A DNA stretch of 64,000 bases, taken from Phocaeicola dorei (GTDB taxonomy: Bacteria > Bacillota_I > Bacilli_A > RFN20 > CAG-826). The notes beneath the pieces are model-generated. The model was not told where the DNA came from. It made no database searches and was given only the letters and a program-made list of their open reading frames with translations. Positions 1 through 64,000 of this stretch are shown here, piece by piece. The first letter of the stretch is position 1, and every line of letters begins with the position of its first letter. The translations under genes and the position numbers were made by a program. The stretch covers positions 15,913-79,912 of the forward strand of contig CAVGUB010000111.1 of the NCBI GenBank assembly GCA_963632375.1. Direction: 5' to 3'.

Positions 1-1
1 A

Positions 2-838
2 TTATATGTAGTGATGAAAAAGTTTGATTGTACTTATGGTAAAGCATTGTTAATTGCTGCCAATGATTTTGGACTAGTTCCTAATTCTAAATTAGAGAAG
101 AATCCAATAACAATACAAACTACAACAATTCCTATAAATAAGCAATCTCGAATTCAAGTAGAAATACGTGAATTTCAAAAATATGAGTTAGATTGATGAA
201 ATTCTTATGGAATTACAGAAAATACCTTAAAGAAATTTAAGGTGTTTTCTTGTAAAAATATATGACTTAATGGAAATCTATTTCATATTGAATCGCCTAA
301 TCAAAGAATTTTTGGTTATTATGGTGGTACAAAAGATGGAATAGAATTATGAAGACTTTATTTTGTTGGAAGAAAAAAGTTTAAATTTCTTTCAAATTGA
401 AGTGCTTCTAAAATACAAGGCGCTAAAATGCTTCCTAAGACAGGTGGTGATATTTTAGTTATTACTAAGTCTTTAAAAGATGTAATGGTTTTATATGAAC
501 TAGGGATTCCTGCTATTGCTCCAAATAGTGAAAATCTATTTGTTACAGATTTGCAATATAAAAAACTTTCAGAAAAGTTTAAGGATATTATTGTATTGTA
601 TGATAATGATTTAGCAGGTATTTGTGGTATGCGTAAAATTAAACGACAATATCCCAAAGTAAAAGTAATGTATATTCCTAGAAGATATGAAGCAAAAGAT
701 ATTTCAGATTTTTATAAAAAATACGGTAAAGATAAAACTCTGAAATTAATTGATATGGCTAAACAATATTATTTATGTCCAAAAAAAGATCTGGCGCATA
801 CAATCGAAACCGAGGAATTAGAGCTGAGCAAAAAGTAA
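2..838 (+). CDS. DNA primase, TOPRIM domain (5' end probably outside the window); 5 in-frame TGA read as Trp
   Basis: The frame is open from the window edge. Track ORFs 11..196 and 428..838 are in one frame and are separated only by TGA at 194, 197, 263, 350 and 398. TOPRIM-like GGDILVITKSLKD and IVLYDNDLAG motifs are present. No zinc-finger part is visible. TAA stop at 836. Confidence 0.7.
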
Positions 839-1176
839 TAAATGAATTAAAAGAACTTGGATTTGATAAAGTAATGTCTTCTAGACAGGGTTCTAAAATA
901 ACAGATGATAATAAAGTCGATATTTTAGATACAGAACATCAATTACCATTTGGTATGAATATTCAAGTAAAACATCAAATAGCTTACCCACAATATTTTA
1001 AAATTAGAGAACAATCAACCGTTCCTAATGATACTTTTGTCATTATATGGGATAAACAAGAAACAAAAGAAAAAAATATTGTAACAGTAGGCAGATGTGC
1101 TATATTAGATTTAAGTTTATTTTATAAATTGATTGAGTTTTATGGAAAAAGCAAAAGTAACATTCAGGGATCTTAA
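775..1176 (+). CDS. PD-(D/E)xK nuclease, Holliday-junction-resolvase-like (motif-level call)
   Basis: ATG start and TAA stop; overlaps the primase 3' end by 64 nt. RGIRAEQKVINELKELGF ... VDILD ... IQVKH resembles the E / D / (E,Q)xK core of Hjc-type resolvases. Confidence 0.5.
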   Translation: MSKKRSGAYNRNRGIRAEQKVINELKELGFDKVMSSRQGSKITDDNKVDILDTEHQLPFGMNIQVKHQIAYPQYFKIREQSTVPNDTFVIIWDKQETKEKNIVTVGRCAILDLSLFYKLIEFYGKSKSNIQGS

Positions 1177-1339
1177 TACCGAGAACGAGATTTATGTTAA
1201 TCTCGAATTTGATTCTGAAAAGGAAACTCTTGATTATACTGTAGATTTGAACGATAAGTATAACAAGGATAGTAAATTGGATTTTATTGGAATTTTGGCT
1301 GATTATTTTTTGAAATCATTAGAAGATAAAAGCAATTAA
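1142..1339 (+). CDS. hypothetical protein (65 aa)
   Basis: Track ORF 1133..1339 with the first ATG at 1142. Its TAA stop overlaps the next ATG (TAATG). Confidence 0.5.
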   Translation: MEKAKVTFRDLNTENEIYVNLEFDSEKETLDYTVDLNDKYNKDSKLDFIGILADYFLKSLEDKSN

Positions 1340-2538
1340 TGGAATCAATTTATCCATTACTTTCTACAAGTTTTAGAGAAAAATTAAATGATCTACATAC
1401 AAAATATCCTGATAATAAAATACTTATCGATATTTTAAAAGCAGATGATATTATAGAAAGTAATAAAACATCATTTTCATCAGAAATTAAAGAACAATTA
1501 GGATTAATTATAACTGATTTTGGAAGAATGGTAACATTCCGAGATAGTTCTGAATTAATATCATTTCTTCCAAAAGGAAAGTTACCTATATATAATGAAA
1601 ATGGTAATTGGTCTACTAAAAATAGACAATGCAGTAAACCTGCAAAATTTTTTCAAAAATTGTTAGTACACAAATACACTTGTAAAGAGTTTGAAGATTT
1701 TTCTAACCTAATCAAATATGAAATTCTAAATACATTTGAATTTAGAATAGTTACAGGTGAAGATGTACGAAAATATTATAATGAGGACACTTACTATAAA
1801 AGTACGGGTACATTAGGTGCTAGTTGTATGCGATATAATGTTTGTGCAGATTATTTTAACATATATGTTGATAAAGCCCAAATGTTAGTAGCATTTAAAG
1901 GTGATAAAGTAATAGGAAGAGCATTACTTTGGACTTTACACGATGGAAGTATTTTTATGGATAGAATTTATTATTGTTTTGATTGGTTAGAATCAACATT
2001 CATACAATATGCAAAACATAATAAATGAATAATTAGAGTTAATAATGATATTCTTAACGATGGACATTATCTTTTAGTATTAACTAGTTCTGATGATTAT
2101 AAAGAAGCAATCACATTACGTGAAGAAATTCAATTAGATAAAAAATATAGAAAGTATCCTTACATGGATTCTTTTAGATATTTTAACACAGAACAAAACA
2201 TTATTAAAACTTATCCAGAAGATTATCAACGTAATTTAAGTTATTCATTAGGTGAACTTCCTGAACAAATAACATATACTTGTGCCCATTGTGGACAACA
2301 AGAAGTAATTGATTGCACCCAGGATTTAAACATGGTTTATAGCTGTTATAATGATTGTTATTATTGTGAAGAATGTGCTTGGTATTGTAATATATTAGAA
2401 GATTTCTTTGCAATAGACTCAATTTGTCCTGTATACGATGCCACTGGTTCTAGGTATTATTTACCACTAAATTGGCTAGAATCACAAGACAATGATATGG
2501 CTATAAAGAAAAATGATAAATGGGTTTTCATAGATTAA
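1339..2538 (+). CDS. hypothetical Cys-rich protein (399 aa), one in-frame TGA at 2026
   Basis: Track ORFs 1339..2028 and 2164..2538 share a frame. I read 2029..2163 in frame with no TAA/TAG. The C-terminal part has paired Cys motifs (CAHCGQQ ... CYYCEEC ... C) suggesting a zinc-binding module. Confidence 0.6.
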
Positions 2539-2542
2539 TAAA

Positions 2543-3304
2543 ATGTCAAATATTAGATATGATCTAATTCCTTCGCAAGGAATTACCGAAGTAAGTAAAA
2601 TATTTACTAAAAAGTTAGAGAAATACGGAATCAATGATTGGAAATATGGTATTTCTTGGACAAAAGTTTTATCTTCATTAAAGAAACATCTTACTGAATT
2701 TGAACAAGGTAATGATTTAGATGAAGATAACTTGCTACAAATTGCACATGTTGCGGAAGAAGCATTAATTCTTTGCGAGTATTATAAAATATACCCGCAA
2801 GGAGATGATCGTTTACTTGGTAACATTTCTGCTCCTAGAATATCATTGGATATTGACGATGTTTGTTTGGATTTTATTCCTGCTTTTGAGAAAAAGTTTC
2901 AAATAAAATTAAACAATTATTGGGACGGTTCATATTTAATGAATCAAATGTTGGATAAAGTAAAAGACGATAAAGATTTTTGGGTCAATTTACCCGTAAA
3001 GAATCTTCCTACATTTAATCCAACTTGTTATATCACTAGTAGAAGCATTTCAGTTGAATGGACTAAAGAATGTCTGGAGAAAAATGGTTTTCCTTGTGCT
3101 CCAGTATATTGTGTTCCATTTAATGAAAGCAAAGTTGATTTACTTAAAAGTAATAATATAAATATACACATTGATGATAAAGTTCAAAATTATCAAGAAG
3201 CGACTACTGCTGGTATATTTTGTTATTTAATGGATGCCCCACATAATCAGTGGTTTAAAGTTCCTCAACATCGTAGAATATATGATCTTAAATTAAACAT
3301 TTAA
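2543..3304 (+). CDS. fusion of a dATP/dGTP pyrophosphohydrolase-like N-domain (DUF5664-like) and a HAD-family 5'(3')-deoxyribonucleotidase
   Basis: The N-terminus (RYDLIP ... KYGINDWKYG ... LKKHL.EF.QGNDLDEDNLLQIAHVAEEALILCEYY) fits the DUF5664 pattern. The C-terminal half has a DxDxV nucleophile motif (LDIDDVCLDF) and a TSR ... IDD layout typical of NT5C-type nucleotidases. Confidence 0.65.
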   Translation: MSNIRYDLIPSQGITEVSKIFTKKLEKYGINDWKYGISWTKVLSSLKKHLTEFEQGNDLDEDNLLQIAHVAEEALILCEYYKIYPQGDDRLLGNISAPRISLDIDDVCLDFIPAFEKKFQIKLNNYWDGSYLMNQMLDKVKDDKDFWVNLPVKNLPTFNPTCYITSRSISVEWTKECLEKNGFPCAPVYCVPFNESKVDLLKSNNINIHIDDKVQNYQEATTAGIFCYLMDAPHNQWFKVPQHRRIYDLKLNI

Positions 3305-4347
3305 TGGAACAAGTTAATTTAAAAGATTTTAAAATAATTCCAATCCTTGATAGTTTAAAACAAGCTAAAATAAGTGATGAAGAATATTTTAGTAAAAAAT
3401 ATAGTAATTACGTATCTAATTCCCGATTAAAGAATATTGATCCTACAAGAGGTGGTTCTCCTGCACTATATAAAAATCCACCTAAGTTTAGTACAACTTC
3501 ATTAGCAATTGGAAGTTGTGTTCATGAAGTAGTACTCCAACCAGAATCATTCAAATTGCTTCCTAAACAAGGTAAACCGTCTGCAAAATTGGGAACTTGC
3601 ATTGATTATATTTTTAAATATAGAAAGGAAGGTAATTCAATAAAAGACTCTATTATAATGGCAAGTAACTCAGCATCTTATTATGCTGGAAAACTATCTG
3701 ATTCTAAAATCAAAATGATTATTAAAAAAGGTTTGCCTTATTATTTAAATCTTTTGAAATTGGAATTGAAAGATGGAGATATCCTATTGAGTGATACTGA
3801 TTGGGATGTGGCAACATCTTGTATCAATTCTTTAAATAAGAATCTTGTTATTATGAATAAATTGCATCCAACAACAGTGTTTGATGAAATAATCCCATCA
3901 TATAATGAAGATGCAATGTTCATTGATTTTTGTGTTATGTATAAGGATAGAGCGACTATTCTGAAATATAAAATGAAAATTGATAATTGGACAATAGACG
4001 TTGACAATAAGAAGATTACATTGAATGATATAAAAACAACCCGAGACAATCCAGACTATTTTATGGCTCCTGGAGCACACTTTGATCATTATAGATATGA
4101 TATACAAGGTGCGTTATACGGAGATATTCTCAAGTTGTATTGTATGCAAAAATACGGATACAACGAAGATGACTGGACTTTTGAAGTAAACTTTTTAGCA
4201 GTTAAAAACAATTATCCATTTAATAGTAAATGTTGTAATATGAATTCTTATCTATATAATCGAGGTAAAATATCTTACCAAAATTTATTAAAAAGAGTTG
4301 CATATTATGAAATATTTGGATACGATAAAGAAGTAGAATTTGTTTAA
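3304..4347 (+). CDS. putative PD-(D/E)xK exonuclease (RecE / exonuclease VIII-like); function uncertain
   Basis: 347-aa ORF coupled by TAATG to the previous gene. Its N-terminal SNSRLK ... AIGSCVHEVVLQPE pattern resembles phage recombination exonucleases. The CDS is confident; the function is weak. Confidence 0.5.
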   Translation: MEQVNLKDFKIIPILDSLKQAKISDEEYFSKKYSNYVSNSRLKNIDPTRGGSPALYKNPPKFSTTSLAIGSCVHEVVLQPESFKLLPKQGKPSAKLGTCIDYIFKYRKEGNSIKDSIIMASNSASYYAGKLSDSKIKMIIKKGLPYYLNLLKLELKDGDILLSDTDWDVATSCINSLNKNLVIMNKLHPTTVFDEIIPSYNEDAMFIDFCVMYKDRATILKYKMKIDNWTIDVDNKKITLNDIKTTRDNPDYFMAPGAHFDHYRYDIQGALYGDILKLYCMQKYGYNEDDWTFEVNFLAVKNNYPFNSKCCNMNSYLYNRGKISYQNLLKRVAYYEIFGYDKEVEFV

Positions 4348-4350
4348 AAT

Positions 4351-4827
4351 ATGATAGTATATACATTTAAAGCAACAACTGATGAAGAGGCTAAACAGAT
4401 AGCCTCTGAAAATTATAATACGACTGTTATTTCGACATTTGATTATAAACAATTTTCTAAAGTAACAACTGAAGAATTGGCATCAAAGTTAAATCTTACT
4501 CCGAATCCAGGAGAAGGTATTCTTACTATGAGTGAAAAAGCTCCAACTGTATCAAGAGTAAATCCTTATAATCTTGAAAATGTAGTTACAGAAGGCGCTT
4601 GTTCAAAGAAGCTTGTCTATGAGATTCTTGATTCGGAAGGTAAAATATATGACAGTGAGGAATCAAAGAAGGATGCACTAAAGAAAGGTAAAGAACTAAT
4701 CAAACAACTCAATAAAGACCTTATTTGTAAAAAAGTATATAGAGTTGATCCTGAGCACGAAGTTGCATTTAGACTAACATATACTCCTCATAAAGCGGAG
4801 AATACTTATACGTTATTTAGTTACTAA
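4351..4827 (+). CDS. hypothetical protein (158 aa)
   Basis: Uninterrupted ORF with ATG start and TAA stop, tightly packed between neighbouring genes. Confidence 0.7.
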   Translation: MIVYTFKATTDEEAKQIASENYNTTVISTFDYKQFSKVTTEELASKLNLTPNPGEGILTMSEKAPTVSRVNPYNLENVVTEGACSKKLVYEILDSEGKIYDSEESKKDALKKGKELIKQLNKDLICKKVYRVDPEHEVAFRLTYTPHKAENTYTLFSY

Positions 4828-4835
4828 TTTTATTA

Positions 4836-5138
4836 ATGTATCGTTTAGATAACGCTCTCACAAAATCTAATATCATATATATGATCATTATTGATACTCA
4901 TTTTTATATAGGGAGTACATCAAGACCTTTAAAAGAGAGATTAAGAGAGCATAAAAGATTATTATCAAAAGATAAACATTATAATAAAAAGATGCAGAAT
5001 TGGTTTAATTTAAATAAAGAATTCACAGTACAAGTAATGGAAGAAACTTCTAGATTTTGTTTGTGTGAAAGAGAACAATATTGAATCAATCTCCTACATC
5101 CAGATATTAACATTATTAACAAAGTAGCGGTATATTAG
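4836..5138 (+). CDS. free-standing GIY-YIG nuclease domain protein (100 aa), one in-frame TGA at 5082
   Basis: IYMIIIDTHFYIGSTSRPLKERLREH ... EREQY-TGA-INLLHPDINIINK. The GIY / YIG / R / H / E elements are present, and the TGA falls where GIY-YIG proteins carry E..(Y/F)W. It terminates at TAG 5136, directly before ATG 5140. Confidence 0.7.
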
Positions 5139-5139
5139 T

Positions 5140-5934
5140 ATGCAGATCACTTATGATGCTTTAATGTTAGGCAAACCAACCATCATTAAGGATAAACAAT
5201 TTCTTGCAACTAAGGATTATGTAGAACCTTTCTTTGAGTTTTTTAAATCTTTAACAGATAACTTTGAAATTCATGTAGAAATGCCAGAACAGGTTACAGG
5301 TTCAATTGATGCTAAAGATATTACATATAATAAAGTATGGTGTCAGGCTATTTTACCTCTAAATACTCAGTATTATGATCCAAAATTTGAGTATAATGAA
5401 GTATATGGTTTGATTTATTCTCTCGATGCTAAAATTCCAGAGATTAAATACTATCGAGCATATCAACACAAGACATTCAAAAATCTTTGTGTATTTGAAC
5501 CAACTTGGATTCAAACCCAAGAATTGAAACCTGAAGTAAAATATGATTATAATTTTAAAGAATTGTTGAGTAAACCAGAAACATTTTCTTCAAAATTAAA
5601 AAGTATTAAAAATACTTTCATAAAGCCAAATGAGTTAACCCCACTATTGGGTAAACTTATTGAAAAGTCATTACTTTATGATTATCAAAGTATTTCGAGT
5701 AAAGTTCAAATTGCATCTAAAGATATAGTTAAAGCATATCGTTTGGTAACATTGAAACCAACATCTAATTATTATGTTGATTCATCTACTGAAGGTTCTT
5801 TACATAACTTTTATTCTGCAGTTTGTTCACAAATAACTGAAGGTAAAGATATTATTTATAGATTTGAGAAAACCATTCTTGTAGGAATATTATTTGGAAT
5901 TATTAAATATGAGAGTAATAACAAAGCGGAATAA
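5140..5934 (+). CDS. hypothetical protein (264 aa)
   Basis: Uninterrupted ORF with ATG start and TAA stop; its 3' end overlaps the nrdD start. Confidence 0.7.
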   Translation: MQITYDALMLGKPTIIKDKQFLATKDYVEPFFEFFKSLTDNFEIHVEMPEQVTGSIDAKDITYNKVWCQAILPLNTQYYDPKFEYNEVYGLIYSLDAKIPEIKYYRAYQHKTFKNLCVFEPTWIQTQELKPEVKYDYNFKELLSKPETFSSKLKSIKNTFIKPNELTPLLGKLIEKSLLYDYQSISSKVQIASKDIVKAYRLVTLKPTSNYYVDSSTEGSLHNFYSAVCSQITEGKDIIYRFEKTILVGILFGIIKYESNNKAE

Positions 5935-8155
5935 AGAAGTAGAAGAATTTAATTTAGATAAAATTATACTTGCAATTAATAAAGCGTTTAGAAGTTCCGG
6001 ATTTGATACATGGGTTAATGAAGATAAAGTTGATGTCTTTGAAAGAATAAATGAACTTTTAATCGAATCTATAAATAAACTTTATGAAAGCAAAGACGTT
6101 GTTAATGTAGAAGACATTCAAGATTGCGTTGAAACAATTCTAATGCAATGTAAATGTTTTTCTGTTGCCAAGAGTTATATTCTTTATAGAGAGAAACATA
6201 ATGAAAGTCGATTTATCCAAGACAGATTGGATTATATGGACAAATATACTTCATCAGGAGATAATGCAGCAAGTTCTTCTGAAACAGATGCTAACGCAAA
6301 TGTTGCAATGAAAAATGTTGCAAATCTAGAAGGTGAAGTATACAAAGTACAAAATAGACTTGTTCAAAGAACAAGAATGAAGAAACGACTAAAAGAAATG
6401 TTTCCTGAAGTTGCCAGCGAATATGTCAAAGATTTGGAATCACATATTATTTATGCACACGATGAGGCAAGTTCACCAACAGTTAAAAACTACTGTATGG
6501 CAGCAACTCTATACCCACTTATGGTTGAGGGAACAGGAAATATTGATGGTGTAACACCAACTCCTCCAAACGATATTCAATCATTTAGTGGACAGGTTAC
6601 CAATTTAGTATTTCTTCTTTCATCTCAAGTACGTGGTGCTGTAGCTTTGGGTGATTATTTTGTAGCATTGAATTACTATGTAATTGCAGAATTTGGAAAA
6701 GATTGGTATAATCGTTTGAATGAAGTTACCACAACTAATACTTGTACAAAACAACGTACAATAAAAGATGCTATACGAAAAGGTATGAAACAATTTATCT
6801 ATGGAGTATCTCAACCAGCTGGTAATCGTTCATATAATTCACCGTTTAGTAATCTTAATTTCTTTGATAGTAATTATTTTGCAAGTATTTTCGATGAATT
6901 TCGTTATCCAGATGGCACTAAACCAGAATGGAAAGCGATTGATTCTTTACAAAGAATTTTTCTTGAACTTCATAGAGAATTGCGTTTAATTAAACCTTTG
7001 ACTTTTCCGGTAACAACGATGTGTTTACTAACTGATGGTAATGATATTGTTGACAAAGAATATAAAGAATTGTGTGCAGAAGAACTTTCTAAAGGAAGTA
7101 GTTTCTTTGTTTATTTAAGTGATTCTGCATCAAGTATCTCAAGTTGTTGTAGAGTTCGTAATGAAATTTCAGATAACACTTTTAGTTCTACAACAGGTTT
7201 GACCGGAATTATGACCGGATCTTCTAACGTTATCTCATTGAATTTCAATAGAATAGTACAGAATTGGTATAATTATATTTCTTGTGATGTTGAAGCTTGT
7301 GATAAGATAGGTAAAGCATCTCCAGAGTTTATTGGAAGTATTTTGACAACTGATAAAGAACTACAACAATCTTTAAAAGATTATTTGATTTCAATTCTAG
7401 AAAGAGTTTATAAATATCAAATTGCTTTTAAATCACTACTGTATGATATGGAAGACAAAGGTATGTTTTCTAGTTCAAATGCAGGATATATTTATACCAA
7501 AAAGCTCTTTAGTACAATTGGATTTATTGGATACTGTGAAGCTGCAGAATTTCTTGGCTATAATGTCAATTATAATCAATCTTATATAAAATTCGTACAA
7601 TTGTTATTGAGTACAATTGAGGAACAAAATCGAATTCATTCAATACATGATAAAAAACGTCCATGTATATTCAACAGTGAAGGTATCCCTGGAGAACAAT
7701 TAGCTGTTAAATTTTATAATTGGGATAAAAACGATGGTTATAAAGTTCCAGAAGATCAAAACTTATATAGCAGTTATTTCTTTAAACAATGGGATGATAA
7801 AATTTCTGTTCTAGATAAATTACGTTTACACGGAAAAGAAATTGCATCATATTGTTCAGGTGGTCAAGCCGCACATATTCATTTGGATTCACATCCATCT
7901 AAAGAACAATATTTACATTTACTTGAATTTAATGCTAAAAACGGAGTTAGTTATGTTGGATTCAATATTCCTATTAGTGAATGTAAAGATTGTGGACATG
8001 TAGTAAATGCTCCAATTAAAGAATGTCCTATTTGTGGAAGCAATCATATCGATTATTGGATAAGGATTATTGGGTTCCTTCGACCTTTAAGTTCTTATAG
8101 TAACGAGCGATATAAAGAAGCAAATAAAAGAATTTTTTCACATATTAAAGATTAA
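5909..8155 (+). CDS. nrdD: anaerobic (class III) ribonucleoside-triphosphate reductase
   Basis: ATG at 5909 begins an ATP-cone (MRVITKRNKEVEEFNLDKI). There is a C-terminal Zn-ribbon (CKDCGH ... CPICGS) followed by the glycyl-radical motif RIIGFLRP. The protein is long (748 aa) and contains no TGA. Confidence 0.9.
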   Translation: MRVITKRNKEVEEFNLDKIILAINKAFRSSGFDTWVNEDKVDVFERINELLIESINKLYESKDVVNVEDIQDCVETILMQCKCFSVAKSYILYREKHNESRFIQDRLDYMDKYTSSGDNAASSSETDANANVAMKNVANLEGEVYKVQNRLVQRTRMKKRLKEMFPEVASEYVKDLESHIIYAHDEASSPTVKNYCMAATLYPLMVEGTGNIDGVTPTPPNDIQSFSGQVTNLVFLLSSQVRGAVALGDYFVALNYYVIAEFGKDWYNRLNEVTTTNTCTKQRTIKDAIRKGMKQFIYGVSQPAGNRSYNSPFSNLNFFDSNYFASIFDEFRYPDGTKPEWKAIDSLQRIFLELHRELRLIKPLTFPVTTMCLLTDGNDIVDKEYKELCAEELSKGSSFFVYLSDSASSISSCCRVRNEISDNTFSSTTGLTGIMTGSSNVISLNFNRIVQNWYNYISCDVEACDKIGKASPEFIGSILTTDKELQQSLKDYLISILERVYKYQIAFKSLLYDMEDKGMFSSSNAGYIYTKKLFSTIGFIGYCEAAEFLGYNVNYNQSYIKFVQLLLSTIEEQNRIHSIHDKKRPCIFNSEGIPGEQLAVKFYNWDKNDGYKVPEDQNLYSSYFFKQWDDKISVLDKLRLHGKEIASYCSGGQAAHIHLDSHPSKEQYLHLLEFNAKNGVSYVGFNIPISECKDCGHVVNAPIKECPICGSNHIDYWIRIIGFLRPLSSYSNERYKEANKRIFSHIKD

Positions 8156-8161
8156 AATATT

Positions 8162-8512
8162 ATGAAACTTTCAGTAGTAAATACACGATTTGTTGTTAAT
8201 GAAGAAAAAAGAACAGTTGCTTGTATATGTGACTGTCGTTTTAAATATATTGTATTTGGCTCATATAAGAATGAGCCGTTCAATGTAACAGCAGTTGCCA
8301 AATGTCACACAAACGACAAATTTGATGTAGAGCTTGGCAAGAAAATTGCACGTGCTAAAGCTGAAAACAAAGCATATCAAATTTGTGCACTAGAATGTAA
8401 GTTGTACAAAAAACACTTAAACAGAGCTTTGGAAAACTTTACAGAGTTTGAAAGAAAAGCAAATAAATGTATTGAACACAATAAAGGATACATTGAAAGA
8501 ATTTCTGAATAA
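8162..8512 (+). CDS. hypothetical protein (116 aa)
   Basis: Uninterrupted ORF. The AKCHTNDKFDVELGKKIARAKAENKAY pattern recurs in small phage proteins of unknown function. Confidence 0.7.
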   Translation: MKLSVVNTRFVVNEEKRTVACICDCRFKYIVFGSYKNEPFNVTAVAKCHTNDKFDVELGKKIARAKAENKAYQICALECKLYKKHLNRALENFTEFERKANKCIEHNKGYIERISE

Positions 8513-8655
8513 TGGAAATTGATTTATTTGAAGAAATAAATAAGTATTATCAAACTGTAGAAGGTACAAATATTTCATATCAAGAAATATTTAATGTACT
8601 TTCTACAACATTTGATACTGTTTATTATATTACAACAATAGCATCTTATATATAA
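8512..8655 (+). CDS. small hypothetical protein (47 aa)
   Basis: Below the track cutoff. The ATG overlaps the upstream TAA, and its own TAA overlaps the next ATG (TAATG at both ends), which fits the local coupling pattern. Confidence 0.35.
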   Translation: MEIDLFEEINKYYQTVEGTNISYQEIFNVLSTTFDTVYYITTIASYI

Positions 8656-8849
8656 TGTATATTTGGCTTATCTTTTCCATTTTATGTTTTATTAGATGTA
8701 TATTTTATTTAAAATCTGGATTAAAAGATTATAAACTGTACTATTCTATATACAAATCTAAGTTTCTTTTAGTTTTGATTTGTTTTTTCGAGGTAATGTT
8801 GTATTTAACCCTTAGTTTAGTTGGTTTATATTATTTTATTATTGGATAA
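8655..8849 (+). CDS. small membrane protein (64 aa, two hydrophobic segments)
   Basis: Track ORF with hydrophobic stretches (IWLIFSILCFIRCIF and LLVLICFFEVMLYLTLSLVGLYYFII); TAATG junctions on both sides. Confidence 0.5.
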   Translation: MYIWLIFSILCFIRCIFYLKSGLKDYKLYYSIYKSKFLLVLICFFEVMLYLTLSLVGLYYFIIG

Positions 8850-8965
8850 TGAAAACTGGAAAAAGAAAAATTCATTTAAGAAAATTTAAAGACTTTAAAC
8901 GATGATGAAAGTCTTTAACAAGTTATGAAAAAGATAAAATTTTAAATGGAACAAAAAGAATTTAA
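8849..8965 (+). CDS. small basic hypothetical protein (38 aa) with two in-frame TGA
   Basis: The ATG overlaps the upstream TAA. It reads MKTGKRKIHLRKFKDFKR-WW-KSLTSYEKDK under code 4. Speculative. Confidence 0.3.
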
Positions 8966-9098
8966 AGTTGATTATATGGATTTCAATGGAGAGGTAAATG
9001 AATTGTACTTCAAAACTTTGTATAATGCCATAAAATATATAGAAGACAACAATTTATTTGCCTCCATTGAATTTTTAAATAAACCTTTAAATAAATAA
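8946..9098 (+). CDS. small hypothetical protein (50 aa)
   Basis: ATG 8946 to TAA 9096; fills an otherwise unannotated gap. Confidence 0.35.
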   Translation: MEQKEFKVDYMDFNGEVNELYFKTLYNAIKYIEDNNLFASIEFLNKPLNK

Positions 9099-9102
9099 AA
9101 TT

Positions 9103-9501
9103 ATGGGATTGGATAATGGATTCCTTATTCGAAAGATGAATAAGGAAGATATGAAAAAAGCTCCTTATTATAAGGAGAGCTGGTATAACCCAGAATCAGA
9201 ATCATTTGAACCTATTTATTGGAGAAAATGTTATAATCTTCGTGAAGCTGTATTTAGAGTTCTTCATGGGGAAAGAAACGATGTTTATGAGTATCAAGTA
9301 AAATCTAATGATATTCCTGAATTAATTGAAAATTTGAGACCATTCTTGAATAAGATTTATTGGGATAATCACGATGATTGTATTTGGGAATATGATGAAA
9401 TGTTTGACGAAATGTATAGGACGTTAGTATTCCTTGAATGGTTCCAATCTTATTATAAAGAACATCCTGAAATTGAAATGGTCTTTTACGATTCATATTA
9501 A
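9103..9501 (+). CDS. hypothetical protein (132 aa)
   Basis: Uninterrupted ORF; its TAA overlaps the nrdG ATG (TAATG). Confidence 0.7.
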   Translation: MGLDNGFLIRKMNKEDMKKAPYYKESWYNPESESFEPIYWRKCYNLREAVFRVLHGERNDVYEYQVKSNDIPELIENLRPFLNKIYWDNHDDCIWEYDEMFDEMYRTLVFLEWFQSYYKEHPEIEMVFYDSY

Positions 9502-9998
9502 TGTTAAAATATACAGATACAATGGTCACATTTAGTGAATTTCCAGATGAAATTTCACTATGTATAAATATTTCAAATTGTCCATGTAAATGTCCTGGTT
9601 GTCATTCTAGTTATCTTGCTGAAGATATCGGTGAGATACTAGATACAACTAGTTTGAAAACATTACTAGATAAGAATGAAGGAATTACTTGTTTAGGATT
9701 TATGGGTGGAGATAATTCTCCTAAAGAAGTTTCAAAACTAGCAGAATATGTTAAGAACAATTACAACATAAGAGTTGGTTGGTATTCTGGTAGACAAGAA
9801 TTATCTCCAGATATAGATCTCAAGTATTTTGACTATTATAAATTAGGTCCTTATGTCGAAGAATTTGGCCCTCTTAATAATCCAAAAACAAATCAAAGAT
9901 TTTTTGCACGAGGTTCATTGCTTCATAAAATGGATGCAAATCCAATTGTCTTTTATGATATCACCGACAAATTTTGAGTAAATGATAAAAATTTATAG
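9501..9998 (+). CDS. nrdG: anaerobic ribonucleotide reductase activating protein (radical SAM)
   Basis: CPCKCPGCHS cluster near the N-terminus, as in NrdG activases. A TGA at 9975 lies 7 codons before TAG 9996. Under code 4 the protein ends at 9998; if this TGA terminates, the end is 9977. Confidence 0.85.
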
Positions 9999-10197
9999 AA
10001 AAGAAGGTTGGATTTTGAATCCAAAAGACAATGTTGTAAATAGTATTTTGCAACGTTGTGAAAGTAATGATGGAATTTGTCCATGTAAACACCCCGATAA
10101 TGATGGGGATTTACATTGTCCATGTGAAAGTTATAGATTAAGAGATAAATGTTGTTGTTCTTTATATATTAAAGAAAATGGAAATATGGATAATTAA
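9982..10197 (+). CDS. ferredoxin-thioredoxin reductase catalytic-subunit-like protein (FTR/FDR-like, 71 aa)
   Basis: The CPC ... CPC ... CCC spacing (GICPCKHPDNDGDLHCPCESYRLRDKCCCSLY) matches the CPC-CPC-CxC cysteine signature of FTR catalytic subunits. Confidence 0.6.
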   Translation: MIKIYRKEGWILNPKDNVVNSILQRCESNDGICPCKHPDNDGDLHCPCESYRLRDKCCCSLYIKENGNMDN

Positions 10198-10369
10198 TTA
10201 CACAGATAATTGTGTAGATAAATATGTTGTTCCTGAACAAGAAAATGTTCAAGAATATATCTATAATAGTTTGAACTATGAAGGTAAAGATATATCATGG
10301 ATTTCAGATGATAAACCTATAGTTCGAAATACTTATTATTGGACAAAAGAAGGAATTAAAAAATCATAA
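10178..10369 (+). CDS. hypothetical protein (63 aa)
   Basis: ATG-initiated ORF overlapping the previous gene by 20 nt; TAA stop. Confidence 0.5.
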   Translation: MEIWIINYTDNCVDKYVVPEQENVQEYIYNSLNYEGKDISWISDDKPIVRNTYYWTKEGIKKS

Positions 10370-10370
10370 T

Positions 10371-10802
10371 ATGAAAGTTAAAATTGTAAATAAATCAAAT
10401 CACAGACTTCCAGAATATGCAACATCTGGAGCTGCTGGAATGGATCTTAAGGCAAATATTTCAGAACCCCTAGTCTTGAAACACGGAGATGTTCAAGTAA
10501 TACCTACAGGTTTGCATGTAGCAATTCCGGAAGGATATGAAATACAAATTCGTTCAAGAAGTGGGTTGGCTGCAAAACATAAAGTGTTCTGCCTTAATTC
10601 TCCAGGAACCATAGACGTGGATTTTACAGGAGATGTAGGTGTGATCCTGGCCAATTTTGGTCAAGAAAATTTTGTCGTAAATCCTGGCGATAGAATTGCA
10701 CAAGCCGTTCTTAATAAAGTAGAACGTATTGAATGGGATGAAGTAGCTTCTCTAGATAGTACTGATAGAGGAGATGGTGGATTTGGTAGTACTGGAATTT
10801 AA
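10371..10802 (+). CDS. dut: dUTP pyrophosphatase (trimeric dUTPase)
   Basis: Canonical motifs: AAGMDL, RSGLA, PGTIDVDFTGDVGVIL, GDRIAQ, RGDGGFGSTG. Confidence 0.9.
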   Translation: MKVKIVNKSNHRLPEYATSGAAGMDLKANISEPLVLKHGDVQVIPTGLHVAIPEGYEIQIRSRSGLAAKHKVFCLNSPGTIDVDFTGDVGVILANFGQENFVVNPGDRIAQAVLNKVERIEWDEVASLDSTDRGDGGFGSTGI

Positions 10803-10814
10803 AAATTAAATATT

Positions 10815-11306
10815 ATGGATTGGATTAATTATTTGAAAAAACTTGGATTTTCTGAAAGCGATCTTAAAAATATGTCATTTAAATATTCTGAAAACGGTAT
10901 TCCTGTTATCAATATTGAAAATGGTGTAGATATGCTTAAAAAAGCTGATGATACAATTACAGATGCTTTCAGAAATGCTAAATTGAAATCTGAAGAAAGA
11001 CCTGCTTATGATGTTGAAGAAAAAACTTCTAATTTTAAACCTATTTCCGAAGAGTTTAAAGAAGAGAATACATTTAAATCATATAGTGGTATTACTATGC
11101 TAACACCTAATGATTTCTTGCTTAACAATTATGCAGGAAAAACAATGCTTGGGACAACTACTCCACTTAATTTTGAGTGTTTGGATAAAAATAACTGTAT
11201 CCTTCCCGGTATTACAGATAAGCAACTTGCTGAGGTCCTTCTTCTTAGGAACAAAACAAATCCAGATATTAAAGAAACTTTATTAGATCTTCTTGACTTG
11301 CTTTAA
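10815..11306 (+). CDS. hypothetical protein (163 aa)
   Basis: Uninterrupted ORF followed by a hairpin terminator. Confidence 0.7.
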   Translation: MDWINYLKKLGFSESDLKNMSFKYSENGIPVINIENGVDMLKKADDTITDAFRNAKLKSEERPAYDVEEKTSNFKPISEEFKEENTFKSYSGITMLTPNDFLLNNYAGKTMLGTTTPLNFECLDKNNCILPGITDKQLAEVLLLRNKTNPDIKETLLDLLDLL

Positions 11307-11313
11307 AATATAT

Positions 11314-11341
11314 AGCTAGGGAGAAATCCCTAGCTTTTTTA
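11314..11341 (+). terminator. rho-independent terminator
   Basis: AGCTAGGGA-gaaa-TCCCTAGCT 9-bp stem followed by TTTTTT, 8 nt after the stop at 11306. Confidence 0.7.
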
Positions 11342-11343
11342 TT

Positions 11344-11496
11344 ATGAATAAACAAGAATTTTTTAATTCATTAACAGACAAACAAAAATCGTATCTGCAA
11401 TTTCTTCTAGATGAGAGCTATCAAAATGGATATGACGCAGGTACTTTAAAAAATTATTACAATGAGTATAGTAAAACGAATTTCACTTTTTGCTAG
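11344..11496 (+). CDS. small hypothetical protein (50 aa)
   Basis: ATG 11344 directly after the terminator and TAG stop at 11494; overlaps the ligase start. Speculative. Confidence 0.3.
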   Translation: MNKQEFFNSLTDKQKSYLQFLLDESYQNGYDAGTLKNYYNEYSKTNFTFC

Positions 11497-12649
11497 AGAC
11501 TCAAAAGGAAAGATTAGACAGATAAATATTACATGTGATTGGAACGAACAATTCCAATTTTATTCAATTAATCGAGAATCAGGATTAAAAGGCGGTAAGT
11601 TTATAACTCATACTCCACTTGAAATTAAAAAGGGAAAAGTTAAAAGAACTATTTCTCAACAAATGGAACTTGAATACAATAGTCTTGTAAAGACATATCT
11701 TGATAAAGGGTATATTGAAGGAGATGTTTCAACTATTGAAAAAACTCTTCCAAAAAACAAAACAAATCAAGAAGGTGTTATAAAACCAATGCTTGCAAAG
11801 TTAATTCAAAGTGTTCCAAAAAGTACTTTAGATAAAGTAACTCATTGATATTCAAGTCGTAAGATAGATGGAGTGAGGGCTTTACTCTATATGAAAGACA
11901 ACACTTTACACTTTGCTTCAAGAGGTGGTGGTGTGTATGATTATGCAACTTCGCATATTCGTAATAATCTAAAGTTGATTGAATACTTTAAACAAAATCC
12001 AAATCTTGTTTTGGATGGAGAATTATATGTCTTTGGAAAATCTCTACAAACATTATCAGGTTGTGCTAGATTAGAAGAAGGAGAAATCCCATTTAAATTG
12101 CAGTATTATATATATGATGTTGTAGATCTTGATAAAACTTTTACAGAACGATACAAAATAATTCAAAAAGTAAAACAAGATTTAAATTTAGGTTTTGATC
12201 CCAATAAGACGTTTAATGATTTTGATATTTTCATTCAAATTCTTCCACAAGAATACATTGTAAACGATGAAAAAACAATGTGGAATCTTCATAATCAATA
12301 TGTATCTGAAGGTTGGGAAGGTGCAGTATTAAGAGATCCTACTAAGAAATATAACCCAGGTGCACGTGATATGATTAAATTAAAATCTAGATTGGATTCA
12401 GAATTTGAAACAATCGGATATGAATTTGGTTTACGTGGAATAGAAGATATTGTCTTTAAAATGAAGACAAAAGACGGAAAAGAATTTAAAGCAAAACCAG
12501 TTGGATCAAAAGAAGTAAAAGAATCATTATTCAATCATATAAATGATATAATTGGACAAATGGCAACTTGTACATATTTTTATCTTTCTGATGATGGCAT
12601 TCCACTTCAACCTGTTTGAAAATGTGTTAGAAATAAAATTGATATGTAA
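11462..12649 (+). CDS. ATP-dependent DNA ligase (395 aa), in-frame TGA at 11846 and 12617
   Basis: Track ORFs 11462..11848 and 11873..12619 share a frame. The junction reads THWYSSRKIDGVRA, so the adenylation motif I (KxDG) lies just after a TGA. DGELY, EGAVLR and IKLK motifs follow. It ends at TAA 12647, overlapping the next ATG. Confidence 0.85.
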
Positions 12650-12948
12650 TGAAGGATAAAAAATTTTCTAAAGAAGAACTAAAAAAATATATAATAAATT
12701 ATAATAAACTTCAAGATGATGTTTATAAAGCAAGTTCTGTTTTAGGTCCTATTTTTGATTCCCCAATTTTTACAGGTTATGAACTAATAATTCATAACCT
12801 TTTAGTAAAAATGTACGGTGATTTAGGTGCAGACCTTCTAGAAGAATATATTTTTAAGCAAATAGATATGGGATTTGACACCCTCTTTGATATTTTATCT
12901 TCTGAAGAATATGACTCAGACCGAATTAGATATACTGATTCAGAATAA
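12649..12948 (+). CDS. hypothetical protein (99 aa)
   Basis: Uninterrupted ORF with ATG start and TAA stop. Confidence 0.6.
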   Translation: MKDKKFSKEELKKYIINYNKLQDDVYKASSVLGPIFDSPIFTGYELIIHNLLVKMYGDLGADLLEEYIFKQIDMGFDTLFDILSSEEYDSDRIRYTDSE

Positions 12949-13492
12949 AAATATATTTTATATATACAATCTAAAACCAATAACCCCAGAGAATAAAGAT
13001 GAGTATCTTATTGTAGTAAATAATGGATATAAATTAAATACAGGTTCTGAGGGAATTATTGTTTTGGAATTAAAAGATTGGTTTGAACACAGTATTAAAA
13101 GTGATTTACTTGCTTGAATTTGTGCTTGTCTTAATAAGAAATACATTATTAAAGAACATGTCAAATTACTTTGTCAAACCAAACCTCTTGAATTGCGTAA
13201 AGAAATAGATAAAATAAAATCTGTTTTAAATATGACCCCAGAAGAATCATATTATTTTCTGGTTAATCTAACTTACGCAATTCAAATAATTGAAAACCAT
13301 AAAATTACGAAATATAATGTGCTTAAAGATTATTATAAATCAGTAAAATCTTTAAGTGATCCAAAAGAAATTACAGAGTGTTTTATGGTGTATTACGAAC
13401 CTTTAAAAAAGTTGTTAGGTAAATATACTGATGAACTTTTACTTAAAGAGAAAATAAAGAAAATAAGTGTAAAATTGAAAAATGATAAGTAA
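12911..13492 (+). CDS. hypothetical protein (193 aa), in-frame TGA at 13115
   Basis: Track ORFs 12875..13117 and 13193..13492 share a frame. The gap was read in frame with only one TGA. The first ATG is at 12911. Confidence 0.55.
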
Positions 13493-13736
13493 AATTTTTT
13501 TCTTTCATGCTTCTTGATGTGGTCCTTGTAGACTCTTAGAAAAAGAATTAAAGGACTTTTCTTATTTACCTATTGATGAGTTTGATGCAGATGAAAATGA
13601 AGAACTCTGCAACAAATTCAACATTAGAAGTCTCCCTACTTTGGTTTTTATAAATTCAGATGAACAAGAGATTGGACGTAATGTTGGATTTATAAAAACA
13701 TCTGATTTAATCGAAAAAATAAAACAATACGATTAA
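13482..13736 (+). CDS. thioredoxin (84 aa); the active-site Trp is encoded by TGA at 13515
   Basis: Absent from the track because of the TGA. It reads MISKIFFFHAS-TGA-CGPCRLLEKEL ... FNIRSLPTLVFI, i.e. WCGPC plus the cis-Pro loop (LPT) of thioredoxins. Confidence 0.85.
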
Positions 13737-13891
13737 TGAAATTTAAATATGAAGTTACAAATCCCGGTGTAGATACTAGAATCGTAACTGTTACAGCAAA
13801 TACAAAACTAGAAGCTGTGCAATTACTCGAAGAAATGTATCCACGCAATGGAGGTTATGAATACAATTTTATAAATAATGAAGATAATTAA
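13736..13891 (+). CDS. small hypothetical protein (51 aa)
   Basis: The ATG overlaps the thioredoxin TAA (TAATG); TAA stop at 13889, overlapping the thyX start. Confidence 0.35.
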   Translation: MKFKYEVTNPGVDTRIVTVTANTKLEAVQLLEEMYPRNGGYEYNFINNEDN

Positions 13892-14894
13892 TAGTTCTGT
13901 TACTGTTGTAGAAACAAACCCTTCTTTAAAGGGTATTTTTGAGGCCATAGAGAGAGCCGGACGTGTTAGCTATGCGAGTGTAGGTACAAGGTATTTTCGT
14001 GTCGAAAATAAGCCTGAAAACCAGCAAATTTTAGAGAAATTGAAATCTAATTCAGAAATACTTTGTAAAGAAGGGCCATTCTTCGATAAAGCATATTATG
14101 TGTCCATTCCACATAAGTTAATTACAAATTATCCTGAACTTCTTGCACATAAAGAAGAAAGTCGTTCGGAGAGTTCATATTACGAGAATGTTACATCTGA
14201 AGCATTTGTCAATATGATTAAAAAGAATGGGCATTTAAGTGTATTAGAATTTGGTACAGTTTATCTTTATTTGGATAAACGTGATGCTGATGATGTTATG
14301 ATCGATAAATACGATCATAATCCATATTCCAAAATTAATTTTGATGATAAAGATAATTTGTATATTACTACTAATATGCGAGTTATTGTAGAAAACAATT
14401 GGGAAGAGGATTTGAAATATCTTTGTACACCTTGTGTTTATCATGAAAAAAGAATTACTGCGGAATTCGTTTGTTCAAGATCTGTATCACACGAACTTGT
14501 AAGACATAGAAGTCTATCTTTTATTCAACAAAGTCAAAGATATTGTGCATATAATGCTCAAAAATTTGGTGGAAATGTTAGTTTTGTTTTACCTAGTTGG
14601 CTAAAAGATTCTAATAAACCATATAGTAAAATGTGTGTTGAAAGTAGATTGTGGTATCGAGCTATGATTGCTGCAGAAAACACTTATATGTCTCTTTTAA
14701 AAGAAGGTAGTAAACCACAATTTGCAAGAGAAGTTCTTCCTAATTCAACATCTACTATAATTGATGTATGTGGTTTTGAAAGTGATTGGAAACATTTCTT
14801 TGAATTGAGATGCTCACAAAGAGCACATCCTGATATAAAAGTTTTAGCTGATAACCTTTTAATAGATTTTAAATCACTTAATTATGCAATTTAA
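13878..14894 (+). CDS. thyX: flavin-dependent thymidylate synthase
   Basis: ThyX signature RHRSLSFIQQSQRY (RHRxxSxxxxSxR); 338 aa with no TGA. Confidence 0.9.
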   Translation: MKIINSSVTVVETNPSLKGIFEAIERAGRVSYASVGTRYFRVENKPENQQILEKLKSNSEILCKEGPFFDKAYYVSIPHKLITNYPELLAHKEESRSESSYYENVTSEAFVNMIKKNGHLSVLEFGTVYLYLDKRDADDVMIDKYDHNPYSKINFDDKDNLYITTNMRVIVENNWEEDLKYLCTPCVYHEKRITAEFVCSRSVSHELVRHRSLSFIQQSQRYCAYNAQKFGGNVSFVLPSWLKDSNKPYSKMCVESRLWYRAMIAAENTYMSLLKEGSKPQFAREVLPNSTSTIIDVCGFESDWKHFFELRCSQRAHPDIKVLADNLLIDFKSLNYAI

Positions 14895-15081
14895 TTTTTA
14901 CTTTACAAATCTTTGTGTTGATTTAAATGTAAAAAAAGGTGCTTCTCGTAAAGAAATACTTACGGCTTACCTTAATACAATAGGTGGACCAAATGTATTA
15001 CTTGATAAATTTATTAATAAATGTGTTATTATGCCTAATGAAGTAAAAGATATAAAACAAATTAAAGATGACACTAGATAA
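14884..15081 (+). CDS. hypothetical protein (65 aa)
   Basis: Short ORF bridging thyX and the VWA gene, overlapping both ends. Confidence 0.45.
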   Translation: MQFNFYFTNLCVDLNVKKGASRKEILTAYLNTIGGPNVLLDKFINKCVIMPNEVKDIKQIKDDTR

Positions 15082-16228
15082 ATGTATTAAAATGCTTATA
15101 ATAAAAGATCCATTTTATGGTCTTTTTGTTTTAGGTGTCAATAGATATTTTTCTGACGAAGTTGCTACTGCTTGTGTGCAAATAAATGGAATTAATCCAG
15201 AATTATTAGTCAATGAAAAATTTTGGAATTCGTTGTCTGATGAAATGCAAATCGCAGTAATTAAACATGAAATAGGACATATATTATACAAGCATTTGAT
15301 TTATTGGGATGAATATGAGGATAAAACTCGATTTAATTTTGCAGCAGACTGTGAAGTTAATTCAAGTATTGTAGAATTGCAAATCCCACCTTATGTGTAC
15401 CCAGATGTTTATGGACTGCCTCCTCATCAAGGAACTAAATGGTACTATAATAATCTACCAAAAAATCCAGAAAATCCAACTAATCCTAAACAACAAAACA
15501 CACAAAGACATGTTCTCGATGATCATAGTGGTTTTGGCAAAGGAAAAAATAATCCTGATGATATTCCTTCTAAAGAATTCAAAAAATTAGTATCTTCTCA
15601 AATTGATGGTATAGCAAAAAATGTTGCTGAACAAATGAAAAATAGTGGGCAACATGGTTGTATTCCGGGTCAGTTTCAAAGCTATATTGATTCTTTGTTT
15701 TTAAAACGACCTGAAATATTTAATTGGAAACAATATTTTAGAAGAATGTTGGGTACTATTAGAGATGAAGCTTTAAAGAAAACTAGAAAGAAAGAATCAT
15801 TGAGATTCCCAGATAATTCAGGAATCAAACACAAAAGAAAAGCGAATATACTAGTAGCCATAGATACATCTGGAAGTATTGATAACAAATCATTACAAGA
15901 ATTCTTTACTGAATTACATTATATTTATAAAGCAGGTTGTTACATTGATGTAATTGAATTTGACGTAGATATAAGAAAGAAATGGAATTATCAGGGTGAA
16001 TCTAAAGTTGAAATAAAAGGAAGAGGTGGTACCTTCTTTGAACCAATGTGGAATTATTATAAAGAACATATAAACAATTATAATTCTTTGATAGTTTTTA
16101 CAGATGGATTTGCTGATACTAATAAATTAGTTCCATTAAAAAACACAATTTGGGTCATTGTACCTGACGGAAATAAAGACAATTTTTATCCGGGAAAGAA
16201 AATATTTATACCTTTTACAAAATCGTAA
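15068..16228 (+). CDS. VWA-domain protein with N-terminal putative metallopeptidase domain (DUF2201 architecture)
   Basis: The N-terminus (DPFYGLF ... ATACVQINGI ... AVIKHEIGHILYKH) has HExxH in the DUF2201_N pattern. The C-terminus has a VWA MIDAS-like ILVAIDTSGSI motif. Confidence 0.8.
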   Translation: MTLDKCIKMLIIKDPFYGLFVLGVNRYFSDEVATACVQINGINPELLVNEKFWNSLSDEMQIAVIKHEIGHILYKHLIYWDEYEDKTRFNFAADCEVNSSIVELQIPPYVYPDVYGLPPHQGTKWYYNNLPKNPENPTNPKQQNTQRHVLDDHSGFGKGKNNPDDIPSKEFKKLVSSQIDGIAKNVAEQMKNSGQHGCIPGQFQSYIDSLFLKRPEIFNWKQYFRRMLGTIRDEALKKTRKKESLRFPDNSGIKHKRKANILVAIDTSGSIDNKSLQEFFTELHYIYKAGCYIDVIEFDVDIRKKWNYQGESKVEIKGRGGTFFEPMWNYYKEHINNYNSLIVFTDGFADTNKLVPLKNTIWVIVPDGNKDNFYPGKKIFIPFTKS

Positions 16229-16234
16229 ATAAAA

Positions 16235-17467
16235 ATGAATCTTACAGAATTTTCAAAAACATTTAAATACTTAGTTAAGAATAATATAAAACTTATAAGT
16301 CAAAACAAAACACCACTAGCCATTGGTGTAGAAGGCAGTCAAGGTATTGGAAAGACTGCAATTCTTAAATCTTTAGCAGAAGAATTAGGAATGACATATG
16401 TTCAGCTCAATTTAGCTGAGCTCGAGGAGGTTAGTGATTTAATTGGTTTTCCACTTAAAGAATTTAAAATCAATGAGTTAGATGAATCAGGAAATGTAAC
16501 TTGTTCTAAATGGGTTGCTCATGATTTAATTTCAACTTATTTTAATAAACCTTGTGAATCTTATAAGATCACAGATGAATATAGAATGTCATATGCACCA
16601 CCAGCATGGCTTCCTAAAGAAGAAAATCCTAATGGTGTGCTACTTGTCTTAGATGATTTTACGCGTGGTAATTCGTTATTTATGCAAGCAACTATGACAT
16701 TAATACAAACAGGTAAATACATTTCTTGGTCTTTACCTAAAAACACAATGATAGCACTGAGTTCAAACCCTGATTCAGGGCAGTTCTCGGTTACTAGCCT
16801 TGACCCAGCTCAAAAAAGTAGATTTATCAATTTTAAAATTAATTTTTCAATTGATAGCTGGAGTTCTTGGGCAGAACAAAATCAAGTTGATGAAAGAGCA
16901 ATAAACTTTGCTTTGATGTATCACACAGAACTTTTTAAAGAAGAAAATCTTTGTTCCACTATTTGCCCAAGAAGTTATACAATGTTCTGTGATGCCATTT
17001 CAGGAATTGAAAATTGGGAATCAACAAGTTCGTTAGCAACTATTATGCAGATTGCTAGTGGTTGTTTTGAAGATAAGGATAATCTTATTGGAACATTGTT
17101 TACTACGTTTATCAACAACAAGCTTGATAAATTGATTTCACCTAAAGACATGCTCCTTAAATCTTGGGATAAGGTTAAACCAGAAATAGAAGCATGTGTT
17201 TATGATACCAATGGTGTTTATAGACCAAATATTGCAGCAGTTCTTCATACTAGATTGATGAATTACTGCATATATTATTTCTCTCAACCTAAAGCAAAAA
17301 CTGATTTAGTACAAGATAGGCTTATTGAAATCATTGATGCTTCTCAAGAAAAGGTGCTATTTTCTGAGGATTTCATCTTTGACATAATTAAAACATTAAT
17401 GAAGATGTTCCCTGCTCGTACTAATAAATTTATGAATAATCCAAAAATAATAAGTAAGATACTATAA
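16235..17467 (+). CDS. MoxR/AAA_5-like AAA+ ATPase (partner of the VWA protein)
   Basis: Walker A GSQGIGKT and Walker B LLVLDDF, adjacent to the VWA gene as in MoxR-VWA / CobS-CobT-like pairs. Confidence 0.8.
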   Translation: MNLTEFSKTFKYLVKNNIKLISQNKTPLAIGVEGSQGIGKTAILKSLAEELGMTYVQLNLAELEEVSDLIGFPLKEFKINELDESGNVTCSKWVAHDLISTYFNKPCESYKITDEYRMSYAPPAWLPKEENPNGVLLVLDDFTRGNSLFMQATMTLIQTGKYISWSLPKNTMIALSSNPDSGQFSVTSLDPAQKSRFINFKINFSIDSWSSWAEQNQVDERAINFALMYHTELFKEENLCSTICPRSYTMFCDAISGIENWESTSSLATIMQIASGCFEDKDNLIGTLFTTFINNKLDKLISPKDMLLKSWDKVKPEIEACVYDTNGVYRPNIAAVLHTRLMNYCIYYFSQPKAKTDLVQDRLIEIIDASQEKVLFSEDFIFDIIKTLMKMFPARTNKFMNNPKIISKIL

Positions 17468-18513
17468 TGATTGACTTAAAAAATATTTTCGTTATTGAAA
17501 AACAATGGGATTATGTCCAACGTAAATATATATTAAATAAAGTTTGTATGACTGCATTACGCCATAATTATTTATGGTATGATGCAGCTTTTACATTTCA
17601 AAAAATAACATATAATCAAAATCCGGTTCCAGAAAATTCTAAAATTATTTTTACCAAAAATGCTTTGTTTCCTAAATTTAAATTGGAAACAACATCCTTT
17701 AAAAGAAGTATAAAACCAAGTACAGCTGATTGTATTGTTTGTGGAGAATTGAAAGAAGTAAAAATACCTAATTCGTATTTGTATTTACAAAGCGGGGAAC
17801 AAATATATTTTGTTTATAAATCAGATATTTGGCAAACTTTAAATATTAAAGTAGAAGATAATAACGCTATTATTCGTTATTTGATTAATAATAAATTTAT
17901 ATCAGATAAATATACTATTTTACCTAAAGATAGTATATTTGCATACATTAATCCAAAATCTAAAGAAGTTGATTTAAACTTGTTAGAAGATCCAAAATTC
18001 AAAGATAAAATATATTTGGATGTAAATTTTAGTAGTCAAATTTCAAAACAAGCTAATTCTCTTACAGATGAGAACTTTACAATGATAAAAGATTTGTTTG
18101 CTTCTCGTGATATATCAAGTAAAGAATTGGGTTTAAAAACGCTATGTACATTTAATTGGGTAGAATGCCCAATAAAGATAACTAGTTTACTTGTAAAATT
18201 TGAACGTTCTTTAAAAGAAACAAATGCTTGGAAATCAATTGCAGTAAAAACACTATTGAAAAATATAAATTTTCCAGCAGGTTCTTATTATAGTTATACT
18301 GATTTCATTAGTAGTTTGTTATATAAATCAACTAAAACGGATTTTACATTAACCCCAATTGATAAAGAATATATACAAAAAGAAGTATATAGTTATATAG
18401 AAAATATTATAATGAAAACATTTAATACATCTAGTTTTAGTTATCTTGATAAATTTGGAATTAACTTCTCTTATAATTTATGTATAGAAGACAAACAAAA
18501 CAATACGCAATAG
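17467..18513 (+). CDS. hypothetical protein (348 aa)
   Basis: Uninterrupted ORF coupled by TAATG to the AAA gene; TAG stop at 18511. Confidence 0.7.
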   Translation: MIDLKNIFVIEKQWDYVQRKYILNKVCMTALRHNYLWYDAAFTFQKITYNQNPVPENSKIIFTKNALFPKFKLETTSFKRSIKPSTADCIVCGELKEVKIPNSYLYLQSGEQIYFVYKSDIWQTLNIKVEDNNAIIRYLINNKFISDKYTILPKDSIFAYINPKSKEVDLNLLEDPKFKDKIYLDVNFSSQISKQANSLTDENFTMIKDLFASRDISSKELGLKTLCTFNWVECPIKITSLLVKFERSLKETNAWKSIAVKTLLKNINFPAGSYYSYTDFISSLLYKSTKTDFTLTPIDKEYIQKEVYSYIENIIMKTFNTSSFSYLDKFGINFSYNLCIEDKQNNTQ

Positions 18514-19172
18514 GAGGATTAAAAAATAGTGGAAAAGACGAAAGTGCCAAAATGCTTAATTATTGTTTAAGTACACCTAAAATACTAAGAACTTATTGAG
18601 GTTATAAACACCTCAATAAGTTCTTTAATAAATATAAAATTTTGTCTTTTGCCACATCTCTAAAACGAACATTAGCAACAATGCTTAATGTTTCGTTTAA
18701 TCAATTTAATAATAGAGATTTTAAAGAAAATTATTATATTTTTCTTCCCAATCTACATATTACCAAAACACCTAATAAACAATATGTTATAACTAATAAT
18801 AAGTTTAATAGATTGGTTAATAAAAAGGATTTATCCTTTCTAAAAACTAACTATATAACTATCAGACAATTATTACAAGTGTTTGGTACAAATATTGCTA
18901 GGGAATTTTTTGGAGATAAATTATGGATATTAACAACACTTAAAAATGTTGATAATGTCATTATTTCAGATTTACGTTTTAATGTAGAATACGAAACATT
19001 AAAACAAAAGAAATTTAAAACCATTTATATCAATCGCAATGTTTCCACTCCCGGACTACATAACAGTGAAAAAGAAGTTTATGATTTGTATAAAAATAAT
19101 AAATTTGATTATGTAATTGATAATAATGGTTCGTTAAAAGATTTGTTTAATTCTATTAAAAAATTAGTGTAA
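18480..19172 (+). CDS. deoxynucleoside monophosphate kinase (T4 gp1-like), in-frame TGA at 18597
   Basis: The track shows only 18642..19172. Extending the frame upstream through one TGA reaches ATG 18480 and exposes the P-loop IGGLKNSGKDESAKML. ISDLRF and HNSEKE fit dNMP kinases. Confidence 0.7.
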
Positions 19173-19173
19173 T

Positions 19174-19389
19174 ATGGGAATTTTTTGGACAATTGTTGTT
19201 TTGTTTATTATAAGTTTATCCTTTCTTGCTGGAGCATTGGCTGGAGTTGCCAACTATCTAGCTGCTTCAGAAGAAGCTCCTAATAAGTTATATTCTGATT
19301 GGGAAAAACTTAAACAAAATAAATATTTCATTAGTTATAAACAATACGTAAAAGACGTAATTAAAAAGTATCAAAATACATTAAAATAA
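19174..19389 (+). CDS. small membrane protein (71 aa, one TM segment)
   Basis: Hydrophobic N-terminus (IFWTIVVLFIISLSFLAGALAGVANYLA); last gene of the plus-strand module. Confidence 0.6.
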   Translation: MGIFWTIVVLFIISLSFLAGALAGVANYLAASEEAPNKLYSDWEKLKQNKYFISYKQYVKDVIKKYQNTLK

Positions 19390-19393
19390 AAAT

Positions 19394-19431
19394 AAGCCTC
19401 AGTATCGAAAGATACTGGGGCTTATTTTTTT
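19394..19431. terminator. bidirectional rho-independent terminator between the convergent modules
   Basis: 13-bp stem (AAGCCTCAGTATC-gaaa-GATACTGGGGCTT) flanked by an A-run upstream and TTTTTTT downstream. It sits between stop 19389 (+) and stop 19444 (-). Confidence 0.75.
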
Positions 19432-19443
19432 CGGTAAATATGG

Positions 19444-22400
19444 TTATCGTTTGCCGAACATGCTTAAACCACGTAGTTCACGTGTTGCACCAAATGCAGA
19501 TACCAAACCATTTGCCACAGAACGATTACCAGATAATACTGAATTACACGTTGTCATTCATTGTTGTATAGAAGATATCGCTGGCGGTGTTCCATCCCCC
19601 AAAGCACTAGATACAACATGATTGACAGGTCCATCTTCAGCAAAACCAATTAAAACTCCATAAGACCATTGGGTTCATCAATCTTGATCTTGCTTGTTGT
19701 TTACAGTATCTGCACCATATATTAGTTTTATAATTGCTGCAAATACAAGAAGTCCTAGTGTATCGCTTAAACCATTTATTAATTGGGCTCTACGATTTTC
19801 ATCTTTTCAGAGTAAATTAAAATCTTCTTGAGTTCTACAATTCAATAATTCTTGAATAAAAGAACCGGTTGCTTGAATCATACCTTGTGAGAATGTGCCA
19901 GATTCATGCATTCAAGGAATTGCATTCTCCCTATCTGCTTCTGTTAATTCAGACTCTTTCAAGAAAATCCATTTACCTTTTCCTTCTGCTTTTTCTTCAT
20001 CTGTTGCAAGACGTTTGTACATCAATTCACCTGTTTCATCATCAGTAACTTGATATGTATGCCAAAGGTTTTCCCAACCAGCTATCTTAGCGTGTTGCGA
20101 GATTTTAGCACTAATAAAGGTTTTATATTGCATAAACAAACTACCCAATACAGTAGCAGAAACTAGAGATTTATCTTCAGTGTCAAAGAAACCATATAAC
20201 GAAGATGCCATAGATCTTACAGTCGCTTTTTCATGCGGCGAATAACAATCCGGTAAAGTTTTTCCATATTCAACTTCAATACCTACTTTCTTTCAATCTT
20301 GAATATATTGTAGATATTTACTATTTTGTCTAGCTCATTCCAATTTATCATCACTATCTTCTTTCTTTATGATAGTACCATCCGAATTAAAGAGTTTATC
20401 AAAACGTTTATCCTTTCAAATTTGATATTCGATTTGCCCATCATCACTCTCGACATATGCGTCAAAACAACCTTCGTGTCGCATCTTTGCAATACAAATA
20501 GCCATACGAAACAAATCATCTGGAAGTTTTGAACCTAAATACATCATTTCATTTCAACCTTGTCGTAAACCGTATTTTTTAACTTTTTCTGAGAATGCCA
20601 TTTCTGATGCAGAATATGAACTCATTGCAAATCGTTTACACAATTCTACAAGTTTGTTTTCTCCACCTAATGAAATCGGAGTATACCTTCCAACAACAGA
20701 CATTGCCCAAGTAAAATCATCACATGTAATATCAGGCAATATCTTTGTAAAAGCACGAGTGTTTGCTTGATACAAATCGACTAACAGTTCTCGTGCAAAA
20801 GGTCTTGTAGAAAATCCTAATGTTGCTGCACTAGTGATACTCTTTAAAGCACCAATAACATCCTTTACCCAATCTAGTGAAGCATCGTTTATTTTTTGTT
20901 TTAGCACTTTATTGTTAATGTATTTTTCCATCCATTCACTTAATTCTGGAGTATATGCTCCAATAGAATTAGATCATTTTAATGCAGTTTTAAATGCTAA
21001 ACATTGTGGTATAATTTTCTTAGATGCATTTGTAACACATTGTGCTGCCGCAGTTTCCAAAAATAAAGTTTGAATATCAGTACATCACTCTCTATTATTT
21101 TGAGCTAGCAAATCAGTTCTTTGTTTATCCGTAATATTTAAATATGGATTGAATGCTCCAACATACGGAGAACGTTTTGCTTCATATTCACGTTGTGTTT
21201 TTCTACCACCCTCAAAAACTTCTTCCGATAAAGGTTTAACAGAACTTTTAAAAGAATTTCATAGACCTTTACCAACACCTAAAATACCGTTACGATTATA
21301 TTGATCTCGAACAAATTGTCCAAAACTAGCTTCTTGCAAAGGCATTTCATAATACTCACCTGTAGCTTTTGCCATTATAATTTGCTCTTCTCCTCAATTA
21401 GGATGTTTGATTGAATTGAAATAATCGGCAATAAACTCAATTAAATTTTGGGCACTCTCTGTTTGCTCTTTTGTACAACCTTTAGTAAAGAATTCGCTAT
21501 TAGGATTTTTTAAACGCATTGTCGTAACGTTTCCGTTTTCATCTTGTTCAAAAAATTGCGCCCAAAACTTGGTAGGACTATCGACAGCTGCATTAAACCC
21601 TCAAGTATCAAATACTTTTGTAACAAGTTCTGTAAATTGGGAAGCTATATTCGTAAACGATGATGTGTACATTTCACGATAATATGACATCAATTTGCCC
21701 ATAGATCTAACTAAAACAGAATTGGATTGATCTGCTGCGGTAATATGTGTTCCTGAAGGAGATATTGCATTCAAATATTTAGCATAATCCGCTTCATCCG
21801 TAAAACAATAACCATCTGCTGCAAGTAAGGCTTGACTGAGATTATAATAAACTCGTCCAACATCAGTTTGAACAGAATTACAAGATTCTTCCCCATACTC
21901 TTTACGCATTTTATACATCATGTCTGTAATGACTTCGGTTGTATATTCTTTGTCTGGGTTAGTTGCACAAATTTTATCAGCAAATATATTATAATCCAAA
22001 CTACAACTTAATTCCAAAGCAGTTGCCATATAAGCATCTGTGTCATTCATGAAATCGTCCATACTCATAGTTGGCGCATGCGTTTCGGGGAAAGTTTTAC
22101 ATATTAAATTTCAGTTATCAACAAGTTTTGAATTAGAATATGAATAAAACTCAGTAGCATGTCAAGGATTTACAACCTTCATACCAGCTAATTTACAATC
22201 ACCTAAAAGTTTAGGGTTTGTTGCAAGAATAGCCATACCTTTCATAAAAAGCATATTACCGGTATATGATTTAAACATAAAATATGGGTCTGTACCGTTT
22301 GCATTATCGGCTAATTTAGTTCCACATATGTTTTCGTGATCATTTAAACGAATCAAATATCTAGGATCTTTTTCTGTCAAAATAACCATTTCCATTTTAT

Positions 22401-24120
22401 CGTTTTTATTAAACAGAAAAATACCATTTGAATTTAAATCATCATTTTGAACTAAAGACCAGCCGTTCTTATAATACTTTTTAAAAGATTGAATTAAGAA
22501 TGTTCTTGATTCATCATTAAAAGCAGATAACCATTCTCCATATATAGCATCGTCAGACATTCCAGTTGTAGCCATTACTTTTTGCAAGTTTTTAGCAAAA
22601 TGTAAAAGCTCAGTACTTTTATATTTTTCTAGTTCTGCTACATATTCTTTTAATTTCTCATCAACCTCTTCCATTGTCTTACAATAAACAGGTTCAGCAG
22701 TTTTATTTCCTAATCCATTTTTGAAAAAAACAAAACGATTGCCTCGCTTATATTCATTACTATCCGGATTTTTTAACTCATGAATAAAGTTAGGTTTTTT
22801 CTTATAGTATTCAATACTTGCTTCAAATTGTTTAATGTGAGTATTAGCTAAATCGGTTTCAGGGAATATTGTTTTTAAAATATCATTTGAAGGTTTTAAA
22901 TTAGAACAATCAATGAATCTATTATTTGTATAAATAAATTCCATTTGTTGTTGACGAGCATTCGCCATTGATTGTTGAGTAATACCTTTAGGATTTGCAA
23001 CAGGTGGATCATATCTAACAGGTTTTATATCAGATGGAATTCAATTACCAGATGCATCTTTTGTTACATCAAAATCAAGTAAAAAACACTCCAAAACTTT
23101 ATCTCCTACTTCCAAACCATATTGTTGTAATATTGCACCATAACTACCAATTTGAAGTAAGTTAGTTATTTTCTGAGCACTAGTTTTTCATCCATTCTCA
23201 CGACATTTTGCATTATCCATTTCAGCTCAATCACCAACCGGATGTAAAGATGTTTTTCAATCATATATATGAGCCTTCCCGTCCTTATCAATAATCAACA
23301 AATCAAGTCGTCCGGAACTTTGCATTCGACCGGGTTGTCCATTATTTTTTAAATATTCTTGTATATTATTATCAAATTTTTTAGAAATAATACTATACTC
23401 AGGAATAAATTTAGCTCCAGGATATTTAGCAATAATACTGTTTGCAATATTTTGTAAAACTGTAAGGGATTTTGTAAATGTTTCTCCTTTAAGGTATTTA
23501 CATTTAGAATCATCAATTACAATAGACGGATCATTATGGTGTCTAAAGATTAACTCCTTTATAATATGTACATCTTCTCCTAATTTAGCAGTAAGATTAT
23601 TTTTCGCTTCTTGTTTCTTTCATTTTTCTGTTATATCAGCATCATATAAATGTGGCCCATATTGCTCTACATTATTCCCATATTTCGCTTTTGCTTCCAT
23701 TGTACGAAATGCATTTTCCCAATCTTTATTAAAACCAGAAATTGCTTTAGAATTTAAATCACCTTTTCCACCAATTGATTTTACGGTTGCAGATACAGAA
23801 ATTGTTCCAGAAATATGACCTTTCATTTCCAGGTCCCCTTCTGTAATTCTTTCTAATTCGGGATCTTTTACATCACTTTCTTTTGAATAACCCCTAGTTC
23901 TTAATGCCTCTTTATATTCTTTTGATATTTCATCTACAATATCTAATGCTTCTGCTTGTGTATCAACCTGGAAAATTTTATCTAATTTTCCATTTGATAA
24001 TTTATATCAACTTTTTAGTGTAGAAGCTTGACGAAGCAATTCTCCGTCAAGCTCTCTATCACTATTAAAAGTCATTGAATCTTTATTTCCTAATTTAAGT
24101 GTTATTTCACAATTAGACAT
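19444..24120 (-). CDS. giant virion-module protein (1558 aa), unknown function; about 22 in-frame TGA
   Basis: Track ORFs 19912.., 20554.., 21601.., 22162.. and 23620.. share one frame. I read every gap in that frame and found only TGA, no TAA/TAG. ATG is at 24120, 1 nt after the upstream TAA; TAA stop at 19444. Confidence 0.8.
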
Positions 24121-24123
24121 AAA

Positions 24124-27100
24124 TTAACAATTATATTCAATTTTACTTTTCTTTGTTGGATCTTCAGCGTTTTTAATCAAAATACGTTTAATTGTTTTCA
24201 TTTCTTGATCTAATCGCATATCAGATAACAAACTATTTTTATCTGTATTAAATAAATTAGAATGAAAATGTTGCATAAAATCAGAAAGATTGGTATTCCC
24301 TAATTTAGCACGATCTGTATCAGAAGGTACTTTTGAATTAAAAATATCATTGATGATTTGAATAATTTCAAATTGCATATCTTTAACTCAACGTTGCGCT
24401 CCAAAATTATTTTTAAATTTAGTTGTAAATTGATTTGACATAAAAGCAACTAACAACTCTTCTTTAAAATCAGAACCAACATCTTCACTATACTTTTCAC
24501 GCATTTCACGATACTCTTTCCTCATTTTTGTTTTATACAAATCTACCACACTATCCAAGGAATTATAATAAAGATTTCTTAATGTTTCGTTCTCACTAAA
24601 TTTAAGTCCAGCACAATATAAGTGCATTAATTCATGAACTGTTGTATCAACAGACGCTCTATGAACATTAATATAAATTTTTCCATTATCCAAGAATGCG
24701 GAGCTATTTCTAATTCGAACTCAATCATTAAATGATCGATATTTTATCGAATAAGAATCAGGATCTTCTTGATATTTTGCATAAGAAGGTAATTCTCTAT
24801 CGTCAAATATCACAATATCACTATCTTCATTTTTACCAACGGTTAATCCTAGTTTATAGGACATTGCATTAATAACTTCTCTAACAATTGTCTCAGAGTT
24901 TCATCTAAAACATTGAGCTGAATTATAATCACCAGCATAATTTGCTTTATATGCACCATTAAAATGAGTTGATAAACAAGGCATTTCTGATGTTCAATCA
25001 TTTGCATTAATAACCCCAATTGCAATTGAGCTCGGCTTATCCGGAATAGGATTTCCGAAACTATCAGCAAATATCAATTCTGATATTGCACCATCAGCAC
25101 CTTTGGTTAATTGAATATTGAATTTCCTTGCTGATTTAGGGTCAAATGCAAGTTTGCGTAAAAGATCAAATATATTTCCTTCAAAATCACCTCATTCAAA
25201 CTGACCATCTTCATCAAAGAATAAATCATCATTATCTTTTAGATGTTCAATTCCTTTGGCATCTGCATACTTTATGAAATTAGAATATGAAGTAGCTAAA
25301 TTATCTACTGATGTATTTATAACACCTTCAAGTAAACGTGTAAATCCTTGTTGCGTATATCCATTTTTATATACTAATACATTATATAAAAATAGTGCAT
25401 CCCCAAAAGTCATGCCATTCAACTCAGGTATTTGTTCATTTGCAAGTTTAGTAAATGCTTTTAATATATCGGAATAAATAATACTTAACTCAACATTTTT
25501 ATCAGCTATCATGGAATTAATAGTCAATTTGAGATGGTTTGTTGTTTGATTATGGGTCTTATTTAACTTAGGCGCTATTGTAATATTATTGAAAAAAGCT
25601 TTAAATGCATCATTGTCTTTATAACGTTTTTTCAAAACATCGATAAGTGAATTTTCAAAGTAATGAACAAAACTGGCTTGACCCTCAAAAGTATTTAATT
25701 TTATTACATTTGCTTTTTCTTCAATATCTTTTTCTTTACATTTAGATATTTCAAAATTAGAATATTTATCCTTTTTATAAAATTCTTCACCAAGAGGTAA
25801 ATTAAATTCTATATTTTGTTTTAATAATCAATTTTCAAGAATTAAATCTCTAACATATCTATCAACTTTTGCAAATTCATCATCAGTCAATTTTTGAGTA
25901 AGAGATGAACCTTCCTGATTATACTCCAACAACGCATTGGCTAATTTTATAGTCAAACGATTTTGAACAGAATGTTCAAGTAAATTATACCCTAATGCAA
26001 TTTGTTTAAACATTTCTGAAAAATTAGGAGTAGAAATAATTGTTCTCAAAATATTGTTCGAACTTTTTATTGTTTCATAATTATTAATCCAAGTTGCTTG
26101 ATACTCTGAATCTGACAGAAATTTAATTATACTAAATGTTTCACTTGTTTTAGGCATATATGCTTGTCATTTCTTATTAACAAAATTATTTATCCTATTT
26201 ATTAATTTAACAAAGTCAGTTAGATTTGTTTTTAAACCTTGGTTTACACCTAGCATTGAACCTAAAATAGTTTGTTCTTCAACACCTGGTAAAATTAGTT
26301 CATAAAAATTATATAAATTATTCACAGAGTTCTTGTCTGTAACCGCTTTTAATGCAGTATTTTTAGGTATCAAATAATGTTTTAAGAATTTTGCAATAGT
26401 TGTTAAGGTTTGTTTCGAAAGTTTAAACTTATCATCTTCTCCAAAATCGTGTGAATCTTGGCTAGATGATAAACCTTCTAAATCATCCTCATATTCACTA
26501 AACATATCGTAGTCATTATGCATACCTGAATCAAGATCCATCATTTCTTGTTCTGTAGGATCTAAATTTCCTCCATCAAAACTCATATCATCTTCATAAC
26601 TTTCATCATATTCATTACCATATCCACGTCCCCCAGTATTTGATTTAGAAATAAGATAATTAACGTGTTTAAAGAGTTCTCGTTCAATACTTAATGTGGT
26701 ATCTAGTTTAGAAGAATCAAAGCTTCTTGTTGCAACACCAAATCCAATATCAATAATTAGATTTATTAAATTTTTCCTAAAAACGCTATCTTTTGCATTA
26801 AGCCCCGTTTCTTTATTAAACACTTCTTCTTCATTTACTAAAGGTACTTCTCGAGGAATTACATGCCCTGATGCATCCAATTTAAGTTTACCATCATCAT
26901 CTGTTTCATATAATAGTTTATCAATGAAACAATCATTTGAAGGTTCACCCTCTTTTGCATAAGTGCCAACTAATATTTTTAAGTCTCGATTCGAAACTCC
27001 ACCTAATGTACGTAATCCTAAAATAAATTCGATTGCACTCTTTTTGTTGATACTAGTATTAACATTATCGAACACATTACTCTTACTATATTTTTGTACA

Positions 27101-30100
27101 AGTTGCATTGGTTCCGACATCATTATATCTTTAATCGTTTTTGGATTTGTACCTATAGAAATTAAGTAACTTCAAGCATCTGCAAAATCAACAGTTGCAT
27201 TAATTTTACTAAGAATCAACTCCTTAGCATTATCTGTTGCAGCTGACAACAAACCAGATATTAATGATGCGGCATCAATTTCTTTTGTATGACTAACAAC
27301 ATCATTGAAGTTAGTTAAATAATTAGCTGGATTAAATGTATCGGTTTTAAGTGAAGTTATTGGTTCCATATTAACATTTGCCAACATACAAGTATTTTTG
27401 GTTATCGGATGAACAAATGTTAATATACGTCATAAATTAGATGCTTTATTATAATCACCTAAACGTAATGCTGTTGCAATTTGATTAACCATTTGATTGG
27501 CTGCAGTTGATGTTGCAAAGAATACTTTCATTCCCACAGCAGTAATACCAATTACATCTTTACCCACCATATTCTGCATTTGCATTATAAATTTAACTAA
27601 TGGATTATCACTAGTCATCGATAACTCAGATGCTGCCAGAAATGAATTTTTAGCAATCTCTTTAAATACAGCCATACTATCATCAACCGATTGGTGTGCA
27701 AATGGTAACAATCGTGCATGTTGAAGAAGTGTTAAAATTTGATGTACAACAGAATTACGTAAAGCAATTTCTGCATTGCGATTTGATAATTTACTTTTGC
27801 TATGTGTGTTCAAAATAGAAACAAATGTTTTTGCTTCTTGTTTTGAAACATCTGGAGTAAAAGAGATTGGCCCATTACTTTTCAATAAACAATCCTTCAA
27901 TTTAGATAGATCTCTAAAGTTTATTACATTGTCTACAATATCTTTAGAAACTTGATAAGCTACACTATTAGTACCTGTTGCATAATATTCTACACCATTA
28001 GGTTTTGGTAAACTCATTACTTGATTTATATTTTCAATAGATTGACATTGATATGTTAATTTACTGAAGTTAATCAAAGAGCCTTTAGACGATAATTCAT
28101 AACCCATCAAATACAATTTATCAATATCATAGTCAGAACCTTGTAACCAAGTAATTTCAGCTGGCATATAAACTTCATTATACCTACTATTAGTATATCC
28201 AACAACTTTCATTCTTGAAAAGGATTGCATTGATTGTGTAGGAATACGTGCTCCAACAAATTCTAATTGCTTTTGGAATGCAACATATTGATTTATAGCT
28301 AACCTCTCAATCTCAATTTCTTTTTTATATACTTCTTCTGTATTTAGAGACTTTATTAACTCGTTTAAATCTATATCGCCAATAAAAGTTCCAGCTTTTA
28401 TCGAAGATGTTACCGAATATTCTAATTGGTTAGAATTTAATTCAGTTTGTTTTGTTCCAGTAAGAGTATGGAAATTTAAGTCTTTAATAAACTTGTATTC
28501 GTCGTTTACTAATTTATGGCTTATCAAATAATCAACAAGATTCCCTCTTGTAAAATTATATGTCACTCTATTATATTGGTCGGAATCCAAAAATTCTTCA
28601 AGTTCTGATCAATCGTTTATTGTAACCATATAATTAGTTGACCCAACACCAGGTGCCGAATAAAATACTTTCCCATTACCACTACAAACATATTTATTGT
28701 TGTGATAAATATCTCCATCAACTTCTTCAAAAGATGCAGCGTCTTTTATTCAATTTTGTTGTAAAGGTGTTTGTATCTTTTTACCAGTAAGAGGATCTGT
28801 TTCCATATGTAATTGATTAATTCTTACATATAAATTCTCACCATTAGCACCTTTTAAAATAGCATCGTAACTATTTTTATCAATATTGCTATCAACTAAT
28901 TGTTCTGAATTTTTTATTTTATTAACAAAGAATTGTGCATCTGTAACATCTGCAATATCTTCATCATCATTTAAATTAAGCTGATCTTTATTGACTTTTC
29001 CCATGATAATTTCTGCTGCTCGAGTTTTTACATTACTGATAGTAAACTCATTTTTAAATGCATTATAATCAGCTGTTAAATCAATCCCATATGCTTTCTC
29101 AAATTCTTTTAATGAGGTTTCTTCTTTGATAATATTTCTACTAAAATACACATCTTTAAAAAGTTTTTGCAAATCATTCAAAGAATTATTGTTAACTAAA
29201 TCAATTACTTTTTCGTATGCTATCCCTGATCCATCGAATATAGAATTATATCCAATGTAATTACCTTCGTCAATTAATTTTAAGTCTTGATTAACAGCAG
29301 CTTTAGCTATATTCAATGCTTCGTCTCTATTATAATCATCAAGTGTGAAACCTGTTACACTAGTTATTAAATTTAATTGTTCTGCTGTTAAATTTTCAAA
29401 TTCAGCAATATAATGTGTAGCTCTAACAGAGTCTAAATCATAAATAGAGTATGTTTTACCTTTGACATCAAATGTAGTATCAGATCCACGTAAATCGTGC
29501 GGTGCTAATTCATGTTTAAATATTAGCTTATTTTGACTATCATGTTTCGCTTTATCGTAGTTTTCTCAACTATCCAAACAAATCTGCTCAATCTCTCCAT
29601 CTTTATTAACAAGATAAACAGTATCTCCCATATCTAACTGATATGGTTGTACTAATTTAATAAATGGATTTTCAAATGTCTTTTCATTAAAAACTGAAAG
29701 CAATTTTCCATTTTGATATTTGACATCACGAGATGTCAATTGATCGATAGTAAAGTTTGATAATAAGACTTCTTCCCGAATTTTTCTACACAATGTAGGA
29801 TATGTCATTGTATTTCCGTTATAATTGAAAAATTGAATCATACCTCTAGAAGGAACCTGGACAGATGCAATACCTGCATATTTTCTTCGAATCCCCTTTT
29901 TATTTAGATTCGAAATTATAGTAGCATTGAAAATTTTAATAGTTGTCGGATCACTAAATGGAATTTGGATTGTAGCATTAGGATTTTTAGAAAGTTCTAT
30001 TGCGGCTTTAGTTAAAAATGCTTGTGCCATTCCCATAGTATCACGTGTATTGTTAGAGAATGATTTTAAGAACTCTTGCCCCAATATTTGATGTAAATTA

Positions 30101-33100
30101 GTAAAGTCACCTTCCCCAACTAACATATTCTTTTCACGAAGTGATTGTTCAACAACATTACCGATTTCTTTATAAATATTAATTGCTTCATCTGTATAAT
30201 ATCCCGATTGAATCAAGGAGCTAATCATCTGGGACATCTCAGTTACATCAGTATCATCGCTTAAAACATGATCTGCATCCATTTGAACTCCACCGAAAAT
30301 TAAAGACATTTTTGTAGTTGTTAAAGCTTCATTGTTTTTCCAAGTATCACGTGTATTTATATTACAAGCTCCAACCTTTATTGCAGATTTGTTTACTAAA
30401 TATGCACACATATAACTCTTTAAATCTTCTACACAAACTATATTGGTGCAAATTCTATTGTTAACGTTACTCCAAACTAAAGTATTAGAATTTTTGTCTA
30501 ATTGTTTTGCTCAAGCTCCACCAAAAATTGAATCAATCGCATAAATACTATCAATACGAATAGGATTTCGATAAACCTGGGATGTTGCTCCGGATTTAGG
30601 TTCTCCGTTTTTATTGACTTCAGTTTCAAATACTTGGTAACAAGAGGTTTTTACGTCAGAAGGATTGGGTACTAAAATTAATTTATCAATTCTATAAAGT
30701 TTCCCTGTAACAGGATCTTCACGATAAATAAACTCTTGTTCACTTACATTTCTTCCAGCAACATTATATCCAAATTTTTCACCCGGTTTGTAATATTTTG
30801 ACAAATCAACGAATTTATCAAATTTCATGTTATGCATTTTATAAAAGACGTTATCCGCACTAATATCACTTGCTCTAGAATTTCTACGTCTTTCATTTGT
30901 CAATGCATAAACAGCCCATTTAAGAAGTTTTGGACATCCTGTTTTAGGGTCTACATCTCCAAAGATTGTCTTCTTATCTCAACCCACTTTTGCATCAAGT
31001 AATGACATATTTTCTAACATAGATTGAATTGGAGAAGATCAACCTGCTCCATCCATTGCATCTACAGAAGATGTTTTTCCCAACATATTAAATACATCAG
31101 CTTGATAATCATCAATAACAGCATAACGTATATCTGAATTTATTCCAAATACATCTGGGTAAAAAGTATGAGTTGTAGCACCTGCAATCACAGTTCTTTT
31201 AAAGGATGAAGATAAACGACTTGCTTCAGCAGATCGAAAATATGATTCAGGTCAAACTTTATTTTTTTCTTTATACGCTATTTCTTTATCACTCGGTTTA
31301 TATTTATTTGGATGAAAAAATGTTTTTCCAAAAATTAAATCATTATATCCATTTGAAAGAAAAACATCAGATAAAAAATATGCACTAAGCAGAGGATTTA
31401 TTTTATCATTTACCTTTAATTTCATTTCTCCGGTAGTTGAATCAAATCATTCCTCACCAATTGTGTTTCTTAATTGCGAATAAGTAATTTTATCAACAGA
31501 GTCATCAAACCTAAAATCATTTTCTTCTAGATTTTTAATAAATTCATCAGATTGCTCTTTAATACGATTCTTAAATGATTTGCGTGTATCATCAAGAACA
31601 TACATATTTATATCATGTTCCAATGTTTCATTAAATCCAGCTTTTGAATAATGCATTTCTTCAATGAAATCCAAACCTTTATTAGAAAATGCTTTTCTTA
31701 CATTATCTTTAAAAGATGAATTTGAAATTGTATCAATAATGGTTTTAATCGCATTAAATTTATTTTTTAAATAATCAGTTTTAGATTCATTTTCTTTATC
31801 TCAAGCAACTGTTAATTTATCCAAATTCTCAATGACTGTTGCAAGTTTTGTTTTTTCCGAGTCTTTTATAACAGACTTTGCAAATTCATCGGACTTAATC
31901 ACATCAGATACAGCTATAAAATCAGATATAAGTCTATTTAAAATTTTACTATACTCTGATTTGCGTGCATCATAAATAGCATTTATCATTGTGGATACTC
32001 CCGAATTGTGCATTTTTGAATCCGTTGATAATATATTACTTAAAATAGTTTGTAGGGTTTGACCTCCAATTTTTAAATTCTTATGATAAGGGATTAATCA
32101 ATGTGTGTTTTTATCAGAGAAACAACTGTTTTGTAAATATATATAATTCTCAGCATTATCTTTAAACCCAGTATATGATTTAAAGAATTCATATATAATA
32201 GAACATTGTGCTAATTCAGATACAGTTAAATCCCGTGCAGATTTTTTTCTTCCATTTATATTTACATCAAGTCTTACTCTAGGTGCTCCAATATGGGTTC
32301 CAAATTGTTTATAAACCGGATGATCACTGAATATATTTTCAGGAGTTTTGGTTTTCATATTAGTGATCATACGAGGCATTTGATTGATTAAAGATGTAAG
32401 ATTATATGATGCCACGTTATTTCCAAAACTATTTCGTTGTGTATTGGAAACATTCAACCCCCAAGCTAAGCCCAAAAAGTCTGTGGCTTTTTGTATAGGT
32501 GTGGAAAATTGTCTCGTTTTAAATTGACTTTTTATAGGATCATTAGCTCCATTTTCCCAAAAAGATTCATCCGTTAATTTATTTGCACTAGAATCAGATG
32601 CTAATAATGTAATTCCAATTGGTCCGACAAACTCATTTCACAATTGTCCAACTGTAGATTTTCCACCACCTAATTGTTGAAGAATTGAATCATAATTTAA
32701 CGGAATATTGATGTCTAATATATCTTTAATAATTTCAATCGCGATTTTATTAGATATAGTAATTCCTTTCCAAGTAATATTATTATTATCACCTAATTTC
32801 AACCTACCTAATTCAACGGCGTCTTTATCCGCTCCCCTTTTAAATACAACATCATTTCCATCAATAGATATATGATATTTATCCTTTAAATCTTGTCATG
32901 CTTTTTTATTATTAAATCGGAATTTGTTAATAGCAGCTGTAATAGAGTCTTGTATATGATAAAGTGCGGAACTTTTATAATTGTCTTCAATTTTCTTTAA
33001 AGATATTGTATTATCATGATTATTAATAATAACACCACGATTCTTATCTGTTTTAAACATTAAATTAAAGAAACAATTTTTGATTTCAGATTGAAGATCG

Positions 33101-34224
33101 GAATTTATTAATGCATTAATACCCAATGCAACTTCAACATCAACATCCTTCATATTGCCCAATCTAGCAACATTTATAAATGCACGAAAAACTTCTTTTA
33201 AGTTTGAATCCGCAGTTTTTGCACTTTCTCTTGAATTAACATCGACACGTAAAACAGATGCTTTTTTCTTTTCTAGTATGCTTTCCGCTTCAGAACCAGT
33301 TAAACCCAAATGAGTTATATTCATACCATTATTAATCCATTCTTTAAATGAATTCATAACCATATTAAATTCTGGAACTGTTAAAGTCGAATCTAAAATA
33401 GCAGTATTATTTTGATTGTATTTATGAAAAGATTCAATTATTGCAACAGTGAGATCACTCATTTGACCTTCTATATCGACGTCTTCCTTGGTTGTTCATG
33501 TTTTGAACATATCAATATTCGCCCCCTTATACTCATATTTATCCCCAGCTTCATTAATATTTTTATATTTAGGATTTACTTTAATATACGAAGCTTGGTT
33601 TTCTAATAAAGCATCAAAATTCTTTAATATCGTATAAGCATCACGAGCATCTAAAAAAGCTTGTGATGTTCTGCCACCCTTATAATTATCAAATGCAGCA
33701 ATAGCTTCATTCATAATAGAAATAAATTCAGAAGCTGCTGTAAAAGTTGTATACTTACCAGGCGATACCAGATTTCAAATTTTGTTTACAAGTGACGTTT
33801 TGTAAGTATAAATATTTTCATTTAAAATATTTGAAAAAGAACTATTGGTACTTTTAACATTTGCATAAACAATTCTATTTTCGTTTATATTAAATATTGA
33901 TACTTCCAACATTTTTCTTTTGAAGTCTCTGAACATTTTCTTCAATAGATACGAATCACCATCGTAATTTATATCCAAAAACGTATCCTTTTTTGCAAAC
34001 TGATTTACAGTTGGAATTTGTTTTTCTTTTACTGGTGCCTTTTTAATACTTAAATCAGCAAGGGTGATATTTTCACCCTTGCTATTAATTAAGTTTATTA
34101 TATCATCGGCATTTTCGAACTCGTTTCTAATTTTATCCTCTCAATCATCACGATATTTGGCTCAACGCAAAACCGTTCTTAAACCTTTTTCATCATTTAA
34201 AATATGTTTACTTACACATGCCAT
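24124..34224 (-). CDS. giant virion RNA polymerase-containing protein (3366 aa), crAss-like DPBB RNAP; about 25 in-frame TGA
   Basis: 17 track ORFs (24124..24378 up to 33775..33978) share one frame, and all gaps contain only TGA. ATG 34224 is preceded by an in-frame TAA at 34228; TAA stop at 24124. GARIPTQSMQSF (28219..28254) and SDYDIDK (DxDxD, 28120..28134) parallel the NRAPTLHRxGIQAF and NADFDGD signatures of beta-prime. Confidence 0.85.
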
Positions 34225-34236
34225 AATTTAATGTTT

Positions 34237-37200
34237 TTAACAGTACATTATTATATTCGAAGTATCGTCTTCGTCGTCTAAAATATCAAGTGCATCTTGT
34301 ATTTTAATTTTAGTATCTCCTTCTATACCAATATCTTCAAGCATTTCATACATATCATCAACAAAGTTTTCTTTATTGTTCATAAAGTTTTGAATTGCTT
34401 CCAACTTTTTACTTTGACTAAGAAATCCATTTTGAATCAAAATATCAAATTGCGCTAATGCTTCTGGCGAAATTAATCCTAAATTATCTAAATATACATA
34501 ATCATATTCAATTGAATTGTTTGTAAGATGTACAGTTATAGTTTCTCCTGATTTATCTATCTTAACGTCTTTAGCATCTTCAAACTTCTCATTTATTGCT
34601 TTATCAATTTTTGATTCTAATGTTTCTTCAGTTGTAGTAGTTGGTGTTGTAGTAGTTGGTGTTGTAGATAATTCTTCTGTTTTTATTTGATAATCTTCAG
34701 ATATATCATCTTTTGTTATAGTATATTTAACGCCATCCGCTTTAGATAACAACTCACTAGCCATATCTAATATTTCAACCTCCGACATATCCGTACATTT
34801 TTCAAAAACTTCTTTAGTTAAAATATTAGATTTGTTATCTCCAAAGAGTAAGAACAAATTTAATAATTTATCTCGAATTTCTAAAGGATTTACTGATAAA
34901 GTTGTACTAGGTTTTACTTCTGATGATGTTGATTTCTTAAATATTTCCTCAATATCGCTATCTTCTATTTTTTGAACAGGGTGTGTTGACATATCCATTT
35001 TATAAACAGGAGGCAACATTTCATCAATATTACTAAATCGAGTATTGATCAGGGAATTACTTATACGTAAATCCGCTCATCTTGTTTTTGAACGATCTGT
35101 AACAGTAGCTTTAGCATCGTTTAATTTTAAACCAGTTTTAAAATAAGTTTCTCTGAAACAATCCTCAAATATATCAAAATCTAATATTGGCATCTTCTTA
35201 AAGAAGTGGAATATTAAGTCCCAATCCATCATAGGATAAATGTTGCGTCTATGTTCTTTTGGATTAGAAACTTCATTTTTGAGTTCAAATAATATTTGAT
35301 GAGAACGTATGTTATTATCATTATATTCAAGAGCAAAATTTTTATTTTTTCCTGTTTTATTAATTCCTTCAACAACAGCTTGTAATTTAGAATATAAAGT
35401 TTTTCCACCAGATTTTACACCTACGGCAGGTATATGAGCTATGCTAGCATCTTTTTTATTCTTCGTAAAACGTCAGCTACCTGTATGAGAGTTATCATCG
35501 TTGAGGATTTCTTCATATACGTTATATACGTTATTTTTACTATCATATCTGACAGCATAGCTACGATATTGTTTACCTTTGTTAAAAGTAACAACTAGAC
35601 AAGGGTAATTAATATTTCCGCTCCCGCTTTTAGATGGTATTTCCCTTTGGATTAATTCAAATACATTGTCTTCAAATTGTGTGCACAAATCCATATAATT
35701 TGGGTTCTTTGGATTTTGTGTTGCAACTAAAACTGAATTAAATAGATGCTTAGCAGCAGCAGGAACAAGTAAACGATACTTTGTACGTAAATTATAAATG
35801 TTTTCTGCATTAACTTTTGATTGTTCTAATGCACTACCTCCATTTAATAAATCATATTCAAAATCACCTAAAATACCTTTAACATAATTAATGGCATTTA
35901 CTTTACTTTTTCCTGAGAAAAGAGCTTGTTGTGTCGAGTTAAGTATTCCGTAATTTAATCCTGAAATATATTTTACAACCCATGCTGTATTTATTGCATC
36001 AAATATAGAAATTACTCTATGATTATCGATTAATTGTATAGGTGCGCGAACAACGTCTCCTTCAGTTCCATCAGCTCTATTGTTTAATTTACCCATTACA
36101 ATTGCACTATTAGTTCAATTCTCATCCTCGGGATTTTCTTGAATGTCTGTATTAGTATATCAAGCTGTTTTAGTATTGGCTGTTTGTTTATTACTTCATA
36201 TTTGGTCAAAGTCTTCGTCAGTAAGAATATCAATAGCGCTTCATGCGGTGAATGTTTTACCACTATTTTCCTCTTTTCAATCACGACACTTTGATTTATA
36301 ATATGATCCATTCTTGTTATTATCCCCAAAATCATCTTCATCATTTGGAGTAAAAACTTTTGACTGACTGTAAAGAGAACCATACCGCATTTTATTTATA
36401 CTCTTGTCTAAACTCCCGGTAGTTGTTACCATTTCACTTGGTGTAGCAATATTGAATAAAACTTCACCTTGTGGCACAGTTATAACACCCCTAAACTTCT
36501 TATTTAATGTACCAATTGGTATTAAATAATTTTTATCATGTACCGTTAATGGAAGATATAAGATCGAACGATCCAAATTTGTAATAGCTTTGACGTATAA
36601 TTTATAGTCACTACTACATGTTATATTTCATGCATCACAAAAAGCTTTTGCAAATGATGTAGATACATTTGAATATGAGGCTAATTTTTCAACGTGTCTT
36701 TGCTGCAAACCCATTCCTATAGATACACCTGATGAAAATAGTCTAATAAAAGTTTTAAATCTTTTGTGACCATCCTCACCTTGAAATTCTTCAAGATTTA
36801 ATAGACTATATTTATTTTTCTCTTCTTGAATTCAAAACTGTGATTTATCGGAATCTAGTTCATCAATAAATGCTTTACGATCATAATATATATTATTTCC
36901 TTTATTAATAGACATTTTTGATGATTTATTTACACGATCTCTAGAAACTTTGCCATCTGTTTCAACAGAAGTTGACACTTTACTTACACCAGAGCCAATT
37001 TTTTCAGATGCAGATTTGCCAGTAGAAGTATATGCAGTTACACCATCTGCTTCATCATCTTTCGATGTCGTTTCTGTTGCAAAAAACGAGTTTGATAAAC
37101 TATCACTTGGTGTAGACCCAGGCTTAATTATGACATCATTGGGTGCAACCTTTTTACCTTTAGCTTTACTTTTAGGTTTAGATCCTGATCCTGATCCTGG

Positions 37201-40200
37201 TTCAGTCTCTGGTTCAGTCTCTGGTTCACGCAACAATCATTCATTAACGAAATCATACCATTTTTGTAATTCAGTGGCATTTCCAGTTATTGCAGTAGGT
37301 GCCGAAGCAATAGATGCATCTTGTGCTACATTATTGATATTTAATGGGTTTAACTCGCCGGAATCATCAACAATAACAACACCTTGTTTAGCACGACTCA
37401 ACATAGTATTGAAGTCCAATACCATATTGTACATGATATCAGAATCAAAGTGTTTGTCGACAATAACATAATCAAATTCCCCACCTTGTACAGCATCCGC
37501 ATTTATTAATTCAATATTACTATGTGTACTTACTATACTTTTGTATTTTGATTCGTCATCTGTGATAATTGCAATAGTTTTATCTGAACCAAAATTAGCA
37601 AAATCATTAACATAATGATTTACGATATCACTTTTAATGACTTTACAACCTACAAAGTTTTCACCCGGTTTTTCATAATATACTAAATTAAGAGATATAT
37701 CTTTAACGTCTTCAGATACAAAACTTAAAAGATAGTCCTTACGACTTTTATGCTTTTCGACAAATCGATTTGTTAAAACATCAGAAGCAATAGCATTTTG
37801 CTGTACAGCAGAATTTTCACTTCTAATTATTGCAGTTAGTTCTGGGAAGATTGTCATTATACAATCATCTGTTGATGAATAACTACCTTCAACTATTTTT
37901 CCATTTTGTTTATAATCACCTGTCATTAAAACAGTTATACCTCTAGCTTTTGCTCATTTTGATAAAATTTGTAATTCGGCACCAGATATAAATGTGCCTT
38001 CATCAATTACTAAATACTTAGGATTTAAACCGGTATATAAATCTGCATCAGTTCCAATAACATTGATATCATCATTATCATAAACATGCAACGCTTTTCC
38101 TTTAAATTTTTCTGGTCTTTTTGGACAAATTTTATCAAGTAGTTCAGAAATTGTGATAGCATGTTTGTCGTCAACACCTGTTACATTTTGTAGATTTTTA
38201 ATTTGTTTTTCATGTGGAGCAGCAACAACAAATTCAGATTTATCATTATTTGCTTTTAACAATTCAACAACAAACCTATCAATTATTTGAGTTTTTCCTG
38301 TTCCAGCAGAACCTGGTAAGAAACAGATATTTTCAATTAAAGCAAGATCTTGTAATATGGAAACCTTATCAAGCCCAGATGTTTCTTTTATATATTTGTC
38401 AACTTTTACATCATGTAATTGTTTTGTTATTTTATTAAAAATTTCTGGATTTTGTAAGAATGAAGATACTAATACATTTGATATTTGTTGCCCCCATAGT
38501 GGAGATAATATATGATCCGGATTTGCTTTATTATAAGTTTTGTATATACCATCAAGTTTCTTAAATTGATCTTGGAAATCAACAGTACACATACTAGCTA
38601 AAAATAACGCATTGGCATAAGGTGTATTTTTGCTTTCCTTGTTATCAGTGTAAGAACCGGACAAATTCAAAAATGAATCATTAGGTAATCATTCAACAAT
38701 AGTGTTTACAATAGAATCAATTGAAATTTTCTTGCTAGTAACCTCATCATATAAAGCATGCGCAAAATCCATAAATGCTGTAGTATACGTAGTTATATTA
38801 CTTCATGCGTCTAATTCTCCGCCATGTGCTTTATTCTTTCATATATCCTCTAGATCAAGTCCTATCGATTTTAATTTATCTGATAATGTTAAACCTTCTG
38901 TATTTTTATCAGTAATAAAACCTTCTATAATAGATTTTTTATTAACTATTTCTGAGTTTTTATGATATGTGATTTTTTGACCCTTGTTCTTATCAGATAT
39001 AGCAATTAAGCAATTAGCTTTATCTGTTAGATAAACTAATTCAGATTTAAGAAAATTTTTAGTTACATCAGTTATTTCACTTGTTAATGCGTCTTTCTTA
39101 GCTTTTTTCCTATATATATTTAATACTTCTGTATAGCCATTATTAAATGGACTTAACAATGTATTTAACATTGCACAAACTTTAGGAACATTTCTTAAAG
39201 CTGCATCATAACTAGGATTATTAATTATGTATTTTTCTATATCACCTAGACTATTTAAAGTATTTTCTTCCTGTGATAATAGATCAATGACTTTTATAGT
39301 TGATTCCCCAACATTTAATTCAAAATTTCTTAATAAATCAACAATACTTAAAGTTGGAATACTTTCTTTAAGTTTTGCCACTTCGTTTACGAGCGTTGTG
39401 ATATTAGAAAAACGCGATGCGTTAAAAATTACTTTATCAATTAAGTTTGGCAATAATTTATCGCCTTCTTCTTTTAATTTATTTAACTCCGAAACATCAA
39501 TTCTTCCATTTGCTAAATTAGTTAGAAGATTTAACAGCTTTAATTTAAATTCATTTAAAACGGTTTCATCTCCTGTAAAACTTCTTGTTGCTTTAGCAAA
39601 AGCGGAATTAAACATAAGCGCATTCGACAATGGACTACAGGCAGTTGCAATTACTCGTTTAAAGAAAATATCATTATCAGAAACAATTTTTTTATCACGT
39701 AACTTAGTATAAAAATCAATTAATATGTCGTGTATTGCTTTATTTGTAGTTTTTATTTTTTCACGCAATACATCTTGAAGTTCATCATAAGTTATTTTTG
39801 AATCCAATTTATATTTATCGATATATTCTCATAAATCAATACCTTCAGTTCCATCTATTCCAATTAATGTATCGAAATCGTTAGATAAATCCTGAAGATT
39901 TAAAAGTGCATTAGAAATAGGTGTGGCTAATTCCGTTTTACCCAATTCAGTTAAAGATTCTGAAACCAAACTATATTTTTTATATATATTATTATACCTA
40001 TTAATGGCCTGTTGTAGATTGTTTTGTTTTTCTGACAAATCCCTTATTTGATTTTGAAAAGCGGTAAATTCTGTATTTAGTTTCAATTTAGCATCAACTT
40101 CAGATTTAAGATCTGCAAAAGTTTCAACTTCTGGTGTAATTTCACCCGCATTAAGCATATCTTCTAATTCTTTAAAGTTTTTGCCTTTTATTGAATCATA

Positions 40201-43182
40201 TTTTCCAGAATCGATTAGTTCGTCATAAGTTGCTTGTATCAATGCATTTGATTGATCTAAAACACTTTTTAATTCAGTATTAACAGTTAATAATTCAGCG
40301 GAATTTTTTTCATATTGAGAAAAATCCTTAGAACCGACATGTAGTTCATCATGTAAATAGTAACTATTTTCATTTAAACCTTTAGACTTTTCATTCATCT
40401 CCTTAATTCGTGGAGACATTCTTTCCAAATAATAATAATATAAATCTGATTCGAATTTTAAACGATCAACATCAGCTAATTTAAGATTGCTAAATTCAGA
40501 TTTCATTCTAGACTTTTCAGCATCAGACAACTCATTGAAGTTTTTATCATACATTGTTTCGGTATAATGTTCTACTGAAGTTTGCCAATATGATTTTTCT
40601 TCTTTATCATCAAGAACAGATTTTTCAAAATTAGCTTGTAAATCCTTAGAAGTCATATAAAGAACTTGACTTGCATATCTATCATCATTACGATGGAAAA
40701 GCAAATCATTTCTTTGTTTTTCAAGTTCTTTAATACGTTGTGTATAATATTCTACATTCTTTTGTTTCTTCAGATTTTCAGATTCTGTTTTCTTTTCATC
40801 CTCTGTTGAAACACCAGGTTTAGATGCAGTTAATTTATCGAGTTTAGATTTATTATCAAGATAATCCTTTCCTAGTTTAGTTATATCACTTAAATATGAT
40901 GTATGAAATTGGTATGTTTTAATTGTTTCAAGTAAAGCATTAGTCTTATTATTCATTAAATATTCATCAGCAGAAATACCTAAATCTTCCATTTCTGCTT
41001 GTTGTTTATCTAATTCATCTTTAAACTTCTCATCAAATTGAAGCATACCCAAGCCTGCCATTAATTTTGATGAAGGGTCTAATAGACTTTGTCCATACAT
41101 TATATTTAAACCAAAATCATTCAATGTATTGCTCATATATTGTATTCCATTTTTGAGCATACTATACATAGCTAAATTTTGATTATTGTCAGATGTACCT
41201 TTTGCGTAAAGTGTTTCTTCTTTACCTTCTTTGTTTTTCCTTTTTCTTGTTTCAGTTGCAGATAAGTTAGCATCTCCTAAAACACCTTTTTTATATAATA
41301 CATCCAAACGATCCAATAATTCATTAGTTCGCCCAGTTGCAATCATATACATAACTTGTTCATTAGAACTCAAATCCGTCATTTGTACGACATGTGGGCC
41401 GAATAAACGTTCATATTGATTTAAGCCTTCAAACACAGCACCACCCAAGAAACCTCCTATAAAGTTTTGTCCATAACGTGTTAATATACTATTAAAATCA
41501 AAGCCAAAATCAAGTTTCTCGGTATTCTTGTCTTTAACATCAATACCCAAAGCATTAGCACCTGCAAATAATGATTTAACTGCATCAGTCGATACTTCCT
41601 CCATCATTTCCTCAACACCCTCATTAAATGCACGGTTAATCATTTTAGATCCTATACCTCATGCTTTAGTAGCAGAATTTGAAGATGTCAAACTTTGCAC
41701 TTTACCAGATATAGGTTTAGATAAGAAACGTTGTCATGCTTTTGTAATACCGTTTGAAATAGCGTTATAATGTTTTACTGCTTGTTTTGGAGTTAATACA
41801 CCTTCTTCAACCAAATTTTTCAATGCCGGTTCTCCATCAGTTTTTACTCAGTTTTTGATAACTTCTACAGCCTCTGATTCATCAAGAACTCCACCTTTAA
41901 ATAGTTGATCTCTAAAATAGTCTTGATTCATCAAACCATATAAAGCACCTATTGATGCAAGCATACCAATACCTGCCGCAGCATCTGATGCTCCAGCAGC
42001 TTTAAAATCAGAATATGTTTGTTCGGATGATGTAATAGCCATGAAACCTAATGAAAGATTTCTACCTAAGTTAGATGCTTTTTGAACATCATTCATTTTA
42101 GCCAAACTATATGTAATTTGACCTAAGGTTTTTTGGGAATACAATTGTGATGCAGATGACGATAAAATATCTGCTATACTTTCAAATGATAGAAAACCAC
42201 CAGCTCTTGCTTCGTCAGATTGAGAACCCATAAATTTCTGAAAGAAATTCTCACCTTTAGTAAGACCTTGGCCTATAGCTCCAGAATTATCCCCAAATAT
42301 ACCATTGATTGCTTTCCCTAATGTAGGGGCAACACTTGCTAAACCGTAAACAACACCAATCGCACCCATTACAGTATTAACGCCTGGAATTAGATAAGGT
42401 GCTAATTCTACAGCAGTTTTCATTAATGTTCCACCAATACTTTTGGTAAGACCATCTGAATCAAAGAAATCAAATTTATTTAATGTAGTACCGTCAACGG
42501 TTAATGTATCGGTATAATGCAATACATCTCTACCATAAGATTCTCTATTACCAAGAATCTCATAATAAGCATCCCCATTTTCATCAAATTTATAATCACC
42601 TTTCTTATGGGTTATAGTAGTACCGTTTATGACTTCTGTAGTATCCTCGTCATACACTGCTAAAGCCAAAGTAGGATCCGCAAGAGATTTAAAAATACCA
42701 CTATGTTGGTTCGGTGTTCAATCTAATACATTACCTTTTTCATCGCGTACATAATTATCCTGTGCAATTTCACGGAGACTAAAAACAGGATCAGACATTT
42801 TCCCTATTCCCTCAATACCTACAGCACGTCTATCAGGTGTATATGGTGTTGTTACAATCGTTGCACTAAGATCCTTAATTTCAGTTTTTAAAGGCTGTGT
42901 GTAGTCAAAAGGATCTTTAGCCATTTCATTAATCACCTTATTTGTCCAATCAGTTGAAGAAAATTCATTATACATACTTAATGCACTATCGTAAAAAGTA
43001 TTAAATGTTTCCTCATCAAACTTTCCATCTTTTTGGAAAGTTTCTTGTACTGTTTTGTTGTTTTTATAATAATCAATTGATTTTAAATCCGTATTTTCAG
43101 GTGTTATTCCATGCTCAAACACTTCATCAACTGACGAAGGTTGATTATACATCAATGTAGCTATTCAATCATTATTTGCCAT
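34237..43182 (-). CDS. giant multidomain virion-module protein (2981 aa) with an internal SF1 helicase core; about 20 in-frame TGA
   Basis: 10 track ORFs (34237..35019 up to 42718..43155) share one frame, and all gaps were read with only TGA. ATG 43182 is preceded by an in-frame TAA at 43195. SF1 motifs: GSAGTGKT, VVAAPHEKQ, LVIDEGTF, LMTGDYKQ, VQGGEFDYVIV, LSRAKQGVVIV. Confidence 0.8.
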
Positions 43183-43190
43183 ATTCTCGT

Positions 43191-45059
43191 TTAATTATTA
43201 GGGAAATTTGTATGCTCCCAATTACTATTTCTTGCACGTTCTTGTACTATTTGTGATACTTCCATATCTTTAACAGGATCCTTAAATTCATCTTTTGGTC
43301 TAATAGAAGGTCTTGTTAAATTAAATCCTTGAATAGGATCAACTATTGGTACATAAATATTGCCATGATAAAAACTTCCTGCACCAGCATCACCAAAATC
43401 ATTCAACTTTATAGAACTCTTTGTAACTGTATCTTTACCATATTGTACATAATTGTTATACATACTTTGTATATCTCTACCTTCTGGGCGACTAAGATGT
43501 TTTAAGAATGGTTCTGATGAAGGATCAATGTCTAATAACTTATCACTAGCATAACAAGCGAATGTTAAGAAAAGACCTATATTATTACATTTAAATGTTT
43601 TTGTTTCTTCATCAAAACTAACATTTGGATTTTGTAATTCTCTAAACTTGGTCATTATTTCCATCTTAGTTAAACCAGGATTTTCTGAAATTCAACGATT
43701 TATTTCATTTACTTGTTGTAACGTAGTGAAATCTGGAACTTGCTCACCACCTTCATTTCTTACAGGCAATGCAACACGTTTAATTAAACTAGAACCATCT
43801 CATATAAGTTTTTTAGTATCGCCGGCTTTAAGTTTCTGATTACCAAATATAACAGTTGATGTGTCTGCGGCTTTGAACTGAGTTATATATGGCATCATTT
43901 CATCCAAGTTATTATTGTGTACAGGCTTATAATCATCAGTAACAGGTGTTCCAGCATTTCAAGCTTGGAATGCCATCCAGCCTTTATCTGCAGCTCTTTC
44001 TGGATTCAAGGAAATTACTGCCTGAGATTGTGTTAAGTCACCTTTTGCAACTTTAATTGCCAAAGTATCTTTATCATATTGTTCCGTAGTAGATCCTGTT
44101 TTCCCACTAGAACGTCTACCTTGTTCATCAAGTTCGGATTCAAAATCTACAGAAATAGTTCTACCTGTATTTGAAATTAGCATATTGAGTAACAAAGCAT
44201 CTTCTGTATAACCTTCCACTGCAGCAGTTGCTTTTATTTTATTTCTATATGTATTAGGTAAAGAAATTTTTAAATAATTTAAAGCCTGTTCAATGTGAGT
44301 ATCGGCAATTGTAGATTTCTCAGATATTTTATACACACCATCTGTTCCTGCAACAATTGCACCTTGTAAAGTATTTCCTCCAGATAAACCTGCATTTACA
44401 ATATTTTGTATTCCAGATTTAATATCAGATCCAGCTTTAGTAGAGTATCCTGTAATTTCAGTATTAGCAAATTTTCCAATTAAATCCTTTGCGTAATCTG
44501 TAATTGTTTTCATTCCAACAGCTGCAGATAAATTATCTAAAATGTTATTATTAAATGCCATAGAACCGCTATTTCTTCTAAAATTAATCAAGTCTTCATT
44601 TGTTAAAACTTGATAATTTTCAGCGTTCTTTTTTAATTCATTAGGCGATACAGTTTTTAATTTTTTCTCAGATATATCATATGTATATATTTGTCCTCTA
44701 TCATCAATTGCAACATCTCCTCAAGCATCTTGAGCATCAAGTGATTCTCTAGATTTTTTATAATCCTCGTAATTAGTTTTTACCAATGAAGCTTTTCTTG
44801 CAAGAGAAAGAATACTTTTCATAGATAAATTATCACCTGAAGGATCACCTGACATAGCAAGTGTATGTTCTACACTTTTAAGAAATGTATTTACATCTGA
44901 GTCTATTCCATTTTCTGTAACTAAATCTATAATTTTCTTTGTAAATTCATTTGTTTTAGAAGTAGAAGAAGAGGCTGTTGTAGTAGCCTCTTCTTGTTTA
45001 CTTCTATTTGTTGTTGGAAGATAAGTAATACCTCCTCCTGCAAATTTTCTAATTATCAT
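43191..45059 (-). CDS. virion-module protein (622 aa), unknown function; 4 in-frame TGA
   Basis: Track ORFs 43191..43664, 43959..44591 and 44721..45059 share a frame, joined by TGA only. ATG 45059 abuts the upstream TAA (45060). Confidence 0.75.
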
Positions 45060-48000
45060 TTATTTCATTAATTTTTCTAACATTCTATTAAGATGTTGTG
45101 TTGCAATTTGTACAGCTCGTTTAGCTTCTCTATCACCCTGAATCGCCATTTGTGCTAAAGGATCCGCTTTTATAGAAGTTTTTCCACCTTGCTTAAAAGA
45201 AAAAGTTTGAGCTGGTCTAGTTACATAGCGTTGGTTTGTGTCATAAATGGATTTCTTATACTTATTTTGTAATTGTTTAACAATCGGTGAGTTCATAAAA
45301 TTTGTATAAGCAGTTCTATTAGCATCACTCAATATTCAATTATCAAATTCTGCTTTATTCTCAGTTGTATCAGCTTCGTATGCAGAATCAAATTGGGTAT
45401 GCAATAGCTTGTCTAATTCGTCATTATATTTACTTTGTAAATCATTTATTTCATATGTTTGAGCAAGATCATTCTTCTTATTTCAAGCATCACGATAATT
45501 TTGACGTACCTGATACATATAAGGATTTACATTATTTACTCACTGTTCTTGCTTCTGACTCGCATCAAGTTCTGCACCACGGCTTCTTACATTGGCAAAA
45601 TATTGAGATTTTTGATTAGCTGCTTGTGTATCTAATGAACGTTGTTTATTAATTCTTTCAACATCTTGTGCATTTCAAGAATCTACATATCTTGTTATAT
45701 TATCACCTTTTTGTTGTTCTATATTAGATATTTTGTCAGCACGTTGTAATTCTCCCGCCATATTTGAATTGACATCAGATGAATTAAACTGAATGTCTCT
45801 ATATGGATTTTCAGCTAACCTTGTAGAGTTATCAATACTAGCTGTTGAAAAACGTTGACCCTCAAGTCTTGGTGTATCAAATTTAACAGAATATAAAGCA
45901 TTATTAGCTTTTTGTTTATCCTTATAAACTGAATTTACAGCAGCAACATTACTAATCATTGAGCCCAAATCCATTAAATTAGGAATATTTGCTTTTAGCG
46001 CTTGCCCAAAAGAACCACCGCTGAACTTATATATTTTACCACCTTTACGTAACATTATACCTCCATCTTGTAAAGATCCAACTTGCTTTGGTGTTTGTTG
46101 TGATGCTAAACGTACTCTAGATTGTGGTACTAAACGTGGTACGTTAGATCGTGATACTAAACGTTGTAATCTAAATCTAGATTGTGCTGCTAAATGTGGT
46201 ACTTTAGATTGTGGTACTGAAGGTTGTACTTTAGATTGTGGTACTGAAGGTTGTACTTTAGATTGTGGTACTGATCTTGATCCTGCCATATTTCTTCATG
46301 CACGTCAATCTCAAGAACCTTTTTCAAAAGTATCTGGTTTAAATAAATGTGGATATTTATATGCTAAATCACGTAAGTAAATATCTCTAGATGAATTATG
46401 CTTCAATATAGATGTATTAAAGTCTTTAGCTGCACGATTCAAATCACTTGCTGAAATATTTTGTGCAATAAATTTATCAATATTTTGATTTCCAAACCCA
46501 CCAAACATATCTCTGACAGCATATCCTATCGTAGAACGAGCTTCTGGATTAGATGATTCAAATGTAGCTTCTCCTATTCTATCCGTAACTTTTCTATTGC
46601 GATTATACCAATGACCTGATTTTTCAGATTTATTGAATTTAATTCCAAATGAATCCAGTGCTTTTTTAGCATCACCATCTGATAGTTCAATACCCAAATC
46701 TTTGGCTTCAGATTTAACTTGTGCAATAAGTTCCTTCTTAGAACCATTTGCGGATTCAACCATTTCTTGAATCTCAGAAGCAGTTTTCTTTAATTCCTTA
46801 TCACCAACTTTGGCTGTATGCTTAACTTCATCAACATCTGCTAATGTGTCCTTAATCAAATTTCTTTGACCAATGCCTTTACGTATTGATTTTGCTGCAC
46901 CAGCACCGAATAAAATACCAGAAGATAAACCTCTACCTAAATCAACTAAATCTTGAGATGTTAAATCTTCTCCAGAGATAACCTTTTTAAGTGGATTTAT
47001 CATTGATGTCATACCTGCTACCGTAGCAAGAGTCAACAATGGTTTGGCAACTTTACGTATACCTGCAATAGCTTTTGCAGATTTTCCAGCTTTTGCAAAA
47101 ACTCCAGCTAAAGGTATCATAGACGCAACATCTAAAGCAAGTCCAATTGCTAAATCTTTACCTGCCCCAGAAACACCTGATTCACCTTGATTTCCTTGTG
47201 CCTTATCGGCTTTATAACGAAGTATACTACCTCCAATACCAGATAAACCTCCAACAATATTTCCAATTGGTCCAAACATACTAGCACCAACTCCAGCCAA
47301 ATCTAAACCTGCTGCCATTAATTGTTGTTTTTCAGCAGTAGACAAACCACCGTCAGAACCATTAAGTTTGTGGTCTTTGATTACATCCTTTTTAGCATCA
47401 GTTTCAAAAGTTTTAGTCCTTGTTGTAGGAGCAAGAACTATTCCACCATATTGTAGTTTAGATAATTTATTTCAATCAATTTTACCCCCATTCGCACGCT
47501 TTCCTAATTTGGTATGTACGTTACTAATGTGTGGGTTTTCTGTTTCTTGATAACTTATACCCCTGCTTTTTACTTTAGATAATGCTTCTAATTGGGATGT
47601 CGTTGCTTTTTCCCCATTCATATATCGTTTTAACAATTCCATATTTTCAGGTGCAACTTTAACTGGTGCATGATTGTCACCTCAATAAATTCATGTATTA
47701 CCCTCTCTATCGGAAGCTATTGTGACGTCTTGACCATTATTTCTAAATGTACGTTTTACACCCAATTCTTGGTCACCACGTCATTGTCACGCGCTTGGAT
47801 TTAAGGCTTGGCCGGATGTTGCATAACCTGCAACTTTCCATCCTGTAGCATTTGCCAATGCTTCTCTAGAATCAAATTTATGAGCAGTACCATCCGCATC
47901 AAAATAAACATATTGTGGAACATATACCCCAGCATAATTACGTTTAGTTGGATCCAAATATGCATACACTTTTTGCCCTTCTGGAACACCTTCAAAGAAA

Positions 48001-49502
48001 CCTGTTGCATCGACGTGTCCAGCTCCTTTTATATTATTTGTTCTATAAAAATCATATAATTCTGGACTGTATTGTGTATCGGAATTATAGCTAGTATATT
48101 CACCATAATTAGATTTATCATCAGCTGCAAATCCGTTCCAAATTCTATCACCCATAAATCGAACCTTACTAGCATTTGCTGCATCGTATCAAGCTGCTCA
48201 ATCAGGTGAATTTTTATTACTAATAAAACTACCAATATATTGAGCATACAAATCAGGGTGAGCAATGATTTCATCTCTTGTTCTGAGTATTCCATTTACA
48301 AGGAAACCGTTTTCGTATTTAGTACCTTTAAATGGTGCAAGCCTTCCCAAATACCAATTTTTATAATCCCCAAAGATACCTCCGTTTACACTAAATGTGC
48401 CATCATCGTTTTTAGTAATAGTTGCCCCATTTGAGCCAGCTCAAGAGTCTTTATTCCCACCTCATTCATAATTATTGGAATCGTCAGAATCACCTGATGT
48501 TCCATTTCCACTTGATGCTGGAGTATCTTTTGAGAATCCTATCAGTTTAAGAAAATCAAGATCGTTTTGAGTTGCAGTACCCTTTCGTACTCTATCTTGT
48601 AAATCATTGAAAAATGTTTCTCTATTTTCAGGAGTAAGTCCCACATTACTAAGATATGTTCTTAATCTCTTTAAATCGGATTCATGACCTTTTCAAGCAG
48701 ACATGTCAAAACCTGGGGCGTTCATAATATCGTCAATATTAGAAGATCCATAAATGTTATTAAAATTGTTTTGAACAATGCCCCATTTCGCTTTATTAGA
48801 TGCAGAATCTTCTTCGCCTTCTTTATATGGATCAAACCAACCAAAACCACGATCCCATTTTAATCTAGGACCTTTATATTCAACAGGTTCTTCATTCATA
48901 TCTACATATTTCATATATTCTCCACTACGTTTAAATCTGTCGTTAGCAGTATGAAACGTAGCTTGCATTGTTTTTCTAAAATTAGAATCATTTGGAGATG
49001 CAGAAATACCTTGAGCATATTGGCTAGTAACATTATTACCGTTTGAATCATATACTTCTATAGTATTGTTCTCAGGGTTATATCGAGCTTCATTGCCATC
49101 TTTAATAGCTTTTGCAGCAACATCATACATTCCACGCATTCCAAAGTCAGAAGACGAATACGCATTGTAAAGTCTATCCAATGCTGTTTGTCCAGAGATA
49201 GTTCGTCCATTCATTGTAAACTTACCCAATGTTGGAGCGACAAATTTATCATCGGAAGACATTCCTTCATAATTACCATGCTCTGCATCAGTTTGATTTA
49301 ATGTACTTGTAACAGCTTTTAATAAAGAATTTTCCCCACTTCTATAATCGTCCTTTGTTAGATTATCGCTTCAATCCACACCTTGTTCTTCTGGATTTGG
49401 AATTGATTCATCAATCGCTTTTTCAGCTTGTTTAAATCCTTCTTTACGTGTCTTTTCTAAATCTTGCTCACTAAGTACTCTTTTTTTCTTTTTTTGTGCC
49501 AT
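45060..49502 (-). CDS. giant virion-module protein (1480 aa) with glycine-rich hydrophobic segment and internal 9-aa repeats; about 18 in-frame TGA
   Basis: Track ORFs 45060.., 45675.., 46311.., 47787.., 48462.. and 48693.. share a frame, and all gaps were read with only TGA. ATG 49502 follows an in-frame TAG at 49551 and a terminator hairpin. Confidence 0.75.
46114..46274 (-). repeat. in-frame 27-nt tandem repeat array (about 6 units, 2.7 of them perfect)
   Basis: ACTTTAGATTGTGGTACTGAAGGTTGT occurs at 46201 and 46228, with a partial copy at 46255 and degenerate copies back to 46114. It encodes SVPQSKVQP repeats. Confidence 0.8.
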
Positions 49503-49512
49503 ATATATATAA

Positions 49513-49551
49513 TTAAAAAAGGAGGTGAGGTTTATATCGACCTCAACCTCC
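49513..49551 (-). terminator. rho-independent terminator after the 92-aa gene
   Basis: On the minus strand: GGAGGTTGAGGT-cgatataa-ACCTCACCTCC (one bulge) followed by TTTTTT. Confidence 0.65.
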
Positions 49552-49578
49552 TAAAAAGAAAAAATCTTATTCCTTATA

Positions 49579-49857
49579 TTACTTTACTTTACGTACAGAT
49601 TTCTTACAAATTTTACCACCTTTACGCATAAACTGTTGCTCTTGTGGTTGTTCACCTGCAACAGGTTGTGCATTTTGAAGCATTTCCATAATCATCTGTG
49701 CTAAAGCAGCAGCTGCATCAGGGCCAATTTGTTGAATAATTTCCTGAGCCATTTGTGCAAGTTGTTGCATCATCTGATCTTGCTGCCCATCTTGTGGCGC
49801 TTCTTGTACAGGAGCTACTGGTGCGGCTCCGCCTTCTTGTAATTTCTTTATATACAT
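49579..49857 (-). CDS. small Q/A-rich protein (92 aa), own promoter and terminator; no TGA
   Basis: ATG 49857 and TAA 49579. It is preceded by a 245-nt non-coding region and followed by a terminator. Its composition is Q/A/M/E-rich with basic termini. Confidence 0.75.
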   Translation of the reverse strand: MYIKKLQEGGAAPVAPVQEAPQDGQQDQMMQQLAQMAQEIIQQIGPDAAAALAQMIMEMLQNAQPVAGEQPQEQQFMRKGGKICKKSVRKVK

Positions 49858-49923
49858 AATATATTATTTTTATATTAACTAATCTTCTTCTTATTGTGAA
49901 ATATTCATTATTTCTATTTTGGA

Positions 49924-49931
49924 CAAAAATA
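49924..49931 (-). promoter_or_regulatory. candidate Bacteroidota-type -7 promoter element (TAnnTTTG) for the 92-aa gene
   Basis: The minus strand reads TATTTTTG 66 nt upstream of ATG 49857, with TTG-containing sequence about 17-23 nt further upstream. Motif match only. Confidence 0.35.
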
Positions 49932-49989
49932 ATAAAAATAATTTATAAAAACAATAGCAAATTTTATTGTAAAGTTATAAACATATATT

Positions 49990-49997
49990 TAATTTTG
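49990..49997 (+). promoter_or_regulatory. candidate plus-strand TAnnTTTG -7 element
   Basis: TAATTTTG on the plus strand with ATTG about 20 nt upstream, roughly 100 nt upstream of a plus-oriented terminator hairpin. Motif match only. Confidence 0.25.
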
Positions 49998-50070
49998 TAT
50001 TGCGATATAATTAGAACAGAGTGTGAACGCTGCTACGGCAAACTACATTAAAATATTTTTTCGATCGCAT

Positions 50071-50100
50071 ATCCCAGGTTGTTATAGCCTGGGATTTTTT
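50071..50100 (+). terminator. hairpin with a plus-strand T-run (plus-oriented intrinsic terminator)
   Basis: ATCCCAGG-ttgttatag-CCTGGGAT followed by TTTTT on the plus strand. On the minus strand the stem is followed by ATGCGATCG, not a T-run. Confidence 0.5.
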
Positions 50101-50102
50101 AT

Positions 50103-50693
50103 TTATGGGTGATCCACATATTGCGGATCTCTATTCTCTTGTCGAGTCATTTCTCCAAAAACATATCGACCTAATGCTTTATAATCAGCGTCTAATTTGC
50201 TTCGTTTGGCTTTTTTAGCTTTTCTAATAATAACTTTAGTTGAAATTCTACTGAAAATTCGTTCTCCACCATTTAAAGTAAATTGAAGACTTCCGTCGCC
50301 TTTTAAGATACATAGTTCATTTCTTGGTAGATCTGTAAATTCTTTACTCTCTAAAATTTCAACTTCGTCACCTTCATAAACATCCGAATCTTTATTTAAT
50401 TCAATAACATAATAAACGTTTTCTGCTTCTAAAGGTTCTTCACTATCAGGTTCTCCTTCATAAACAACCGATACCTCATCATCTTCCCCGACAAAAATAA
50501 TATCAAGTGGAATTTTAGTATCTTTCATTCAAAATCATATAAAGTCTTGTGGGTCATCTCGATAGTCAAAAAATGCACCTTCATTATCAGCTAAAGAAGT
50601 TATTCCTTGTAAACCTTTCTCTTTTTCTTCTTCCGTTTTTAATCAAAGAAGATTATATTCATGTTTATCTATTTTTACTTTAATCGTATCCAT
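50103..50693 (-). CDS. DUF192 domain protein (196 aa); 3 in-frame TGA
   Basis: The track shows 50103..50528 only. Extending through TGA gives MDTIKVKI ... EKGLQGI ... FIWFWMKDTKIPLDIIFVG, the DUF192 pattern (G-L-x-G ... F-W-M-K-x-T-x-I-P-L-D). ATG 50693 overlaps the upstream TAA. Confidence 0.8.
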
Positions 50694-51799
50694 TATTTAA
50701 CTTTCTTTATAAGATTTGAATTATCGTCACAATTATGAAATAAAGTATCTGCAATTAATTTACCTGCCTTTAAAGCAGATTCATCATCACCTTTCTTTCA
50801 AAGAGCTTCTATTTTACTTGTAAGGGAACTTTCAAATATCATTTCATCTCTTTCTATCTCTGCAACTTGTTCTATCTTTCCAGCAGAATCCACCGATACA
50901 ACAGGTATACCTTTTCTTGTTACCTTTTCAGCAAGCTCTGGATTTACTAAATCCATATTATGTTTTCGGGCATGTAAAGCACCTTCTGGGATCAAAATTG
51001 ATCCTCCATTTTGAAACTTACTTGGTAACTTCATACCACGTTTACCCATAACTAGATTTGTTTGTCCATTATAACGGTTGAAGTTCTGATTTTCAAGATC
51101 TTGTGAATAGTTAGAAGCTTTTCGTAATGTATTAACTTGACTTAACTCGGTTAATAATTTGTTACGTTCGTTTTGTTCTTTAATATAGTCTTGTATTTTT
51201 TTCCTAGAACCACCTAATAAGAAATTAACACTCGTGCCACCATATTCTAAAGCTGTATTTATATCAGATACGGCTCCTCCGAATGCATCACTAACCGCAT
51301 CAACATCAATAGATTTTTCAGCATCTGCTACTTTTGCACCACCTAATGCTAAAATATTACCAGGTAAGAAGTTTTGAGAATTATTCAAAATTCTAGCAGC
51401 ATCACTAATTCCCATTTTTTTAGCATCATCTTTATGAATGTTGCTACTTCTTAAACCTGTAGCATCCATTGCAGTATCCACTGCTTTGGCAGCAACACCT
51501 GCTGCCATTGCAAATGGATTACCTGATTGAATTGCTGCATCTTCTATACCCGTTCTAACTTGATTTTGTAAAGTTGCAGTTGGATCAGATGCATATTTTG
51601 AATTTTCATGTACAGCACTTTGTGCTGAAGATAACAATGAATTTCCTAATGTAAATAGACTAGATTGGTCTGTACCCGTAGGACCTCCCAAAGTGTTGTT
51701 TTGGTTTGTGTTATTTCCATTCGGATTAACTCCATTAGAAGAAGGATCCTTTTGTTTGGCTTTATTAGGATTAAAAAAGTTTTGTACTCAGTTTCACAT
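50693..51799 (-). CDS. virion-module protein (368 aa), unknown function; 3 in-frame TGA
   Basis: Track ORF 50798..51691 extended in frame: upstream to ATG 51799 (in-frame TAA at 51812), downstream through TGA 50798 to TAA 50693. Confidence 0.7.
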
Positions 51800-51800
51800 T

Positions 51801-54800
51801 TTATGAATAACTTAATGTATACAATGTTTGTAAAGCAGTTATTATAACCAAATCTTTTCCAGAATATTTAACCCTAACTTTACAATACTTATCTCTAATT
51901 CTAGTTGACTTAGCGTCTTTATCTAGTTCGGTTTGTTTTGTTCCATCACTAGACGTAATTCTATATTTAGAACGATAACGAATAGGTTCTATATTTAAAT
52001 ATCAAGAATCCTCTTTATATTGAATATTACCTAAACGTCTACCATATTTATTTATATTTTTACATTCTTGAGTTACATTTAAATAGTAATTATTTAATGT
52101 AGTATCTCATTGAATATCAACGTTTTTAAATTCTTGTGATGATTGAATTTTAACTTTATCTAATCCAGATGCAGTACGAATCTCTGATTCTTTAGCTGGA
52201 TTAAATTTAGTATCTCATTCAGATTCTCCTTTAAATGTATTTTGTCTAAAAATACCCGCCTTATTAAATCCATAAACATCACCTTCTATTGTAAATTCCA
52301 ATTCTTTAGGTTGTACATTATTTGATATAATAACTAAATTATCAAATATCTTATGTGCACCTACATCTTGATTTACAACAAATTCCATCTCAAATGGTTC
52401 TTGCGTTTCATACCATTTAGTAGGAAGTATTTGATTTGTGAATTTGGCATCTTCATAATCTATTTCATCAAATATTCCCGATCTTCCATGAATGTAGAAT
52501 CCGTTCCTGAGATATGCGTTTTGTTGTTTTGTGTTAATTTCAATATCATTGGAAGATTTTAAAACTATACCAATAACTTCATTTGTTGTATAACTTGCAT
52601 CTCCATATCCAAATTCACAAGAACAATACACATTAAAATAAACCGGAACAAAATCAATATTATATTTAGTTTTAAAGTAATTTAAAACTTCATCATAAGA
52701 TTTCGATTGTAAAACAATTGGATAATTATCTGAATTTATTTCAAAAACATCAGAATCTTTCAATTCAACATTTATATTTTCATCATCATCATTTAAATAA
52801 CTTGTGGTTATTTTTTGAATTATAACAGAGTTTAACTTATCGACACTCATATTAGGTGAAGGTGTTAATTCTGTATTGAATTTTTCCCCAAGTATTCATT
52901 CTGAATTAGAAGATCTGACCCCATAATTACAATTCTTATTATCATATATATGTGCTAAAACTTTAGCTCGATTTTGATCCAAAGAATAAAATATGTTATC
53001 GATATTTTCACTATACAAAGGAGTTCAAGAATATCGTGTTATTCACTTACCCATTCTTTCATTATAACACATATTTCAAGTTGTATCTTCACTTTCATTA
53101 TAGAACGTGAACATTACATCACCTTTATTGTTGTTATAATGAGTTTTAACGTTTTTGATACCAATAGTTGGATACTTATCTGCTTCAGAAAGTTTAATAT
53201 AATTATTTAAGAATTGTTGAATCTTCATATCAGATATTATCTGCATCTGATTATTAGAACCAACAACCCAAATCTTCTTAGCGGTAGTATCAACTCCATA
53301 AACACCTACCGGTGTTTTAATTATAGATTCTTGCCAAATACTTCCAAAATCAGGATTTAAAACTGTTACTTGGTTTTGTAATACACCTGCTCCATACATA
53401 TGTATTGATTGACCACTTTGTGTAGCCAGTAAAGCTTTTTCGTTTACTGGAACCAAACCAACACCATGTTCAAATACACACAATAAATTATTACCCCAAG
53501 GAATTAATTTTACTATAGCTCCATATTGTCTTTCAATATCTTGATAATCCAAAGATTTAAAAATTCTAAACGAATTTTCAAATTTTCCAAATGTTTGAAC
53601 ATCACTAAACATTATACGATTATCAAACAACTCTTTTAAATATGGTACATTAGGTACAATAAAATTTTGTAATTTGCCCAAAGTTTTACCATAACCCTGT
53701 GCTACAATTTTTGATTCAGCGCCCTTTCCAGACGATGTTATATTAAATCACGAATTTGGAAAGAATGTTCTAGGGTTACCAAGTAACGCTTCCTCATCAA
53801 TGTGAGAATGATCAATACATCTAATACCAAGGTTATAACTTGAAAGACATTTAAATGTTACCCACATTCCCATTGGCACTGCATTTATATCGCCTCTATT
53901 CATTTCAGAATAATCTCCAACGGAATCAGATTTAGTAGATCCTTTTTCTGCAGCATTCCAACCATTAACCATTTTATTATAACCTTTATAATTCTTATAT
54001 CAAGTTTCAGGGTCTATAATTGTATCGTTAATTGGAACAGTACCATCAATAAAATTTCTATTTAAACGAATTGTAATCGTATTTGTATAACAATCACCAC
54101 GATAACAATCCATTGATTTTGTATTAAAATCAACTCTATTAGAAATAGCATAGAACGGACTAGTATCATTTTTTCTAATAGTAAAATAATCCTTTAATTT
54201 ACTTTCAGAATAACCTTGTATTTTTATTTCATATAAGCTATTTGGAATTAGATTAGAATTAACTCCAAGATAATCCGTTCAATTGCCACGTAATAAGAGG
54301 TTTGTGTCTGCATCTCAATCCTTCTCTGAAAAGAATGAAAATTGACTTACATCTTCTGCAGCACCACATTTTGATGCAAAACAATATCCGTTTACGTATT
54401 TAGCCTTTGTGTCTTCTTGTACGTATGTCAAATTAGTATTTAGTAGTGTTTTGTTTTCTAAAGACTCACCTTTAATATAAAAGTGCCTATCTTCAGATGT
54501 ATCCGTTAACAACTCACCTGTTTGTACTTGACGTAAAACAAATTCACTACCATCAAACCTTGATTTTAATTCTGGGACACTTGTACAATCCAATGTTAAT
54601 AATGCACTTCCTTTTGAAGTATCTGTGTATATTTTTCTAGATTCAAAATCAGTTGTTAACATTGGTTTGATATAAGTTACATAATTAGCACTAGATGTAG
54701 CAACTTTATTTGCCAATGCAGCGGTTACAACATCACCGGTCACAACAGCTCTTGCAACATTTAACACTTTGAATCATTTACTTAATGCTTTACGTTTTTT

Positions 54801-56294
54801 AGCTTCAGTTGCTGATAAAAATCCTTCTGTAAAAAACATTCCGGTTTTACCATCATCATCAAGCTCGTATAACATAGGAATGTAACTAACTCCATCGATT
54901 CCAAGTGCTAAACCTTGCCCTAATGTATTAGCAATACGTTTTTGTCTTACTAAGAAATATCCTTTTACACCTAATTCTTTTAATTCTGAAATAACTAAAT
55001 CATCTAATTCAAAATTAAAATACAAAGGTTTTACGGTATTATTTGAATAATTAATTACTTGGTACTTAGGCAATTTAAATACACCAAATGTATTGTTTAG
55101 ATACTTTTCATTTGTAATAAAAGTATCTCTTTCATATTCTTCAGTTGATTCTAAATTAATATCGTTGTCTTGATTTATATCTGTAAATTCACAACCTTTT
55201 AAGTTAAAAACAGGTGTTAATGAATTATCATTTAAAATATAAACTATACCCAGTCTATAAATTTCATCAGGTCAATATCCTAGTCTATAATAATTATTCC
55301 ATGGCGAATAGTATTCTGTACGAGATTGATCGTCCTCAACATTATAACTATAATCAGAAGAATTAATTCAGCCAATACTTTCAGAAGATTGTTTTAATGT
55401 AACTTTTACTTTATATGATCATTTTTGTAATTCAGCAACATTTATATTATTCTTCTGAACATTACCAAAAAAGAGCATATTTTGTACTTGTGCTTCTGTT
55501 TTAGCCGCAGTAATTAAATTATATTGGATATTTAATTCATTTACAGTAACCTCTACGGTATCTTCATAACCCGTGATATTTACTAATTCTGTTTCAGAAT
55601 TGAACTTAATAGGGTCTTTCAACTGCATTGCTTCTATTTGGCTAACCCCATTTGTATCACTAAATTCCCTAGTATAATACAAATATATTCTTGAATAACT
55701 TTTATCCAAATTTGATATTCTTAACGAAATCGTTTTATCAGTCACCTCATTTTGCATGGTACCGACTATAGAACCTATATTAGAAACCGTGCCTTTGTAA
55801 ATAATAATTTGTCCTGATTCGGTTAAGAAATTTGTTTTATTATCATCTTCATCAGATAAACGTAAATAAAATGTATATATACCACCTTTTAATTGTCCAG
55901 AAGTTTCAACTCCATTTAAATCAATCACCGGGAAACAATCAGTACTCTTAATTAGCCTAGTTGTTTCATCAATATTTTCTTCTTTATAAAGATTTGTTTG
56001 ATTTATTTGATTCCTCTTTATTATCTTGAATCGATTATCTTCAATTTTTGAAAAACGTGTATTTATAATTCTAGGTGGATTTAAATCATCTGTCATAAGA
56101 AGATTAACTGTACCATCATAAGATGGTTGGCATTCAATCGAAACAGGATGATTCAAATCACCTAATTTGAAGTTTTTTATGGTAAACCCCTTTATAGATC
56201 CATCACTTTCTAAAATGTTTTGTAATGCACTATAAGTATGTGAAAAAGATCCTTCGTTGGGGTATTTATATATGTTAAATTTAATCGTACCCAT
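51801..56294 (-). CDS. large tail/structural protein (1497 aa), family not recognised; about 14 in-frame TGA
   Basis: Track ORFs 52215.., 53076.., 53748.., 54315.., 54774.. and 55419.. share a frame, joined only by TGA. ATG is at 56294 (in-frame TAA at 56307) and TAA stop at 51801. Confidence 0.75.
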
Positions 56295-59200
56295 TATTTT
56301 TTCAATTTAAAATGATTTCAATCATCATTTGTTTCTCCTATGTAAACACCCATAAGTTTTTGATCCTCATCTTTATATCCAACAACAGCGCCATATAATA
56401 ACCTATCACTTACTCACAAACTACTATCCTTATTTCAATTAAGTATATCCAAAATATATTTTTGTGTTGGTTCTACAATTCCACTTTGAGATTTATCGTA
56501 ATAATATGAACTGCCTGCATATAATGTTGTTTGATAAGAATCCGAAGTACATTGTTTATATTCAGTGTTAATTTTTGAATTTAAATTTTCAATTTCAGCT
56601 TTTATATTAACGAGTGATTCTTCTAACGAAGCCTTATTTGATAAACTAACATTGATTTCGGTATTGATAGAATCAAGAGTTATTGAATTTGGAAGAGTAG
56701 CTAATGTACTAACATGACTTAAATTATACGTATTTAGATCTGATAAATTTTCATCATTGGTTAATGCAAAAATATATTTATTACGTGACGTTTTATCTAT
56801 TAAATCAAAGCCTTCATAAGAGTATTTAACATTACCCATATTAATTTCTCCATCTAAAGATATATTATTCACCATTTGTTCTAATTTTAATGTAGGTGAA
56901 TTCAACGTAATAAATGAGCCATATACAACATGCTCATCATATGTCACTTTAATGAAATTCGATTTAAGTTTTTCAAAAAATGTATTTCAATTTGATTCAG
57001 CTTTATCGTCTTTTGTATCATCCCATTTTTGATTATCTGCCGAATAAAACACATAAAAAGGTGTATTGTTAGGACTTCTTAAAGTAATGCAATATAAGTG
57101 AATATTGTATTGTAGATTAGGCTGATATGCATGGGTTGCTTTTTGTGTCTCTGATTCCGCATCTCCACTAAAATTTCCAGGATAATAAAATGACATAGCT
57201 CAACAATTACTCTTTTCCGCAGCAATATTGAATGTAAAGATATTACATTTAATAATGTCATACGTTTGAAGATAATGTAGGAGAATATTATTTATATTAC
57301 TTGAAGAATCTGTATGATCATTATAAACACTAGAGGTTCCTTTTGGAACTTTTATAGATCATGTAGTATCAGCTCGGGTATCTCCTTGAAGAGTTAAATT
57401 AAAAGTAATTCCTTTATAAGCGTCTGATTTAAATGCGATATCACTTACGTAAGTACTGATTGTTAAAGGTGCTGTAGAAATATCATTTACCGTATAATCG
57501 CACAATTCCAATGTTCGAAGAATATTTGGCGTATATGTAATTTCCTTTGAATACTCATTTTCAATAGTTCTAGAATATATAGAACTTCCATCAGTTTTTT
57601 GTAAAGACCCTGTATATTTATCAAAATATAATTTTTGAGTAGAATCAAACGAATCAGTCAAAACAGCACCTTCCAATATAGAATCTCAAAGTGGACCATT
57701 CAACATTTTTACATCAGAATCACAATGTAAATTTAAAGTATAAGGAATACTTCAACGTAAATTAACTGATTTCCCTAAATCTCCAACTACATCAGAATCA
57801 ACAAATGTTTTATATTTTGTTATTGATCCACCATTTTTCCAAGCTAAATAAGCAGCGTTTTCTTCAAACTTCACATCGTCCTCACTCGCTACTTCATAGG
57901 ATTCTAGTTTTATTGTTTTGTTTTTTACATAGTCTTTATACTTATTAAACCAAGTATCAAACGGGATTTCATCATATTTAGCATCTTCAAAATCATTCAT
58001 TATTTCTGATGCTATAATTACTTTATATATTGTTTTCTTTATATAGTTTTCAAAATTCGCAATATCATCATCTGGAATTTTTTCACAGATATCAAAACGA
58101 ATACGATAGATGTTTTCAGGAAACAAATAATTTCATTCATCAATATAATGTCCAAACATTTCTACATGAACATAAGGAACCATTGAAATAGTTTCATTTG
58201 TATCAAATCCGTCTTTATTTCACGCCGCACAATAAAGTCTGTATGCTTTAGCTTCTGTTACAGTTCCGTCTTCAGCAGTAAATTCCATTCCAGTATAAAC
58301 TGGCTCAAATTGGGACGTTTTCTTATTGTATGCTTCAATAGTGTAATATAACTCAAGATTATCTTTTTGAGAAATTGAGTTAACTCCAAATGTATCAAAA
58401 TAAAGTGTTAGCGTATTAGAATTAGAATCAACTGTATATTTTCATGTTTGTGTTCCAATATTAATGTTATCGATACTGTTCATATTTTTCAAAACAAAAC
58501 TATATGATTGCCGCATATTATCATATACCATTTCTTTTAATATAGGAACAGCTTCAATCCTTATTTTTGAATCTGGCGTACATTCATCAAAATTAAAAGA
58601 TGTTGTAGCAATATATGATTTTGCTTTATTATACAAAGTGTATTCCCCATTTTCATTTAATGAAATAGTTTCTTCCTTTTTAAGTACATCATCGAGATAG
58701 ACTTCGTATTTTATTTGTAAATCTTCCCTAATTTTTGAAAAATCAGTACTTGTAAAAAGATTATCATAAGTTTGAATTGCAAATTTTATAATACCTGAAA
58801 CAGAACCATATGTGTGTCCTTCTTTATCGGTTTTTGTAAAAACATCTGTATTCAAAACAGGTGTAGTGATAAAGAAAGAATTTAATTCAGCGATTCTGTT
58901 TCTAATAATAAATCAACCAGGAATTTGTCAGGTTACTTTATGAGCTTCTTTACTTATTTTGACTTTATCAGAAATATCAAAAAGATTTTTATCAGAATCA
59001 AGAATATAATATTTAAGTTCTTGATATTCTGAATCTTCAACATCAAGTTCTAAAGAATACTCATCATTTGGATTTATAACATAATCATTAGTAAAAGGAT
59101 AAAAACTAATGTTTTTAATTTGTTTAATTAAGTCTGTATAATTACCTTTTAACTCAATTGTTTCAATATCTTGGGTATCTAACGGTTGTTCTACACGTAC

Positions 59201-59497
59201 ATCAGTTTTCGTAGAAGGATACGAACCTATTTCTGTCTCTTCCGTTAAAGGGTTGTATGAAACTATATATAAAATTCCTGCATATTCTTTTAAACCAATG
59301 GGAATAAATCCTTCTTTCAATTTACAGTTTGACAATGGATAATTACCCATATCGTTTTGTAAACTAAATTCATTTCCATTATATGTTATAATTGTTCCAT
59401 TTAAACAATCTGTAAGTACGTTGTTAGGTACATTAATCGGATTTAAATCCTTGATCATACCTTCTGATCATTGATTTTGTGCGGATTTTCTACCCAT
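56294..59497 (-). CDS. large tail/structural protein (1067 aa), family not recognised; about 14 in-frame TGA
   Basis: Track ORFs 56435.., 56987.., 57359.., 57752.., 58442.. and 58928.. share a frame, joined only by TGA. ATG is at 59497 (in-frame TAA at 59498). TAA at 56294 overlaps the next ATG. Confidence 0.75.
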
Positions 59498-60044
59498 TTA
59501 AATATGTTATTTTATTGTTATCGTCTCTTGTTGCAATTAAAGTGATATTACGTGTAGTATAATTTCTTTTACAGCAAAACATACCTTGGTCAGGCTCTCC
59601 AGTAAGTTCAAAAAGATATTTTAGTTTTTTACTATCACAAAATGGTTCTTTTTCAGCTTTATAAAGTTTTAACTTATCAAAGGTTATTTTGTTTTTAATT
59701 CTTCCAGATTTTTTAGGAATATATTTATCATATTCTTCTTGAGTAAATGCAAAATAGTATTTTCCATTTCAAATTTTGGTTTGATAAACATATAGAAGTC
59801 TCTGTTTTAGTTTATACTTTATGGATTTATATCTTTCCCAAAGATCCTTCTTTTTAAAGAGTTTCCCAATATAAGCACTAAATTTTCATTTCTTAGATGC
59901 CAGATACACATCAGCACCCTTATTTGAAAACAAATACATTGTCCTAAACCCTCGGGTGACAATATCTTTATAATCTTCAAAACAAAGATCTGGATAATAC
60001 TCTTTTACTTGCTCATAATAATCATCTATATATTTTAATTGCAT
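59490..60044 (-). CDS. hypothetical protein (184 aa); 2 in-frame TGA, TAG stop
   Basis: Not in the track. It runs from ATG 60044 (overlapping the upstream TAA) through two TGA to TAG 59490; the codon count is consistent with the coordinates. Confidence 0.6.
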
Positions 60045-60490
60045 TAGTAATATTGTTTTCCTTGGTTTACTTTATCTGTTATCATCTTCTTTAATTCAGA
60101 CGACACATAAATGAGTTTTTCTTTCATTTCACCTGCTTTACTTTTAAACTGAAACGTTAACCTATAAGCAGTAAAATTACTTGACAAGAGATCAACTTCA
60201 AGCATTCCACTCTTTTGTCGAATTTCTTGCAATCGATCACCTACAATAGGTTGCATATATATAACTCCATGTCGCTGATTGAATAAAGGTAATACAAATG
60301 TAATATTATTTTGAATGATATCCAAAAGTATGAGAAGGAATGTTAGATTGAAAACCTGAACACATAAATGCTTTTTGTTCTTTGCGCCATATTTGTCAGT
60401 CAATTTTCTAGGAAATTTTAGAGCCCTGGAATTAAATGTACTAAACAAATCACTACAAGATATTGCATGAAGAAATCTTTCAAGTCACAT
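60044..60490 (-). CDS. hypothetical protein (148 aa); 1 in-frame TGA
   Basis: Track ORF 60044..60448 extended upstream through a TGA to ATG 60490, which overlaps the upstream TAA. Confidence 0.55.
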
Positions 60491-61191
60491 TATAGAATAG
60501 GTTTTAATGATTTACCATAATTCTTTCTATCTCAACGATATTTAACATCCAAGATTGCGTCCATATCATTCTGGGATAAATGTTCTGGAATTCTTGCTGC
60601 ATTACAATTTTTAAGTCATTCAGCTTCAACTGATTGAACAAGTGCAAAAGCATATTTTGTTGTTGAACCTTTACGTAACATATCTTTCAACATTTCTCGT
60701 CATGCAACAAAAGACGCAATCGCTTTCATTTCTTTATCATTTATTAACGGAAGCCCTTCCTCATCATCACATAATATACCATGATATACAACCATTACAT
60801 TTTTAAAATCACGATCAAAATAAAGAACTCCGTCACCCTCTCTATATTTCACTAACTTACCTTTTGTATTAAATGGATTGTTTAACGAAGGTCAAGCATC
60901 AATATAATGTTCTGTTCAAACAGAATTCATATTTACATAATCATCTTTATTACTTGTAATAGTAGCATCTGTAACAGGAATGTGTACAGATTCTATAACA
61001 GATACGTTACACGGTAGTTCTAAAGCACCATCTTTTGTATCTCCTACATACCGATACAAACGAGTGTGTTTATTGTTAATTTTATCCCACGCCACAAGAG
61101 CAACATCTTCAAATGTATTTGGATCTGGCTCAATACCATATAGGGTTTGAACCATAGAATATGCTGATTTAAAATTGTATAATTTTGCCAT
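60490..61191 (-). CDS. virion-module protein (233 aa); 5 in-frame TGA
   Basis: Track ORF 60916..61191 continued in frame through TGA codons to TAA 60490. Confidence 0.7.
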
Positions 61192-61193
61192 AC

Positions 61194-61862
61194 TTAAACG
61201 GTTTTAGCTGCTGGAGGTGTTGCTACACGATATAATTGAATCTTGTTACTTAATACTCTAGTTCTCACTGCATCACTGATAGCTCCCATTTCCATATAAT
61301 CAACTTCATTACAGCAATTATATTGTTGTAATTGACGAGGATCTTTAAATATTCCAATTATTGCAATATACTGAATAAATGGAGCATTAAATATCCATCC
61401 ATCATACATTCCATTTTCATTAGGAGTTTTCTCGATATAAACATATGGTTTGTTCTTTGTGCGCTTCTTATACTTTTCATATTTGGTAGCTTCTAATGAG
61501 TAATATACTTTAAATGCATTACTTCTATCAGTTGCTCCAATATATAGTATTGCTTCAGAACCCAAACCACCCAATAACTGAGGTATTTCAAAATGTTTCG
61601 CCATCTGTGGATTAGCAATAGATGAACTACAAGCACATTTATTTTGATCTGCACAATCAACAGGAATACAATTAATCGCAACAGCTATATCTTTAATGTT
61701 GAGAAGATTTTTTAAATATAATTCTTTTATGATTGAAGCACGGCAATCTATGATCTCATCTTCTAATTGTTCAATAGAAATATGTTCACGGTCATTGAGT
61801 TTTATAACATTCCCCGCAAACAAATCGTTTACTATAGATGAAGCTATTTGATTAACAGTCAT
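61194..61862 (-). CDS. virion-module protein (222 aa); no TGA
   Basis: Uninterrupted ORF with ATG 61862 just downstream of a terminator; TAA 61194. Confidence 0.75.
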   Translation of the reverse strand: MTVNQIASSIVNDLFAGNVIKLNDREHISIEQLEDEIIDCRASIIKELYLKNLLNIKDIAVAINCIPVDCADQNKCACSSSIANPQMAKHFEIPQLLGGLGSEAILYIGATDRSNAFKVYYSLEATKYEKYKKRTKNKPYVYIEKTPNENGMYDGWIFNAPFIQYIAIIGIFKDPRQLQQYNCCNEVDYMEMGAISDAVRTRVLSNKIQLYRVATPPAAKTV

Positions 61863-61871
61863 ATTATTAAT

Positions 61872-61905
61872 TAAAAAAAGCGAGCGAGATTACCTCTCAC
61901 TCGCT
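61872..61905 (-). terminator. rho-independent terminator after the 269-aa structural gene
   Basis: On the minus strand: AGCGAGTGAGA-ggtaa-TCTCGCTCGCT (one mismatch) followed by TTTTTTT. Confidence 0.7.
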
Positions 61906-61928
61906 TTATTGATATATCTTAGTTAATG

Positions 61929-62738
61929 TTATGCTTGTTCAGGAGCAGGTGCAGATTTAAAGGTGCCAAATGCAGCTTCAAACTCTTCTTTAACACTTTC
62001 CGGTACATAGAACACATGAGTAGTAAGAGATTCTACAACCTGATTTACACCTGAAAGGCCACCGGGAACAGCTTTTGCAACTCTATATTGGAATGAGTAC
62101 ATATCATAAATCTGACCAGCAACAGGAGCTTCGTCTGCAAAGAGTGCAGAATATCTCATGTTTGGATATGAAGGGAAACGAAGGTTCTCACGAATCCACT
62201 CACCGGTTGCGAACGGAACGATACTAGATTTGATGTCAACAGCTCCAAGAGAAGAAACTTCCTCAGCACCAGCTTCAAGCGGTTTTACCTTCTCGTAATT
62301 AACTTCTGCAAAATCAAGATAAGGATCTGCAACTGTAAGAACAATGTTTTCACCCTCTACTTCAACTTTGAAAAGCTCATTACCAGGATTCAAAGCAAGC
62401 TCAATTGCTTTCTTTAAACCTGCTGCATCCTCAGCAGCTGACTCTACAATAACAGGCTTACCAAATTCCATATAATCAGGAAGTGCATACTCTGCAAACT
62501 CTCTTCTTGCATGAACAAAAATAGAAAGTCTTGCAACATATCCATCCTCTGGTTTAACGAATGCAAAAGTAGCAGTACCCGCTACACCTTCAACACCTTT
62601 TGCTACATACTTACTCTCACTATCAATTTTGTCAAGAACATATTTACCTGCTCTTTTTACAACGACTGCCGTATCAGCATCAACTTTCTTAATTAATCCC
62701 TTTTTGTTAAGGATTGTTTCGTGTATATAATTAAACAT
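61929..62738 (-). CDS. abundant virion structural protein candidate (269 aa), family not recognised; no TGA
   Basis: Uninterrupted ORF that is visibly more GC-rich, with different codon choice from its neighbours, and is immediately followed by a strong terminator. This fits a very highly expressed structural gene. Confidence 0.8.
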   Translation of the reverse strand: MFNYIHETILNKKGLIKKVDADTAVVVKRAGKYVLDKIDSESKYVAKGVEGVAGTATFAFVKPEDGYVARLSIFVHARREFAEYALPDYMEFGKPVIVESAAEDAAGLKKAIELALNPGNELFKVEVEGENIVLTVADPYLDFAEVNYEKVKPLEAGAEEVSSLGAVDIKSSIVPFATGEWIRENLRFPSYPNMRYSALFADEAPVAGQIYDMYSFQYRVAKAVPGGLSGVNQVVESLTTHVFYVPESVKEEFEAAFGTFKSAPAPEQA

Positions 62739-62752
62739 AATTTATTTTCAAT

Positions 62753-63649
62753 TTAGGATTTTTGAATACTTTGTTGAGCATATGCTTGTTGCATTGTATT
62801 GGAAATTGTGTTGTTTATAGGGATTACAGTTTGTAATCTTGGATCACTAGCATTTTCCATAACCAATCTAACAAGTATATTTATAATCTCAAAACAAACA
62901 TAATCTGGAAACTCTACAGTTTGTGAATTATCAACTGTATCGTCTATTTGGTCTTGTGTAAGATGAATATGCATTGGAGATTTTATATAGTCCACATAAA
63001 TATGTTTTGGCTCATATAAAGAAGTATCTCCCAATCTTAATTCCATTAAAACATCTTGAGAATTAGAACATCTGGAACCTTTTTCTTCGGTAGTATAAAT
63101 AAATGGATTTTTCAAATTTTCCAATGTATTTTCAATACTACTTTCAAGATCCTCGCCTTTATTTCCTCATTCTGTTTTGTTGTTTGTATAATTCAAATAA
63201 TAATAAGGTCTTTTATAAGACGGCTTCATGTATGCATTACCTATTATTGATGAAAACATGTCTGAAGTAAGCCTTCTTGCTGTGTAATATACTTGTGAAC
63301 CTTCTTTAATGCACCCTTTATTATTTGAAGCTTCATATTCAACTATACAATTAAGTAAATGCATATAATCCGAAGGTAATTTCACGTATCAAGAATTACT
63401 TAACATTCCTTCTGTTCCTAGTTCTGGTCTGTATTTATCAAATTTTTCAGGAACTAAAACGGTAGTTGCTTTTAAAACACGAATGTCATCAGTAGATTGT
63501 TGATCGATCTCCGATTTACTATACACAAGATTTATATATTGTTGAATCGCTTTATTAAGTAAATAATTAAAGTCCTCTATAAGTAAACTAGGGGCTTCCA
63601 ACTTATTTAATTCTATTAAAGTAAATTCATAAATGTCCCTAGAAGTCAT
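62753..63649 (-). CDS. virion-module protein (298 aa); 2 in-frame TGA
   Basis: Track ORFs 62753..63124, 63167..63385 and 63389..63649 share a frame; the junctions are TGA at 63167 and 63389. Confidence 0.75.
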
Positions 63650-63664
63650 TAATTGTTATTACTT

Positions 63665-64000
63665 TTATTTTGTGCCTTTTTTAGATGTAGAAGATGAAGC
63701 TTTTGCAATTTTTTCCTCCAATACATCTACCGGCGCAAATTCTGGATAAGTTTCAAATTTAATCTGGTCGAGAATAGCTTTACTTGTAGGCATTTTAAAG
63801 AACATGATTGTGGCATCATCCGTAGCACCAAGTACGGTATCAGAATACATAAACATACCATTTGTTCTTCTAATTACACCTCTTGCCTTTGCATCGATCA
63901 AAAGCAATTTAAGAGCCATATCTCCACTTGTATAAAGATCAATTATTTGATCTGGATTCTTTTGAGCAATCTGATAAAGATAATCCTCTACATCTGATGC
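63665..64000 (-). CDS. virion-module protein, 5' end probably beyond the window
   Basis: Track ORF 63665..63919 has its frame still open to position 64000 (ASDVEDYLYQIAQKNPDQIIDLYTSGD precedes the ATG at 63919). The alternative start is 63919. Confidence 0.6.
   Translation of the reverse strand, partial: ASDVEDYLYQIAQKNPDQIIDLYTSGDMALKLLLIDAKARGVIRRTNGMFMYSDTVLGATDDATIMFFKMPTSKAILDQIKFETYPEFAPVDVLEEKIAKASSSTSKKGTK

Follow-up and report, generated by a model that had tools for sequence, protein, structure and literature searches.

A stretch of 64,000 nucleotides (here called the window) raises the question of how its genes are read, and whose code they follow. An earlier note held that the whole window is legible only if TGA encodes tryptophan, in the manner of genetic code 4, and that every interruption of its reading frames is TGA, never TAA or TAG. 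Its core observation is real. Across the 41 genes that we delimited, TGA occurs in frame 147 times, with 134 cases on the minus strand and 13 on the plus (the note had estimated about 130 and about 15), and TAA and TAG never do. When TGA is taken as sense, the longest open frames reach 3367, 2985, 1559, 1501, 1496, and 1067 codons, whereas code 11 allows at most 756, and the largest gene products are 3366, 2981, 1558, 1497, 1480, and 1067 aa; retranslating the window with TAG as sense produced no comparable lengthening. From base composition, the chance of a 3367-codon frame without TAA or TAG is ~1e-88. Read with TGA as stop, the minus-strand genes break into 151 TGA-bounded segments, 78 of which are at least 60 aa long, in keeping with the more than 70 fragments first reported, and the six genes richest in TGA hold 25, 22, 20, 18, 15, and 14 of them, in place of the runs of 17, 10, 6, 6, 6, and 5 fragments given earlier. 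The terminator is TAA in 37 of the 41 genes and TAG in the other 4 (including the three TAG codons singled out earlier at 5136, 18511, and 59490), never TGA, a codon that makes up 10-23% of stops in standard-code relatives. Close to gene ends, some TGAs (9975, 56318, 51794/51788, and 60485) could equally be a stop or reflect a wrong start call. Code-4 retranslation, proposed as a check, lengthened both the open reading frames and the profile hits. We conclude that TGA acts as a sense codon and not as a terminator. The claim that the whole window needs recoding was too broad, as 20 of the 41 genes have no TGA at all and the region 775-19172 is nearly compatible with the standard code.

The window covers 64 kb of the ~143-kb genome of a crAss-like gut phage (Crassvirales), identified by crAss_MUZ, CrAss_Ring_1/2, and Crass_capsid genes in synteny and by a DxDxD motif; the code-4-like reading does not describe a code-4 organism. 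The phage probably belongs to the Zeta group.

The amino acid that TGA stands for is tryptophan. We compared 56 TGA columns with 28 standard-code IMG/VR relatives and MT835470. The majority residue was W in 13 columns, F in 7, Y in 6, and G in 2, and mean BLOSUM62 scores were highest for W (+1.29), followed by Y (+0.69) and F (+0.38), with R (-1.52), C (-1.85), and G (-2.04) all negative, a ranking identical to that at TGG columns. About half of the TGA columns pair with non-aromatic residues in these relatives, which are only 31-36% identical; because TGG columns do likewise, such positions are taken to be weakly conserved. The comparison of homologous residues suggested by the earlier note returned mostly W or other aromatics, with W ranking first, and not C-termini. 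TGA and TGG also replace one another at shared columns among recoded relatives, including two swaps (1048-1050 and 2026-2028) between the window and its 93% identical sister strain. Counting TGA as tryptophan gives Trp frequencies of 1.28% and 1.25% in the two strand blocks. These results support the earlier interpretation that TGA is read as Trp with TAA and TAG still serving as stops.

One such case is the crAss muzzle protein (51801-56294, minus strand, 1497 aa; PF25731 crAss_MUZ and PF25729 on the identical protein P0001), which has 15 TGA and 7 TGG codons. Six of the 15 TGA columns are invariant W among 120 homologues and three more are mostly W; at the six invariant columns, standard-code MT835470 has TGG at five and TTT at the sixth. 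The sum of TGA and TGG per muzzle gene in recoded relatives is mostly 14-21, with a few up to 31, and standard-code relatives have 14-21 TGG. Upstream of the muzzle gene on the same strand, a 1067-aa virion protein (56294-59497; 14 TGA, 3 TGG) has a TGA at codon 10 where every relative aligned has F or W. In tail ring protein 1 (60490-61191, minus strand, 5 TGA; Pfam CrAss_Ring_1), 27-29 of the 29 standard-code relatives carry W at TGA columns 192 and 220. The adjoining ring protein 2 (61194-61862; Pfam CrAss_Ring_2) has no TGA, and the remaining minus-strand virion genes at 61929-64000 encode proteins of 269 aa (0 TGA), 298 aa (2 TGA), and 84 aa (0 TGA). An intron-split major capsid gene follows just past the end of the window, where one related contig (L001) reaches 2.1 kb beyond.

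At the other end of this minus-strand late block, its 3' end, is a 1558-aa protein (19444-24120; 22 TGA, 11 TGG) with homology over 900 aa to standard-code MT835470. Next to it are two giant proteins. That of 3366 aa (24124-34224; 25 TGA, 9 TGG) contains DYDID at 28120-28134, a match to the DxDxD signature of the crAss-like RNA polymerase (PMC7886860), and on the strength of this motif is probably the crAss-type virion RNA polymerase. The second, of 2981 aa (34237-43182; 20 TGA, 6 TGG), carries a Walker A sequence, GSAGTGKT, at 38290-38313, and its homologues in L003 and L004 have AAA_30/AAA_19 domains. Two large virion proteins of 622 aa (4 TGA) and 1480 aa (18 TGA, with a tandem SVPQSKVQP repeat at 46200-46274) occupy 43191-49502 and have syntenic counterparts of similar size in L003-L005. 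A DUF192 protein (50103-50693, minus strand; PDB 3m7a and 3pjy, with DUF192 on syntenic genes) contains TGAs at 50643, 50535, and 50529. Both of the last two had been proposed as conserved tryptophans of an FWMK motif. Position 50529 is indeed an invariant W, found in 3m7a, 3pjy, and 25 of 25 standard-code relatives; position 50535, which is T or M in the two structures and G in relatives, is no conserved W column.

On the plus strand, the window opens with the 3' part of a Toprim/DnaG-type primase (1-838; Pfam Toprim_2), the last gene of a TGA-rich replication module and 352 aa long when complete in L347 and L351. It has five TGAs (194, 197, 263, 350, and 398) and no TGG, and relatives have TGG at three of the five columns. 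There follows an 18-kb island of 23 genes, mostly for nucleotide metabolism (775-19172, plus strand), with 8 TGA to 63 TGG codons (11% TGA); two syntenic relatives, L348 and L350, also have it in TGA-poor form. Its Pfam matches comprise dGTP_diPhyd_N, DUF3799/PDDEXK, GIY-YIG, NRDD with ATP-cone, Fer4_12 (NrdG-like), dUTPase, DNA_ligase_A_M, Thioredoxin, Thy1, DUF2201, AAA, and DNMK. The anaerobic ribonucleotide reductase NrdD (5909-8155, 748 aa; Pfam NRDD 5e-75 plus ATP-cone; recorded protein P0132 is 100% identical) has 7 TGG and no TGA. The eight TGAs of the island are at 2026, 5082, 9975, 11846, 12617, 13115, 13515, and 18597. The one at 13515-13517 lies in a thioredoxin gene (13482-13736; Pfam Thioredoxin 2e-11) and reads HAS-TGA-CGPC (TGA TGT GGT CCT TGT), the W of the W-CGPC active site, as the earlier note had proposed; L350 has TGG there. 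Equally sound was its view that the TGA at 11846 joins the two halves of an ATP-dependent DNA ligase (11462-12649; PDB 6imj alignment) just before KxDG. This codon (11846-11848) is four codons ahead of K133-I-D-G within the adenylation domain, and the Pfam DNA_ligase_A_M match at residues 109-308 therefore spans it; relatives have TGG/TTC at this column and TGG/TTT at the second ligase TGA (12617-12619), 10 codons ahead of the stop. The TGA at 5082 falls within a GIY-YIG domain match, and the sole relative aligned there has TGA too.

TGA usage is modular within the phage genome, a point that the earlier note had missed. TGA accounts for 30 of 41 Trp codons (73%) in replication genes, 8 of 71 (11%) in the island, and 134 of 183 (73%) in late genes (Fisher tests on the differences, 3e-11 and 5e-20). 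In DNA polymerase, helicases, and primase, TGA is as frequent as in the virion genes. The three gene sets do not differ in GC, GC3, or the AAA/AAG, GAA/GAG, CAA/CAG, TTA/TTG, and AGA/AGG ratios, and the neighbourhood of a suppressor tRNA gene also avoids TGA. Avoidance of TGA in these two regions with otherwise identical codon bias suggests that selection favours translation that does not rely on decoding UGA.

This tRNA gene is known from the sister genome L351, which is collinear with the window genome (~93% nucleotide identity, PolB 99% identical). It is located at 3809-3881, 13 kb before the start of the window, and specifies a 73-nt tRNA with anticodon UCA and discriminator G73. The anticodon loop is CUUCAAA, the acceptor stem has 7 bp, the variable loop has 5 nt, and the Rfam tRNA model gives a score of 55.3 bits. 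The search for such a tRNA proposed in the earlier note was successful in the sister genome; the 64-kb window contains no tRNA gene, and its own assembly was covered for 7.5 kb on the left side. G73 and the protein alignments suggest that the tRNA is charged with Trp. In several related opal-recoded genomes, no suppressor tRNA could be detected (PMC12386605).

We consider it highly probable that UGA has been reassigned from stop to Trp in a crAss-like, most likely Zeta-group, phage with its own opal-suppressor tRNA. That the interruptions go undecoded, through decay of the element, an assembly or sequencing artefact, or programmed termination splitting genes, is barely credible. The 151 pieces of the minus strand under code 11 would fit such a reading, but the interruptions are TGA only, with no TAA, TAG, or frameshift, these genes and their TGA pattern recur in assemblies made independently from several samples (SRR13434610, ERZ15610559, and many IMG/VR contigs), and essential catalytic motifs (ligase KxDG, thioredoxin CGPC, and DxDxD) lie downstream of TGAs. 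As the interrupted columns are conserved W, the conservation pattern in practice refutes it. Decoding of TGA as another amino acid, namely glycine, cysteine, arginine, or selenocysteine, is very improbable. Code 25, in which TGA is glycine, is used by Gracilibacteria/Absconditabacteria and their phages, and bacterial tRNA-Sec is ~90 nt or longer; its variable arm is long and its acceptor stem has 8 bp. ARAGORN labels the L351 tRNA "SeC", tRNAscan isotype scoring was reportedly ambiguous between Trp and Arg for one Zeta tRNA-Sup-TCA (PMC12386605), and G is the majority residue in the two columns given above. The size, variable loop, and acceptor stem of the L351 tRNA are nevertheless unlike those of tRNA-Sec, 147 selenocysteine sites without SECIS elements are implausible, the scores for G, C, and R are far below that for W, the best-conserved columns are invariant W, including those of thioredoxin and DUF192, and TGA/TGG flips occur between 93% identical strains.

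The more serious rival, itself quite unlikely, is that the source or host natively uses code 4 and the phage only mirrors it. In Mycoplasmatales and Entomoplasmatales, UGA is Trp via a tRNA with anticodon UCA, and only TAA and TAG are stops. The 30% GC, the absence of TGA stops in 41 genes, the TGAs in replication genes including the polymerase, and the binning of some distant relatives with "Tenericutes" or Anaeroplasmataceae MAGs all agree with such a host. Those distant relatives are, however, TAG-recoded, not TGA-recoded (TAG-recoded relatives of the muzzle protein include L074, L078, L079, and L314-L320), the genes are crAss-like virion genes, the phage lineage has its own tRNA(UCA), and the island and suppressor neighbourhood avoid TGA despite identical codon bias. 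In-frame stops of the muzzle gene in 80 IMG/VR relatives showed 45 with several TGAs, 4 with a single TGA, 28 standard, and 3 TAG-recoded, a mixture over short distances that is unexpected under a code-4 host clade. Relatives were binned with MAGs of Bacillota such as Faecalibacillus, binning being weak evidence on host. Holdemanella and Faecalibacillus use, to our knowledge, the standard code. These are the predicted hosts of the opal-recoded Zeta clade (PMC12386605), and we infer that the host of this phage is a standard-code bacterium. Recoding by the phage itself, with TGA-avoiding modules, differs from cell-borne, genome-wide code 4, which it resembles in having UGA as Trp with anticodon UCA and TAA and TAG as sole stops.

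Stop-codon recoding in this lineage is already published (PMC7886860, PMC12386605, bioRxiv 10.1101/2021.08.26.457843), and the code mixture among relatives matches the first two reports. Like the opal-recoded Zeta phages (Yutin et al. 2021, PMC7886860; "Lera" and relatives, PMC12386605; 145-192 kb, compared to 143 kb here), this phage has a forward replication block headed by tRNA genes, a tRNA-Sup(TCA) (here in the sister genome), a reverse virion block, TGA in muzzle, ring, and RNAP-like genes, homing-endonuclease and intron insertions, and sister clades that switch among TGA-recoded, TAG-recoded, and standard codes. It stands apart in that its muzzle protein is at most ~56% identical to the nearest IMG/VR and ENA relatives (sister strain excepted), the window has no nucleotide match in INPHARED, recoding extends beyond late genes, and what stays compatible with the standard code is a nucleotide-metabolism island. 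The TGA-recoded Jade, Sapphire, and Agate phages, for which a model of late-gene regulation by code switch was proposed (Borges et al., bioRxiv 10.1101/2021.08.26.457843), likewise read TGA as Trp in a gut phage of a presumably standard-code host, with the suppressor tRNA in a standard-code-compatible region, heavily recoded structural genes, and alternative-code use in replication genes (called "variable" there). The present phage is of another, crAss-like lineage, and its TGA partition is not a simple early/late split; ~85 kb of its genome revealed no phage RF1 or TrpRS. TAG-to-Gln (code 15) crAss-like phages, of the same order, also reassign a stop via a suppressor tRNA, with enrichment in virion genes, but use another codon and amino acid; their metaproteomic validation covers TAG to Gln only (Peters et al. 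2022, PMC9523058), and we found no peptide evidence in the literature for TGA to Trp in phages.

The phage most likely encodes its own normal-sized opal-suppressor tRNA(UCA) with G73 ~13 kb upstream of the window, which is probably charged by the host tryptophanyl-tRNA synthetase and would compete with host release factor 2 for UGA, leaving TAA and TAG as the sole terminators. In most genes of this 30% GC genome, TGA would have drifted to ~73% of Trp codons, near the A-over-G bias of other two-fold codons, and selection would keep two modules nearly TGA-free, the suppressor tRNA neighbourhood and the 18-kb island. The genes in these modules presumably have to be translated before the suppressor builds up, or are so highly expressed that partial termination is costly.

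Read under code 11, the window (30% GC) contains ORFs of at least 100 aa that total 17.9 k codons, the longest having 756. When TGA was treated as a sense codon, this total rose to 29.0 k codons and the longest frames reached 3367, 2985, 1559, 1501, 1496 and 1067 codons; with TAG read through instead, there was no comparable gain in the window. From base composition, the probability of meeting a 3367-codon frame free of TAA and TAG by chance is ~1e-88. We delimited 41 tightly packed genes, 24 on the plus strand (1-19172) and 17 on the minus strand (19444-64000). These genes end with TAA (37) or TAG (4) and none of the 41 with TGA, and they contain 147 in-frame TGA codons (13 plus, 134 minus) with no in-frame TAA or TAG. 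Read with TGA as a stop, the genes of the minus strand break up into 151 segments bounded by TGA, and 78 of these have at least 60 aa. An earlier note on this DNA had reported from hand counts about 15 plus-strand and 130 minus-strand TGAs, more than 70 minus-strand fragments, and interruption by TGA only with TAA and TAG still terminating genes; our counts agree with each of these statements, and the comparison of codes 4 and 11 that it proposed had the outcome described above.

In standard-code relatives, TGA accounts for 20 of 87 and 29 of 285 stops (10-23%). The contig of the window's own lineage (L347), a sister genome (L351) and two syntenic relatives (L348 and L350) likewise lack TGA as a terminator. 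Four or five TGAs that adjoin gene ends in the window (9975, 56318, 51794/51788 and 60485) could be stops or could reflect mis-called starts. The in-frame TGAs are followed by A in 66 of 147 cases (45%), compared to 36% A at the first position of codons generally, a marginal excess (z about 2.3); A follows TGG codons in the window at 33%.

To avoid circularity, we masked TGA as X and compared the resulting columns with relatives whose genes have no in-frame TGA. The muzzle protein, encoded at 51801-56294 on the minus strand, has 660 homologues in the protein collection. Among the best 120 of these, W is invariant at six of the 15 TGA columns and predominates at three others, and the remaining columns are aromatic or variable. 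Because many of these homologues are themselves recoded, we examined the DNA of standard-code relatives. The GenBank relative MT835470, which has ORFs of 2970 and 2281 codons under code 11 and a muzzle gene without in-frame TGA, carries TGG at five of the six invariant-W columns and TTT at the sixth (residue 1084). We then scored 56 TGA columns of the window against 28 standard-code IMG/VR loci together with MT835470. The majority residue was W in 13 columns, F in seven, Y in six and G in two, with aromatic residues in the majority at 26 of 56, and W was the best-scoring identity by mean BLOSUM62 per column (+1.29, followed by Y at +0.69 and F at +0.38), which is the result expected from the homologue tabulation suggested in the earlier note. 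The residue ranking was the same at 23 TGG columns.

Several further comparisons concern the exchange of TGA and TGG. The sum of TGA and TGG per muzzle gene is roughly constant in recoded relatives (mostly 14-21, with a few up to 31), and the muzzle genes of standard-code relatives have 14-21 TGG. With TGA counted as Trp, the Trp frequency of the plus-strand block is 1.28% and that of the minus-strand block 1.25%. The two codons swap at conserved columns among recoded relatives, and even the 93%-identical sister strain differs from the window by TGG/TGA flips at 1048-1050 and 2026-2028. At individual motifs proposed earlier as conserved Trp positions, the thioredoxin TGA at 13515 lies in TGA-TGT-GGT-CCT-TGT and is TGG in the relative L350. 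The two DUF192 sites fared differently, as 50529 is an invariant W column and 50535 is not a W column. The TGA at 11846, said to join two halves of a DNA ligase, is indeed located within the adenylation domain, four codons ahead of KIDG, and relatives carry TGG or TTC at this column. A second ligase TGA at 12617 is likewise read through rather than used as a stop, since relatives have TGG or TTT there. These sequence comparisons indicate that TGA is read as Trp in this phage.

Neither ARAGORN nor Rfam found a tRNA in the window, and none occurs in some 250 virion-block loci of relatives. We also read flanking DNA of the same and a sister lineage. The Logan contig L347 (from SRR13434610) matches window positions 1-5034 with 100% identity and reaches 7.5 kb leftward. 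L351, from ENA contig NODE_96_length_143005, is collinear with the window without indels, extends 17 kb to its left, and is about 93% identical in DNA and 99% in PolB to the window lineage. It encodes a 73-nt tRNA (L351 3809-3881) on the early-gene strand, 13.1 kb upstream of window position 1. The anticodon UCA of this tRNA sits in the loop CUUCAAA, its acceptor stem has 7 bp and its variable loop 5 nt, the discriminator is G73, and it scores 55.3 bits against the Rfam tRNA model (threshold 29). G73 is an identity element for bacterial TrpRS. This tRNA was the sole match to a UCA-loop plus T-arm pattern among the 352 loci examined. We infer that the opal suppressor of the sister strain is also present in the genome of the window. 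The host TrpRS would charge this tRNA(UCA), which would then compete with host RF2; we found no phage-encoded RF1 or TrpRS in the roughly 85 kb examined.

The relatives show other tRNA arrangements. In the lineage of IMGVR_..._171911, a stretch of ~50 kb upstream of the muzzle gene was read, up to the head of the opposite-strand block, where scattered tRNAs are followed by a dense array of at least 17 tRNAs; this array includes tRNA-Trp(CCA), and the stretch that was read contains no tRNA(UCA). A tRNA-Trp(CCA) with a U11-A24 pair in the D stem is located at L325 19611-19683, a locus of a relative, and is identical in five other loci (L329, L330, L335, L337 and L345); it is flanked by tRNA-Ser(UGA) and tRNA-Ala(UGC), its 5' half is replaced in L342 and the gene is deleted in L324. 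A conserved tRNA-like gene at L265 1241-1312 (minus strand), labeled "tRNA-???(tg)" by ARAGORN, recurs at the equivalent place in 12 or more related contigs. Its acceptor, D and T arms are normal, but the anticodon stem has 3 bp and the anticodon loop 6 nt. ARAGORN also predicted a 379-nt "tmRNA" with the tag peptide ANNIFSRIINKVETALFGDIEGVAL(M/I)AA in the early region of relatives resembling IMGVR_..._171911 (at least eight contigs, including L288 19497-19875, L290 18105-18483 and L324 9128-9506), a prediction that may be spurious or may mark a tmRNA-like gene of these phages.

Other meanings of TGA and another way of reading it were weighed against Trp insertion by the UCA tRNA. Glycine, as in code 25, is the majority residue in just the two TGA columns already counted and has a mean score of -2.04, and cysteine and arginine score -1.85 and -1.52, far from the +1.29 of W. 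ARAGORN labeled the L351 tRNA "SeC", which would point to selenocysteine, but this label is due solely to the anticodon; at 73 nt with a 5-nt variable loop, the molecule has the size and arms of an ordinary elongator tRNA and no long variable arm, and the low score of cysteine also speaks against selenocysteine. We thus reject glycine, cysteine, arginine and selenocysteine as readings of TGA. A Hirsh-type mechanism, in which a tRNA-Trp(CCA) with U11-A24 reads UGA, was set aside here in view of the true UCA tRNA in L351; it may operate in related opal-recoded genomes that have been reported without a detectable suppressor.

The element itself belongs to the Crassvirales, as shown by a muzzle protein, ring proteins 1 and 2 and a capsid protein in synteny. 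Outside the 15 masked TGA positions, a protein on record (P0001), which has the Pfam families crAss_MUZ and crAss_MUZ_C (PF25731/PF25729), is identical to the muzzle protein of the window, and at all 15 it has W. Its neighbors carry CrAss_Ring_1 and CrAss_Ring_2 (PF24228, PF25702), and in two relatives (L003 and L004) Crass_capsid occupies the corresponding place upstream of the tail module. The DxDxD signature is characteristic of the crAss-type RNA polymerase (PMC7886860). The 3366-aa protein of the window contains the sequence DYDID at 28120-28134 and, from this motif and synteny, is a putative crAss-type RNA polymerase; the adjoining 2981-aa protein has a Walker A motif, and its homologues carry AAA_30. 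On the plus strand, the products comprise primase, dGTP diphosphohydrolase, a PDDEXK nuclease, a GIY-YIG protein, NrdD, an NrdG-like protein, dUTPase, an ATP-dependent ligase, thioredoxin, ThyX, a DUF2201/vWA protein, an AAA ATPase and a dNMP kinase. Since the window's proteins are also encoded on contigs of 143,369 bp (NCBI) and 143,005 bp (ENA), this is a crAss-like phage of ~143 kb.

We provisionally place the phage in the Zeta group, with which it shares genome size, a tRNA-rich early region (in its relatives), intron density, homing-endonuclease insertions and close relatives that mix TGA-recoded, TAG-recoded and standard codes (PMC7886860, PMC12386605). An IMG/VR alignment query returned 80 muzzle loci, of which 45 have several in-frame TGAs, four a single TGA, 28 none (standard code) and three 32-44 in-frame TAGs. 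Muzzle genes with 4-44 in-frame TAGs and no TGA occur in L007 (MT835492.1 99154-104239), L074, L078, L079, L314-L316 and L318-L320, which are thus amber-recoded sister lineages; the MT835492 record has no annotation, and neither code 11 nor code 4 gives a readable muzzle gene in it. PHROGs recognized the muzzle protein alone, an INPHARED nucleotide search with the first 25 kb of the window gave no match, querying IMG/VR with one protein brought up no close relative, and an exact 40-mer of the window was absent from GTDB representative genomes. The MAG bins of relatives (Faecalibacillus, Roseburia, Oscillospiraceae and others) and of more distant relatives (Bacteroides, Alistipes) are weak evidence on the host; host predictions for opal-recoded Zeta phages have been published (PMC12386605).

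Some features of the virion genes deserve mention in their own right. The major capsid protein (MCP) gene is apparently split by insertions at L001 232-1508, ~0.6-1.9 kb right of the window end; L001 contains its last exon, 0.6 kb past the window end. In the phage's own genome, a 359-aa ORF with a faint, homing-endonuclease-like NUMOD1 match immediately precedes the last 50 MCP codons, and MCP matches occur in two or three separate pieces in several relatives (L003, L005, L013, L017, L028 and L052), in line with reports of high intron density in Zeta crAss-like phages. Four virion or cargo proteins have the motif [KR]-[FL]-[QAS]-x-G-G at or near their N termini (MIIRKFAGGG, MYIKKLQEGG, LSKLQYGG and PSKFQNGG; minus strand, 45030-45047, 47442-47459, 49828-49845 and 51002-51019), which could be a processing or targeting signal. 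A 1480-aa virion protein contains three perfect tandem copies of SVPQSKVQP (46200-46274, minus strand).

Within the window, plus-strand genes use TGA for 17% of their Trp codons and minus-strand genes for 73% (Fisher p = 5e-17). This contrast looks like the published recoding of late genes, but the flanking DNA alters the picture. The replication genes left of the window taken together with the primase (PolB-like, SNF2 and DnaB helicases) use TGA for 30 of 41 Trp codons (73%), the same share as the minus-strand virion block at 19444-64000 (134 of 183, 73%). Between them lies a plus-strand island of 23 genes, mostly of nucleotide metabolism (775-19172), in which TGA accounts for 8 of 71 Trp codons (11%; p = 3e-11 vs. 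the replication genes and p = 5e-20 vs. the virion block). The replication machinery is therefore as recoded as the virion genes and does not fit the simplest early/late model; this modular recoding was overlooked in the earlier note. The same order was seen in L348 and L350 (71-73% NrdD identity), where TGA-rich helicases are followed by a TGA-poor island that begins at the dGTP diphosphohydrolase gene. In L351, the module from RNase H to primase has ~36 TGA vs. 12 TGG (75%), and the genes near the suppressor tRNA (IMPDH-like, AAA, Cpn60, MgtC and others) have ~3 TGA vs. 18 TGG (14%). Two genes adjoining that tRNA, about 10-14.5 kb left of the window, encode a 533-aa Cpn60/GroEL-like chaperonin with zero Trp codons (L351 5420-7021) and an IMPDH/FMN-dehydrogenase-like protein (L351 2458-3444). 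The major capsid gene of TGA-recoded relatives has 0-1 TGA vs. 6-8 TGG, with neighboring virion genes using mostly TGA (L004 1-1437, L026, L153 9989-11407, L092 9998-11428 and L117 9983-11410), so the most abundant virion protein avoids the recoded codon.

Recent horizontal acquisition would offer an explanation for a TGA-poor island, but GC, GC3 and the AAA/AAG, GAA/GAG, CAA/CAG, TTA/TTG and AGA/AGG ratios are the same across the three modules and the island is conserved in relatives, so that the depletion is specific to TGA and the island is not compositionally foreign. The 73% level looks like a neutral equilibrium because it is close to the TTA/TTG ratio of 0.72-0.74, and the low-TGA modules look, from codon counts, like the product of purifying selection. 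TGA-poor genes may need to be translated before the suppressor accumulates, or their expression may be so strong that competing with RF2 carries a cost. It is tentatively possible, if somewhat doubtful, that the genome alternates TGA-poor and TGA-rich modules through specific selection against UGA, rather than being split into early standard and late recoded genes; the identity of general codon bias in all modules argues for such specific selection.

That crAss-like phages reassign stop codons is established. Yutin et al. 2021 (PMC7886860) listed 243 crAss-like genomes as recoded, with TAG read as Gln or TGA as Trp "mostly in late genes" and with suppressor tRNAs, and noted Zeta branches that switch between codes. 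A 2025 paper on the Zeta phage "Lera" (PMC12386605) reported opal suppression in muzzle and ring genes together with tRNA-Sup-TCA. Borges et al. (bioRxiv 10.1101/2021.08.26.457843) found suppressor tRNAs in 35% of TGA-recoded gut phages, noted variable recoding of replication genes and proposed a code-switch timing model. Peters et al. 2022 (PMC9523058) gave peptide-level validation for TAG to Gln only. The public protein collection already has full-length translations of this genome's recoded genes. Given these translations and the published recoding, we regard this as a known phenomenon, correctly recognized, in a new member of the group, and current understanding is not overturned.

With this phage, another crAss-like lineage joins the opal-recoded ones; curated phage collections represent it poorly, and it offers a clear candidate for the suppressor tRNA. 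In practical terms, annotation under code 11 destroys about half of the contig's proteome, all virion genes included, and translation table 4 is the correct one. The modest added value lies in the modular avoidance of TGA, the equal recoding of replication and virion genes and the concrete candidate suppressor. If the modules do reflect a three-step translational program or a fitness cost of RF2 competition, this would refine the model of the code switch as a late-gene timer and would offer a sequence-only readout of expression timing or level in uncultured recoded phages. A sharply bounded, conserved TGA-poor island, set in a genome that is otherwise fully recoded, amounts to a natural experiment that can show which phage genes must stay translatable by an unmodified host.

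Follow-up and report, generated by a model that had tools for sequence, protein, structure and literature searches.

The 64,000-nt window (the whole stretch of DNA that was analysed) is part of a ~143-kb crAss-like gut phage in which TGA is reassigned from stop to tryptophan (Trp), and the reassigned codon is used in blocks. Over most of the genome, namely the core replisome, tail, giant genes and homing endonucleases, TGA is shown to have drifted until it makes up ~72% of Trp codons, which approaches the 80-90% taken by the A-ending codon in most other A/G-ending pairs. We consider it likely that the pattern reflects block-wise TGA-to-Trp recoding with one block spared by selection, sustained by a suppressor tRNA in a standard-code host.

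TGA as a tryptophan codon and its distribution

The Pfam families crAss Ring-1, Ring-2, muzzle and capsid place the phage in the crAss-like lineage, and its PolB is ~50% identical to Suoliviridae; the genome was absent from both GenBank phage records and IMG/VR. Switching the window to code 4 raised coding coverage from 0.787 to 0.965 and merged 99 ORFs into 41. TGA is read as Trp, judging from the thioredoxin WCGPC tryptophan and from alignment with W/Y/F in standard-code relatives: TGA positions face W/Y/F in PolB and primase of cr4_1 and align with W/Y/F in the five large late genes, and in the MT835470 alignment 21 of 74 TGA sites face W and 23 more Y/F, a profile like that of TGG. Code 25 (TGA = Gly) was ruled out, as TGA faces Trp or aromatic residues and not Gly.

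An earlier note on this DNA had described TGA use as strongly uneven, which was borne out far beyond chance. The plus strand of the window holds 13 TGA and 69 TGG versus 134 and 49 on the minus strand (odds ratio 14.5, Fisher p=1e-18), and the TGA share of Trp codons is 10% in the plus-strand block 775-19389 versus 72% on the minus strand. By module, the TGA/TGG counts are 30/11 in module A (replisome block), 8/69 in module B (the spared block) and 137/52 in module C; A differs from B (p=5.5e-12) but not from C (p=1), the module A counts including sequence recovered upstream of the window (L003: full primase, PolB, SNF2 and DnaB). Within the minus-strand module, TGA use does not vary significantly between genes (permutation P=0.42); module A is heterogeneous (P=0.002). 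The unevenness is specific to TGA: 13 other NNA/NNG synonymous pairs were 66-97% A-ending in both strand sets, without a comparable shift. Of the earlier interpretation, a sense TGA used unevenly by block with no suppressor in the window proved correct; its gene categories needed correcting, and its early suppression does not follow.

Recoded and spared genes

Features of the window and their TGA use
Feature	Position	Strand	Observation
Toprim primase, 3' part	2..838	+	Pfam Toprim_2; 5 TGA / 0 TGG in window
Module B, 31 genes, nucleotide metabolism and accessory	775..19389	+	8 TGA / 69 TGG (10%)
GIY-YIG endonuclease	4836..5138	+	Pfam GIY-YIG residues 13-89; TGA codon 83 inside domain
nrdD, anaerobic ribonucleotide reductase, 748 aa	5909..8155	+	Pfam NRDD and ATP-cone; 0 TGA / 7 TGG; ATG at 5909
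nrdG-like activase	9501..9998	+	Weak Pfam Fer4_12 match; one TGA, codon 159/165
ATP-dependent DNA ligase	11462..12649	+	Pfam DNA_ligase_A_M residues 109-308; 2 TGA
Thioredoxin	13482..13736	+	Pfam Thioredoxin; single TGA, codon 12 = W of WCGPC active site
thyX	13878-14894	+	Pfam; TGA-free
VWA-like/metallopeptidase DUF2201 gene	15068-16228	+	Pfam; TGA-free
AAA ATPase gene	16235-17467	+	Pfam; TGA-free
dNMP kinase	18480..19172	+	Pfam DNMK residues 9-223; TGA codon 40 inside domain, downstream of P-loop
Five large late genes (1558, 3366, 2981, 622, 1480 aa)	19444..49502	-	89 TGA / 35 TGG together
Q/A/E-rich protein, 92 aa	49579..49857	-	No Trp codon, TGA or TGG
Tail and structural genes	50103..61191	-	43 TGA / 12 TGG
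Muzzle	51801-56294	-	Pfam crAss_MUZ on identical Logan gene product
Ring-1	60490-61191	-	Pfam CrAss_Ring_1 on identical Logan gene product
Ring-2	61194-61862	-	Pfam CrAss_Ring_2; 0 TGA / 1 TGG
g47	61929-62738	-	0 TGA / 1 TGG
g48	62753-63649	-	2 TGA / 0 TGG
g49x, 3' part	63665-64000	-	L001 extension

Module B is a contiguous 18.6 kb; for 24 of its 31 genes, codes 11 and 4 give the same reading, and its TGA depletion is extreme (P of at most 8 of 77 at 72% = 1e-29). Its genes end in TAA (29) or TAG (3), with TGA as a possible stop in at most two of them, versus 52/215 TGA stops in standard-code relatives (at most 2/32 here, p=0.02). Conserved Trp sites stayed TGG-TGG against relatives in 24/30, 18/23 and 12/20 cases, while K/E/Q third positions differed at 28-41% of conserved sites in those comparisons. 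Because TGA stops are avoided and TGG is kept despite saturated synonymous divergence, purifying selection is shown to keep module B at 10% TGA and so readable in either code.

Module B is nevertheless not strictly standard-code: seven of its 31 genes carry TGA, and at least four of these TGAs, in ligase, thioredoxin, dNMP kinase and GIY-YIG, are essential as sense codons. Of the two ligase sites, codon 129 (inside the Pfam match) must be sense, because it lies 5 codons ahead of the KIDG adenylation motif; the other, codon 386, is near the C-terminus. The nrdG TGA is almost equivalent as sense or stop, because a TAG follows six codons later. Our recount reproduced all the earlier per-gene TGA counts, with gene names backed by Pfam: none in nrdD, ThyX, dUTPase, VWA-like and AAA genes, two in ligase, and one each in thioredoxin, dNMP kinase, GIY-YIG and NrdG. 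The region 13878..17467 (thyX, a small ORF, VWA-like and AAA) holds 0 TGA and 18 TGG.

The primase is the last gene of a TGA-rich replisome block that extends upstream of the window. Five of its TGAs lie in the window, as reported earlier, but the full gene (352 aa, L003) has 6 TGA and 0 TGG. Upstream, PolB (8/1), the SNF2 helicase (6/1) and DnaB (3/0) are similarly recoded, so that the core replisome (PolB, helicases, DnaB and primase) reaches 73% TGA, matching the late genes; AAA_24 (0/3) and a8 (0/2) are TGA-free within the block, and mostly so in relatives too. The earlier statement that TGA is rare in most replication genes was therefore an artefact of where the window starts. Because PolB, SNF2, DnaB and primase are recoded like late genes, the label "replication genes" does not suit the spared set, which serves nucleotide metabolism and accessory functions.

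The large late genes have orthologues in MT835470 and MT835492. The giant genes were rightly called dense in TGA, although the range of one per 100-150 codons became 71-149 on recounting. TGA had also been reported absent from three highly expressed minus-strand genes (g47, Ring-2 and the Q/A/E-rich gene); the zero counts stand, but the three hold only two Trp codons (P=0.076 at 72% TGA), and the Q/A/E-rich gene, without any Trp codon, is uninformative on TGA choice. Ring-2 and g47 are members of a capsid-proximal cluster that in relatives is depleted in the recoded codon: 4/14 versus 51/13 in flanking genes of a close relative (L032, p=1.3e-5), and 7/37 versus 434/248 in a TAG-recoded relative (p=5e-10). 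The intron-split major capsid gene lies just past the window end, its last exon found by tblastn. Among longer genes, g47 has the highest NNC bias.

Suppressor candidates and the pattern in related phages

As the earlier note had stated, the window contains no suppressor tRNA or release-factor gene (ARAGORN, Rfam and Pfam); the tRNA was not found in ~74 kb of this phage with ARAGORN and Rfam, the window has no Pfam release-factor match, and it yielded no Rfam element of any kind. Four family-level TGA-recoded relatives (L036-L039), on the other hand, each encode a 73-75-nt tRNA(UCA) in a syntenic position, 6-9 kb upstream of the replisome, and three of the four score 54-59 bits on the Rfam tRNA model and do not match tRNA-Sec. 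ARAGORN labels these UCA tRNAs "SeC" by default. In two of the four, genes before the tRNA are nearly TGA-free (before versus after: 1/31 versus 28/28 in L036, 3/49 versus 20/29 in L039); neither L037 nor L038 shows a significant difference between the two sides. Going by these relatives, at 42-61% protein identity, the phage would encode its own suppressor, a tRNA(UCA) whose discriminator base is G73, on the transcriptional arm that also carries the replisome. UGA decoding must be efficient, because 90% decoding per TGA would by our computation leave only 7% full-length product for a 25-TGA protein.

Five TGA-recoded relatives show the A/B contrast as well (pooled A 54/43 versus B 31/102, p=1e-6), and synteny of module B extends to at least four other TGA-recoded phages, its closest relatives by NrdD (75-78% versus 64% for standard-code). 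Syntenic sister genomes are either standard-code or recode TAG, in the late arm only. In L038 the replisome is TGA-poor (PolA 0/15, SNF2 1/9), and polymerase type and intron/HEG content differ among relatives; the variation in replisome recoding may be partly due to exchange of polymerase cassettes.

Alternative explanations

Could expression level, rather than timing, shape the pattern? If competition between the suppressor and release factor 2 makes UGA costly, the codon would be purged in proportion to protein output, and the abundant proteins would be those of module B, AAA_24, a8 and the capsid-proximal genes. The capsid-proximal depletion in L032 and in the independently TAG-recoded relative, the TGA-free AAA_24 and a8 in a heterogeneous module A, and the NNC bias of g47 are consistent with this. 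However, an NNC versus NNT proxy over five two-fold amino acids was equal across modules (0.14, 0.16 and 0.15) and showed no correlation with TGA fraction (rho=0.10, p=0.55); 31 neighbouring genes with varied functions, many of them small unknown ORFs, are unlikely all to be abundant, and the avoidance of TGA stops is left unexplained. We thus regard this as unlikely to be the cause of the block, the expression effect probably being a real second layer within modules. Still less probable is a recent import of module B from a standard-code phage or host, too young to have gained TGA and under no selection. Horizontal exchange of nucleotide-metabolism genes is common, and relatives differ in polymerase type and in intron or HEG content, but module B does not stand out from the rest of the genome in GC content or in its other A/G-ending pairs, its synteny and NrdD identity tie it to TGA-recoded relatives, its TGG codons persist at saturated divergence, and import predicts ~24% TGA stops.

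A host that itself uses code 4 (or 25), which would make TGA use ordinary codon bias without phage machinery, was the refuting possibility raised in the earlier note. Low GC is typical of code-4 organisms. The 29% GC found here and the lack of a suppressor in the sequence searched fit such a host, but only 21 of 49 window genes contain TGA, versus ~90% reported for phages of TGA-recoded hosts by Borges et al. Furthermore, module B is selected against TGA, syntenic relatives are standard-code or TAG-recoded, TGA-recoded ones carry their own tRNA(UCA), known crAss-like hosts are standard-code Bacteroidota (PMC7886860, PMC8375218), and the code-25 variant conflicts with the Trp/aromatic residues that TGA faces; we find a code-4 host very improbable. 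Context-dependent read-through or selenocysteine instead of general reassignment, which the default "SeC" label would fit, is barely credible: the 147 in-frame TGAs of the window are distributed evenly within genes (KS p=0.42) and have no distinctive base after them, TGA aligns with Trp, the relatives' tRNAs fit the general tRNA model in length and score and not tRNA-Sec, and the window lacks any Rfam element.

Relation to known code blocks and proposed timing of translation

In Mycoplasmatota and their phages (code 4), UGA is Trp through tRNA(UCA), a cell-level reassignment across all genes. This phage would share the tRNA(UCA) route, judging from its relatives, and is likewise AT-rich with TGA dominant where unconstrained, but here selection acts against TGA over a large block, and related phages bring a suppressor of their own; together, these two observations imply a standard-code host.

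TGA-recoded crAss-like phages with code blocks have been described (PMC7886860, Yutin et al. 2021; Mgcod, 10.1101/2022.06.29.495998; zeta-group phage Lera, PMC12386605). They share with this phage crAss-type virion genes, TGA as Trp, recoded codons mainly in structural genes and near-absent from a dual-code-readable block, intron- or HEG-split conserved genes, and standard-code or TAG-recoded sister lineages; the suppressor tRNA is often hard to find (3/17 code-11/4 genomes in Mgcod). Here, in contrast, the boundary falls within the plus-strand arm, directly behind the primase gene, and not at the strand switch, and the core replisome is recoded like late genes, whereas Mgcod puts replication genes in the unrecoded early set. 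MT835492.1, an unannotated 121.6-kb human-gut phage, shares the module A/B/C gene order and the two-arm layout, has only part of its genome recoded, and is depleted in the recoded codon at the capsid gene and its neighbours, but it recodes TAG (441 TAG versus 285 CAA/CAG in the late arm), leaves replisome (0/46) and nucleotide-metabolism genes (1/100) unrecoded, and has its boundary at the strand switch. Borges 2021 (10.1101/2021.08.26.457843) uses the same per-gene metric (recoded stop versus synonymous sense codon) and temporal model, with standard-code-compatible genes first, then suppressor tRNA, then recoded genes; it reports variable alternative-code use in replication machinery and a detectable suppressor in only ~35% of TGA-recoded genomes, and stresses lysis-gene enrichment and integrase avoidance. 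A spared block made up of nucleotide metabolism, TGA-stop avoidance within it and capsid-proximal depletion, as found here, are not mentioned in the text available from that paper. Block-wise recoding as such has been published before for crAss-like phages (Yutin 2021, Borges 2021, Mgcod), and this phage clearly adds a new case.

Among crAss-like phages only PhicrAss001 has RNA-seq; there the middle class (10-30 min) takes in all replication and nucleotide-metabolism genes, and the true early genes form a small operon at the end of the genome (PMC8375218). The earlier argument from the primase, that infection needs suppression from its very start, therefore does not follow; among the options offered (host, packaged or very early phage factor, or primase and ligase as middle genes), the third fits best. 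Because both gene sets share one class there, a simple early/middle/late scheme fails to predict the A/B split. Under block-wise recoding with a spared block, the host would be a standard-code member of the Bacteroidota, and module B would be translated while UGA decoding is still ambiguous, before or during the build-up of tRNA(UCA), and again later. A second, weaker layer of selection would reduce the recoded codon in capsid-proximal genes, and replisome and virion proteins could be produced only after suppression becomes efficient.

A crAss-like phage that reads TGA as tryptophan

The window has a GC content of 28-33% and two gene arms, one on the plus strand up to 19389 and the other on the minus strand from 19444. 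Under code 11, long ORFs cover 79% (0.787) of the window in 99 pieces. Under code 4, these 99 ORFs merge into 41, which cover 96.5% (0.965) and include genes of 3366, 2981, 1558, 1497, and 1480 aa; conserved genes that are split by in-frame TGA under code 11 are thereby made whole. Treating TAG or TAA as a sense codon gave no gain in coverage. A code-11 annotation of the contig would break about 40% of the genes, the polymerase and all large structural genes among them. We curated 49 window genes under code 4 before counting their Trp codons.

Among the window's gene products are members of the crAss-specific Pfam families CrAss_Ring_1, CrAss_Ring_2, crAss_MUZ, and crAss_MUZ_C, and Crass_capsid was found on an exon of the major capsid protein gene in a relative whose g47 protein (g47 being a window gene close to the capsid gene) is 85% identical. 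Directly 5' of the window lies the gene of a family-B DNA polymerase (PolB) that shares 48-50% identity with the polymerases of classified Crassvirales (cr4_1 of the Suoliviridae, cr10_1, and similar genomes), and the replication module is syntenic with theirs. Since a 143,369-bp contig carries the window's own g47 protein, the window makes up about 45% of a crAss-like phage genome. Neither megablast of 25 kb against GenBank phages nor a PHROGs search with ten structural proteins returned a match, and the window's contig was not recovered by exact pattern from IMG/VR, JGI metagenomes, or GTDB genomes. The giant ORFs (1480-3366 aa), which have orthologues in relatives, occupy the position expected for the crAss virion-packaged RNA polymerase; a Pfam search of their TGA-free fragments found no polymerase domain.

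Some other features of the window were also recorded. A DUF192 (COG1430) gene, with orthologues conserved in both GenBank relatives, sits within the tail and structural gene region. Next to the small gene g38, a 246-nt stretch without a convincing gene forms the largest gap in the late arm, and Rfam found nothing in it. In the product of g05, the match to a dATP/dGTP diphosphohydrolase N-terminal domain is confined to residues 4-90; its C-terminal 160 residues include a DIDDV motif that recalls HAD-type phosphatases.

Three lines of evidence establish that TGA encodes Trp here and is neither a Gly codon nor a read-through site. The sole TGA of the thioredoxin gene is the W of the WCGPC active site; Pfam domain matches run across TGA in the ligase, GIY-YIG, and dNMP kinase genes; and TGA stands opposite W, Y, or F in standard-code relatives. 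The last was seen in the PolB and primase of cr4_1 as well as in the late genes of MT835470, a standard-code syntenic relative, where W was the partner at 21 of 74 positions and Y or F at 23 more (background W, 1%). TGG codons showed the same partner profile (W at 10 of 32), and Gly was absent from the eight most frequent partners of TGA. The 147 TGAs are uniformly placed along genes with no special downstream base. This distribution, the lack of any Rfam element in the window, and the UCA tRNAs of relatives, which are 73-75 nt long and of the general tRNA type, argue against selenocysteine recoding. Gating of translation by early TGAs was rejected because of the uniform overall placement, although the first TGA comes somewhat earlier than random across the late genes (P=0.018, exploratory); the four late genes with a TGA in their first 10 codons are listed in the table. 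UGA decoding must be efficient, because 90% per codon would leave only 7% of a 25-TGA protein at full length.

Positions of the features discussed (counts are TGA/TGG codons)
Feature	Sequence	Position	Strand	Observation
g05	window	2543-3304	+
nrdD	window	5909-8155		intact
DUF2201 metallopeptidase/VWA-like gene and AAA ATPase gene	window	15068-17467	+	both TGA-free
g35	window	34237-43182	-	late gene, TGA at codon 6
g38	window	49579-49857	-	92 aa, Q/A/E-rich, no Trp codon
g38 and adjoining gap	window	49579-50102
DUF192 gene	window	50103-50693	-
g40	window	50693-51799	-	late gene, TGA at codons 2 and 4
g42	window	56294-59497	-	late gene, TGA at codon 10
g44	window	60044-60490	-	late gene, TGA at codon 2
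g47	window	61929-62738	-
capsid gene insertions	L001	232-1508		just past window end
last capsid exon	L001	1347-1508		53-aa ORF
capsid gene insertions	L032	2170-8135
family-B DNA polymerase	L003			8/1
SNF2-type helicase	L003			6/1
198-aa protein	L003			4/2
DnaB	L003			3/0
full primase	L003			6/0
interrupted nrdD	L011	10001-15539
interrupted nrdD	L012	10001-13454
tRNA(UCA)	L036	6649-6722
tRNA(UCA)	L037	6371-6445
tRNA(UCA)	L038	7912-7985
tRNA(UCA)	L039	9407-9481
family-A polymerase	L038	14627-16654		0/15
family-B polymerase	L039	17089-18972		7/1
five tRNAs (Asn, Asp, Met, Tyr, Ala)	MT835492.1	11783-13885

Three modules with different Trp codon use

All per-gene counts of the earlier note were reproduced, and its gene names were confirmed by Pfam. 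The uneven use of TGA that it described is real: the plus-strand genes of the window have 13 TGA and 69 TGG codons and the minus-strand genes 134 and 49 (odds ratio 14.5, p=1e-18), with one TGA per 71-149 codons in the giant genes. In thirteen other NNA/NNG synonymous pairs, the A-ending share was 66-97% in the two gene sets alike and did not shift to a similar extent; the unevenness is thus specific to the TGA/TGG pair.

An exact-protein look-up yielded the Logan contig L003, which matches 5 kb of the window without a difference and reaches 7.5 kb further upstream. Because its replisome genes are as rich in TGA as the minus strand, three modules can be distinguished. Module A, the replisome block, has 30 TGA to 11 TGG codons (73% TGA); module B (775-19389), comprising nucleotide-metabolism and accessory genes, has 8 to 69 (10%), with 24 of 31 genes lacking TGA altogether; and module C, the minus strand, has 137 to 52 (72%). 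No difference was seen between A and C (p=1), whereas B differs from both (p=5.5e-12 and p=1.5e-21, respectively). The earlier note had described TGA as rare in most replication genes; the TGA-poor set exists, but it is the nucleotide-metabolism and accessory block, and the replisome itself is TGA-rich. The code boundary therefore lies inside the plus-strand arm, at about 775-838 right after the primase gene, and not at the strand switch. A contiguous block readable under both codes thus adjoins a block that needs the alternative code.

We then considered why module B is poor in TGA. At 72% TGA, the probability of at most 8 TGAs among 77 Trp codons is 1e-29. The GC content and other codon choices of module B match the rest of the genome, and the NNC/NNT bias is much the same across modules and does not track TGA use, which argues against expression level as the cause. 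Module B is syntenic in four TGA-recoded relatives' loci (L009, L011, L012, and L024) with the same A/B contrast (pooled, 54/43 in module A vs 31/102 in module B, p=1e-6). Synonymous change between the window and these relatives has reached saturation, with 28-41% of conserved Lys, Glu, and Gln codons differing at the third position, yet TGG is kept on both sides at 24 of 30, 18 of 23, and 12 of 20 conserved Trp sites of module B. TGA is avoided as a stop as well: it is possible in at most 2 of 32 module B genes, both followed within a few codons by TAA or TAG, whereas in standard-code relatives 23-24% of genes end in it (p=0.02). Avoidance of the codon in both roles, sense and stop, is expected of a block translated under both decoding states and not of one recently imported from a standard-code genome. 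On these codon comparisons, module B is not young but is kept readable under both codes by selection.

Within module B, the adjacent DUF2201 metallopeptidase/VWA-like and AAA ATPase genes have no detectable orthologues in the complete genomes of MT835470 and MT835492. The nrdD genes of L011 and L012 carry one or two insertions with TGA-rich ORFs.

Codes and suppressor tRNAs in related phages

Only two GenBank records, MT835470 (117 kb) and MT835492 (122 kb), have structural genes in common with the window. The former uses the standard code. In the latter, TAG is recoded in the late arm only, where 441 TAG codons stand against 285 CAA/CAG; the replisome orthologues have 0 TAG to 46 Gln codons and the module B orthologues 1 to 100, and the code boundary is the strand switch, its classical position. 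Together with the TGA-recoded window, closely syntenic phages hence use three different codes; differing codes among crAss-like groups have been reported before by Yutin et al. (PMC7886860). Entry of the recoded codon into the replisome is particular to the TGA lineage and varies from relative to relative. Among relatives of this lineage, the family-A polymerase of L038 has no TGA, the family-B polymerase of L039 is TGA-rich, and a family-B polymerase split by a LAGLIDADG endonuclease occurs in L036 and L037 (16-20 kb); the TGA load may follow the polymerase cassette. MT835492.1 carries five tRNAs, and no amber suppressor was detectable in it, though 61% of its late-arm Gln positions are TAG.

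The statement of the earlier note that no suppressor tRNA or release-factor gene lies in the window was borne out. ARAGORN found no tRNA in the window or in L001 and L003, the Logan contigs extending it; Rfam, even at permissive thresholds, found nothing relevant in the window; and Pfam detected no release factor or aminoacyl-tRNA synthetase there. ARAGORN also found no tRNA near NrdD/PolB of 20 relatives or at four capsid-gene loci, while a control tRNA-Arg in L004 was detected. An IMG/VR pattern search from the relatives' suppressor tRNA returned nothing, as did related-locus searches with the AAA protein, SNF2, and a1 (a module A gene). Several of the peptide patterns contained W and were probably blind to TGA-encoded Trp: back-translating W only as TGG would miss TGA-encoded relatives, which may explain several of these empty results.

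Four larger contigs (L036-L039, 154-171 kb) were reached through an AAA ATPase gene far upstream of the polymerase in L024. All are TGA-recoded and have the a1-polymerase-SNF2-a4-DnaB order in common with the window's phage, at 42-61% protein identity. In each of the four, a tRNA(UCA) of 73-75 nt occupies the same syntenic position 6-9 kb upstream of a1, flanked by an IMPDH-like gene on one side and an AAA/Cpn60 gene pair on the other; a second tRNA (Glu or Gln) lies 3.4-5.4 kb further upstream. Against the general Rfam tRNA model, three of the tRNA(UCA) copies score 54-59 bits; the L039 tRNA has an unusual T-arm and scores below the Rfam gathering score; and none was reported as tRNA-Sec. The discriminator base is G in every one of them (G73), the identity element of bacterial tRNA-Trp. 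TGA use rises past the tRNA in L036 (1/31 before, 28/28 after, p=3e-6) and L039 (3/49 before, 20/29 after, p=3e-5); the contrast was not significant in L037 and L038. By analogy with these relatives, we infer that the window's phage probably carries a tRNA(UCA) as well.

The earlier note further held that TGA is absent from the most highly expressed genes. In the window this comes down to only two TGG codons, in g46 (Ring-2) and g47 (P=0.076), module C is statistically homogeneous in TGA use (P=0.42), and the counts are too small to show a depletion near the capsid gene; relatives do show depletion, not absence. In L032, whose g47 protein is 85% identical to that of the window, the cluster of a 356-aa gene, capsid exons, g49x, g48, g47, and Ring-2 has 4 TGA to 14 TGG codons, compared with 51 to 13 in flanking late genes (p=1.3e-5), and in MT835492 the capsid gene, g49x, and g47 have 7 TAG to 37 Gln codons, compared with 434 to 248 elsewhere in the late arm (p=5e-10). 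The recoded codon is thus depleted in capsid-proximal genes of TGA-recoded relatives (L032, and L002 by small counts only) and of the TAG-recoded relative. The major capsid gene consists of several exons, and its insertions carry GIY-YIG/NUMOD homing-endonuclease ORFs; these are mostly TGA-rich (3/0 and 2/0, with one 0/1), and the capsid exons mostly use TGG. The g47 protein has 549 homologues, many on 115-180-kb contigs, and, of the genes encoding more than 200 aa, its own shows the strongest NNC codon bias. PDB sequence searches gave no match for g47, g48, or g49x. The AlphaFold model of g47 is confident (pLDDT 84.5), with a phage tail sheath domain as the best fold match; at a TM of only 0.26, a tail-sheath-like identity is not convincing.

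Timing of the code switch and its significance

The crAss-like lineage, the standard-code and TAG-recoded sister genomes, and the selection against TGA in module B all point, indirectly, to a standard-code host. In such a host, probably a member of the Bacteroidota, UGA would terminate or be ambiguous after infection. Module B and the genes preceding the tRNA would be translatable during that time, and the replisome, virion genes, and homing endonucleases once the suppressor had accumulated; in the relatives, the dedicated tRNA(UCA) lies upstream in the same arm. The same model has been published (PMC7886860, 10.1101/2021.08.26.457843, and 10.1101/2022.06.29.495998), with dual-readable genes first and recoded genes after the suppressor.

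The earlier note took primase to be early. This does not agree with the sole experimental timing data set for a crAss-like phage (PhicrAss001), in which replication and nucleotide-metabolism genes both belong to the middle class (PMC8375218). The shared class removes the premise of an early primase, and by itself does not explain the difference between modules A and B. It is conceivable, though improbable, that the code switch gates the start of DNA replication in this lineage rather than late-gene expression or lysis; pre-replicative genes (nucleotide supply, nucleases, and the VWA/AAA pair) would then be dual-readable, while polymerase, helicases, and primase would need UGA decoding. More remote still is a genome without any suppressor tRNA, in which a protein from the TGA-free block would alter UGA decoding; the DUF2201 metallopeptidase/VWA and AAA pair, with host release factor 2 or tRNA-Trp as its target, would be one candidate. 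Overall, the earlier interpretation stands as to TGA being an unevenly used sense codon, and fails in its label of replication genes and its early-primase premise.

The observation is real and highly significant, and the phenomenon has already been described for gut phages. The architecture of a dual-readable block beside an alternative-code block is that of Mgcod/Yutin 2021 (PMC7886860). In contrast, the pattern reported there, with the code switch at the strand switch and replication genes unrecoded, does not apply here but is seen in MT835492. The accepted model is unchanged by these results, which add a well-quantified example of gut phages with a private genetic code in part of the genome and three modest refinements: the spared block can be nucleotide metabolism while the replisome is recoded, it is poor in TGA as a sense codon and as a stop alike, as expected under ambiguous decoding, and the recoded codon is depleted in the capsid-proximal genes of relatives.

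Follow-up and report, generated by a model that had tools for sequence, protein, structure and literature searches.

Class III ribonucleotide reductases (RNRs) are generally presented as enzymes that use formate. Two further routes, one through thioredoxin and one through ferredoxin, a ferredoxin:disulfide reductase (FDR), and NrdH, are each known to us from just one or two organisms, and thioredoxin with thioredoxin reductase (TrxR) and NADPH, not ferredoxin, is to our knowledge the sole reductant shown experimentally for an NrdD2 enzyme. The second route, a chain of ferredoxin, FDR, NrdH, and NrdD3 reportedly described in M. barkeri by Wei and colleagues in 2015, is the closest precedent for the phage system that we analyze here. 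As in the Methanosarcina system, the genes for a class III RNR and a thioredoxin-fold protein are accompanied by one for a protein that resembles the catalytic subunit of ferredoxin:thioredoxin reductase (FTR) and has a CPC...CPC...CxC arrangement of cysteines. Unlike the 173-aa FDR, however, the phage protein has 71 aa and no rubredoxin domain; unlike the Glu-less NrdD3, the phage NrdD has an active-site glutamate; and in place of an NrdH-like redoxin there is a WCGPC thioredoxin encoded elsewhere in the genome. The setting also differs, being a phage of anaerobic gut bacteria.

The SCCR motif of NrdD is specific to subclass NrdDh, which includes the thioredoxin-using N. bacilliformis enzyme, and the methanogen NrdD3 type is defined by the presence of a third cysteine and the absence of the active-site glutamate (PMC4493059). 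The thioredoxin of the N. bacilliformis system is itself reduced by an NADPH-dependent TrxR, whereas the phage operon has a gene for a ferredoxin-type reductase. The reductant of the T. maritima NrdD was debated (PMC4493059). Gp5 of the cultured crAss-like phage PhiCrAss001, a 'putative ferredoxin-thioredoxin reductase', belongs to the same clade of short FTR-like proteins (mini-FTRs) as the 71-aa protein (56% identity) and was described by its authors as unrelated to replication and as an auxiliary metabolic gene (PMC6235969). Unlike its counterpart in our phage, gp5 is encoded in a tRNA array, and PhiCrAss001 has a class II (B12) RNR instead of NrdD and NrdG.

The recoded phage contig and its nucleotide genes

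The window, by which we mean the whole stretch of 64,000 nucleotides that was analyzed, comes from a 143-kb crAss-like phage contig in which TGA is recoded. The recoding is real: reading TGA as sense raises the long-ORF cover of the contig from 0.53 to 0.99, the phage has a tRNA(UCA) of its own (C111:2745-2817), and the other contigs of the same bin, in contrast, use the standard code. Although nrdD has no in-frame TGA, the correct reading of both nrdG and the thioredoxin gene depends on translating TGA as Trp. With standard decoding the nrdG ORF ends at 9977; the TGA at 9975-9977 aligns with the conserved Trp of an F-W-x-N-D motif, at which homologs use TGG, and the true end of the gene is therefore 9998. 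In the thioredoxin gene, codon 12 (13515-13517), the one for the Trp of WCGPC, is also TGA, so that table 11 yields no ORF for this gene; with TGA as Trp (code 4) the product matches Pfam Thioredoxin (PF00085) at 2e-13.

Table 1. Features of the phage window discussed in the text
Feature	Position	Strand	Basis or remark
dATP/dGTP diphosphohydrolase, N-domain of fusion gene	2543-3304		confirmed
nrdD, class III RNR with N-terminal ATP-cone, predicted thiol type (NrdD2/NrdDh)	5909..8155	+	Pfam, TIGR02827, PDB match; Tyr195-Cys196, Ser412-Cys413-Cys414-Arg415, Asn589-x-Glu591, Gly722; Zn ribbon CxxC-x10-CxxC
132-aa ORF directly upstream of nrdG	9103..9501	+	conserved in place in some relatives
nrdG, radical-SAM activase (nrdG3 type)	9501..9998	+	TIGR02826 score, CxxxCxxC, C-terminal F-W-x-N-D alignment
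Predicted mini ferredoxin:thioredoxin (disulfide) reductase, 71 aa	9982..10197	+	CPC-x10-CPC-x8-CCC, homolog profile, predicted fold
dUTPase (dut)	10371..10802	+	Pfam dUTPase 1e-28
Short thioredoxin, 84 aa, active site W(TGA)CGPC	13482..13736	+	Pfam Thioredoxin under code 4
thyX, flavin-dependent thymidylate synthase	13878..14894	+	Pfam Thy1 1e-30
dNMP kinase	18480-19172		confirmed

A preliminary description of the window had placed nrdD, nrdG, the 71-aa ORF, and the thioredoxin gene correctly (table 1) but had left out that two of them require TGA to be Trp. Its view of these genes as a self-contained reductant chain fails, because the phage has no ferredoxin: our search of the phage contig found neither a ferredoxin nor a flavodoxin gene. 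The surrounding island of nucleotide genes that it listed is present as far as dut, thyX, the dNMP kinase, and the dATP/dGTP diphosphohydrolase domain are concerned, and the supposed nucleotidase half of the fusion has no Pfam match. The WCGPC thioredoxin also exists, but not the linkage to nrdD that had been read into its position. Its gene lies 3.3 kb from that of the mini-FTR and beside thyX, which is its conserved downstream neighbor in this lineage (adjacent in nine loci).

The activase has the radical-SAM motif C27-x3-C31-x2-C34 and scores 149.1 bits against TIGR02826 (nrdG3), for which the cut-off is 151.7. Its partner NrdD belongs to TIGR02827, the pairing expected for the TIGR02826 family.

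Active-site class of the phage NrdD

The phage NrdD matches Pfam NRDD at 5e-75 and the ATP-cone at 1e-17, scores 583 bits against NCBIfam TIGR02827 (cut-off 568), and has the T. maritima NrdD as its closest solved structure in a PDB search (1.5e-50). Its S412-C413-C414-R415 aligns with 328-SCCR-331 of T. maritima, which provides a third cysteine beside the thiyl-radical cysteine, whereas the NrdDs of T4, P. copri, and the bin itself show Gly (MGCR) there; the SCCR motif is kept in 57 of 58 related NrdDs. Glu591 lies in an F-N-x-E-x-x-P-x-E context and aligns with T. maritima Glu495, the probable equivalent of N. bacilliformis Glu438. This site is occupied by Tyr in T4, Leu in P. copri, and Ile in the bin's own MGCR-type NrdD. 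The glycyl-radical motif RIIGFLRP (Gly722) aligns with T. maritima RIVGYLVP, and the zinc site is upstream of it.

Based on these residues we predict that the phage NrdD is a thiol-type enzyme of the T. maritima/N. bacilliformis subclass (NrdD2/NrdDh), with which it shares the Tyr-Cys, SCCR, N-x-E, and glycyl motifs, and from which it differs in having an ATP-cone and the CxxC-x10-CxxC zinc site. A formate-type assignment was rejected given the third cysteine of SCCR and Glu591 in place of formate-type residues, and the methanogen NrdD3 type is ruled out by the presence of Glu591. The active site thus agrees with the thiol dependence put forward in the preliminary description; the methanogen enzyme that it cited is of another type.

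The mini-FTR and its linkage to nrd genes

Cys33/35/46/48/57/59 of the 71-aa protein align one-to-one with FTR Cys55/57/74/76/85/87, and the redox-active disulfide pair of FTR as well as the four cluster ligands are conserved in the mini-FTR family; among 30 homologs five of the cysteines are invariant and Cys57 is present in 29. The protein itself has no Pfam match even at an E-value of 10 and no NCBIfam match, and its PDB matches as a single sequence are marginal (E 0.01-0.05). However, 14 of the 30 close homologs match Pfam PF02943 (FeThRed_B; best 3e-7), and a profile of the family finds M. acetivorans FDR (4TPU) as its best PDB match (7e-6) as well as catalytic chains of FTR (8e-5 to 2e-4). 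The AF2 model (pLDDT 81) has FTR or FDR structures as all of its top 11 Foldseek matches in the PDB, with probabilities of 0.75-0.98 and TMq of 0.46-0.59 against probabilities of at most 0.04 for the matches that follow; the E-values are just 0.03-0.1 because the protein is small. Like the plant and cyanobacterial FTR catalytic subunit (PF02943; 1DJ7, 2PVG), the phage protein has the six cysteines in register and the predicted fold (query TM near 0.58, with a probability of up to 0.98), but it is about 40 residues shorter, falls below Pfam detection, and has Cys in place of the catalytic His of the CHC motif, giving CCC. In homologs this residue is C, Y, I, V, E, or H, and the last motif of M. 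acetivorans FDR, CYC, likewise is without His. We saw no FTR variable subunit with the phage mini-FTR. Taken together, the profile and fold searches argue that the CPC-CPC-CxC protein, previously recognized by its motif, is probably a genuine minimal FTR/FDR.

Of 80 related viral loci, 46 have the mini-FTR gene and nrdG or nrdD on one strand and no more than 600 bp apart (27 of 40 after clustering at 90% identity). The linked loci have at least five different gene orders; most often the mini-FTR gene is flanked by nrdD and nrdG or overlaps the latter. Mini-FTR loci yielded 57 NrdDs, every one of them of the SCCR/Glu type. About 40% of the loci are not linked to nrd genes, and in 32 of the 80 no nrd gene is found up to 10 kb away. 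Phages that carry a mini-FTR but neither NrdD nor NrdG, among them PhiCrAss001, cr106_1, and a further complete phage, encode a B12-type class II RNR, which is likewise thiol-dependent. The same NrdD and NrdG, and mostly the thioredoxin, occur in five close relatives that have no mini-FTR anywhere in their genomes (a positive control was run), and the mini-FTR is therefore dispensable. Carriers of a mini-FTR with a thiol-type RNR include many gut and rumen phages, among them crAss-like, Lak-type, and roughly 410-kb phages.

Proposed electron route and competing explanations

We consider it fairly probable that the phage RNR, activase, mini-FTR, and thioredoxin together let host ferredoxin power phage dNTP synthesis. 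The thiol-dependent class III RNR would supply dNTPs anaerobically after the radical-SAM NrdG has put a glycyl radical on Gly722 of NrdD; in each turnover the Cys196/Cys413 pair beside thiyl Cys414 would be oxidized, with Glu591 as the base. The NrdD disulfide would be re-reduced by thioredoxin, either the 84-aa phage protein or that of the host. The 71-aa protein would serve as a minimal [4Fe-4S] ferredoxin:disulfide reductase that accepts electrons one at a time from the host's reduced ferredoxin (or flavodoxin) and reduces thioredoxin through its cluster-adjacent Cys35-Cys59 disulfide. The anaerobe's low-potential ferredoxin pool would thereby feed dNTP synthesis, and formate and NADPH/TrxB would be bypassed.

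More speculatively, and as a possibility on which we would not insist, the mini-FTR of about 65 aa may be a widespread and so far unrecognized phage adaptor that wires host ferredoxin to any thiol-dependent RNR (NrdD2 or NrdJ) independently of NADPH and formate, and in TGA-recoded phages the partner thioredoxin, with its catalytic Trp encoded by TGA, may tie the onset of the chain to the code switch. If the proposed route is correct, a ferredoxin-linked reductase traveling with thiol-type RNR genes would be a third way in which viruses rewire host redox for DNA synthesis, and PhiCrAss001 gp5 would gain a function in a cultured, genetically approachable system. Our literature search found no paper tying a phage FTR-like gene to an RNR.

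The mini-FTR could instead be a general redox helper through which ferredoxin keeps the host thioredoxin pool reduced during infection, protecting against oxidative stress or serving many thioredoxin clients with the RNR as one beneficiary, so that the nrd linkage would be module synteny. The loci distant from any nrd gene fit this explanation, as do the location of the PhiCrAss001 gene near a Dps-like gene, its classification by its authors, and the absence of a phage thioredoxin from most cassettes, in which host thioredoxin must then be the substrate. We nevertheless regard it as unlikely given that adjacency to nrdD and nrdG persists through several rearrangements and that all eight complete mini-FTR genomes tested encode a thiol-dependent RNR.

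It is more doubtful still that the mini-FTR acts on NrdD directly, with no thioredoxin, at the active-site disulfide or at the Zn-ribbon or C-terminal cysteines before glycyl-radical formation. The 25 nrdD-FTR-nrdG cassettes that have no redoxin gene are consistent with such a role, and thioredoxin reportedly takes part in activating the class III enzyme of E. coli (PMC4390871). However, a thioredoxin gene adjoins that of the mini-FTR, inside the cassette, in eight loci, and mini-FTRs also occur with the structurally different class II RNRs. Moreover, the FTR and FDR enzymes characterized so far work on thioredoxin-fold substrates.

That the neighborhood has no joint function, with a phage NrdD that runs on formate or on the Trx/TrxB of the host while the FTR-like and thioredoxin genes serve unrelated ends, is in our judgment improbable. 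The closest relatives do manage without a mini-FTR, and the debate over the T. maritima reductant (PMC4493059) leaves room for such a reading. Both the strong linkage, which tolerates rearrangement, and the active-site glutamate and third cysteine in place of formate-type residues oppose it. We give least credence to the 71-aa protein being an electron donor or cluster-handling partner of NrdG rather than a disulfide reductase: NrdG requires a low-potential one-electron donor and nrdG is the commonest immediate neighbor (45 loci within 600 bp, often overlapping), but the three phages named above have a mini-FTR and neither NrdG nor NrdD, and both redox-active disulfide cysteines are conserved besides the four cluster ligands.

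The 132-aa ORF upstream of nrdG has no Pfam or PHROG match; tblastn finds counterparts with 36-57% identity upstream of nrdG in four of the related loci (L002, L003, L091, and L092).

Genetic code of the phage and the reading of nrdG and trx

The window spans positions 15913-79912 of contig CAVGUB010000111.1 (C111; 143 kb, 30.8% GC), which is that of a crAss-like phage in which TGA is recoded to Trp. Treating TGA as a sense codon raises the contig's coverage by long ORFs from 0.53 (standard code) to 0.99, and the contigs making up the rest of the 1.27-Mb bin (GCA_963632375.1) are fully open already with the standard code. Beyond the window, the phage contig encodes a tRNA of 73 nt (anticodon UCA) that ARAGORN calls as SeC and that is likely the TGA suppressor of the phage; the tRNA-Trp(CCA) of the bin, which otherwise uses the standard code, lies on another contig, C133. 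The + strand block of the window, composed of replication and nucleotide-metabolism genes, has 13 TGA versus 66 TGG codons, and the - strand block, composed of giant crAss-type virion genes, has 121 versus 45. The preliminary description was right that nrdD, nrdG, a gene for a ferredoxin:thioredoxin (disulfide) reductase-like protein (mini-FTR, 71 aa), and a thioredoxin gene (trx) are real, but it left unstated the recoding on which two of the four, nrdG and trx, depend.

Coordinates of the features discussed (window positions unless another contig or locus is named)
Feature	Position	Strand
Replication and nucleotide-metabolism block	1-19.4 kb	+
GIY-YIG gene	4836-5138	
nrdD	5909-8155	+
132-aa ORF	9103-9501	
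nrdG	9501-9998	+
nrdG TGA codon	9975-9977	+
mini-FTR	9982-10197	+
dut	10371-10802	+
trx	13482-13736	+
trx TGA codon (codon 12)	13515-13517	+
trx-thyX pair	13482-14894	+
thyX	13878-14894	+
dNMP kinase	18480-19172	
Suppressor tRNA candidate	C111:2745-2817	
trx TGA codon, phage L003	~13786-13788	
trx TGA codon, phage L068	~9784-9786	
nrdD match, phage L091	10001-12817	
gp69, PhiCrAss001 (L098)	75053-77629	
Cellular nrdD of the bin	C45:1137-3458	

Under the standard code nrdG stops at 9977. That this TGA is a natural stop is ruled out by its alignment to the conserved Trp of a C-terminal F-W-x-N-D motif, encoded by TGG in homologues; the gene therefore extends to the end originally proposed for it, and the suppressed reading frame overlaps the start of the mini-FTR gene by 17 nt. 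The TGA is seven codons from the gene end, so that without suppression the last seven residues of NrdG would be missing. The protein scores 149.1 bits against TIGR02826, just below the cut-off of 151.7.

At trx, no ORF is present under translation table 11, since codon 12, the Trp of the WCGPC motif, is TGA; read as Trp, the product matches Pfam Thioredoxin (2e-13). The catalytic Trp of W-C-x-x-C is TGA in three recoded phages, the present one, L003, and L068 (thioredoxins 57% and 33% identical to that of the window, respectively), and TGG in other homologues. Synthesis of the thioredoxin would therefore require an active suppressor tRNA. The codon may gate thioredoxin synthesis on that tRNA, or its position may be due to chance; TGA is used at just 13/79 Trp codons of the window's + strand.

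Subclass of NrdD and identity of the mini-FTR

The nrdD gene contains no in-frame TGA, and its product matches Pfam NRDD and ATP-cone and, above cut-off, NCBIfam TIGR02827. In a PDB search the closest solved structure is T. maritima NrdD (1.5e-50), and the formate enzymes P. copri NrdD and T4 NrdD are weak matches. Alignment with these characterized enzymes pairs Tyr195-Cys196 of the phage protein with Tyr124-Cys125 of T. maritima NrdD, Ser412-Cys413-Cys414-Arg415 with 328-SCCR-331, Gly722 with the glycyl site, and Glu591 (F-N-S-E-G-I-P-G-E) with Glu495 (F-N-I-E-Q-V-P-A-E), a site occupied by Leu in P. copri and Tyr in T4. SCCR is exclusive to subclass NrdDh, to which the thioredoxin-using N. 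bacilliformis NrdD belongs, and the T4 equivalent is MGCR (PMC4493059); the proposed base in the N. bacilliformis enzyme is Glu438 (PMC4390871). We used the NrdD2/NrdD3 definitions of these two papers, in which the classes of Wei et al. are distinguished as third Cys plus Glu (NrdD2) and Cys without Glu (NrdD3; PMC4493059). Given SCCR, Glu591, and the T. maritima-like mapping of residues, the phage NrdD is predicted to be of the thiol type (NrdD2/NrdDh), neither the formate type nor the NrdD3 type of the methanogen enzyme first cited for it. As an internal control, the cellular NrdD of the bin, which may not be the phage host, has an MGCR finger loop and Ile at the Glu position, and from its sequence would be of the canonical formate type, unlike that of the phage. 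In the nearest relatives (L091, L002, and L003) nrdD matches in separate pieces or over an extended span, with residues 1-594 spread over 2.8 kb in L091, which suggests insertion of introns, inteins, or homing-endonuclease genes. The window nrdD is unbroken, and a 100-aa GIY-YIG gene lies one gene upstream.

The mini-FTR ORF is intact and has the pattern CPC-x10-CPC-x8-CCC. Alone, the sequence has no match in Pfam, NCBIfam, or PHROGs, and its sole PDB phmmer matches are six FTR catalytic chains (E 0.01-0.05), to whose Cys55/57/74/76/85/87 its six cysteines align. We found 30 homologues of 54-83 aa, several carrying a PF02943 tag. When the 29 longest were aligned, five of the six cysteines showed no variation, Cys57 was present in 29/30 rows, and the central position of the last motif was variable. 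Homology was detected solely through the family profile and the predicted fold. The profile matches M. acetivorans FDR (4TPU; 7e-6) and FTR catalytic chains (~1e-4), and 14/30 members match Pfam FeThRed_B. For the AF2 model (pLDDT 81), the top 11 Foldseek matches are all FTR or FDR (probability 0.75-0.98) and all lower ones are at or below 0.04. Sequence and model thus depict a genuine minimal FTR/FDR-like protein that retains the cluster ligands and the redox-active Cys pair. The family comprises 726 cluster representatives (E <=1e-3) in a library of 1.84 billion proteins; a look among the longer matches there for fusions to thioredoxin or NrdG was uninformative, the added segments being homing-endonuclease domains, DUF3310, or sequence that matched nothing.

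Distribution of the mini-FTR and its association with RNRs

Scanning IMG/VR with the family alignment gave 124 confirmed mini-FTR loci, of which 80 were kept, on contigs ranging from ~100 kb crAss-like phages to ~412 kb phages. The expected linkage was recovered: in 46/80 loci no more than 600 bp separate the gene from an nrdG or nrdD of the same strand, and nrd-linked members account for 27/40 clusters at 90% identity and 13/20 at 80%. The gene orders are nrdD-FTR-nrdG (25 loci), nrdD-nrdG-FTR (6), nrdD-Trx-FTR-nrdG (4), nrdD-FTR-Trx-nrdG (3), and nrdD-nrdG-Trx-FTR (1); three further loci resemble the window, with nrdD-nrdG-FTR and Trx several kb downstream. All 57 NrdDs recovered from mini-FTR loci have Tyr-Cys, SCCR, N-x-E, and the glycyl Gly. 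Prevotella Lak megaphages (MK250015-MK250029) carry a homologue of the mini-FTR (45% identity) together with NrdD matches, in fragments, of the window's type; in Lak-B5 the two are ~86 kb apart.

For cellular genomes, a narrow-pattern scan of genome contigs gave one MAG contig, a profile search of 399 genomes in the bin's phylum found it in one other genome, and it is absent from four genomes of the bin's genus. Of the 12 viral loci whose NrdD is most similar (single-sequence NrdD scan), 3 have a mini-FTR within 10 kb. Five of those 12 genomes, four of them >=91% complete, lack it genome-wide by a search that recovered the gene in 4/4 positive controls; the mini-FTR is therefore accessory, not a requirement.

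No nrd gene lies within 10 kb of the mini-FTR in 32/80 loci, mostly PhiCrAss001-like 100-kb phages. Six of ten such records encode a window-type NrdD elsewhere (59% identical to that of the window in the single case compared). In PhiCrAss001 the mini-FTR is gp5, inside a tRNA array, annotated as a ferredoxin-thioredoxin reductase and described as unrelated to replication (PMC6235969); the literature searched yielded no paper tying it to RNR. Three complete mini-FTR genomes (PhiCrAss001, cr106_1, and one from IMG/VR) lack NrdD and NrdG, and each encodes a class I/II-type RNR large subunit and no small subunit. That of PhiCrAss001, gp69, is annotated as a B12-dependent class II RNR and sits between a PD-(D/E)XK exonuclease and dUTPase, where nrdD and nrdG sit in the window. 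CrAss-like phages have thus exchanged one RNR class for another and kept the mini-FTR. A thiol-dependent RNR is present in all eight complete mini-FTR genomes tested, three of them without NrdG, which speaks against a function restricted to NrdG and favours one common to thioredoxin-dependent RNRs.

Proposed route of reductant and the surrounding genes

What the genes encode, the types of their key residues, and their linkage are observed; we infer all electron-transfer steps of the chain that they would form. Electrons from host ferredoxin would enter the mini-FTR by way of its [4Fe-4S] cluster and the Cys35-Cys59 disulfide and pass to a phage or host thioredoxin, which would in turn reduce the Cys196-Cys413 disulfide of NrdD, whose Gly722 radical would be supplied by NrdG. 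A search of C111 found no ferredoxin-type motif, flavodoxin, or second redoxin. With neither ferredoxin motif nor flavodoxin on the contig, the electron donor must be supplied by the host, and calling the chain "self-contained" was too strong.

Linkage of trx to nrdD, also proposed, does not hold in the window's lineage, where trx is immediately upstream of thyX, with or without a mini-FTR, in nine loci (the window, L001-L003, L073, L085, L090, L094, and L095) and is not beside nrdD. We know of no requirement of ThyX for thioredoxin. The other island genes named earlier, dut, thyX, and the dNMP kinase gene, are confirmed, as is the pyrophosphohydrolase part of the reported fusion, as a dATP/dGTP diphosphohydrolase N-domain; the island also encodes an ATP-dependent DNA ligase. 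The 132-aa ORF, without a family match, is kept directly 5' of nrdG in L002, L003, L091, and L092 and may be a further part of the module.

Follow-up and report, generated by a model that had tools for sequence, protein, structure and literature searches.

Gene content of the locus

The window is the whole stretch of DNA that was analysed (64,000 nucleotides), and it belongs to a zeta-group crAss-like gut phage whose complete-looking genome of 143 kb is contig C111. The features discussed here all lie on the plus strand and are listed below by window position.

5894..8155, plus strand: nrdD, class III ribonucleotide reductase (RNR) with an ATP-cone and no TGA; the ATG at 5909 is the likelier start
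9501..9998, plus strand: nrdG-like activase (radical SAM), one TGA at W159/165; 56% identical to the nrdG of L027
9982..10197, plus strand: 71-aa homologue of the ferredoxin:thioredoxin reductase (FTR) catalytic subunit, CPC...CPC...CCC, no TGA; assigned from homologues and a profile search
12875..13492, plus strand: 205-aa ORF of unassigned function, one TGA; its 3' end runs 11 nt into the thioredoxin gene; conserved in both L013 and L014
13482..13736, plus strand: short thioredoxin gene, 84 aa; supported by sequence, family matches, an AlphaFold2 model and dN/dS
13515..13517, plus strand: in-frame TGA, codon 12, at the Trp of WCGPC; by sequence, the sole Trp codon of the gene
13518..13529, plus strand: CGPC redox-active dithiol motif (Cys13, Cys16), invariant in 35/35 family members
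13635..13637, plus strand: Pro52 (LPT), predicted equivalent of the thioredoxin cis-proline; an invariant column, aligned to the Pro conserved in PDB thioredoxins
13736..13891, plus strand: 51-aa ORF of unassigned function; overlaps the thioredoxin stop at its start (TAATG) and the thyX start at its end; kept in L013, L014 and L017
13878..14894, plus strand: thyX, flavin-dependent thymidylate synthase, directly 3' of thioredoxin in every zeta relative examined

The locus encodes a short thioredoxin

The sequence-only reading had described positions 13493..13877 as covered by no ORF and as hiding a complete short thioredoxin. The thioredoxin is indeed hidden, but the 51-aa ORF that enters this interval is open even in the standard code. 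The reading frame runs from an ATG at 13482 to a TAA at 13734-13736, and its code-4 translation is MISKIFFFHASWCGPCRLLEKEL...FNIRSLPTLVFI...IEKIKQYD (84 aa). We carried out the comparison with Pfam Thioredoxin and known structures that had been proposed as a check, and found that the translation matched PF00085 at 50.6 bits (cut-off 23.5; E=2e-13), 250 thioredoxin-type PDB chains at E<=0.01, and PHROG 22 'thioredoxin domain' at 7e-11. The AlphaFold2 model reached a pLDDT of 95.9 and a pTM of 0.86, and the top 50 PDB matches found with it by Foldseek were thioredoxins throughout (TM 0.76-0.87). The modelled topology is E-H-E-H-E-E-H, with four strands and three helices (beta-alpha-beta-alpha-beta-beta-alpha). 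The PF00085 match begins at profile position 25/103, and both this alignment and the model indicate that the N-terminal beta1-alpha1 of classical five-stranded thioredoxins is absent. Judged by sequence and model, the 84-aa protein is a short-form thioredoxin with a minimal fold, which upholds the claim of a complete gene in this frame.

The active-site motif is W12-C13-G14-P15-C16, at the N-terminus of a helix that spans residues 14-22 in the model. Thioredoxin catalysis is carried out by the two Cys residues; the Trp of WCGPC belongs to the motif but is not catalytic. The Trp had been called both catalytic and invariant; neither description held, since among 35 family members the residue is W in 31/35, Y in 3/35 and H in 1/35.

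In the standard code the frame is interrupted after 11 codons, with table 11 leaving a 31-aa stump (13641..13736), and P0004, a public gene call for an orthologue, is a 56-aa stump. Both would fit a decaying pseudogene, an assembly error or the expression of another overlapping frame, yet these explanations are highly improbable. The dN/dS ratio was 0.15-0.20 among orthologues 79-83% identical, showing that the gene is under purifying selection. More than 100 clusters of homologues of 84-88 aa were found, L013 and L017, which are independent assemblies, both have the identical TGA, and the same TGA pattern extends over the rest of the contig; these observations and the confident structural model all argue against decay or misassembly. 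The overlapping ORFs in the other frames were at most 52 aa long and had no family matches, which argues against expression from a rival frame.

Codon 12 and its orthologues

The TGA at 13515-13517 falls at the Trp position of WCGPC, as the sequence-only reading had stated. For the codon-12 comparison we used orthologues found by exact-protein look-ups, and four syntenic ones (L013, L014, L015 and L017) were recovered in which the rest of WCGPC is conserved; searches of IMG/VR with thioredoxin and ThyX gave only relatives of 30-43% identity, 0 of them with WCGPC. The results showed that the codon is TGA in L013 and L017 and TGG in L014 and L015. When residue 12 was varied, the PF00085 score was 50.6 bits with W, 47.2 with Y, 44.3 with C, 43.8 with R and 43.0 with G, so that W exceeds C, R or G by about 6-8 bits (roughly 80-190-fold). 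Taken in isolation, codon 12 would thus favour Trp only moderately. It had been put forward as the cleanest single-site diagnostic of the recoded amino acid; the identity it points to, Trp, stood, but the support from this one site is moderate and the comparative evidence is what decides. The predicted tryptic peptide that contains the TGA is IFFFHASWCGPCR, with Trp at position 8.

Most probably the TGA at codon 12 is a neutral, synonymous alternative to TGG, with no special signal in it. A conserved regulatory device was considered and rejected for the main interpretation, since TGG stands at this codon in orthologues of 79% and 51% identity.

TGA is read as tryptophan across the phage genome

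With TGA read through, ORF coverage of C111 rose from 0.61 under code 11 to 0.91, whereas that of the other contigs of the bin went from 0.896 to 0.903. C111 contains 345 in-frame TGAs; TGA makes up 0.77% of its codons and TGG 0.59%, and their sum, 1.36%, is a normal Trp content. Of the Trp codons, 258/365 are TGA in the late block on the minus strand and 8/71 in the replication module, where the TGA-bearing replication and nucleotide genes include those for thioredoxin, ligase, NrdG and dNMP kinase. TerL homologues were dropped as a code test in favour of a codon-level comparison, the close relatives being all TGA-recoded. At 101 aligned TGA positions the relatives have TGA 41, TGG 24, Tyr 10, Phe 8, Gly 1 and Cys 1; thus TGA/TGG pairs with the phage TGA in 65/101 and Tyr/Phe in 18/101.

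A tRNA(UCA) lies at contig positions 2745-2817, outside the window. It is a full-length match to the Rfam tRNA family (55.3 bits) with discriminator G73, and is 70% similar to the tRNA-Trp of the bin, tied with a tRNA-Asn. It is an ordinary type-I tRNA, and its ARAGORN label 'SeC' comes from the anticodon alone. The usual discriminator of tRNA-Gly and tRNA-Cys is U73.

A decoding of TGA as Gly (code 25), Cys, Sec or Arg, which would make the motif GCGPC, CCGPC or UCGPC, draws on the use of code 25 by some gut phages (Borges et al., bioRxiv 10.1101/2021.08.26.457843), on the four relatives with Y or H at the motif residue and on the ARAGORN label. We consider it very unlikely in the face of TGG at the same codon of orthologues, the single Gly and single Cys among the 101 positions, the fall of the PF00085 score with G, C or R, the discriminator G73, and a Trp content of just 0.59% if TGA is not counted. 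Sec is ruled out because the tRNA(UCA) is of ordinary type I and the in-frame TGAs are so numerous. The assignment of TGA to Trp in this phage is well supported by sequence comparison, as had been proposed against Gly, Sec and Cys.

The phage NrdD carries markers of thioredoxin-dependent enzymes

We compared the phage NrdD with PDB sequences, and found that the best match was the T. maritima NrdD (1.6e-50), ahead of the P. copri enzyme (8e-12) and that of T4 (5e-4). The P. copri NrdD is of the formate type (PMC11226230). In the alignment to T. maritima, the finger loop S417-C418-C419-R420 corresponds to residues 328-331 with no leading Met, E596 (FNSEGIPGE) to E495 (FNIEQVPAE), where P. copri has Leu, the Cys of an NYC motif to Y124-C125 (the conserved beta-A Cys), and G727 to G621 in RI(I/V)G, the glycyl-radical glycine. 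SCCR without Met together with Glu at T. maritima position 495 defines a clade 'likely to solely utilize thioredoxin' (Burnim et al. 2022; PMC9669993). These markers place the phage NrdD in the sequence type that is predicted to run on thioredoxin and not on formate.

The beta-strand-6 Cys (PMC11226230) was also considered as the 'third cysteine' in place of the extra Cys of SCCR, and was set aside since PMC9669993 points to the finger-loop Cys.

In the window, 5 kb separate the thioredoxin gene from nrdD. L014 retains the gene set NrdD-NrdG-FTR-like-dUTPase-ligase-Trx-ThyX, and in L027 nrdG adjoins nrdD and trx. The gut phage MT835492.1, which is unrelated, has a short thioredoxin gene between nrdD and nrdG, and its nrdD product has SCCR after intein removal and the Glu. 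Short thioredoxins co-occur with the same NrdD type in bajarodcaudo virus 1 and in Vibrio phages phiKT1024 and pv27.

Against the RNR as its client, the thioredoxin gene of zeta relatives is tied most tightly to thyX, with frames that overlap or nearly do so. In the branch of 87-aa thioredoxins it is also linked to an SHMT-like gene, found immediately 5' of it in L111 and probably in L015.

A genuine thioredoxin with TGA read as Trp might serve a client other than the class III RNR, as a general reductant, in the thymidylate cycle (thyX, SHMT-like) or as a DNA-polymerase accessory in the manner of host thioredoxin for T7. We regard this as possible but rather unlikely. Beside the constant position upstream of thyX and the SHMT-like neighbour, it is favoured by the occurrence of short thioredoxins in many phages, some of which (e.g., of Streptomyces and Acinetobacter) showed no T. 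maritima-like NrdD in the searches made. We know of no thioredoxin requirement of ThyX or SHMT, however, which counts against a thymidylate client, and the exact thioredoxin-only markers of the phage NrdD and the independent nrdD-trx-nrdG operon of MT835492.1 argue for the RNR. As for a polymerase accessory, the searches of the phage genome with Pfam DNA_pol_A and DNA_pol_B gave no matches, and C111 thus had no detectable polymerase of family A.

A small FTR-like protein lies beside nrdG

All six Cys of CPC...CPC...CHC, which in FTR supply the cluster ligands and the redox disulfide, are present in the 71-aa protein and align to FTR catalytic chains, and the His of CHC is replaced by Cys; the motif is CCC in the window and L014, and CHC in crAss001 and cr106_1. 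Pfam FeThRed_B (PF02943) matched neither the phage genome nor the 71-aa protein, whereas homologues 56-61% identical to it matched PF02943 at 4e-5, and a profile built from four FTR-like sequences retrieved from PDB only FTR catalytic chains (E=2.8e-5). In GenBank the family is confined to Bacteroides/Prevotella crAss-like and Lak phages.

The candidate host

Contigs of the bin other than C111 follow the standard code, RF2 is encoded among them, and the bin NrdD is of the MGCR formate type. In the bin, which is 85.6% complete, no further PF00085 thioredoxin and no TrxB were found over the cut-off. No CRISPR spacer or other short match between the bin and C111 was found, and the bin is a candidate host of the phage by binning only.

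Proposed role of the thioredoxin

We propose, at a probability of about 0.7, that the gene encodes a functional thioredoxin with TGA read as Trp, that its main client is the oxygen-sensitive class III RNR of the phage, and that it is re-reduced by the FTR-like protein or by the host. The TGA at codon 12 would be read as Trp by the phage tRNA(UCA), whose charging presumably falls to the tryptophanyl-tRNA synthetase of the host; if the codon were not suppressed, translation of the gene would give only a peptide of 11 residues. The most likely job of the thioredoxin would be to return the disulfide in the RNR active site to its reduced form, and it may in turn receive electrons from host ferredoxin through the phage FTR-like iron-sulfur protein, or from a host reductase.

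A stronger version is unlikely. In it, the phage equips a Bacilli host of reduced genome, with no Trx/TrxB and an RNR of its own that runs on formate, with the full chain from host ferredoxin through the FTR-like protein and thioredoxin to a thioredoxin-only RNR; the chain would be switched on only after expression of the suppressor tRNA, because the essential Trp12 is encoded by TGA.

On the reading that we prefer, with the RNR as main client, the thioredoxin would complete a plausible route, encoded by the phage, for supplying electrons to dNTP synthesis under anaerobic conditions. The phage may need a supply of its own, because the candidate host appears to have no thioredoxin system. For annotation, standard-code gene callers miss or truncate the gene, as in the 56-residue public stump, so that counts of thioredoxin genes and other small genes in recoded phages come out too low. 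Codon 12 also offers a convenient internal check that TGA is Trp in this phage lineage.

Comparison with known systems

T4 NrdC, a thioredoxin of 87 residues, is an analogue in role, since it works for the T4 reductase; its motif is glutaredoxin-like, whereas the window protein has the classical WCGPC with its Trp written as TGA. The phage short thioredoxins of PHROG 22 (Aeromonas phage 31 ORF109c, crAss-like cr108_1, Streptomyces phages) likewise have about 75-90 residues, a CxxC and a minimal fold, and are encoded amid nucleotide-metabolism genes, as here. The window protein is at most 40% identical to annotated phage thioredoxins in GenBank.

The gp5 of PhiCrAss001, annotated as a 'putative ferredoxin-thioredoxin reductase' (PMC6235969), is about 56-61% identical to the 71-aa protein. 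It is encoded in a tRNA array and has the canonical CHC, whereas the window protein has CCC and is encoded near the phage nrdD. A search of PhiCrAss001 for NrdD gave no match at E<=1e-30; because the gene lies there in a tRNA array without an NrdD match, the FTR-like gene is not bound to a phage RNR.

Dependence of class III RNRs on thioredoxin is described for the NrdD of Neisseria bacilliformis and that of Thermotoga maritima (Wei et al. 2014, as cited in PMC9669993, PMC4493059 and PMC4390871), and for Methanosarcina barkeri a chain from ferredoxin through FDR and an NrdH-like redoxin to NrdD3 is given (Wei et al. 2015, as cited in PMC5704485). Like such systems, the phage has SCCR, the Glu, the beta-A Cys, a nearby redoxin and an FTR/FDR-like protein. 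The differences are that the phage genes span 8 kb, whereas those of the known systems form one operon; that its redoxin is a true thioredoxin (WCGPC), whereas that of M. barkeri is NrdH-like; that its FTR-like reductase has CCC in the place of CHC; and that its NrdD, with Glu, is NrdD2-like, whereas the M. barkeri enzyme is NrdD3.

Recoding of opal to Trp in zeta-group crAss-like phages has already been published (Yutin et al. 2021, PMC7886860; Borges 2021, bioRxiv 10.1101/2021.08.26.457843; PMC12386605), and the group is a proposed family, Echekviridae (PMC12386605). In the literature consulted, the assignment for this lineage comes from alignments, and one metaproteomics paper validated TAG to Gln only. 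The window phage shares with the recoded zeta-group phages the genome of 143 kb, the GC content of about 31%, its own tRNA(UCA), a standard-code host candidate, and RNR, Thy1, dUTPase and dNMP kinase genes, and its TerL homologues, 55-70% identical, lie on contigs of 143-180 kb. In both, TGA is frequent in the late genes (virion, lysis) and infrequent in early/replication genes; against this published pattern, a few replication and nucleotide genes of the window phage also carry TGA. Thioredoxin is not mentioned in PMC7886860, PMC12386605 or Borges et al., and nothing essential differs. The recoding itself is known, and the thioredoxin gene is a tidy annotation example of it.

A short thioredoxin gene with an in-frame TGA

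Within a tightly packed plus-strand module of the zeta-group crAss-like phage, we found the open reading frame exactly as the sequence-only reading had described it:

13482..13736 (+), thioredoxin ORF of 84 codons, ATG at 13482, TAA at 13734-13736
13515-13517 (+), in-frame TGA, codon 12 of this ORF

With TGA as Trp, the ORF reads MISKIFFFHAS-W-CGPCRLLEKEL...SLPTLVFI...IEKIKQYD, and under table 11 the frame is reduced to a C-terminal stump of 31 residues. At both ends it overlaps its neighbours: the start with the stop of the upstream ORF, and the stop with the start that follows (TAATG). The dN/dS among orthologue genes was 0.15-0.20, indicating that the reading frame is under purifying selection. 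A 51-aa ORF (13736..13891, +), open in the standard code, lies between the thioredoxin gene and thyX and overlaps both; it is kept at 51-52 aa in three zeta relatives (loci L013, L014 and L017) and has no family match.

The 84-aa protein matched Pfam Thioredoxin with 50.6 bits (E=2e-13; cut-off 23.5), PHROG 22 ('thioredoxin domain') and 250 thioredoxin-type chains in the PDB. AlphaFold2, supplied with 35 family members, gave a model (pLDDT 95.9, pTM 0.86) with the topology strand-helix-strand-helix-strand-strand-helix. The model's best 50 Foldseek matches in the PDB were thioredoxins throughout (TM 0.76-0.87), including B. subtilis TrxA in complex with its ribonucleotide reductase (RNR) and thioredoxins bound to ferredoxin:thioredoxin reductase (FTR). 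The Pfam match starts at profile position 25, indicating a short-form thioredoxin; compared with classical 105-residue thioredoxins, the phage protein lacks the N-terminal strand and helix. Homologues of 84-88 residues formed more than 100 clusters in gut metagenomes. These results confirm that the gene encodes a complete short thioredoxin. The Trp at codon 12 had also been called invariant and catalytic, which does not hold: among the 35 family members the motif is YCGPC in three and HCGPC in one, and the Trp of WCGPC belongs to the motif without being catalytic.

Recoding of the phage contig and the identity of the amino acid

The phage contig C111 (143,369 bp, 30.8% GC), one of the 150 contigs of its bin, has a 27-bp terminal overlap and is therefore probably a complete circular assembly; the window covers its bases 15913-79912. 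Genes for a terminase and a portal of the crAss type are present, and homologues of its TerL with 55-70% identity number in the hundreds on contigs of 143-180 kb. These traits agree with the zeta group of crAss-like phages, in which TGA-to-Trp or TAG-to-Gln reassignment, mainly in late genes, and suppressor tRNAs have been reported (PMC7886860; PMC12386605; Borges et al. preprint). Several zeta-type TerL homologues (P0026, P0029, P0031, P0116, P0119 and P0120) are 990-1135 aa long and contain a LAGLIDADG or Hint domain, marking them as TerL genes with inteins like those published for the group.

Reading through TGA raised the coverage of C111 by ORFs of at least 100 aa from 61% to 91%, whereas the other contigs of the bin stayed at about 90% either way. 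Over 142 greedily chosen C111 ORFs, TGA made up 0.77% of codons and TGG 0.59%. In the minus-strand late block 258 of 365 Trp codons were TGA, against only 8 of 71 in the replication and nucleotide module (23 genes, including thioredoxin). A 161-aa ORF with five in-frame TGAs (10169..10654, -) appears with read-through; it is antisense to the well-supported dUTPase gene (10371..10802, +) and almost certainly an artefact; code-4 ORF calling inflates antisense ORFs in this region. Upstream of the window and near the tRNA described below, C111 carries a Cpn60/GroEL-family chaperonin gene (L018 4356..5954, +; Pfam Cpn60_TCP1, E=2.7e-55) free of TGA.

Four lines of evidence point to Trp as the amino acid encoded by TGA in this phage, in agreement with the earlier proposal. 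First, exact-protein look-ups yielded syntenic orthologues (order: ligase, two small ORFs, thioredoxin, small ORF, ThyX), in which codon 12 is TGA in L013 (83% identical) and L017 and TGG in L014 (79%) and L015/L016 (51%), with the rest of WCGPC conserved. Second, when all C111 ORFs were compared with the relatives' loci by codon-level tblastn, 101 TGA positions were aligned, with TGA at 41, TGG at 24, Tyr at 10, Phe at 8, and Gly and Cys at one each, which is the substitution spectrum of tryptophan. Third, C111 carries a tRNA with anticodon UCA (contig 2745-2817), about 13.1 kb before the window begins. Its full length fits the general Rfam tRNA model (55 bits), its variable loop is short and its discriminator is G73; it is not a selenocysteine tRNA. 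G73 suits bacterial tRNA-Trp, whereas tRNA-Gly and tRNA-Cys normally carry U73; the tRNA is 70% identical to the bin's tRNA-Trp, level with a tRNA-Asn, and similarity by itself does not single out Trp. Fourth, the Pfam score was highest with W at codon 12 (W 50.6, Y 47.2, C 44.3, R 43.8, G 43.0 bits). The codon had been proposed as a single-site diagnostic of Trp; the site does favour W by about 6-8 bits over C, R and G, but the proof is carried by the comparative data.

The same codon affects annotation: the public orthologue P0004 (L017 795..965) is on record as a 56-residue truncated 'thioredoxin', which results from calling in the standard code an orthologue that carries the TGA and is identical to the one in L013.

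The nucleotide module and the ribonucleotide reductase subtype

The module also holds genes for a MazG-like pyrophosphohydrolase, an exonuclease, dUTPase, ATP-dependent ligase, thyX and a dNMP kinase, together with:

5894..8155 (+), nrdD, class III ribonucleotide reductase
9501..9998 (+), nrdG-like activase
9982..10197 (+), 71-residue Cys-rich protein

Against solved structures, the phage NrdD matched T. maritima (Tm) NrdD far best (E=1.6e-50), compared with 8e-12 for the P. copri enzyme, which is formate-dependent (PMC11226230), and 5e-4 for T4 NrdD. Burnim et al. (2022) sorted class III enzymes by the finger-loop motif (Tm 328-331) and a Glu at Tm 495, with MGCR accompanying formate use and SCCR, with no leading Met, together with the Glu marking a clade that probably depends on thioredoxin alone (PMC9669993). 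The phage enzyme has S417-C418-C419-R420 in the finger loop, E596 (FNSEGIPGE) aligned with Tm E495 (FNIEQVPAE), the Tyr-Cys pair of Tm Y124-C125 and the radical glycine G727 aligned with Tm G621, suggesting that it is the type needing a thioredoxin.

The FTR-like protein and a proposed role of the thioredoxin

PhiCrAss001 gp5, which carries the annotation 'putative ferredoxin-thioredoxin reductase', shares 56-61% identity with the 71-residue protein. When four such phage proteins were combined into a profile, all seven PDB hits were FTR catalytic chains (best E=2.8e-5), and the alignment paired each of the six cysteines of CPC...CPC...CHC. Two homologues matched Pfam FeThRed_B (4e-5), and the window protein itself fell below that model; it has CCC where the FTR catalytic subunit has CHC.

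Comparison with other phages supports a proposed role of the thioredoxin as reductant of the phage RNR. The zeta relative L014 retains the full set of NrdD (SCCR and Glu), NrdG, FTR-like gene, dUTPase, ligase, thioredoxin and ThyX. In an unrelated human-gut phage (L027, MT835492.1), an 87-residue WCGQC thioredoxin (9584..9847) lies between nrdD and nrdG, and its nrdD (5992..9180) has the Glu and an intein inside the finger loop, with SCCR expected after splicing. This intein splits the two cysteines of SCCR (...SLSSC/C...HN/CRLQN...; / marks a junction), right at the enzyme's centre of catalysis. A short thioredoxin is also encoded by several further phages that have an NrdD of this type. Against a role in ribonucleotide reduction, the most constant neighbour of the thioredoxin in zeta relatives is thyX, and in the 87-residue branch an SHMT-like gene also adjoins it. 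On a 171-kb zeta phage contig (L111 8745..12567), the SHMT-like gene is directly upstream of the 87-aa thioredoxin; thyX there is apparently broken up into two Thy1 fragments by a 240-aa ORF, perhaps an intron or homing-endonuclease insertion, and only a C-terminal NRDD fragment was called nearby. In PhiCrAss001, gp5 (L026 2271..2468) lies within a 23-gene tRNA array and a search for NrdD gave no match at E<=1e-30, so that in this lineage the role, or the history, of the FTR-like gene is not tied to a phage RNR.

In the proposed four-member chain, two members (NrdD and the FTR-like protein) are free of TGA. NrdG contains a single TGA, seven codons before its end, and thioredoxin is the sole member with an early TGA, at an essential position. 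That the chain is held back by this TGA until the phage has made its suppressor tRNA has a low probability. We read it as neutral synonymous drift, TGA and TGG being interchangeable in this genome, because close orthologues have TGG at the same codon.

The candidate host

Judged by RF2, the rest of the bin (85.6% complete, 5.6% contamination) belongs to the gut Bacilli with reduced, low-GC genomes that go by the labels 'Candidatus Onthovivens' or 'uncultured Mollicutes/Bacilli'. It reads TGA as stop: RF2 is present (474 bits) and read-through adds no coverage. Its own NrdD, on contigs other than C111, has MGCR and lacks the Glu, as in the formate type. In this 85.6% complete bin, the PF00085 thioredoxin of the phage was the only one detected, and the best thioredoxin reductase match, at 81 bits, fell short of the family cut-off of 343. 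The host observations come from contigs other than C111, for example C45:1137-3458 and C115:2082-3098. No family A DNA polymerase was detected in the bin, which probably reflects its incompleteness. No CRISPR array or spacer match tied the bin to C111, and the link is by binning only. Bacilli hosts (Holdemanella, Faecalibacillus) were predicted in 2025 for low-GC opal-recoded zeta phages (PMC12386605), which makes the Bacilli of the bin a plausible candidate host. If they are the host, the thioredoxin-type RNR of the phage would meet no host redoxin system, which would account for the presence of both a thioredoxin and a reductase-like protein in the phage.

Comparison with known systems

The two papers on zeta crAss-like phages (PMC7886860, PMC12386605) do not mention thioredoxin, and a literature search for the pairing of RNR, redoxin and mini-FTR in phages gave only cyanophage papers and none discussing it. 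In Methanosarcina, a class III RNR accompanied by a small redoxin and a mini FTR/FDR-like protein has been characterised (Wei et al. 2015, cited in PMC5704485). Recoding of this kind is already known, as are its bias towards late genes and the suppressor tRNA, and short phage thioredoxins are a known family. The thioredoxin finding is correct, helps annotation and is an ordinary case of known kinds.

Follow-up and report, generated by a model that had tools for sequence, protein, structure and literature searches.

A predicted SF1B helicase within a giant protein encoded next to a crAss-type virion RNA polymerase gene in a putative Zeta-group phage

Among the phages of the human gut, crassviruses are the most abundant; how they begin an infection is poorly understood. 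To our knowledge, nobody knows which factor opens the DNA for their virion RNA polymerase (vRNAP) in vivo. The vRNAP of phage phi14:2 is efficient on single-stranded and denatured DNA and poor on native double-stranded DNA; QDE-1, which resembles it in structure, depends on RPA and the helicase QDE-3 (10.1101/2020.03.07.982082). In the stretch of 64,000 nt analysed here (the window), a preliminary description had placed a complete superfamily 1 (SF1) helicase core inside a very large gene directly 5' of a virion RNAP gene, and the question is what such a helicase is and what it could do at this position.

The gene is a single frame of 2,981 codons once its 20 in-frame TGA codons are read as tryptophan. 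From 43182 to 34237 on the minus strand the frame contains no TAA or TAG and closes with one terminal TAA, and translation table 11 leaves the region in fragments. At well-aligned positions, the in-frame TGA sites correspond to tryptophan or aromatic residues of homologues, and we therefore read TGA as tryptophan and the product as a protein of 2,981 aa. The frame is thus intact, and the helicase is embedded in one open reading frame as had been claimed. Recoded TGA codons are typical of late genes, and the 20 found here suggest late expression. They are frequent in the other minus-strand genes too, and almost absent from likely plus-strand genes. In the Zeta phage Lera, several lysis genes also contain TGA (PMC12386605).

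Table 1. Positions of the giant gene, its parts and its neighbours in the window.
Feature	Window positions	Strand	Remark
Giant late gene (predicted), 2,981 aa	34237..43182	-	Family of very large phage proteins (2,400-3,700 aa)
N-terminal module, aa 1-690	41113..43182	-	Best-conserved part of the family; mostly long helices
Hydrophobic predicted helical hairpin with Gly and Pro, aa 249-296	42295..42438	-	Hydropathy scan, AF2
All-helical conserved domain, aa 1255-1609	38356..39420	-	Packs on the helicase core; BLAST coverage map
SF1B (RecD-like) helicase core, two RecA-like domains, aa 1610-1965	37288..38355	-	Motifs I, Ia, II, III, V, VI
Low-complexity PETE/GS/K-rich linker, aa 1986-2012	37147..37227	-	After the helicase; sequence
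Variable C-terminal region, aa 2013-2981	34240..37146	-	Without recognisable domain
crAss-type virion RNA polymerase (by homology), 3,366 aa	24124..34224	-	Downstream neighbour; phmmer against crAss001 gp50, E=6.4e-12
1,558-aa protein with RecB-like PD-(D/E)XK nuclease motif	19444..24120	-	Next gene downstream of the vRNAP gene
Two genes upstream, 622 aa and 1,480 aa	43191..49502	-	At the positions of crAss001 gp46 and gp45
Tail muzzle protein homologue, 1,497 aa	51801..56294	-	phmmer against crAss001 gp44, E=4.1e-9

The neighbours of the giant gene define its context (Table 1). The 3,366-aa neighbour is identified as a crAss-type virion RNA polymerase because its DxDxD block is homologous to that of crAss001 gp50 (aligned block GSDYDIDKLYLM / GSDFDVDKLYIM), with DYDID at window positions 28120-28134. 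This protein has an HExxH motif near its C-terminus (24622-24636) and ends in ...EYNC, and both the motif and the C-terminal cysteine are conserved in P0149-P0152. The 1,558-aa protein is probably the counterpart of crAss001 gp47 (phmmer E=3.6e-4). Its nuclease motif, GRLDLLIIDKDGKAHIYDWKTS, lies at 23248-23313, its match to Pfam PDDEXK_1 (E=5.6e-4, 20.4 bits) is slightly under the cut-off of 22, and its positional equivalent in Lera is annotated as 'exonuclease V'. A Pfam scan of the RNAP, 1,558-aa and 622-aa proteins at a cut-off of E<=0.01 gave no match. Upstream, the 1,480-aa protein matches the transmembrane region of gp45 (phmmer E=8e-5), and homologues of the ring proteins gp43 and gp40 of crAss001 are also present. 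When the giant protein and six neighbours were compared with PHROGs, the muzzle homologue alone was matched, to a 'virion structural protein' at 8e-25; by this homology it anchors the block as a virion tail and cargo module. The giant gene sits between the muzzle (gp44) and RNAP (gp50) homologues, in agreement with its earlier placement in a late block immediately 5' of the polymerase gene. The gene order is the same in two divergent relatives (L003 and L004) and in Lera (PMC12386605, Table S1), which points to a Zeta-group crAss-like phage as the source of this DNA.

Within the giant protein, all six SF1 motifs were found in canonical order between aa 1622 and 1940. These are motif I (LPGSAGTGKTQII, aa 1622-1634, window 38281-38319), Ia (aa 1652-1660, with AAP..Q at aa 1654-1660), II (LVIDEGTFISG, aa 1724-1734), III (ITVLMTGDYKQNG, aa 1749-1761, with GDYKQ at 1755-1759), V (DAVQGGEFDYVIV, aa 1896-1908, with QGGEFD at 1899-1904) and VI (MLSRAKQGVVIVDD, aa 1927-1940, window 37363-37404, with SRAK at 1929-1932). 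The Walker A sequence is GSAGTGKT (aa 1624-1631) and the Walker B pair DE occupies aa 1727-1728. Every motif string quoted in the preliminary description is therefore present, and the interval given there (37363-38313) spans the motifs, apart from the trivial point that its end cuts off the first two residues of the motif I string. Profile searches, which had been proposed as a possible refutation, recovered SF1 families: Pfam AAA_30 (E=1.3e-13, 51.6 bits, cut-off 27) and AAA_19 (E=2.8e-11, 44.2 bits, cut-off 25.1), with UvrD_C_2 below threshold (14.6 bits against a cut-off of 27.4). A profile of the family (A1) matched E. coli RecD best, at 1.5e-9, and then Upf1/NAM7, Pif1 and nsp13. The profile was required for this link, a single sequence being insufficient: PDB searches with the helicase, the muzzle or the RNAP core as single sequences gave nothing useful.

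Structure prediction, which had also been suggested as a check, agrees with this assignment. The AF2 model of the helical domain and helicase has a pLDDT of 86.2 and a pTM of 0.81, and a Foldseek search of the PDB with the helicase model placed RecD at the top (4.9e-10), with the alphavirus nsP2 helicase, RecD2, Upf1, nsp13, Ighmbp2, Dda and Sen1 among the matches. Because RecD, RecD2, Upf1, nsp13 and Dda are structural matches, we assign the domain to SF1B. Judged by sequence and model, the SF1 core is complete, belongs to the SF1B/RecD-like type and is predicted to be catalytically intact. The term 'RecD-like' describes a fold and not orthology: identity to the solved RecD, RecD2 and Dda members is 11-17%, and two RNA helicases, Upf1 and nsp13, come close to these in score. 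With the RNA helicases Upf1, nsp13 and Sen1 among its structural neighbours, the substrate could be DNA or RNA, and the SF1B expectation for polarity would be 5'->3'. RecD of RecBCD (exonuclease V) is a free-standing subunit of about 600 aa that is encoded with RecB and RecC. The domain described here is internal to a protein of 2,981 aa, and the 64,000-nt window contains no recB or recC gene, so we rejected the possibility that it is the RecD subunit of a RecBCD complex. What it shares with RecD, RecD2 and Dda is the motif set (GxGKT, DE, GDxxQ, QGxEFD and a TRAK-like motif), a match above the AAA_30 threshold, best profile and fold matches to RecD and to RecD, RecD2 and Dda respectively, and a compact core of about 360 aa with a helical domain on its N-terminal side; it differs in lying mid-protein, not free-standing and without a recB or recC partner.

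The SF1 helicase is the only enzymatic domain in the giant protein. Scanned with Pfam as a whole and as separate N- and C-terminal parts, it returned SF1 helicase families only, and a search of the N- and C-terminal thirds at E<=1 found nothing credible. The N-terminal module carries the invariant motifs DFFDSDG (aa 238-244), NEGxEExxEE..D (aa 520-533) and GGxxGGxxF (aa 576-584) in two family alignments (A2 and A3), and its AF2 model has a pLDDT of 72.6. Profile and fold searches of the PDB with this module found no significant match; a transporter fold was considered and dropped, as the Foldseek matches to transporters had E of 0.13 or worse. Its matches in BFVD were only orthologues labelled 'RecD-like protein' or 'Helicase' and crAss-like virus fragments. 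The hydrophobic upstream regions rich in glycine that had been described earlier are found at aa 260-292, 396-420 and 574-586. Only the hairpin segment exceeds a Kyte-Doolittle mean of 1.4 in the hydropathy scan; AF2 predicts its helices at aa 249-264 and 268-296, and it contains two invariant prolines (P266 and P286) and a glycine, G273, with at least 90% conservation (A2 and A3). From hydropathy and the AF2 model, we consider this hairpin a candidate membrane-inserting element. The linker rich in PETE, GS and K lies after the helicase as described before, and conservation drops steeply there; this stretch may serve as a flexible joint, or the protein may be processed at it. The C-terminal region beyond it is kept only in the ~35 closest relatives.

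We found 241 homologues of the giant protein, and a profile of the N-terminal module matched 1,217 clusters at 50% identity; the family occurs in phage contigs of roughly 115-180 kb. Among the matches of this profile, ~570 are weaker ones between 1e-3 and 1e-30. The Pfam lists of 120 relatives contain helicase or P-loop families only. Degeneracy of the Walker residues in relatives would have spoken against a working helicase, but in an alignment of 104 sequences K1630, D1727, E1728, G1755, Q1759, G1900 and R1930 show no variation, while 102 sequences keep D1756 and 98 keep E1902. We therefore rejected the idea that the helicase is a degenerate relic. Beyond this alignment, Walker A is deviant or absent in two members, P0211 (GKN) and P0261. 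Among GenBank phages, megablast with the gene gave zero matches, and tblastn with the whole protein against 50,697 GenBank phage records matched only two unannotated gut phage records, MT835470 and MT835492. One relative is a 172-kb contig that was placed in a GTDB MAG bin. We did not accept the hosts that such bins would imply for the relatives (Clostridium, Roseburia, Lactobacillus, Melainabacteria and others), as the bins almost certainly reflect low-GC phage contigs that were wrongly assigned on account of their composition.

Whether other crAss-like phages carry the helicase had been raised as a further check, and the answer is divided. It is retained in all 238 large relatives examined (120 of 120 and 118 of 118), while in crAss001 the 40-90 kb region with the cargo and RNAP block contains no counterpart of the helicase or of the N-terminal module. 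A co-packaged helicase is therefore no general requirement of crAss-type vRNAPs. Comparison of the giant protein with crAss001 gp45-gp52 by family HMM and phmmer gave no significant match, and the best phmmer result against a seven-sequence crAss001 database had an E of 0.13 or worse. For this reason orthology with gp47 or gp49 was rejected, and the protein is assigned to neither family. It resembles the cargo proteins of crassviruses (crAss001 gp45, gp46, gp47, gp49 and gp50; phi14:2 gp65-gp67) in its slot between muzzle and RNAP, its very large size, its mostly helical predicted structure and its predicted late expression, and differs in having no detectable homology to them and in carrying a helicase, the crAss001 cargo/RNAP region being without an SF1 helicase. 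Two reports on crassviruses (PMC10172136 and PMC10136315) do not describe a helicase in their cargo proteins. Closer likenesses exist in databases: Lera (PV725988) has a 'RecD-like protein' of 2,781 aa, likened by its annotation, which shares size class, TGA recoding and position upstream of the RNAP genes, and the N-terminal module has fold matches to a UniProt 'RecD-like protein' ('Siphoviridae sp. gcode 4'; 8.6e-40) and a 'Helicase' ('Podoviridae sp. ctz6O13'; 5.1e-28). Such labels on orthologues are automatic only, and in the literature examined we found no paper that analyses the domain or its conservation, or considers a role in virion delivery or transcription.

Mass spectrometry has identified five crAss001 proteins, gp45, gp46, gp47, gp49 and gp50, in virions (PMC10172136). 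Synteny, late-gene recoding, the membrane-like N-terminal module and the C-terminal cysteine together suggest that the giant protein, too, is packaged in the virion and delivered with the polymerase. The examined text of a metaproteomic study (PMC9523058) does not mention the giant protein, and no cultured isolate of the Zeta group was found in the literature examined. Taking these points together, our best explanation of the whole, to which we give not quite an even chance, is that an ejected SF1B helicase unwinds and reels in the entering genome and thereby supplies single-stranded DNA to the vRNAP. The protein would act through four parts, namely an N-terminal helical module with a hydrophobic hairpin, a helical adaptor, a helicase of the RecD/Dda type and a fast-evolving C-terminus that ends in cysteine. 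It would most likely be packaged with the other cargo and, like crAss001 gp45-gp50, leave the particle before the DNA or together with it. In the cell, the ATP-driven helicase would grip the end of the linear genome that enters first and move 5'->3' along one strand, which would both help to pull the DNA in and open the duplex, and the opened duplex would present the single-stranded template that this class of co-delivered crAss-type polymerase prefers. What we infer in this scheme is that the protein is packaged and ejected, that it is an active enzyme with this polarity, that it acts on the DNA end and that it is coupled to the polymerase. A folded protein of ~330 kDa would have to unfold for passage through the tail and then refold, and this counts against ejection.

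Relaxase-helicases of the TraI/TrwC kind contain RecD-like (AAA_30) SF1B domains, and these large proteins cross a channel unfolded, together with DNA, into the recipient. The giant protein shares the Pfam family AAA_30 with them; an HUH relaxase domain was not detected in its Pfam scans, and their route is type IV secretion, whereas here it would be phage ejection with DNA that is presumably double-stranded. All 238 large family members examined encode an SF1B helicase next to the crAss-type polymerase, with the catalytic core intact in nearly all of them, and this makes it a concrete candidate for the missing DNA-opening factor and, in broader terms, for a step of genome entry that is driven by ATP.

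Injection of the protein need not serve transcription. It could be a counter-defence effector, 'polyvalent' in the functional sense, that coats or remodels the DNA end against RecBCD/AddAB, restriction or other nucleases, or strips host DNA-binding proteins, and we consider this unlikely. DarB of phage P1, a virion-packaged protein with a methylase and an SF2 helicase, is the precedent; polyvalent proteins as a group are giant, multidomain, encoded among late or packaging genes and inferred to be delivered with DNA, a few have UvrD-like SF1 helicases, and some of their helicases act on incoming DNA (PMC5512222). The giant protein, known here from its gene, resembles them in size and late-module context. 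Its C-terminal ~1,000 residues evolve very fast, as an interface in an arms race would, and since RecD is its closest solved relative, a RecD mimic could interfere with RecBCD. However, DarB-type proteins combine an adenine methylase, an SF2 helicase and LPD domains, whereas the giant protein has just one SF1B helicase and lacks methylase, MuF, LPD and toxin domains: MuF, LPD, ART, MTase and zincin MPTase were not detected by Pfam in it, nor are they listed for 120 relatives. Unlike those proteins, it is also fixed beside the virion RNAP gene, and this position and its universal retention (>1,200 clusters) look core and not accessory. We think it rather unlikely that the protein is a genome-import motor only, with its N-terminal module in an inner-membrane ejectosome channel and the tethered translocase reeling in DNA without any link to transcription. 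The conserved hairpin and the motifs resembling glycine zippers in the N-terminal module would suit this role, a translocase fixed at a channel would be expected to pull DNA, and crAss001 gp45 and gp46 have been proposed to form a trans-envelope channel by analogy with the T7 ejection proteins (PMC10172136). Against it, membrane insertion is a model-based prediction, and the gp45-like 1,480-aa protein already has a segment of the transmembrane type. SF1B enzymes, moreover, track on single-stranded DNA, so that import of double-stranded DNA needs strand separation regardless, and the import motor therefore merges with the unwinding helicase that we prefer.

The alternative that the protein never enters the virion is, in our view, quite unlikely. 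A late helicase of the producing cell could process concatemers, support recombination-dependent late replication, or load cargo or DNA during head filling; synteny and recoding are what support packaging, and non-structural functions do occur among late genes, as the TGA-containing lysis genes of Lera illustrate (PMC12386605). Yet the crAss001 homologues of the flanking genes are virion components (PMC10172136), ~2,500 additional residues would be hard to explain in a soluble replication or recombination helicase, and the size of 2,400-3,700 aa, the membrane-like N-terminus and the C-terminal cysteine common to vRNAP and gp47/gp50 all speak for cargo. A replicative helicase, a role that the preliminary description had also disfavoured, was rejected on the late recoded context and on the separate DnaB and SNF2 helicases that Zeta phages encode in their replication block (PMC7886860). 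A more specific form of our preferred unwinding scheme, which we regard as improbable, joins the helicase with the flanking PD-(D/E)XK protein into an injected helicase-nuclease of the RecBCD/AddAB type that resects the entering end to provide single-stranded DNA for the polymerase. A RecD-like SF1B helicase and a RecB-family nuclease motif ('exonuclease V' in Lera) do flank the vRNAP gene, and this vRNAP class prefers single-stranded DNA; but the nuclease match is sub-threshold (20.4 against 22 bits), a protein-protein interaction is conjecture, and resection that went beyond a terminal repeat would cost the phage some of its own genome. We likewise think it unlikely, although worth stating, that all three giant genes (helicase, vRNAP and PD-(D/E)XK protein) encode one injected machine, co-packaged and perhaps tethered via the C-terminal cysteines, which in the manner of RecBCD would unwind and partly resect the end that enters first and hand a single strand to the polymerase. 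Such a machine, if real, would explain how early transcription is started by polymerases that are barely active on native duplex in vitro.

The cysteine itself is a recurring feature of these proteins. The last residue of the giant protein (aa 2981, window 34240-34242) is a cysteine that is conserved family-wide: a cysteine lies within the last eight residues in 120 of 120 and 115 of 118 family members, at an overall cysteine frequency of 0.21%. The vRNAP of the window and all four of its detectable C-terminal homologues have one in the terminal region too. In this the giant protein resembles crAss001 gp47, whose sole cysteine is at position -3, and gp50, which has one at -10. Such a cysteine, conserved at the C-terminus of the largest cargo proteins, may also offer a way to learn how cargo is sorted into capsids.

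Read with the standard bacterial code, the minus strand of the target region breaks into a string of short ORFs. The frame running from 43182 to 34237 is interrupted in frame 20 times by TGA and never by TAA or TAG, and it terminates at a TAA. At well-aligned positions the homologues show tryptophan or other aromatic residues opposite the TGA sites, and this, together with the lack of TAA and TAG, shows that TGA is decoded as tryptophan in the late genes of the phage. With this decoding the frame is single and the 2,981-residue product given in the preliminary description is borne out. All large minus-strand genes in the window have between 14 and 25 in-frame TGA codons each, and in the genes likely to lie on the plus strand, NrdD and Thy1 among them, the number is 0-2. 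The recoding is strand- and module-specific (minus strand 19444-64000 versus plus strand 1-19200); the strands diverge near 19 kb, where the GC skew changes sign. The 64-kb window has no tRNA genes and therefore encodes no suppressor tRNA.

The six SF1 motifs quoted in the preliminary description are present in order at residues 1622-1940 (window 37363-38319). Pfam matched AAA_30 (E=1.3e-13) and AAA_19 (2.8e-11), both well over the cut-off, and the C-terminal UvrD_C_2 only weakly. A single-sequence search of PDB sequences with the helicase gave no match; a profile of 26 diverse relatives (A1) found E. coli RecD (1.5e-9), followed by Upf1/NAM7, Pif1, and coronavirus nsp13, and SF1 families were thus retrieved both by Pfam and by the profile. 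An AlphaFold2 model of residues 1255-1985 based on the A1 alignment was confident (pLDDT 86.2, pTM 0.81), with an all-helical domain (1255-1609) followed by two RecA-like domains. The top Foldseek match in the PDB was RecD of RecBCD (4.9e-10), with further matches to the alphavirus nsP2 helicase, RecD2, Upf1, nsp13, Ighmbp2, T4 Dda, and Sen1, all of which are SF1B-type enzymes. The Walker A lysine and Walker B Asp-Glu are invariant in 104 aligned relatives, as are the motif III glycine and glutamine, the motif V glycine, and the motif VI arginine; only two other members (P0211 and P0261) have a deviant or absent Walker A. Judging from sequence and predicted structure, this is a genuine SF1B helicase domain that selection has maintained.

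A search with the full protein returned 241 relatives, and the 120 listed, all 2,490-3,387 residues long and on contigs of up to 181 kb, carry the helicase domain without exception. The BLAST coverage map showed conserved blocks at residues 1-900 and 1250-1950; between these blocks, and over the last ~1,000 residues, conservation is limited to the closest relatives. When the first 690 residues were turned into a profile (A3) and run against 1.84 billion representatives, 1,217 clusters matched at E<=1e-3, 643 of them at E<=1e-30, and almost all of the best 150 matches are 2,400-3,700 residues long. The helicase was found in 118/118 newly retrieved large representatives, six of them with HMMER filters off. 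This occurrence in both sets indicates a fixed component of the family rather than an occasional insertion. The family is very large and previously uncharacterised. No other Pfam family matched the full target or its N- and C-terminal parts, and the precomputed Pfam lists of the relatives hold helicase or P-loop families only.

The best conserved part of the protein is its N-terminal module (49% mean column identity), which has the invariant motifs DFFDSDG, NEGxEExxEE..D, and GGxxGGxxF. The acidic residues E521, E524, E525, E528, E529, and D533 are invariant across 39 diverse sequences; the NEGxEExxEE..D motif to which they belong and DFFDSDG, both acidic, might bind a metal or a partner, or form a catalytic centre not yet recognised. 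This module contains the sole strongly hydrophobic stretch of the target (residues 260-292) and is modelled with long helices from residue 249 to 600 (pLDDT 72.6). No solved structure resembled it by sequence or fold search, and in a viral predicted-structure library its model matched orthologues only, labelled "RecD-like protein [Siphoviridae sp. gcode 4]", "Helicase [Podoviridae sp. ctz6O13]", and "CrAss-like virus sp. ctYsL76" fragments. The PETE/GS/K-rich linker described after the helicase was found at residues 1986-2012, and the region C-terminal to it is fast-evolving.

Features of the helicase gene and its surroundings in the window
Feature	Position	Strand	Detail
PF18909 gene	2543-3304	+	dATP/dGTP diphosphohydrolase N-terminal domain (MazZ/DatZ-type), E=1.2e-16
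PDDEXK-like DUF3799	3304-4347		among nucleotide-metabolism genes near PF18909 gene
NrdD	5909-8155		nucleotide metabolism, near PF18909 gene
Thy1	13878-14894		nucleotide metabolism, near PF18909 gene
1,558-aa protein	19444..24120	-	crAss001 gp47, 3.6e-4
PD-(D/E)XK motif, RecB family	23248-23313		in 1,558-aa protein; GRLDLLIIDKDGKAHIYDWKTS
RNAP, 3,366 aa	24124..34224	-	crAss001 gp50, putative RNA polymerase, 6.4e-12
RNAP C-terminal Cys codon	24127-24129	-	protein ends ...EYNC
RNAP HExxH motif	24622-24636		VHELMHLY, aa 3197-3201
Helicase protein, 2,981 aa	34237..43182	-	target
Target C-terminal Cys codon	34240-34242	-	
NEGxEExxEE..D	41584-41628	-	aa 519-533 of target
DFFDSDG	42451-42471	-	aa 238-244 of target
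1,480-aa protein	45060..49502	-	crAss001 gp45 transmembrane region, 8e-5
SVPQSKVQP x3, tandem	46098-46274		aa 1077-1135 of 1,480-aa protein
Muzzle homologue, 1,497 aa	51801..56294	-	crAss001 gp44, 4.1e-9
Ring protein homologue, 233 aa	60490..61191		crAss001 gp43, 6e-5
Ring protein homologue, 222 aa	61194..61862		crAss001 gp40, 2e-3

The neighbouring gene was correctly described as an RNA polymerase gene (RNAP): its alignment with gp50 of the crassvirus crAss001 has the catalytic block at its centre (GARIPTQS...EITWLQGSDYDIDKLYLM against GYRVPTED...EITTLSGSDFDVDKLYIM). The order of genes is muzzle, small genes, DUF192, a protein of ~1,500-1,700 residues, one of ~600 residues, the helicase protein, and RNAP, and it is the same in a relative that shares just 38% identity with the target (best local alignment) and whose RNAP is interrupted by a LAGLIDADG gene. 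It is also that of the Zeta-group phage Lera, in which the equivalent of the target is an 8,346-nt TGA-containing gene annotated "RecD-like protein", with a gene annotated "exonuclease V" beyond RNAP (PMC12386605 Table S1). This common order places the window in a Zeta-type crAss-like phage, on a 143-kb contig. In the window, RNAP is one uninterrupted frame of 3,366 codons; in relatives including Lera a LAGLIDADG or homing-endonuclease gene (intron) divides it, as in the divergent relative L003 (LAGLIDADG gene at L003 24686-25378). Other family members were found in gut MAG bins assigned to Clostridium, Roseburia (a 172-kb contig), Lactobacillus johnsonii, Erysipelotrichaceae, Gastranaerophilaceae, and Melainabacteria, none of these loci (L006-L016) being in a Bacteroidota bin; they are probably phage contigs of low GC content that were put in the wrong bins because of their composition.

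Mass spectrometry of crAss001 virions detected gp45, gp46, gp47, gp49, and gp50, which are thought to be ejected through the tail, partly unfolded (PMC10172136). We detected no homology between the target and these cargo proteins, and the cargo and RNAP region of crAss001 (40-90 kb) lacks both the helicase and the N-terminal module. A tblastn search of 50,697 GenBank phage records with the whole protein matched only two unannotated gut phage records, one encoding an orthologue of ~2,970 residues. From these results, the protein appears to be specific to this branch. Its presence in virions is inferred from position, late recoding, and architecture. A further argument comes from the C-terminus, where a cysteine lies within the last eight residues in 120/120 first-round and 115/118 second-round relatives, and is the final residue in 68 of the 120, in proteins with 0.21% cysteine overall and an otherwise variable C-terminal region. 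All four detectable C-terminal homologues of RNAP have a cysteine at the C-terminus or four residues from it (KIEYNC, FIKYDC, and LKEDCSQL among them). The single cysteine of crAss001 gp47 (2,341 residues) is third from last, and gp50 has one ten residues from its end. The giant cargo proteins seem to have this cysteine in common, which argues for a like handling of the helicase protein, and the residue may serve as a signal for packaging or tethering. We found no mention of it in the crassvirus literature searched.

The virion RNAP of phi14:2 is efficient on single-stranded or denatured DNA and poor on native duplex, and QDE-1, to which it is structurally related, needs RPA as well as the helicase QDE-3 (10.1101/2020.03.07.982082). 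For this reason we favour a mechanism in which the SF1B helicase is ejected, acts on the entering genome end, and feeds single-stranded template to the polymerase on the freshly injected linear genome; held at the entry site, it would also reel DNA in. A co-delivered SF1B helicase is the simplest supply of such template. The whole chain is put forward tentatively, at slightly less than an even chance. Our confidence that the protein is an active SF1B helicase and that it belongs to the cargo block is much higher. The same giant could instead be an injected anti-defence effector, like DarB of P1 and the polyvalent proteins (PMC5512222), which are already known as injected giant proteins with helicase domains; it could be a pure import motor, or have a late intracellular function.

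A more daring version of the template-feeding mechanism is suggested by the 1,558-aa protein, whose weak gp47 match falls in the region of its PD-(D/E)XK motif, and in which PDDEXK_1 scored below the 22-bit cut-off (E=5.6e-4, 20.4 bits). The RNAP thus lies between the RecD-like helicase and a nuclease resembling RecB, and this arrangement suggests a RecBCD-like unit that is carried by the phage and coupled to transcription. Annotation pipelines already label the domain "RecD-like protein" or "Helicase", one supplementary table lists it, and crassvirus cargo proteins are known, but we found no analysis of the helicase domain in the crassvirus literature searched. What is new here is an SF1B helicase with a fixed place next to the virion RNAP across a family this large, which makes it directly testable how crAss-type polymerases obtain template and how the genome enters.

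The RNAP also has an HExxH motif near its C-terminus, kept in 4/4 detectable homologues (HELMH, HELMH, HEVLH, and HEIGH) and with no Pfam match; it may be a zincin-type protease processing cargo proteins. In the 1,480-aa protein, a long Gly/Ala-rich hydrophobic stretch (residues ~720-800) matches the gp45 transmembrane region, and the SVPQSKVQP repeats are followed by related RxxVPR/QSR units. On the plus strand, the PF18909 gene and nearby nucleotide-metabolism genes hint at dNTP-pool manipulation or a modified base.
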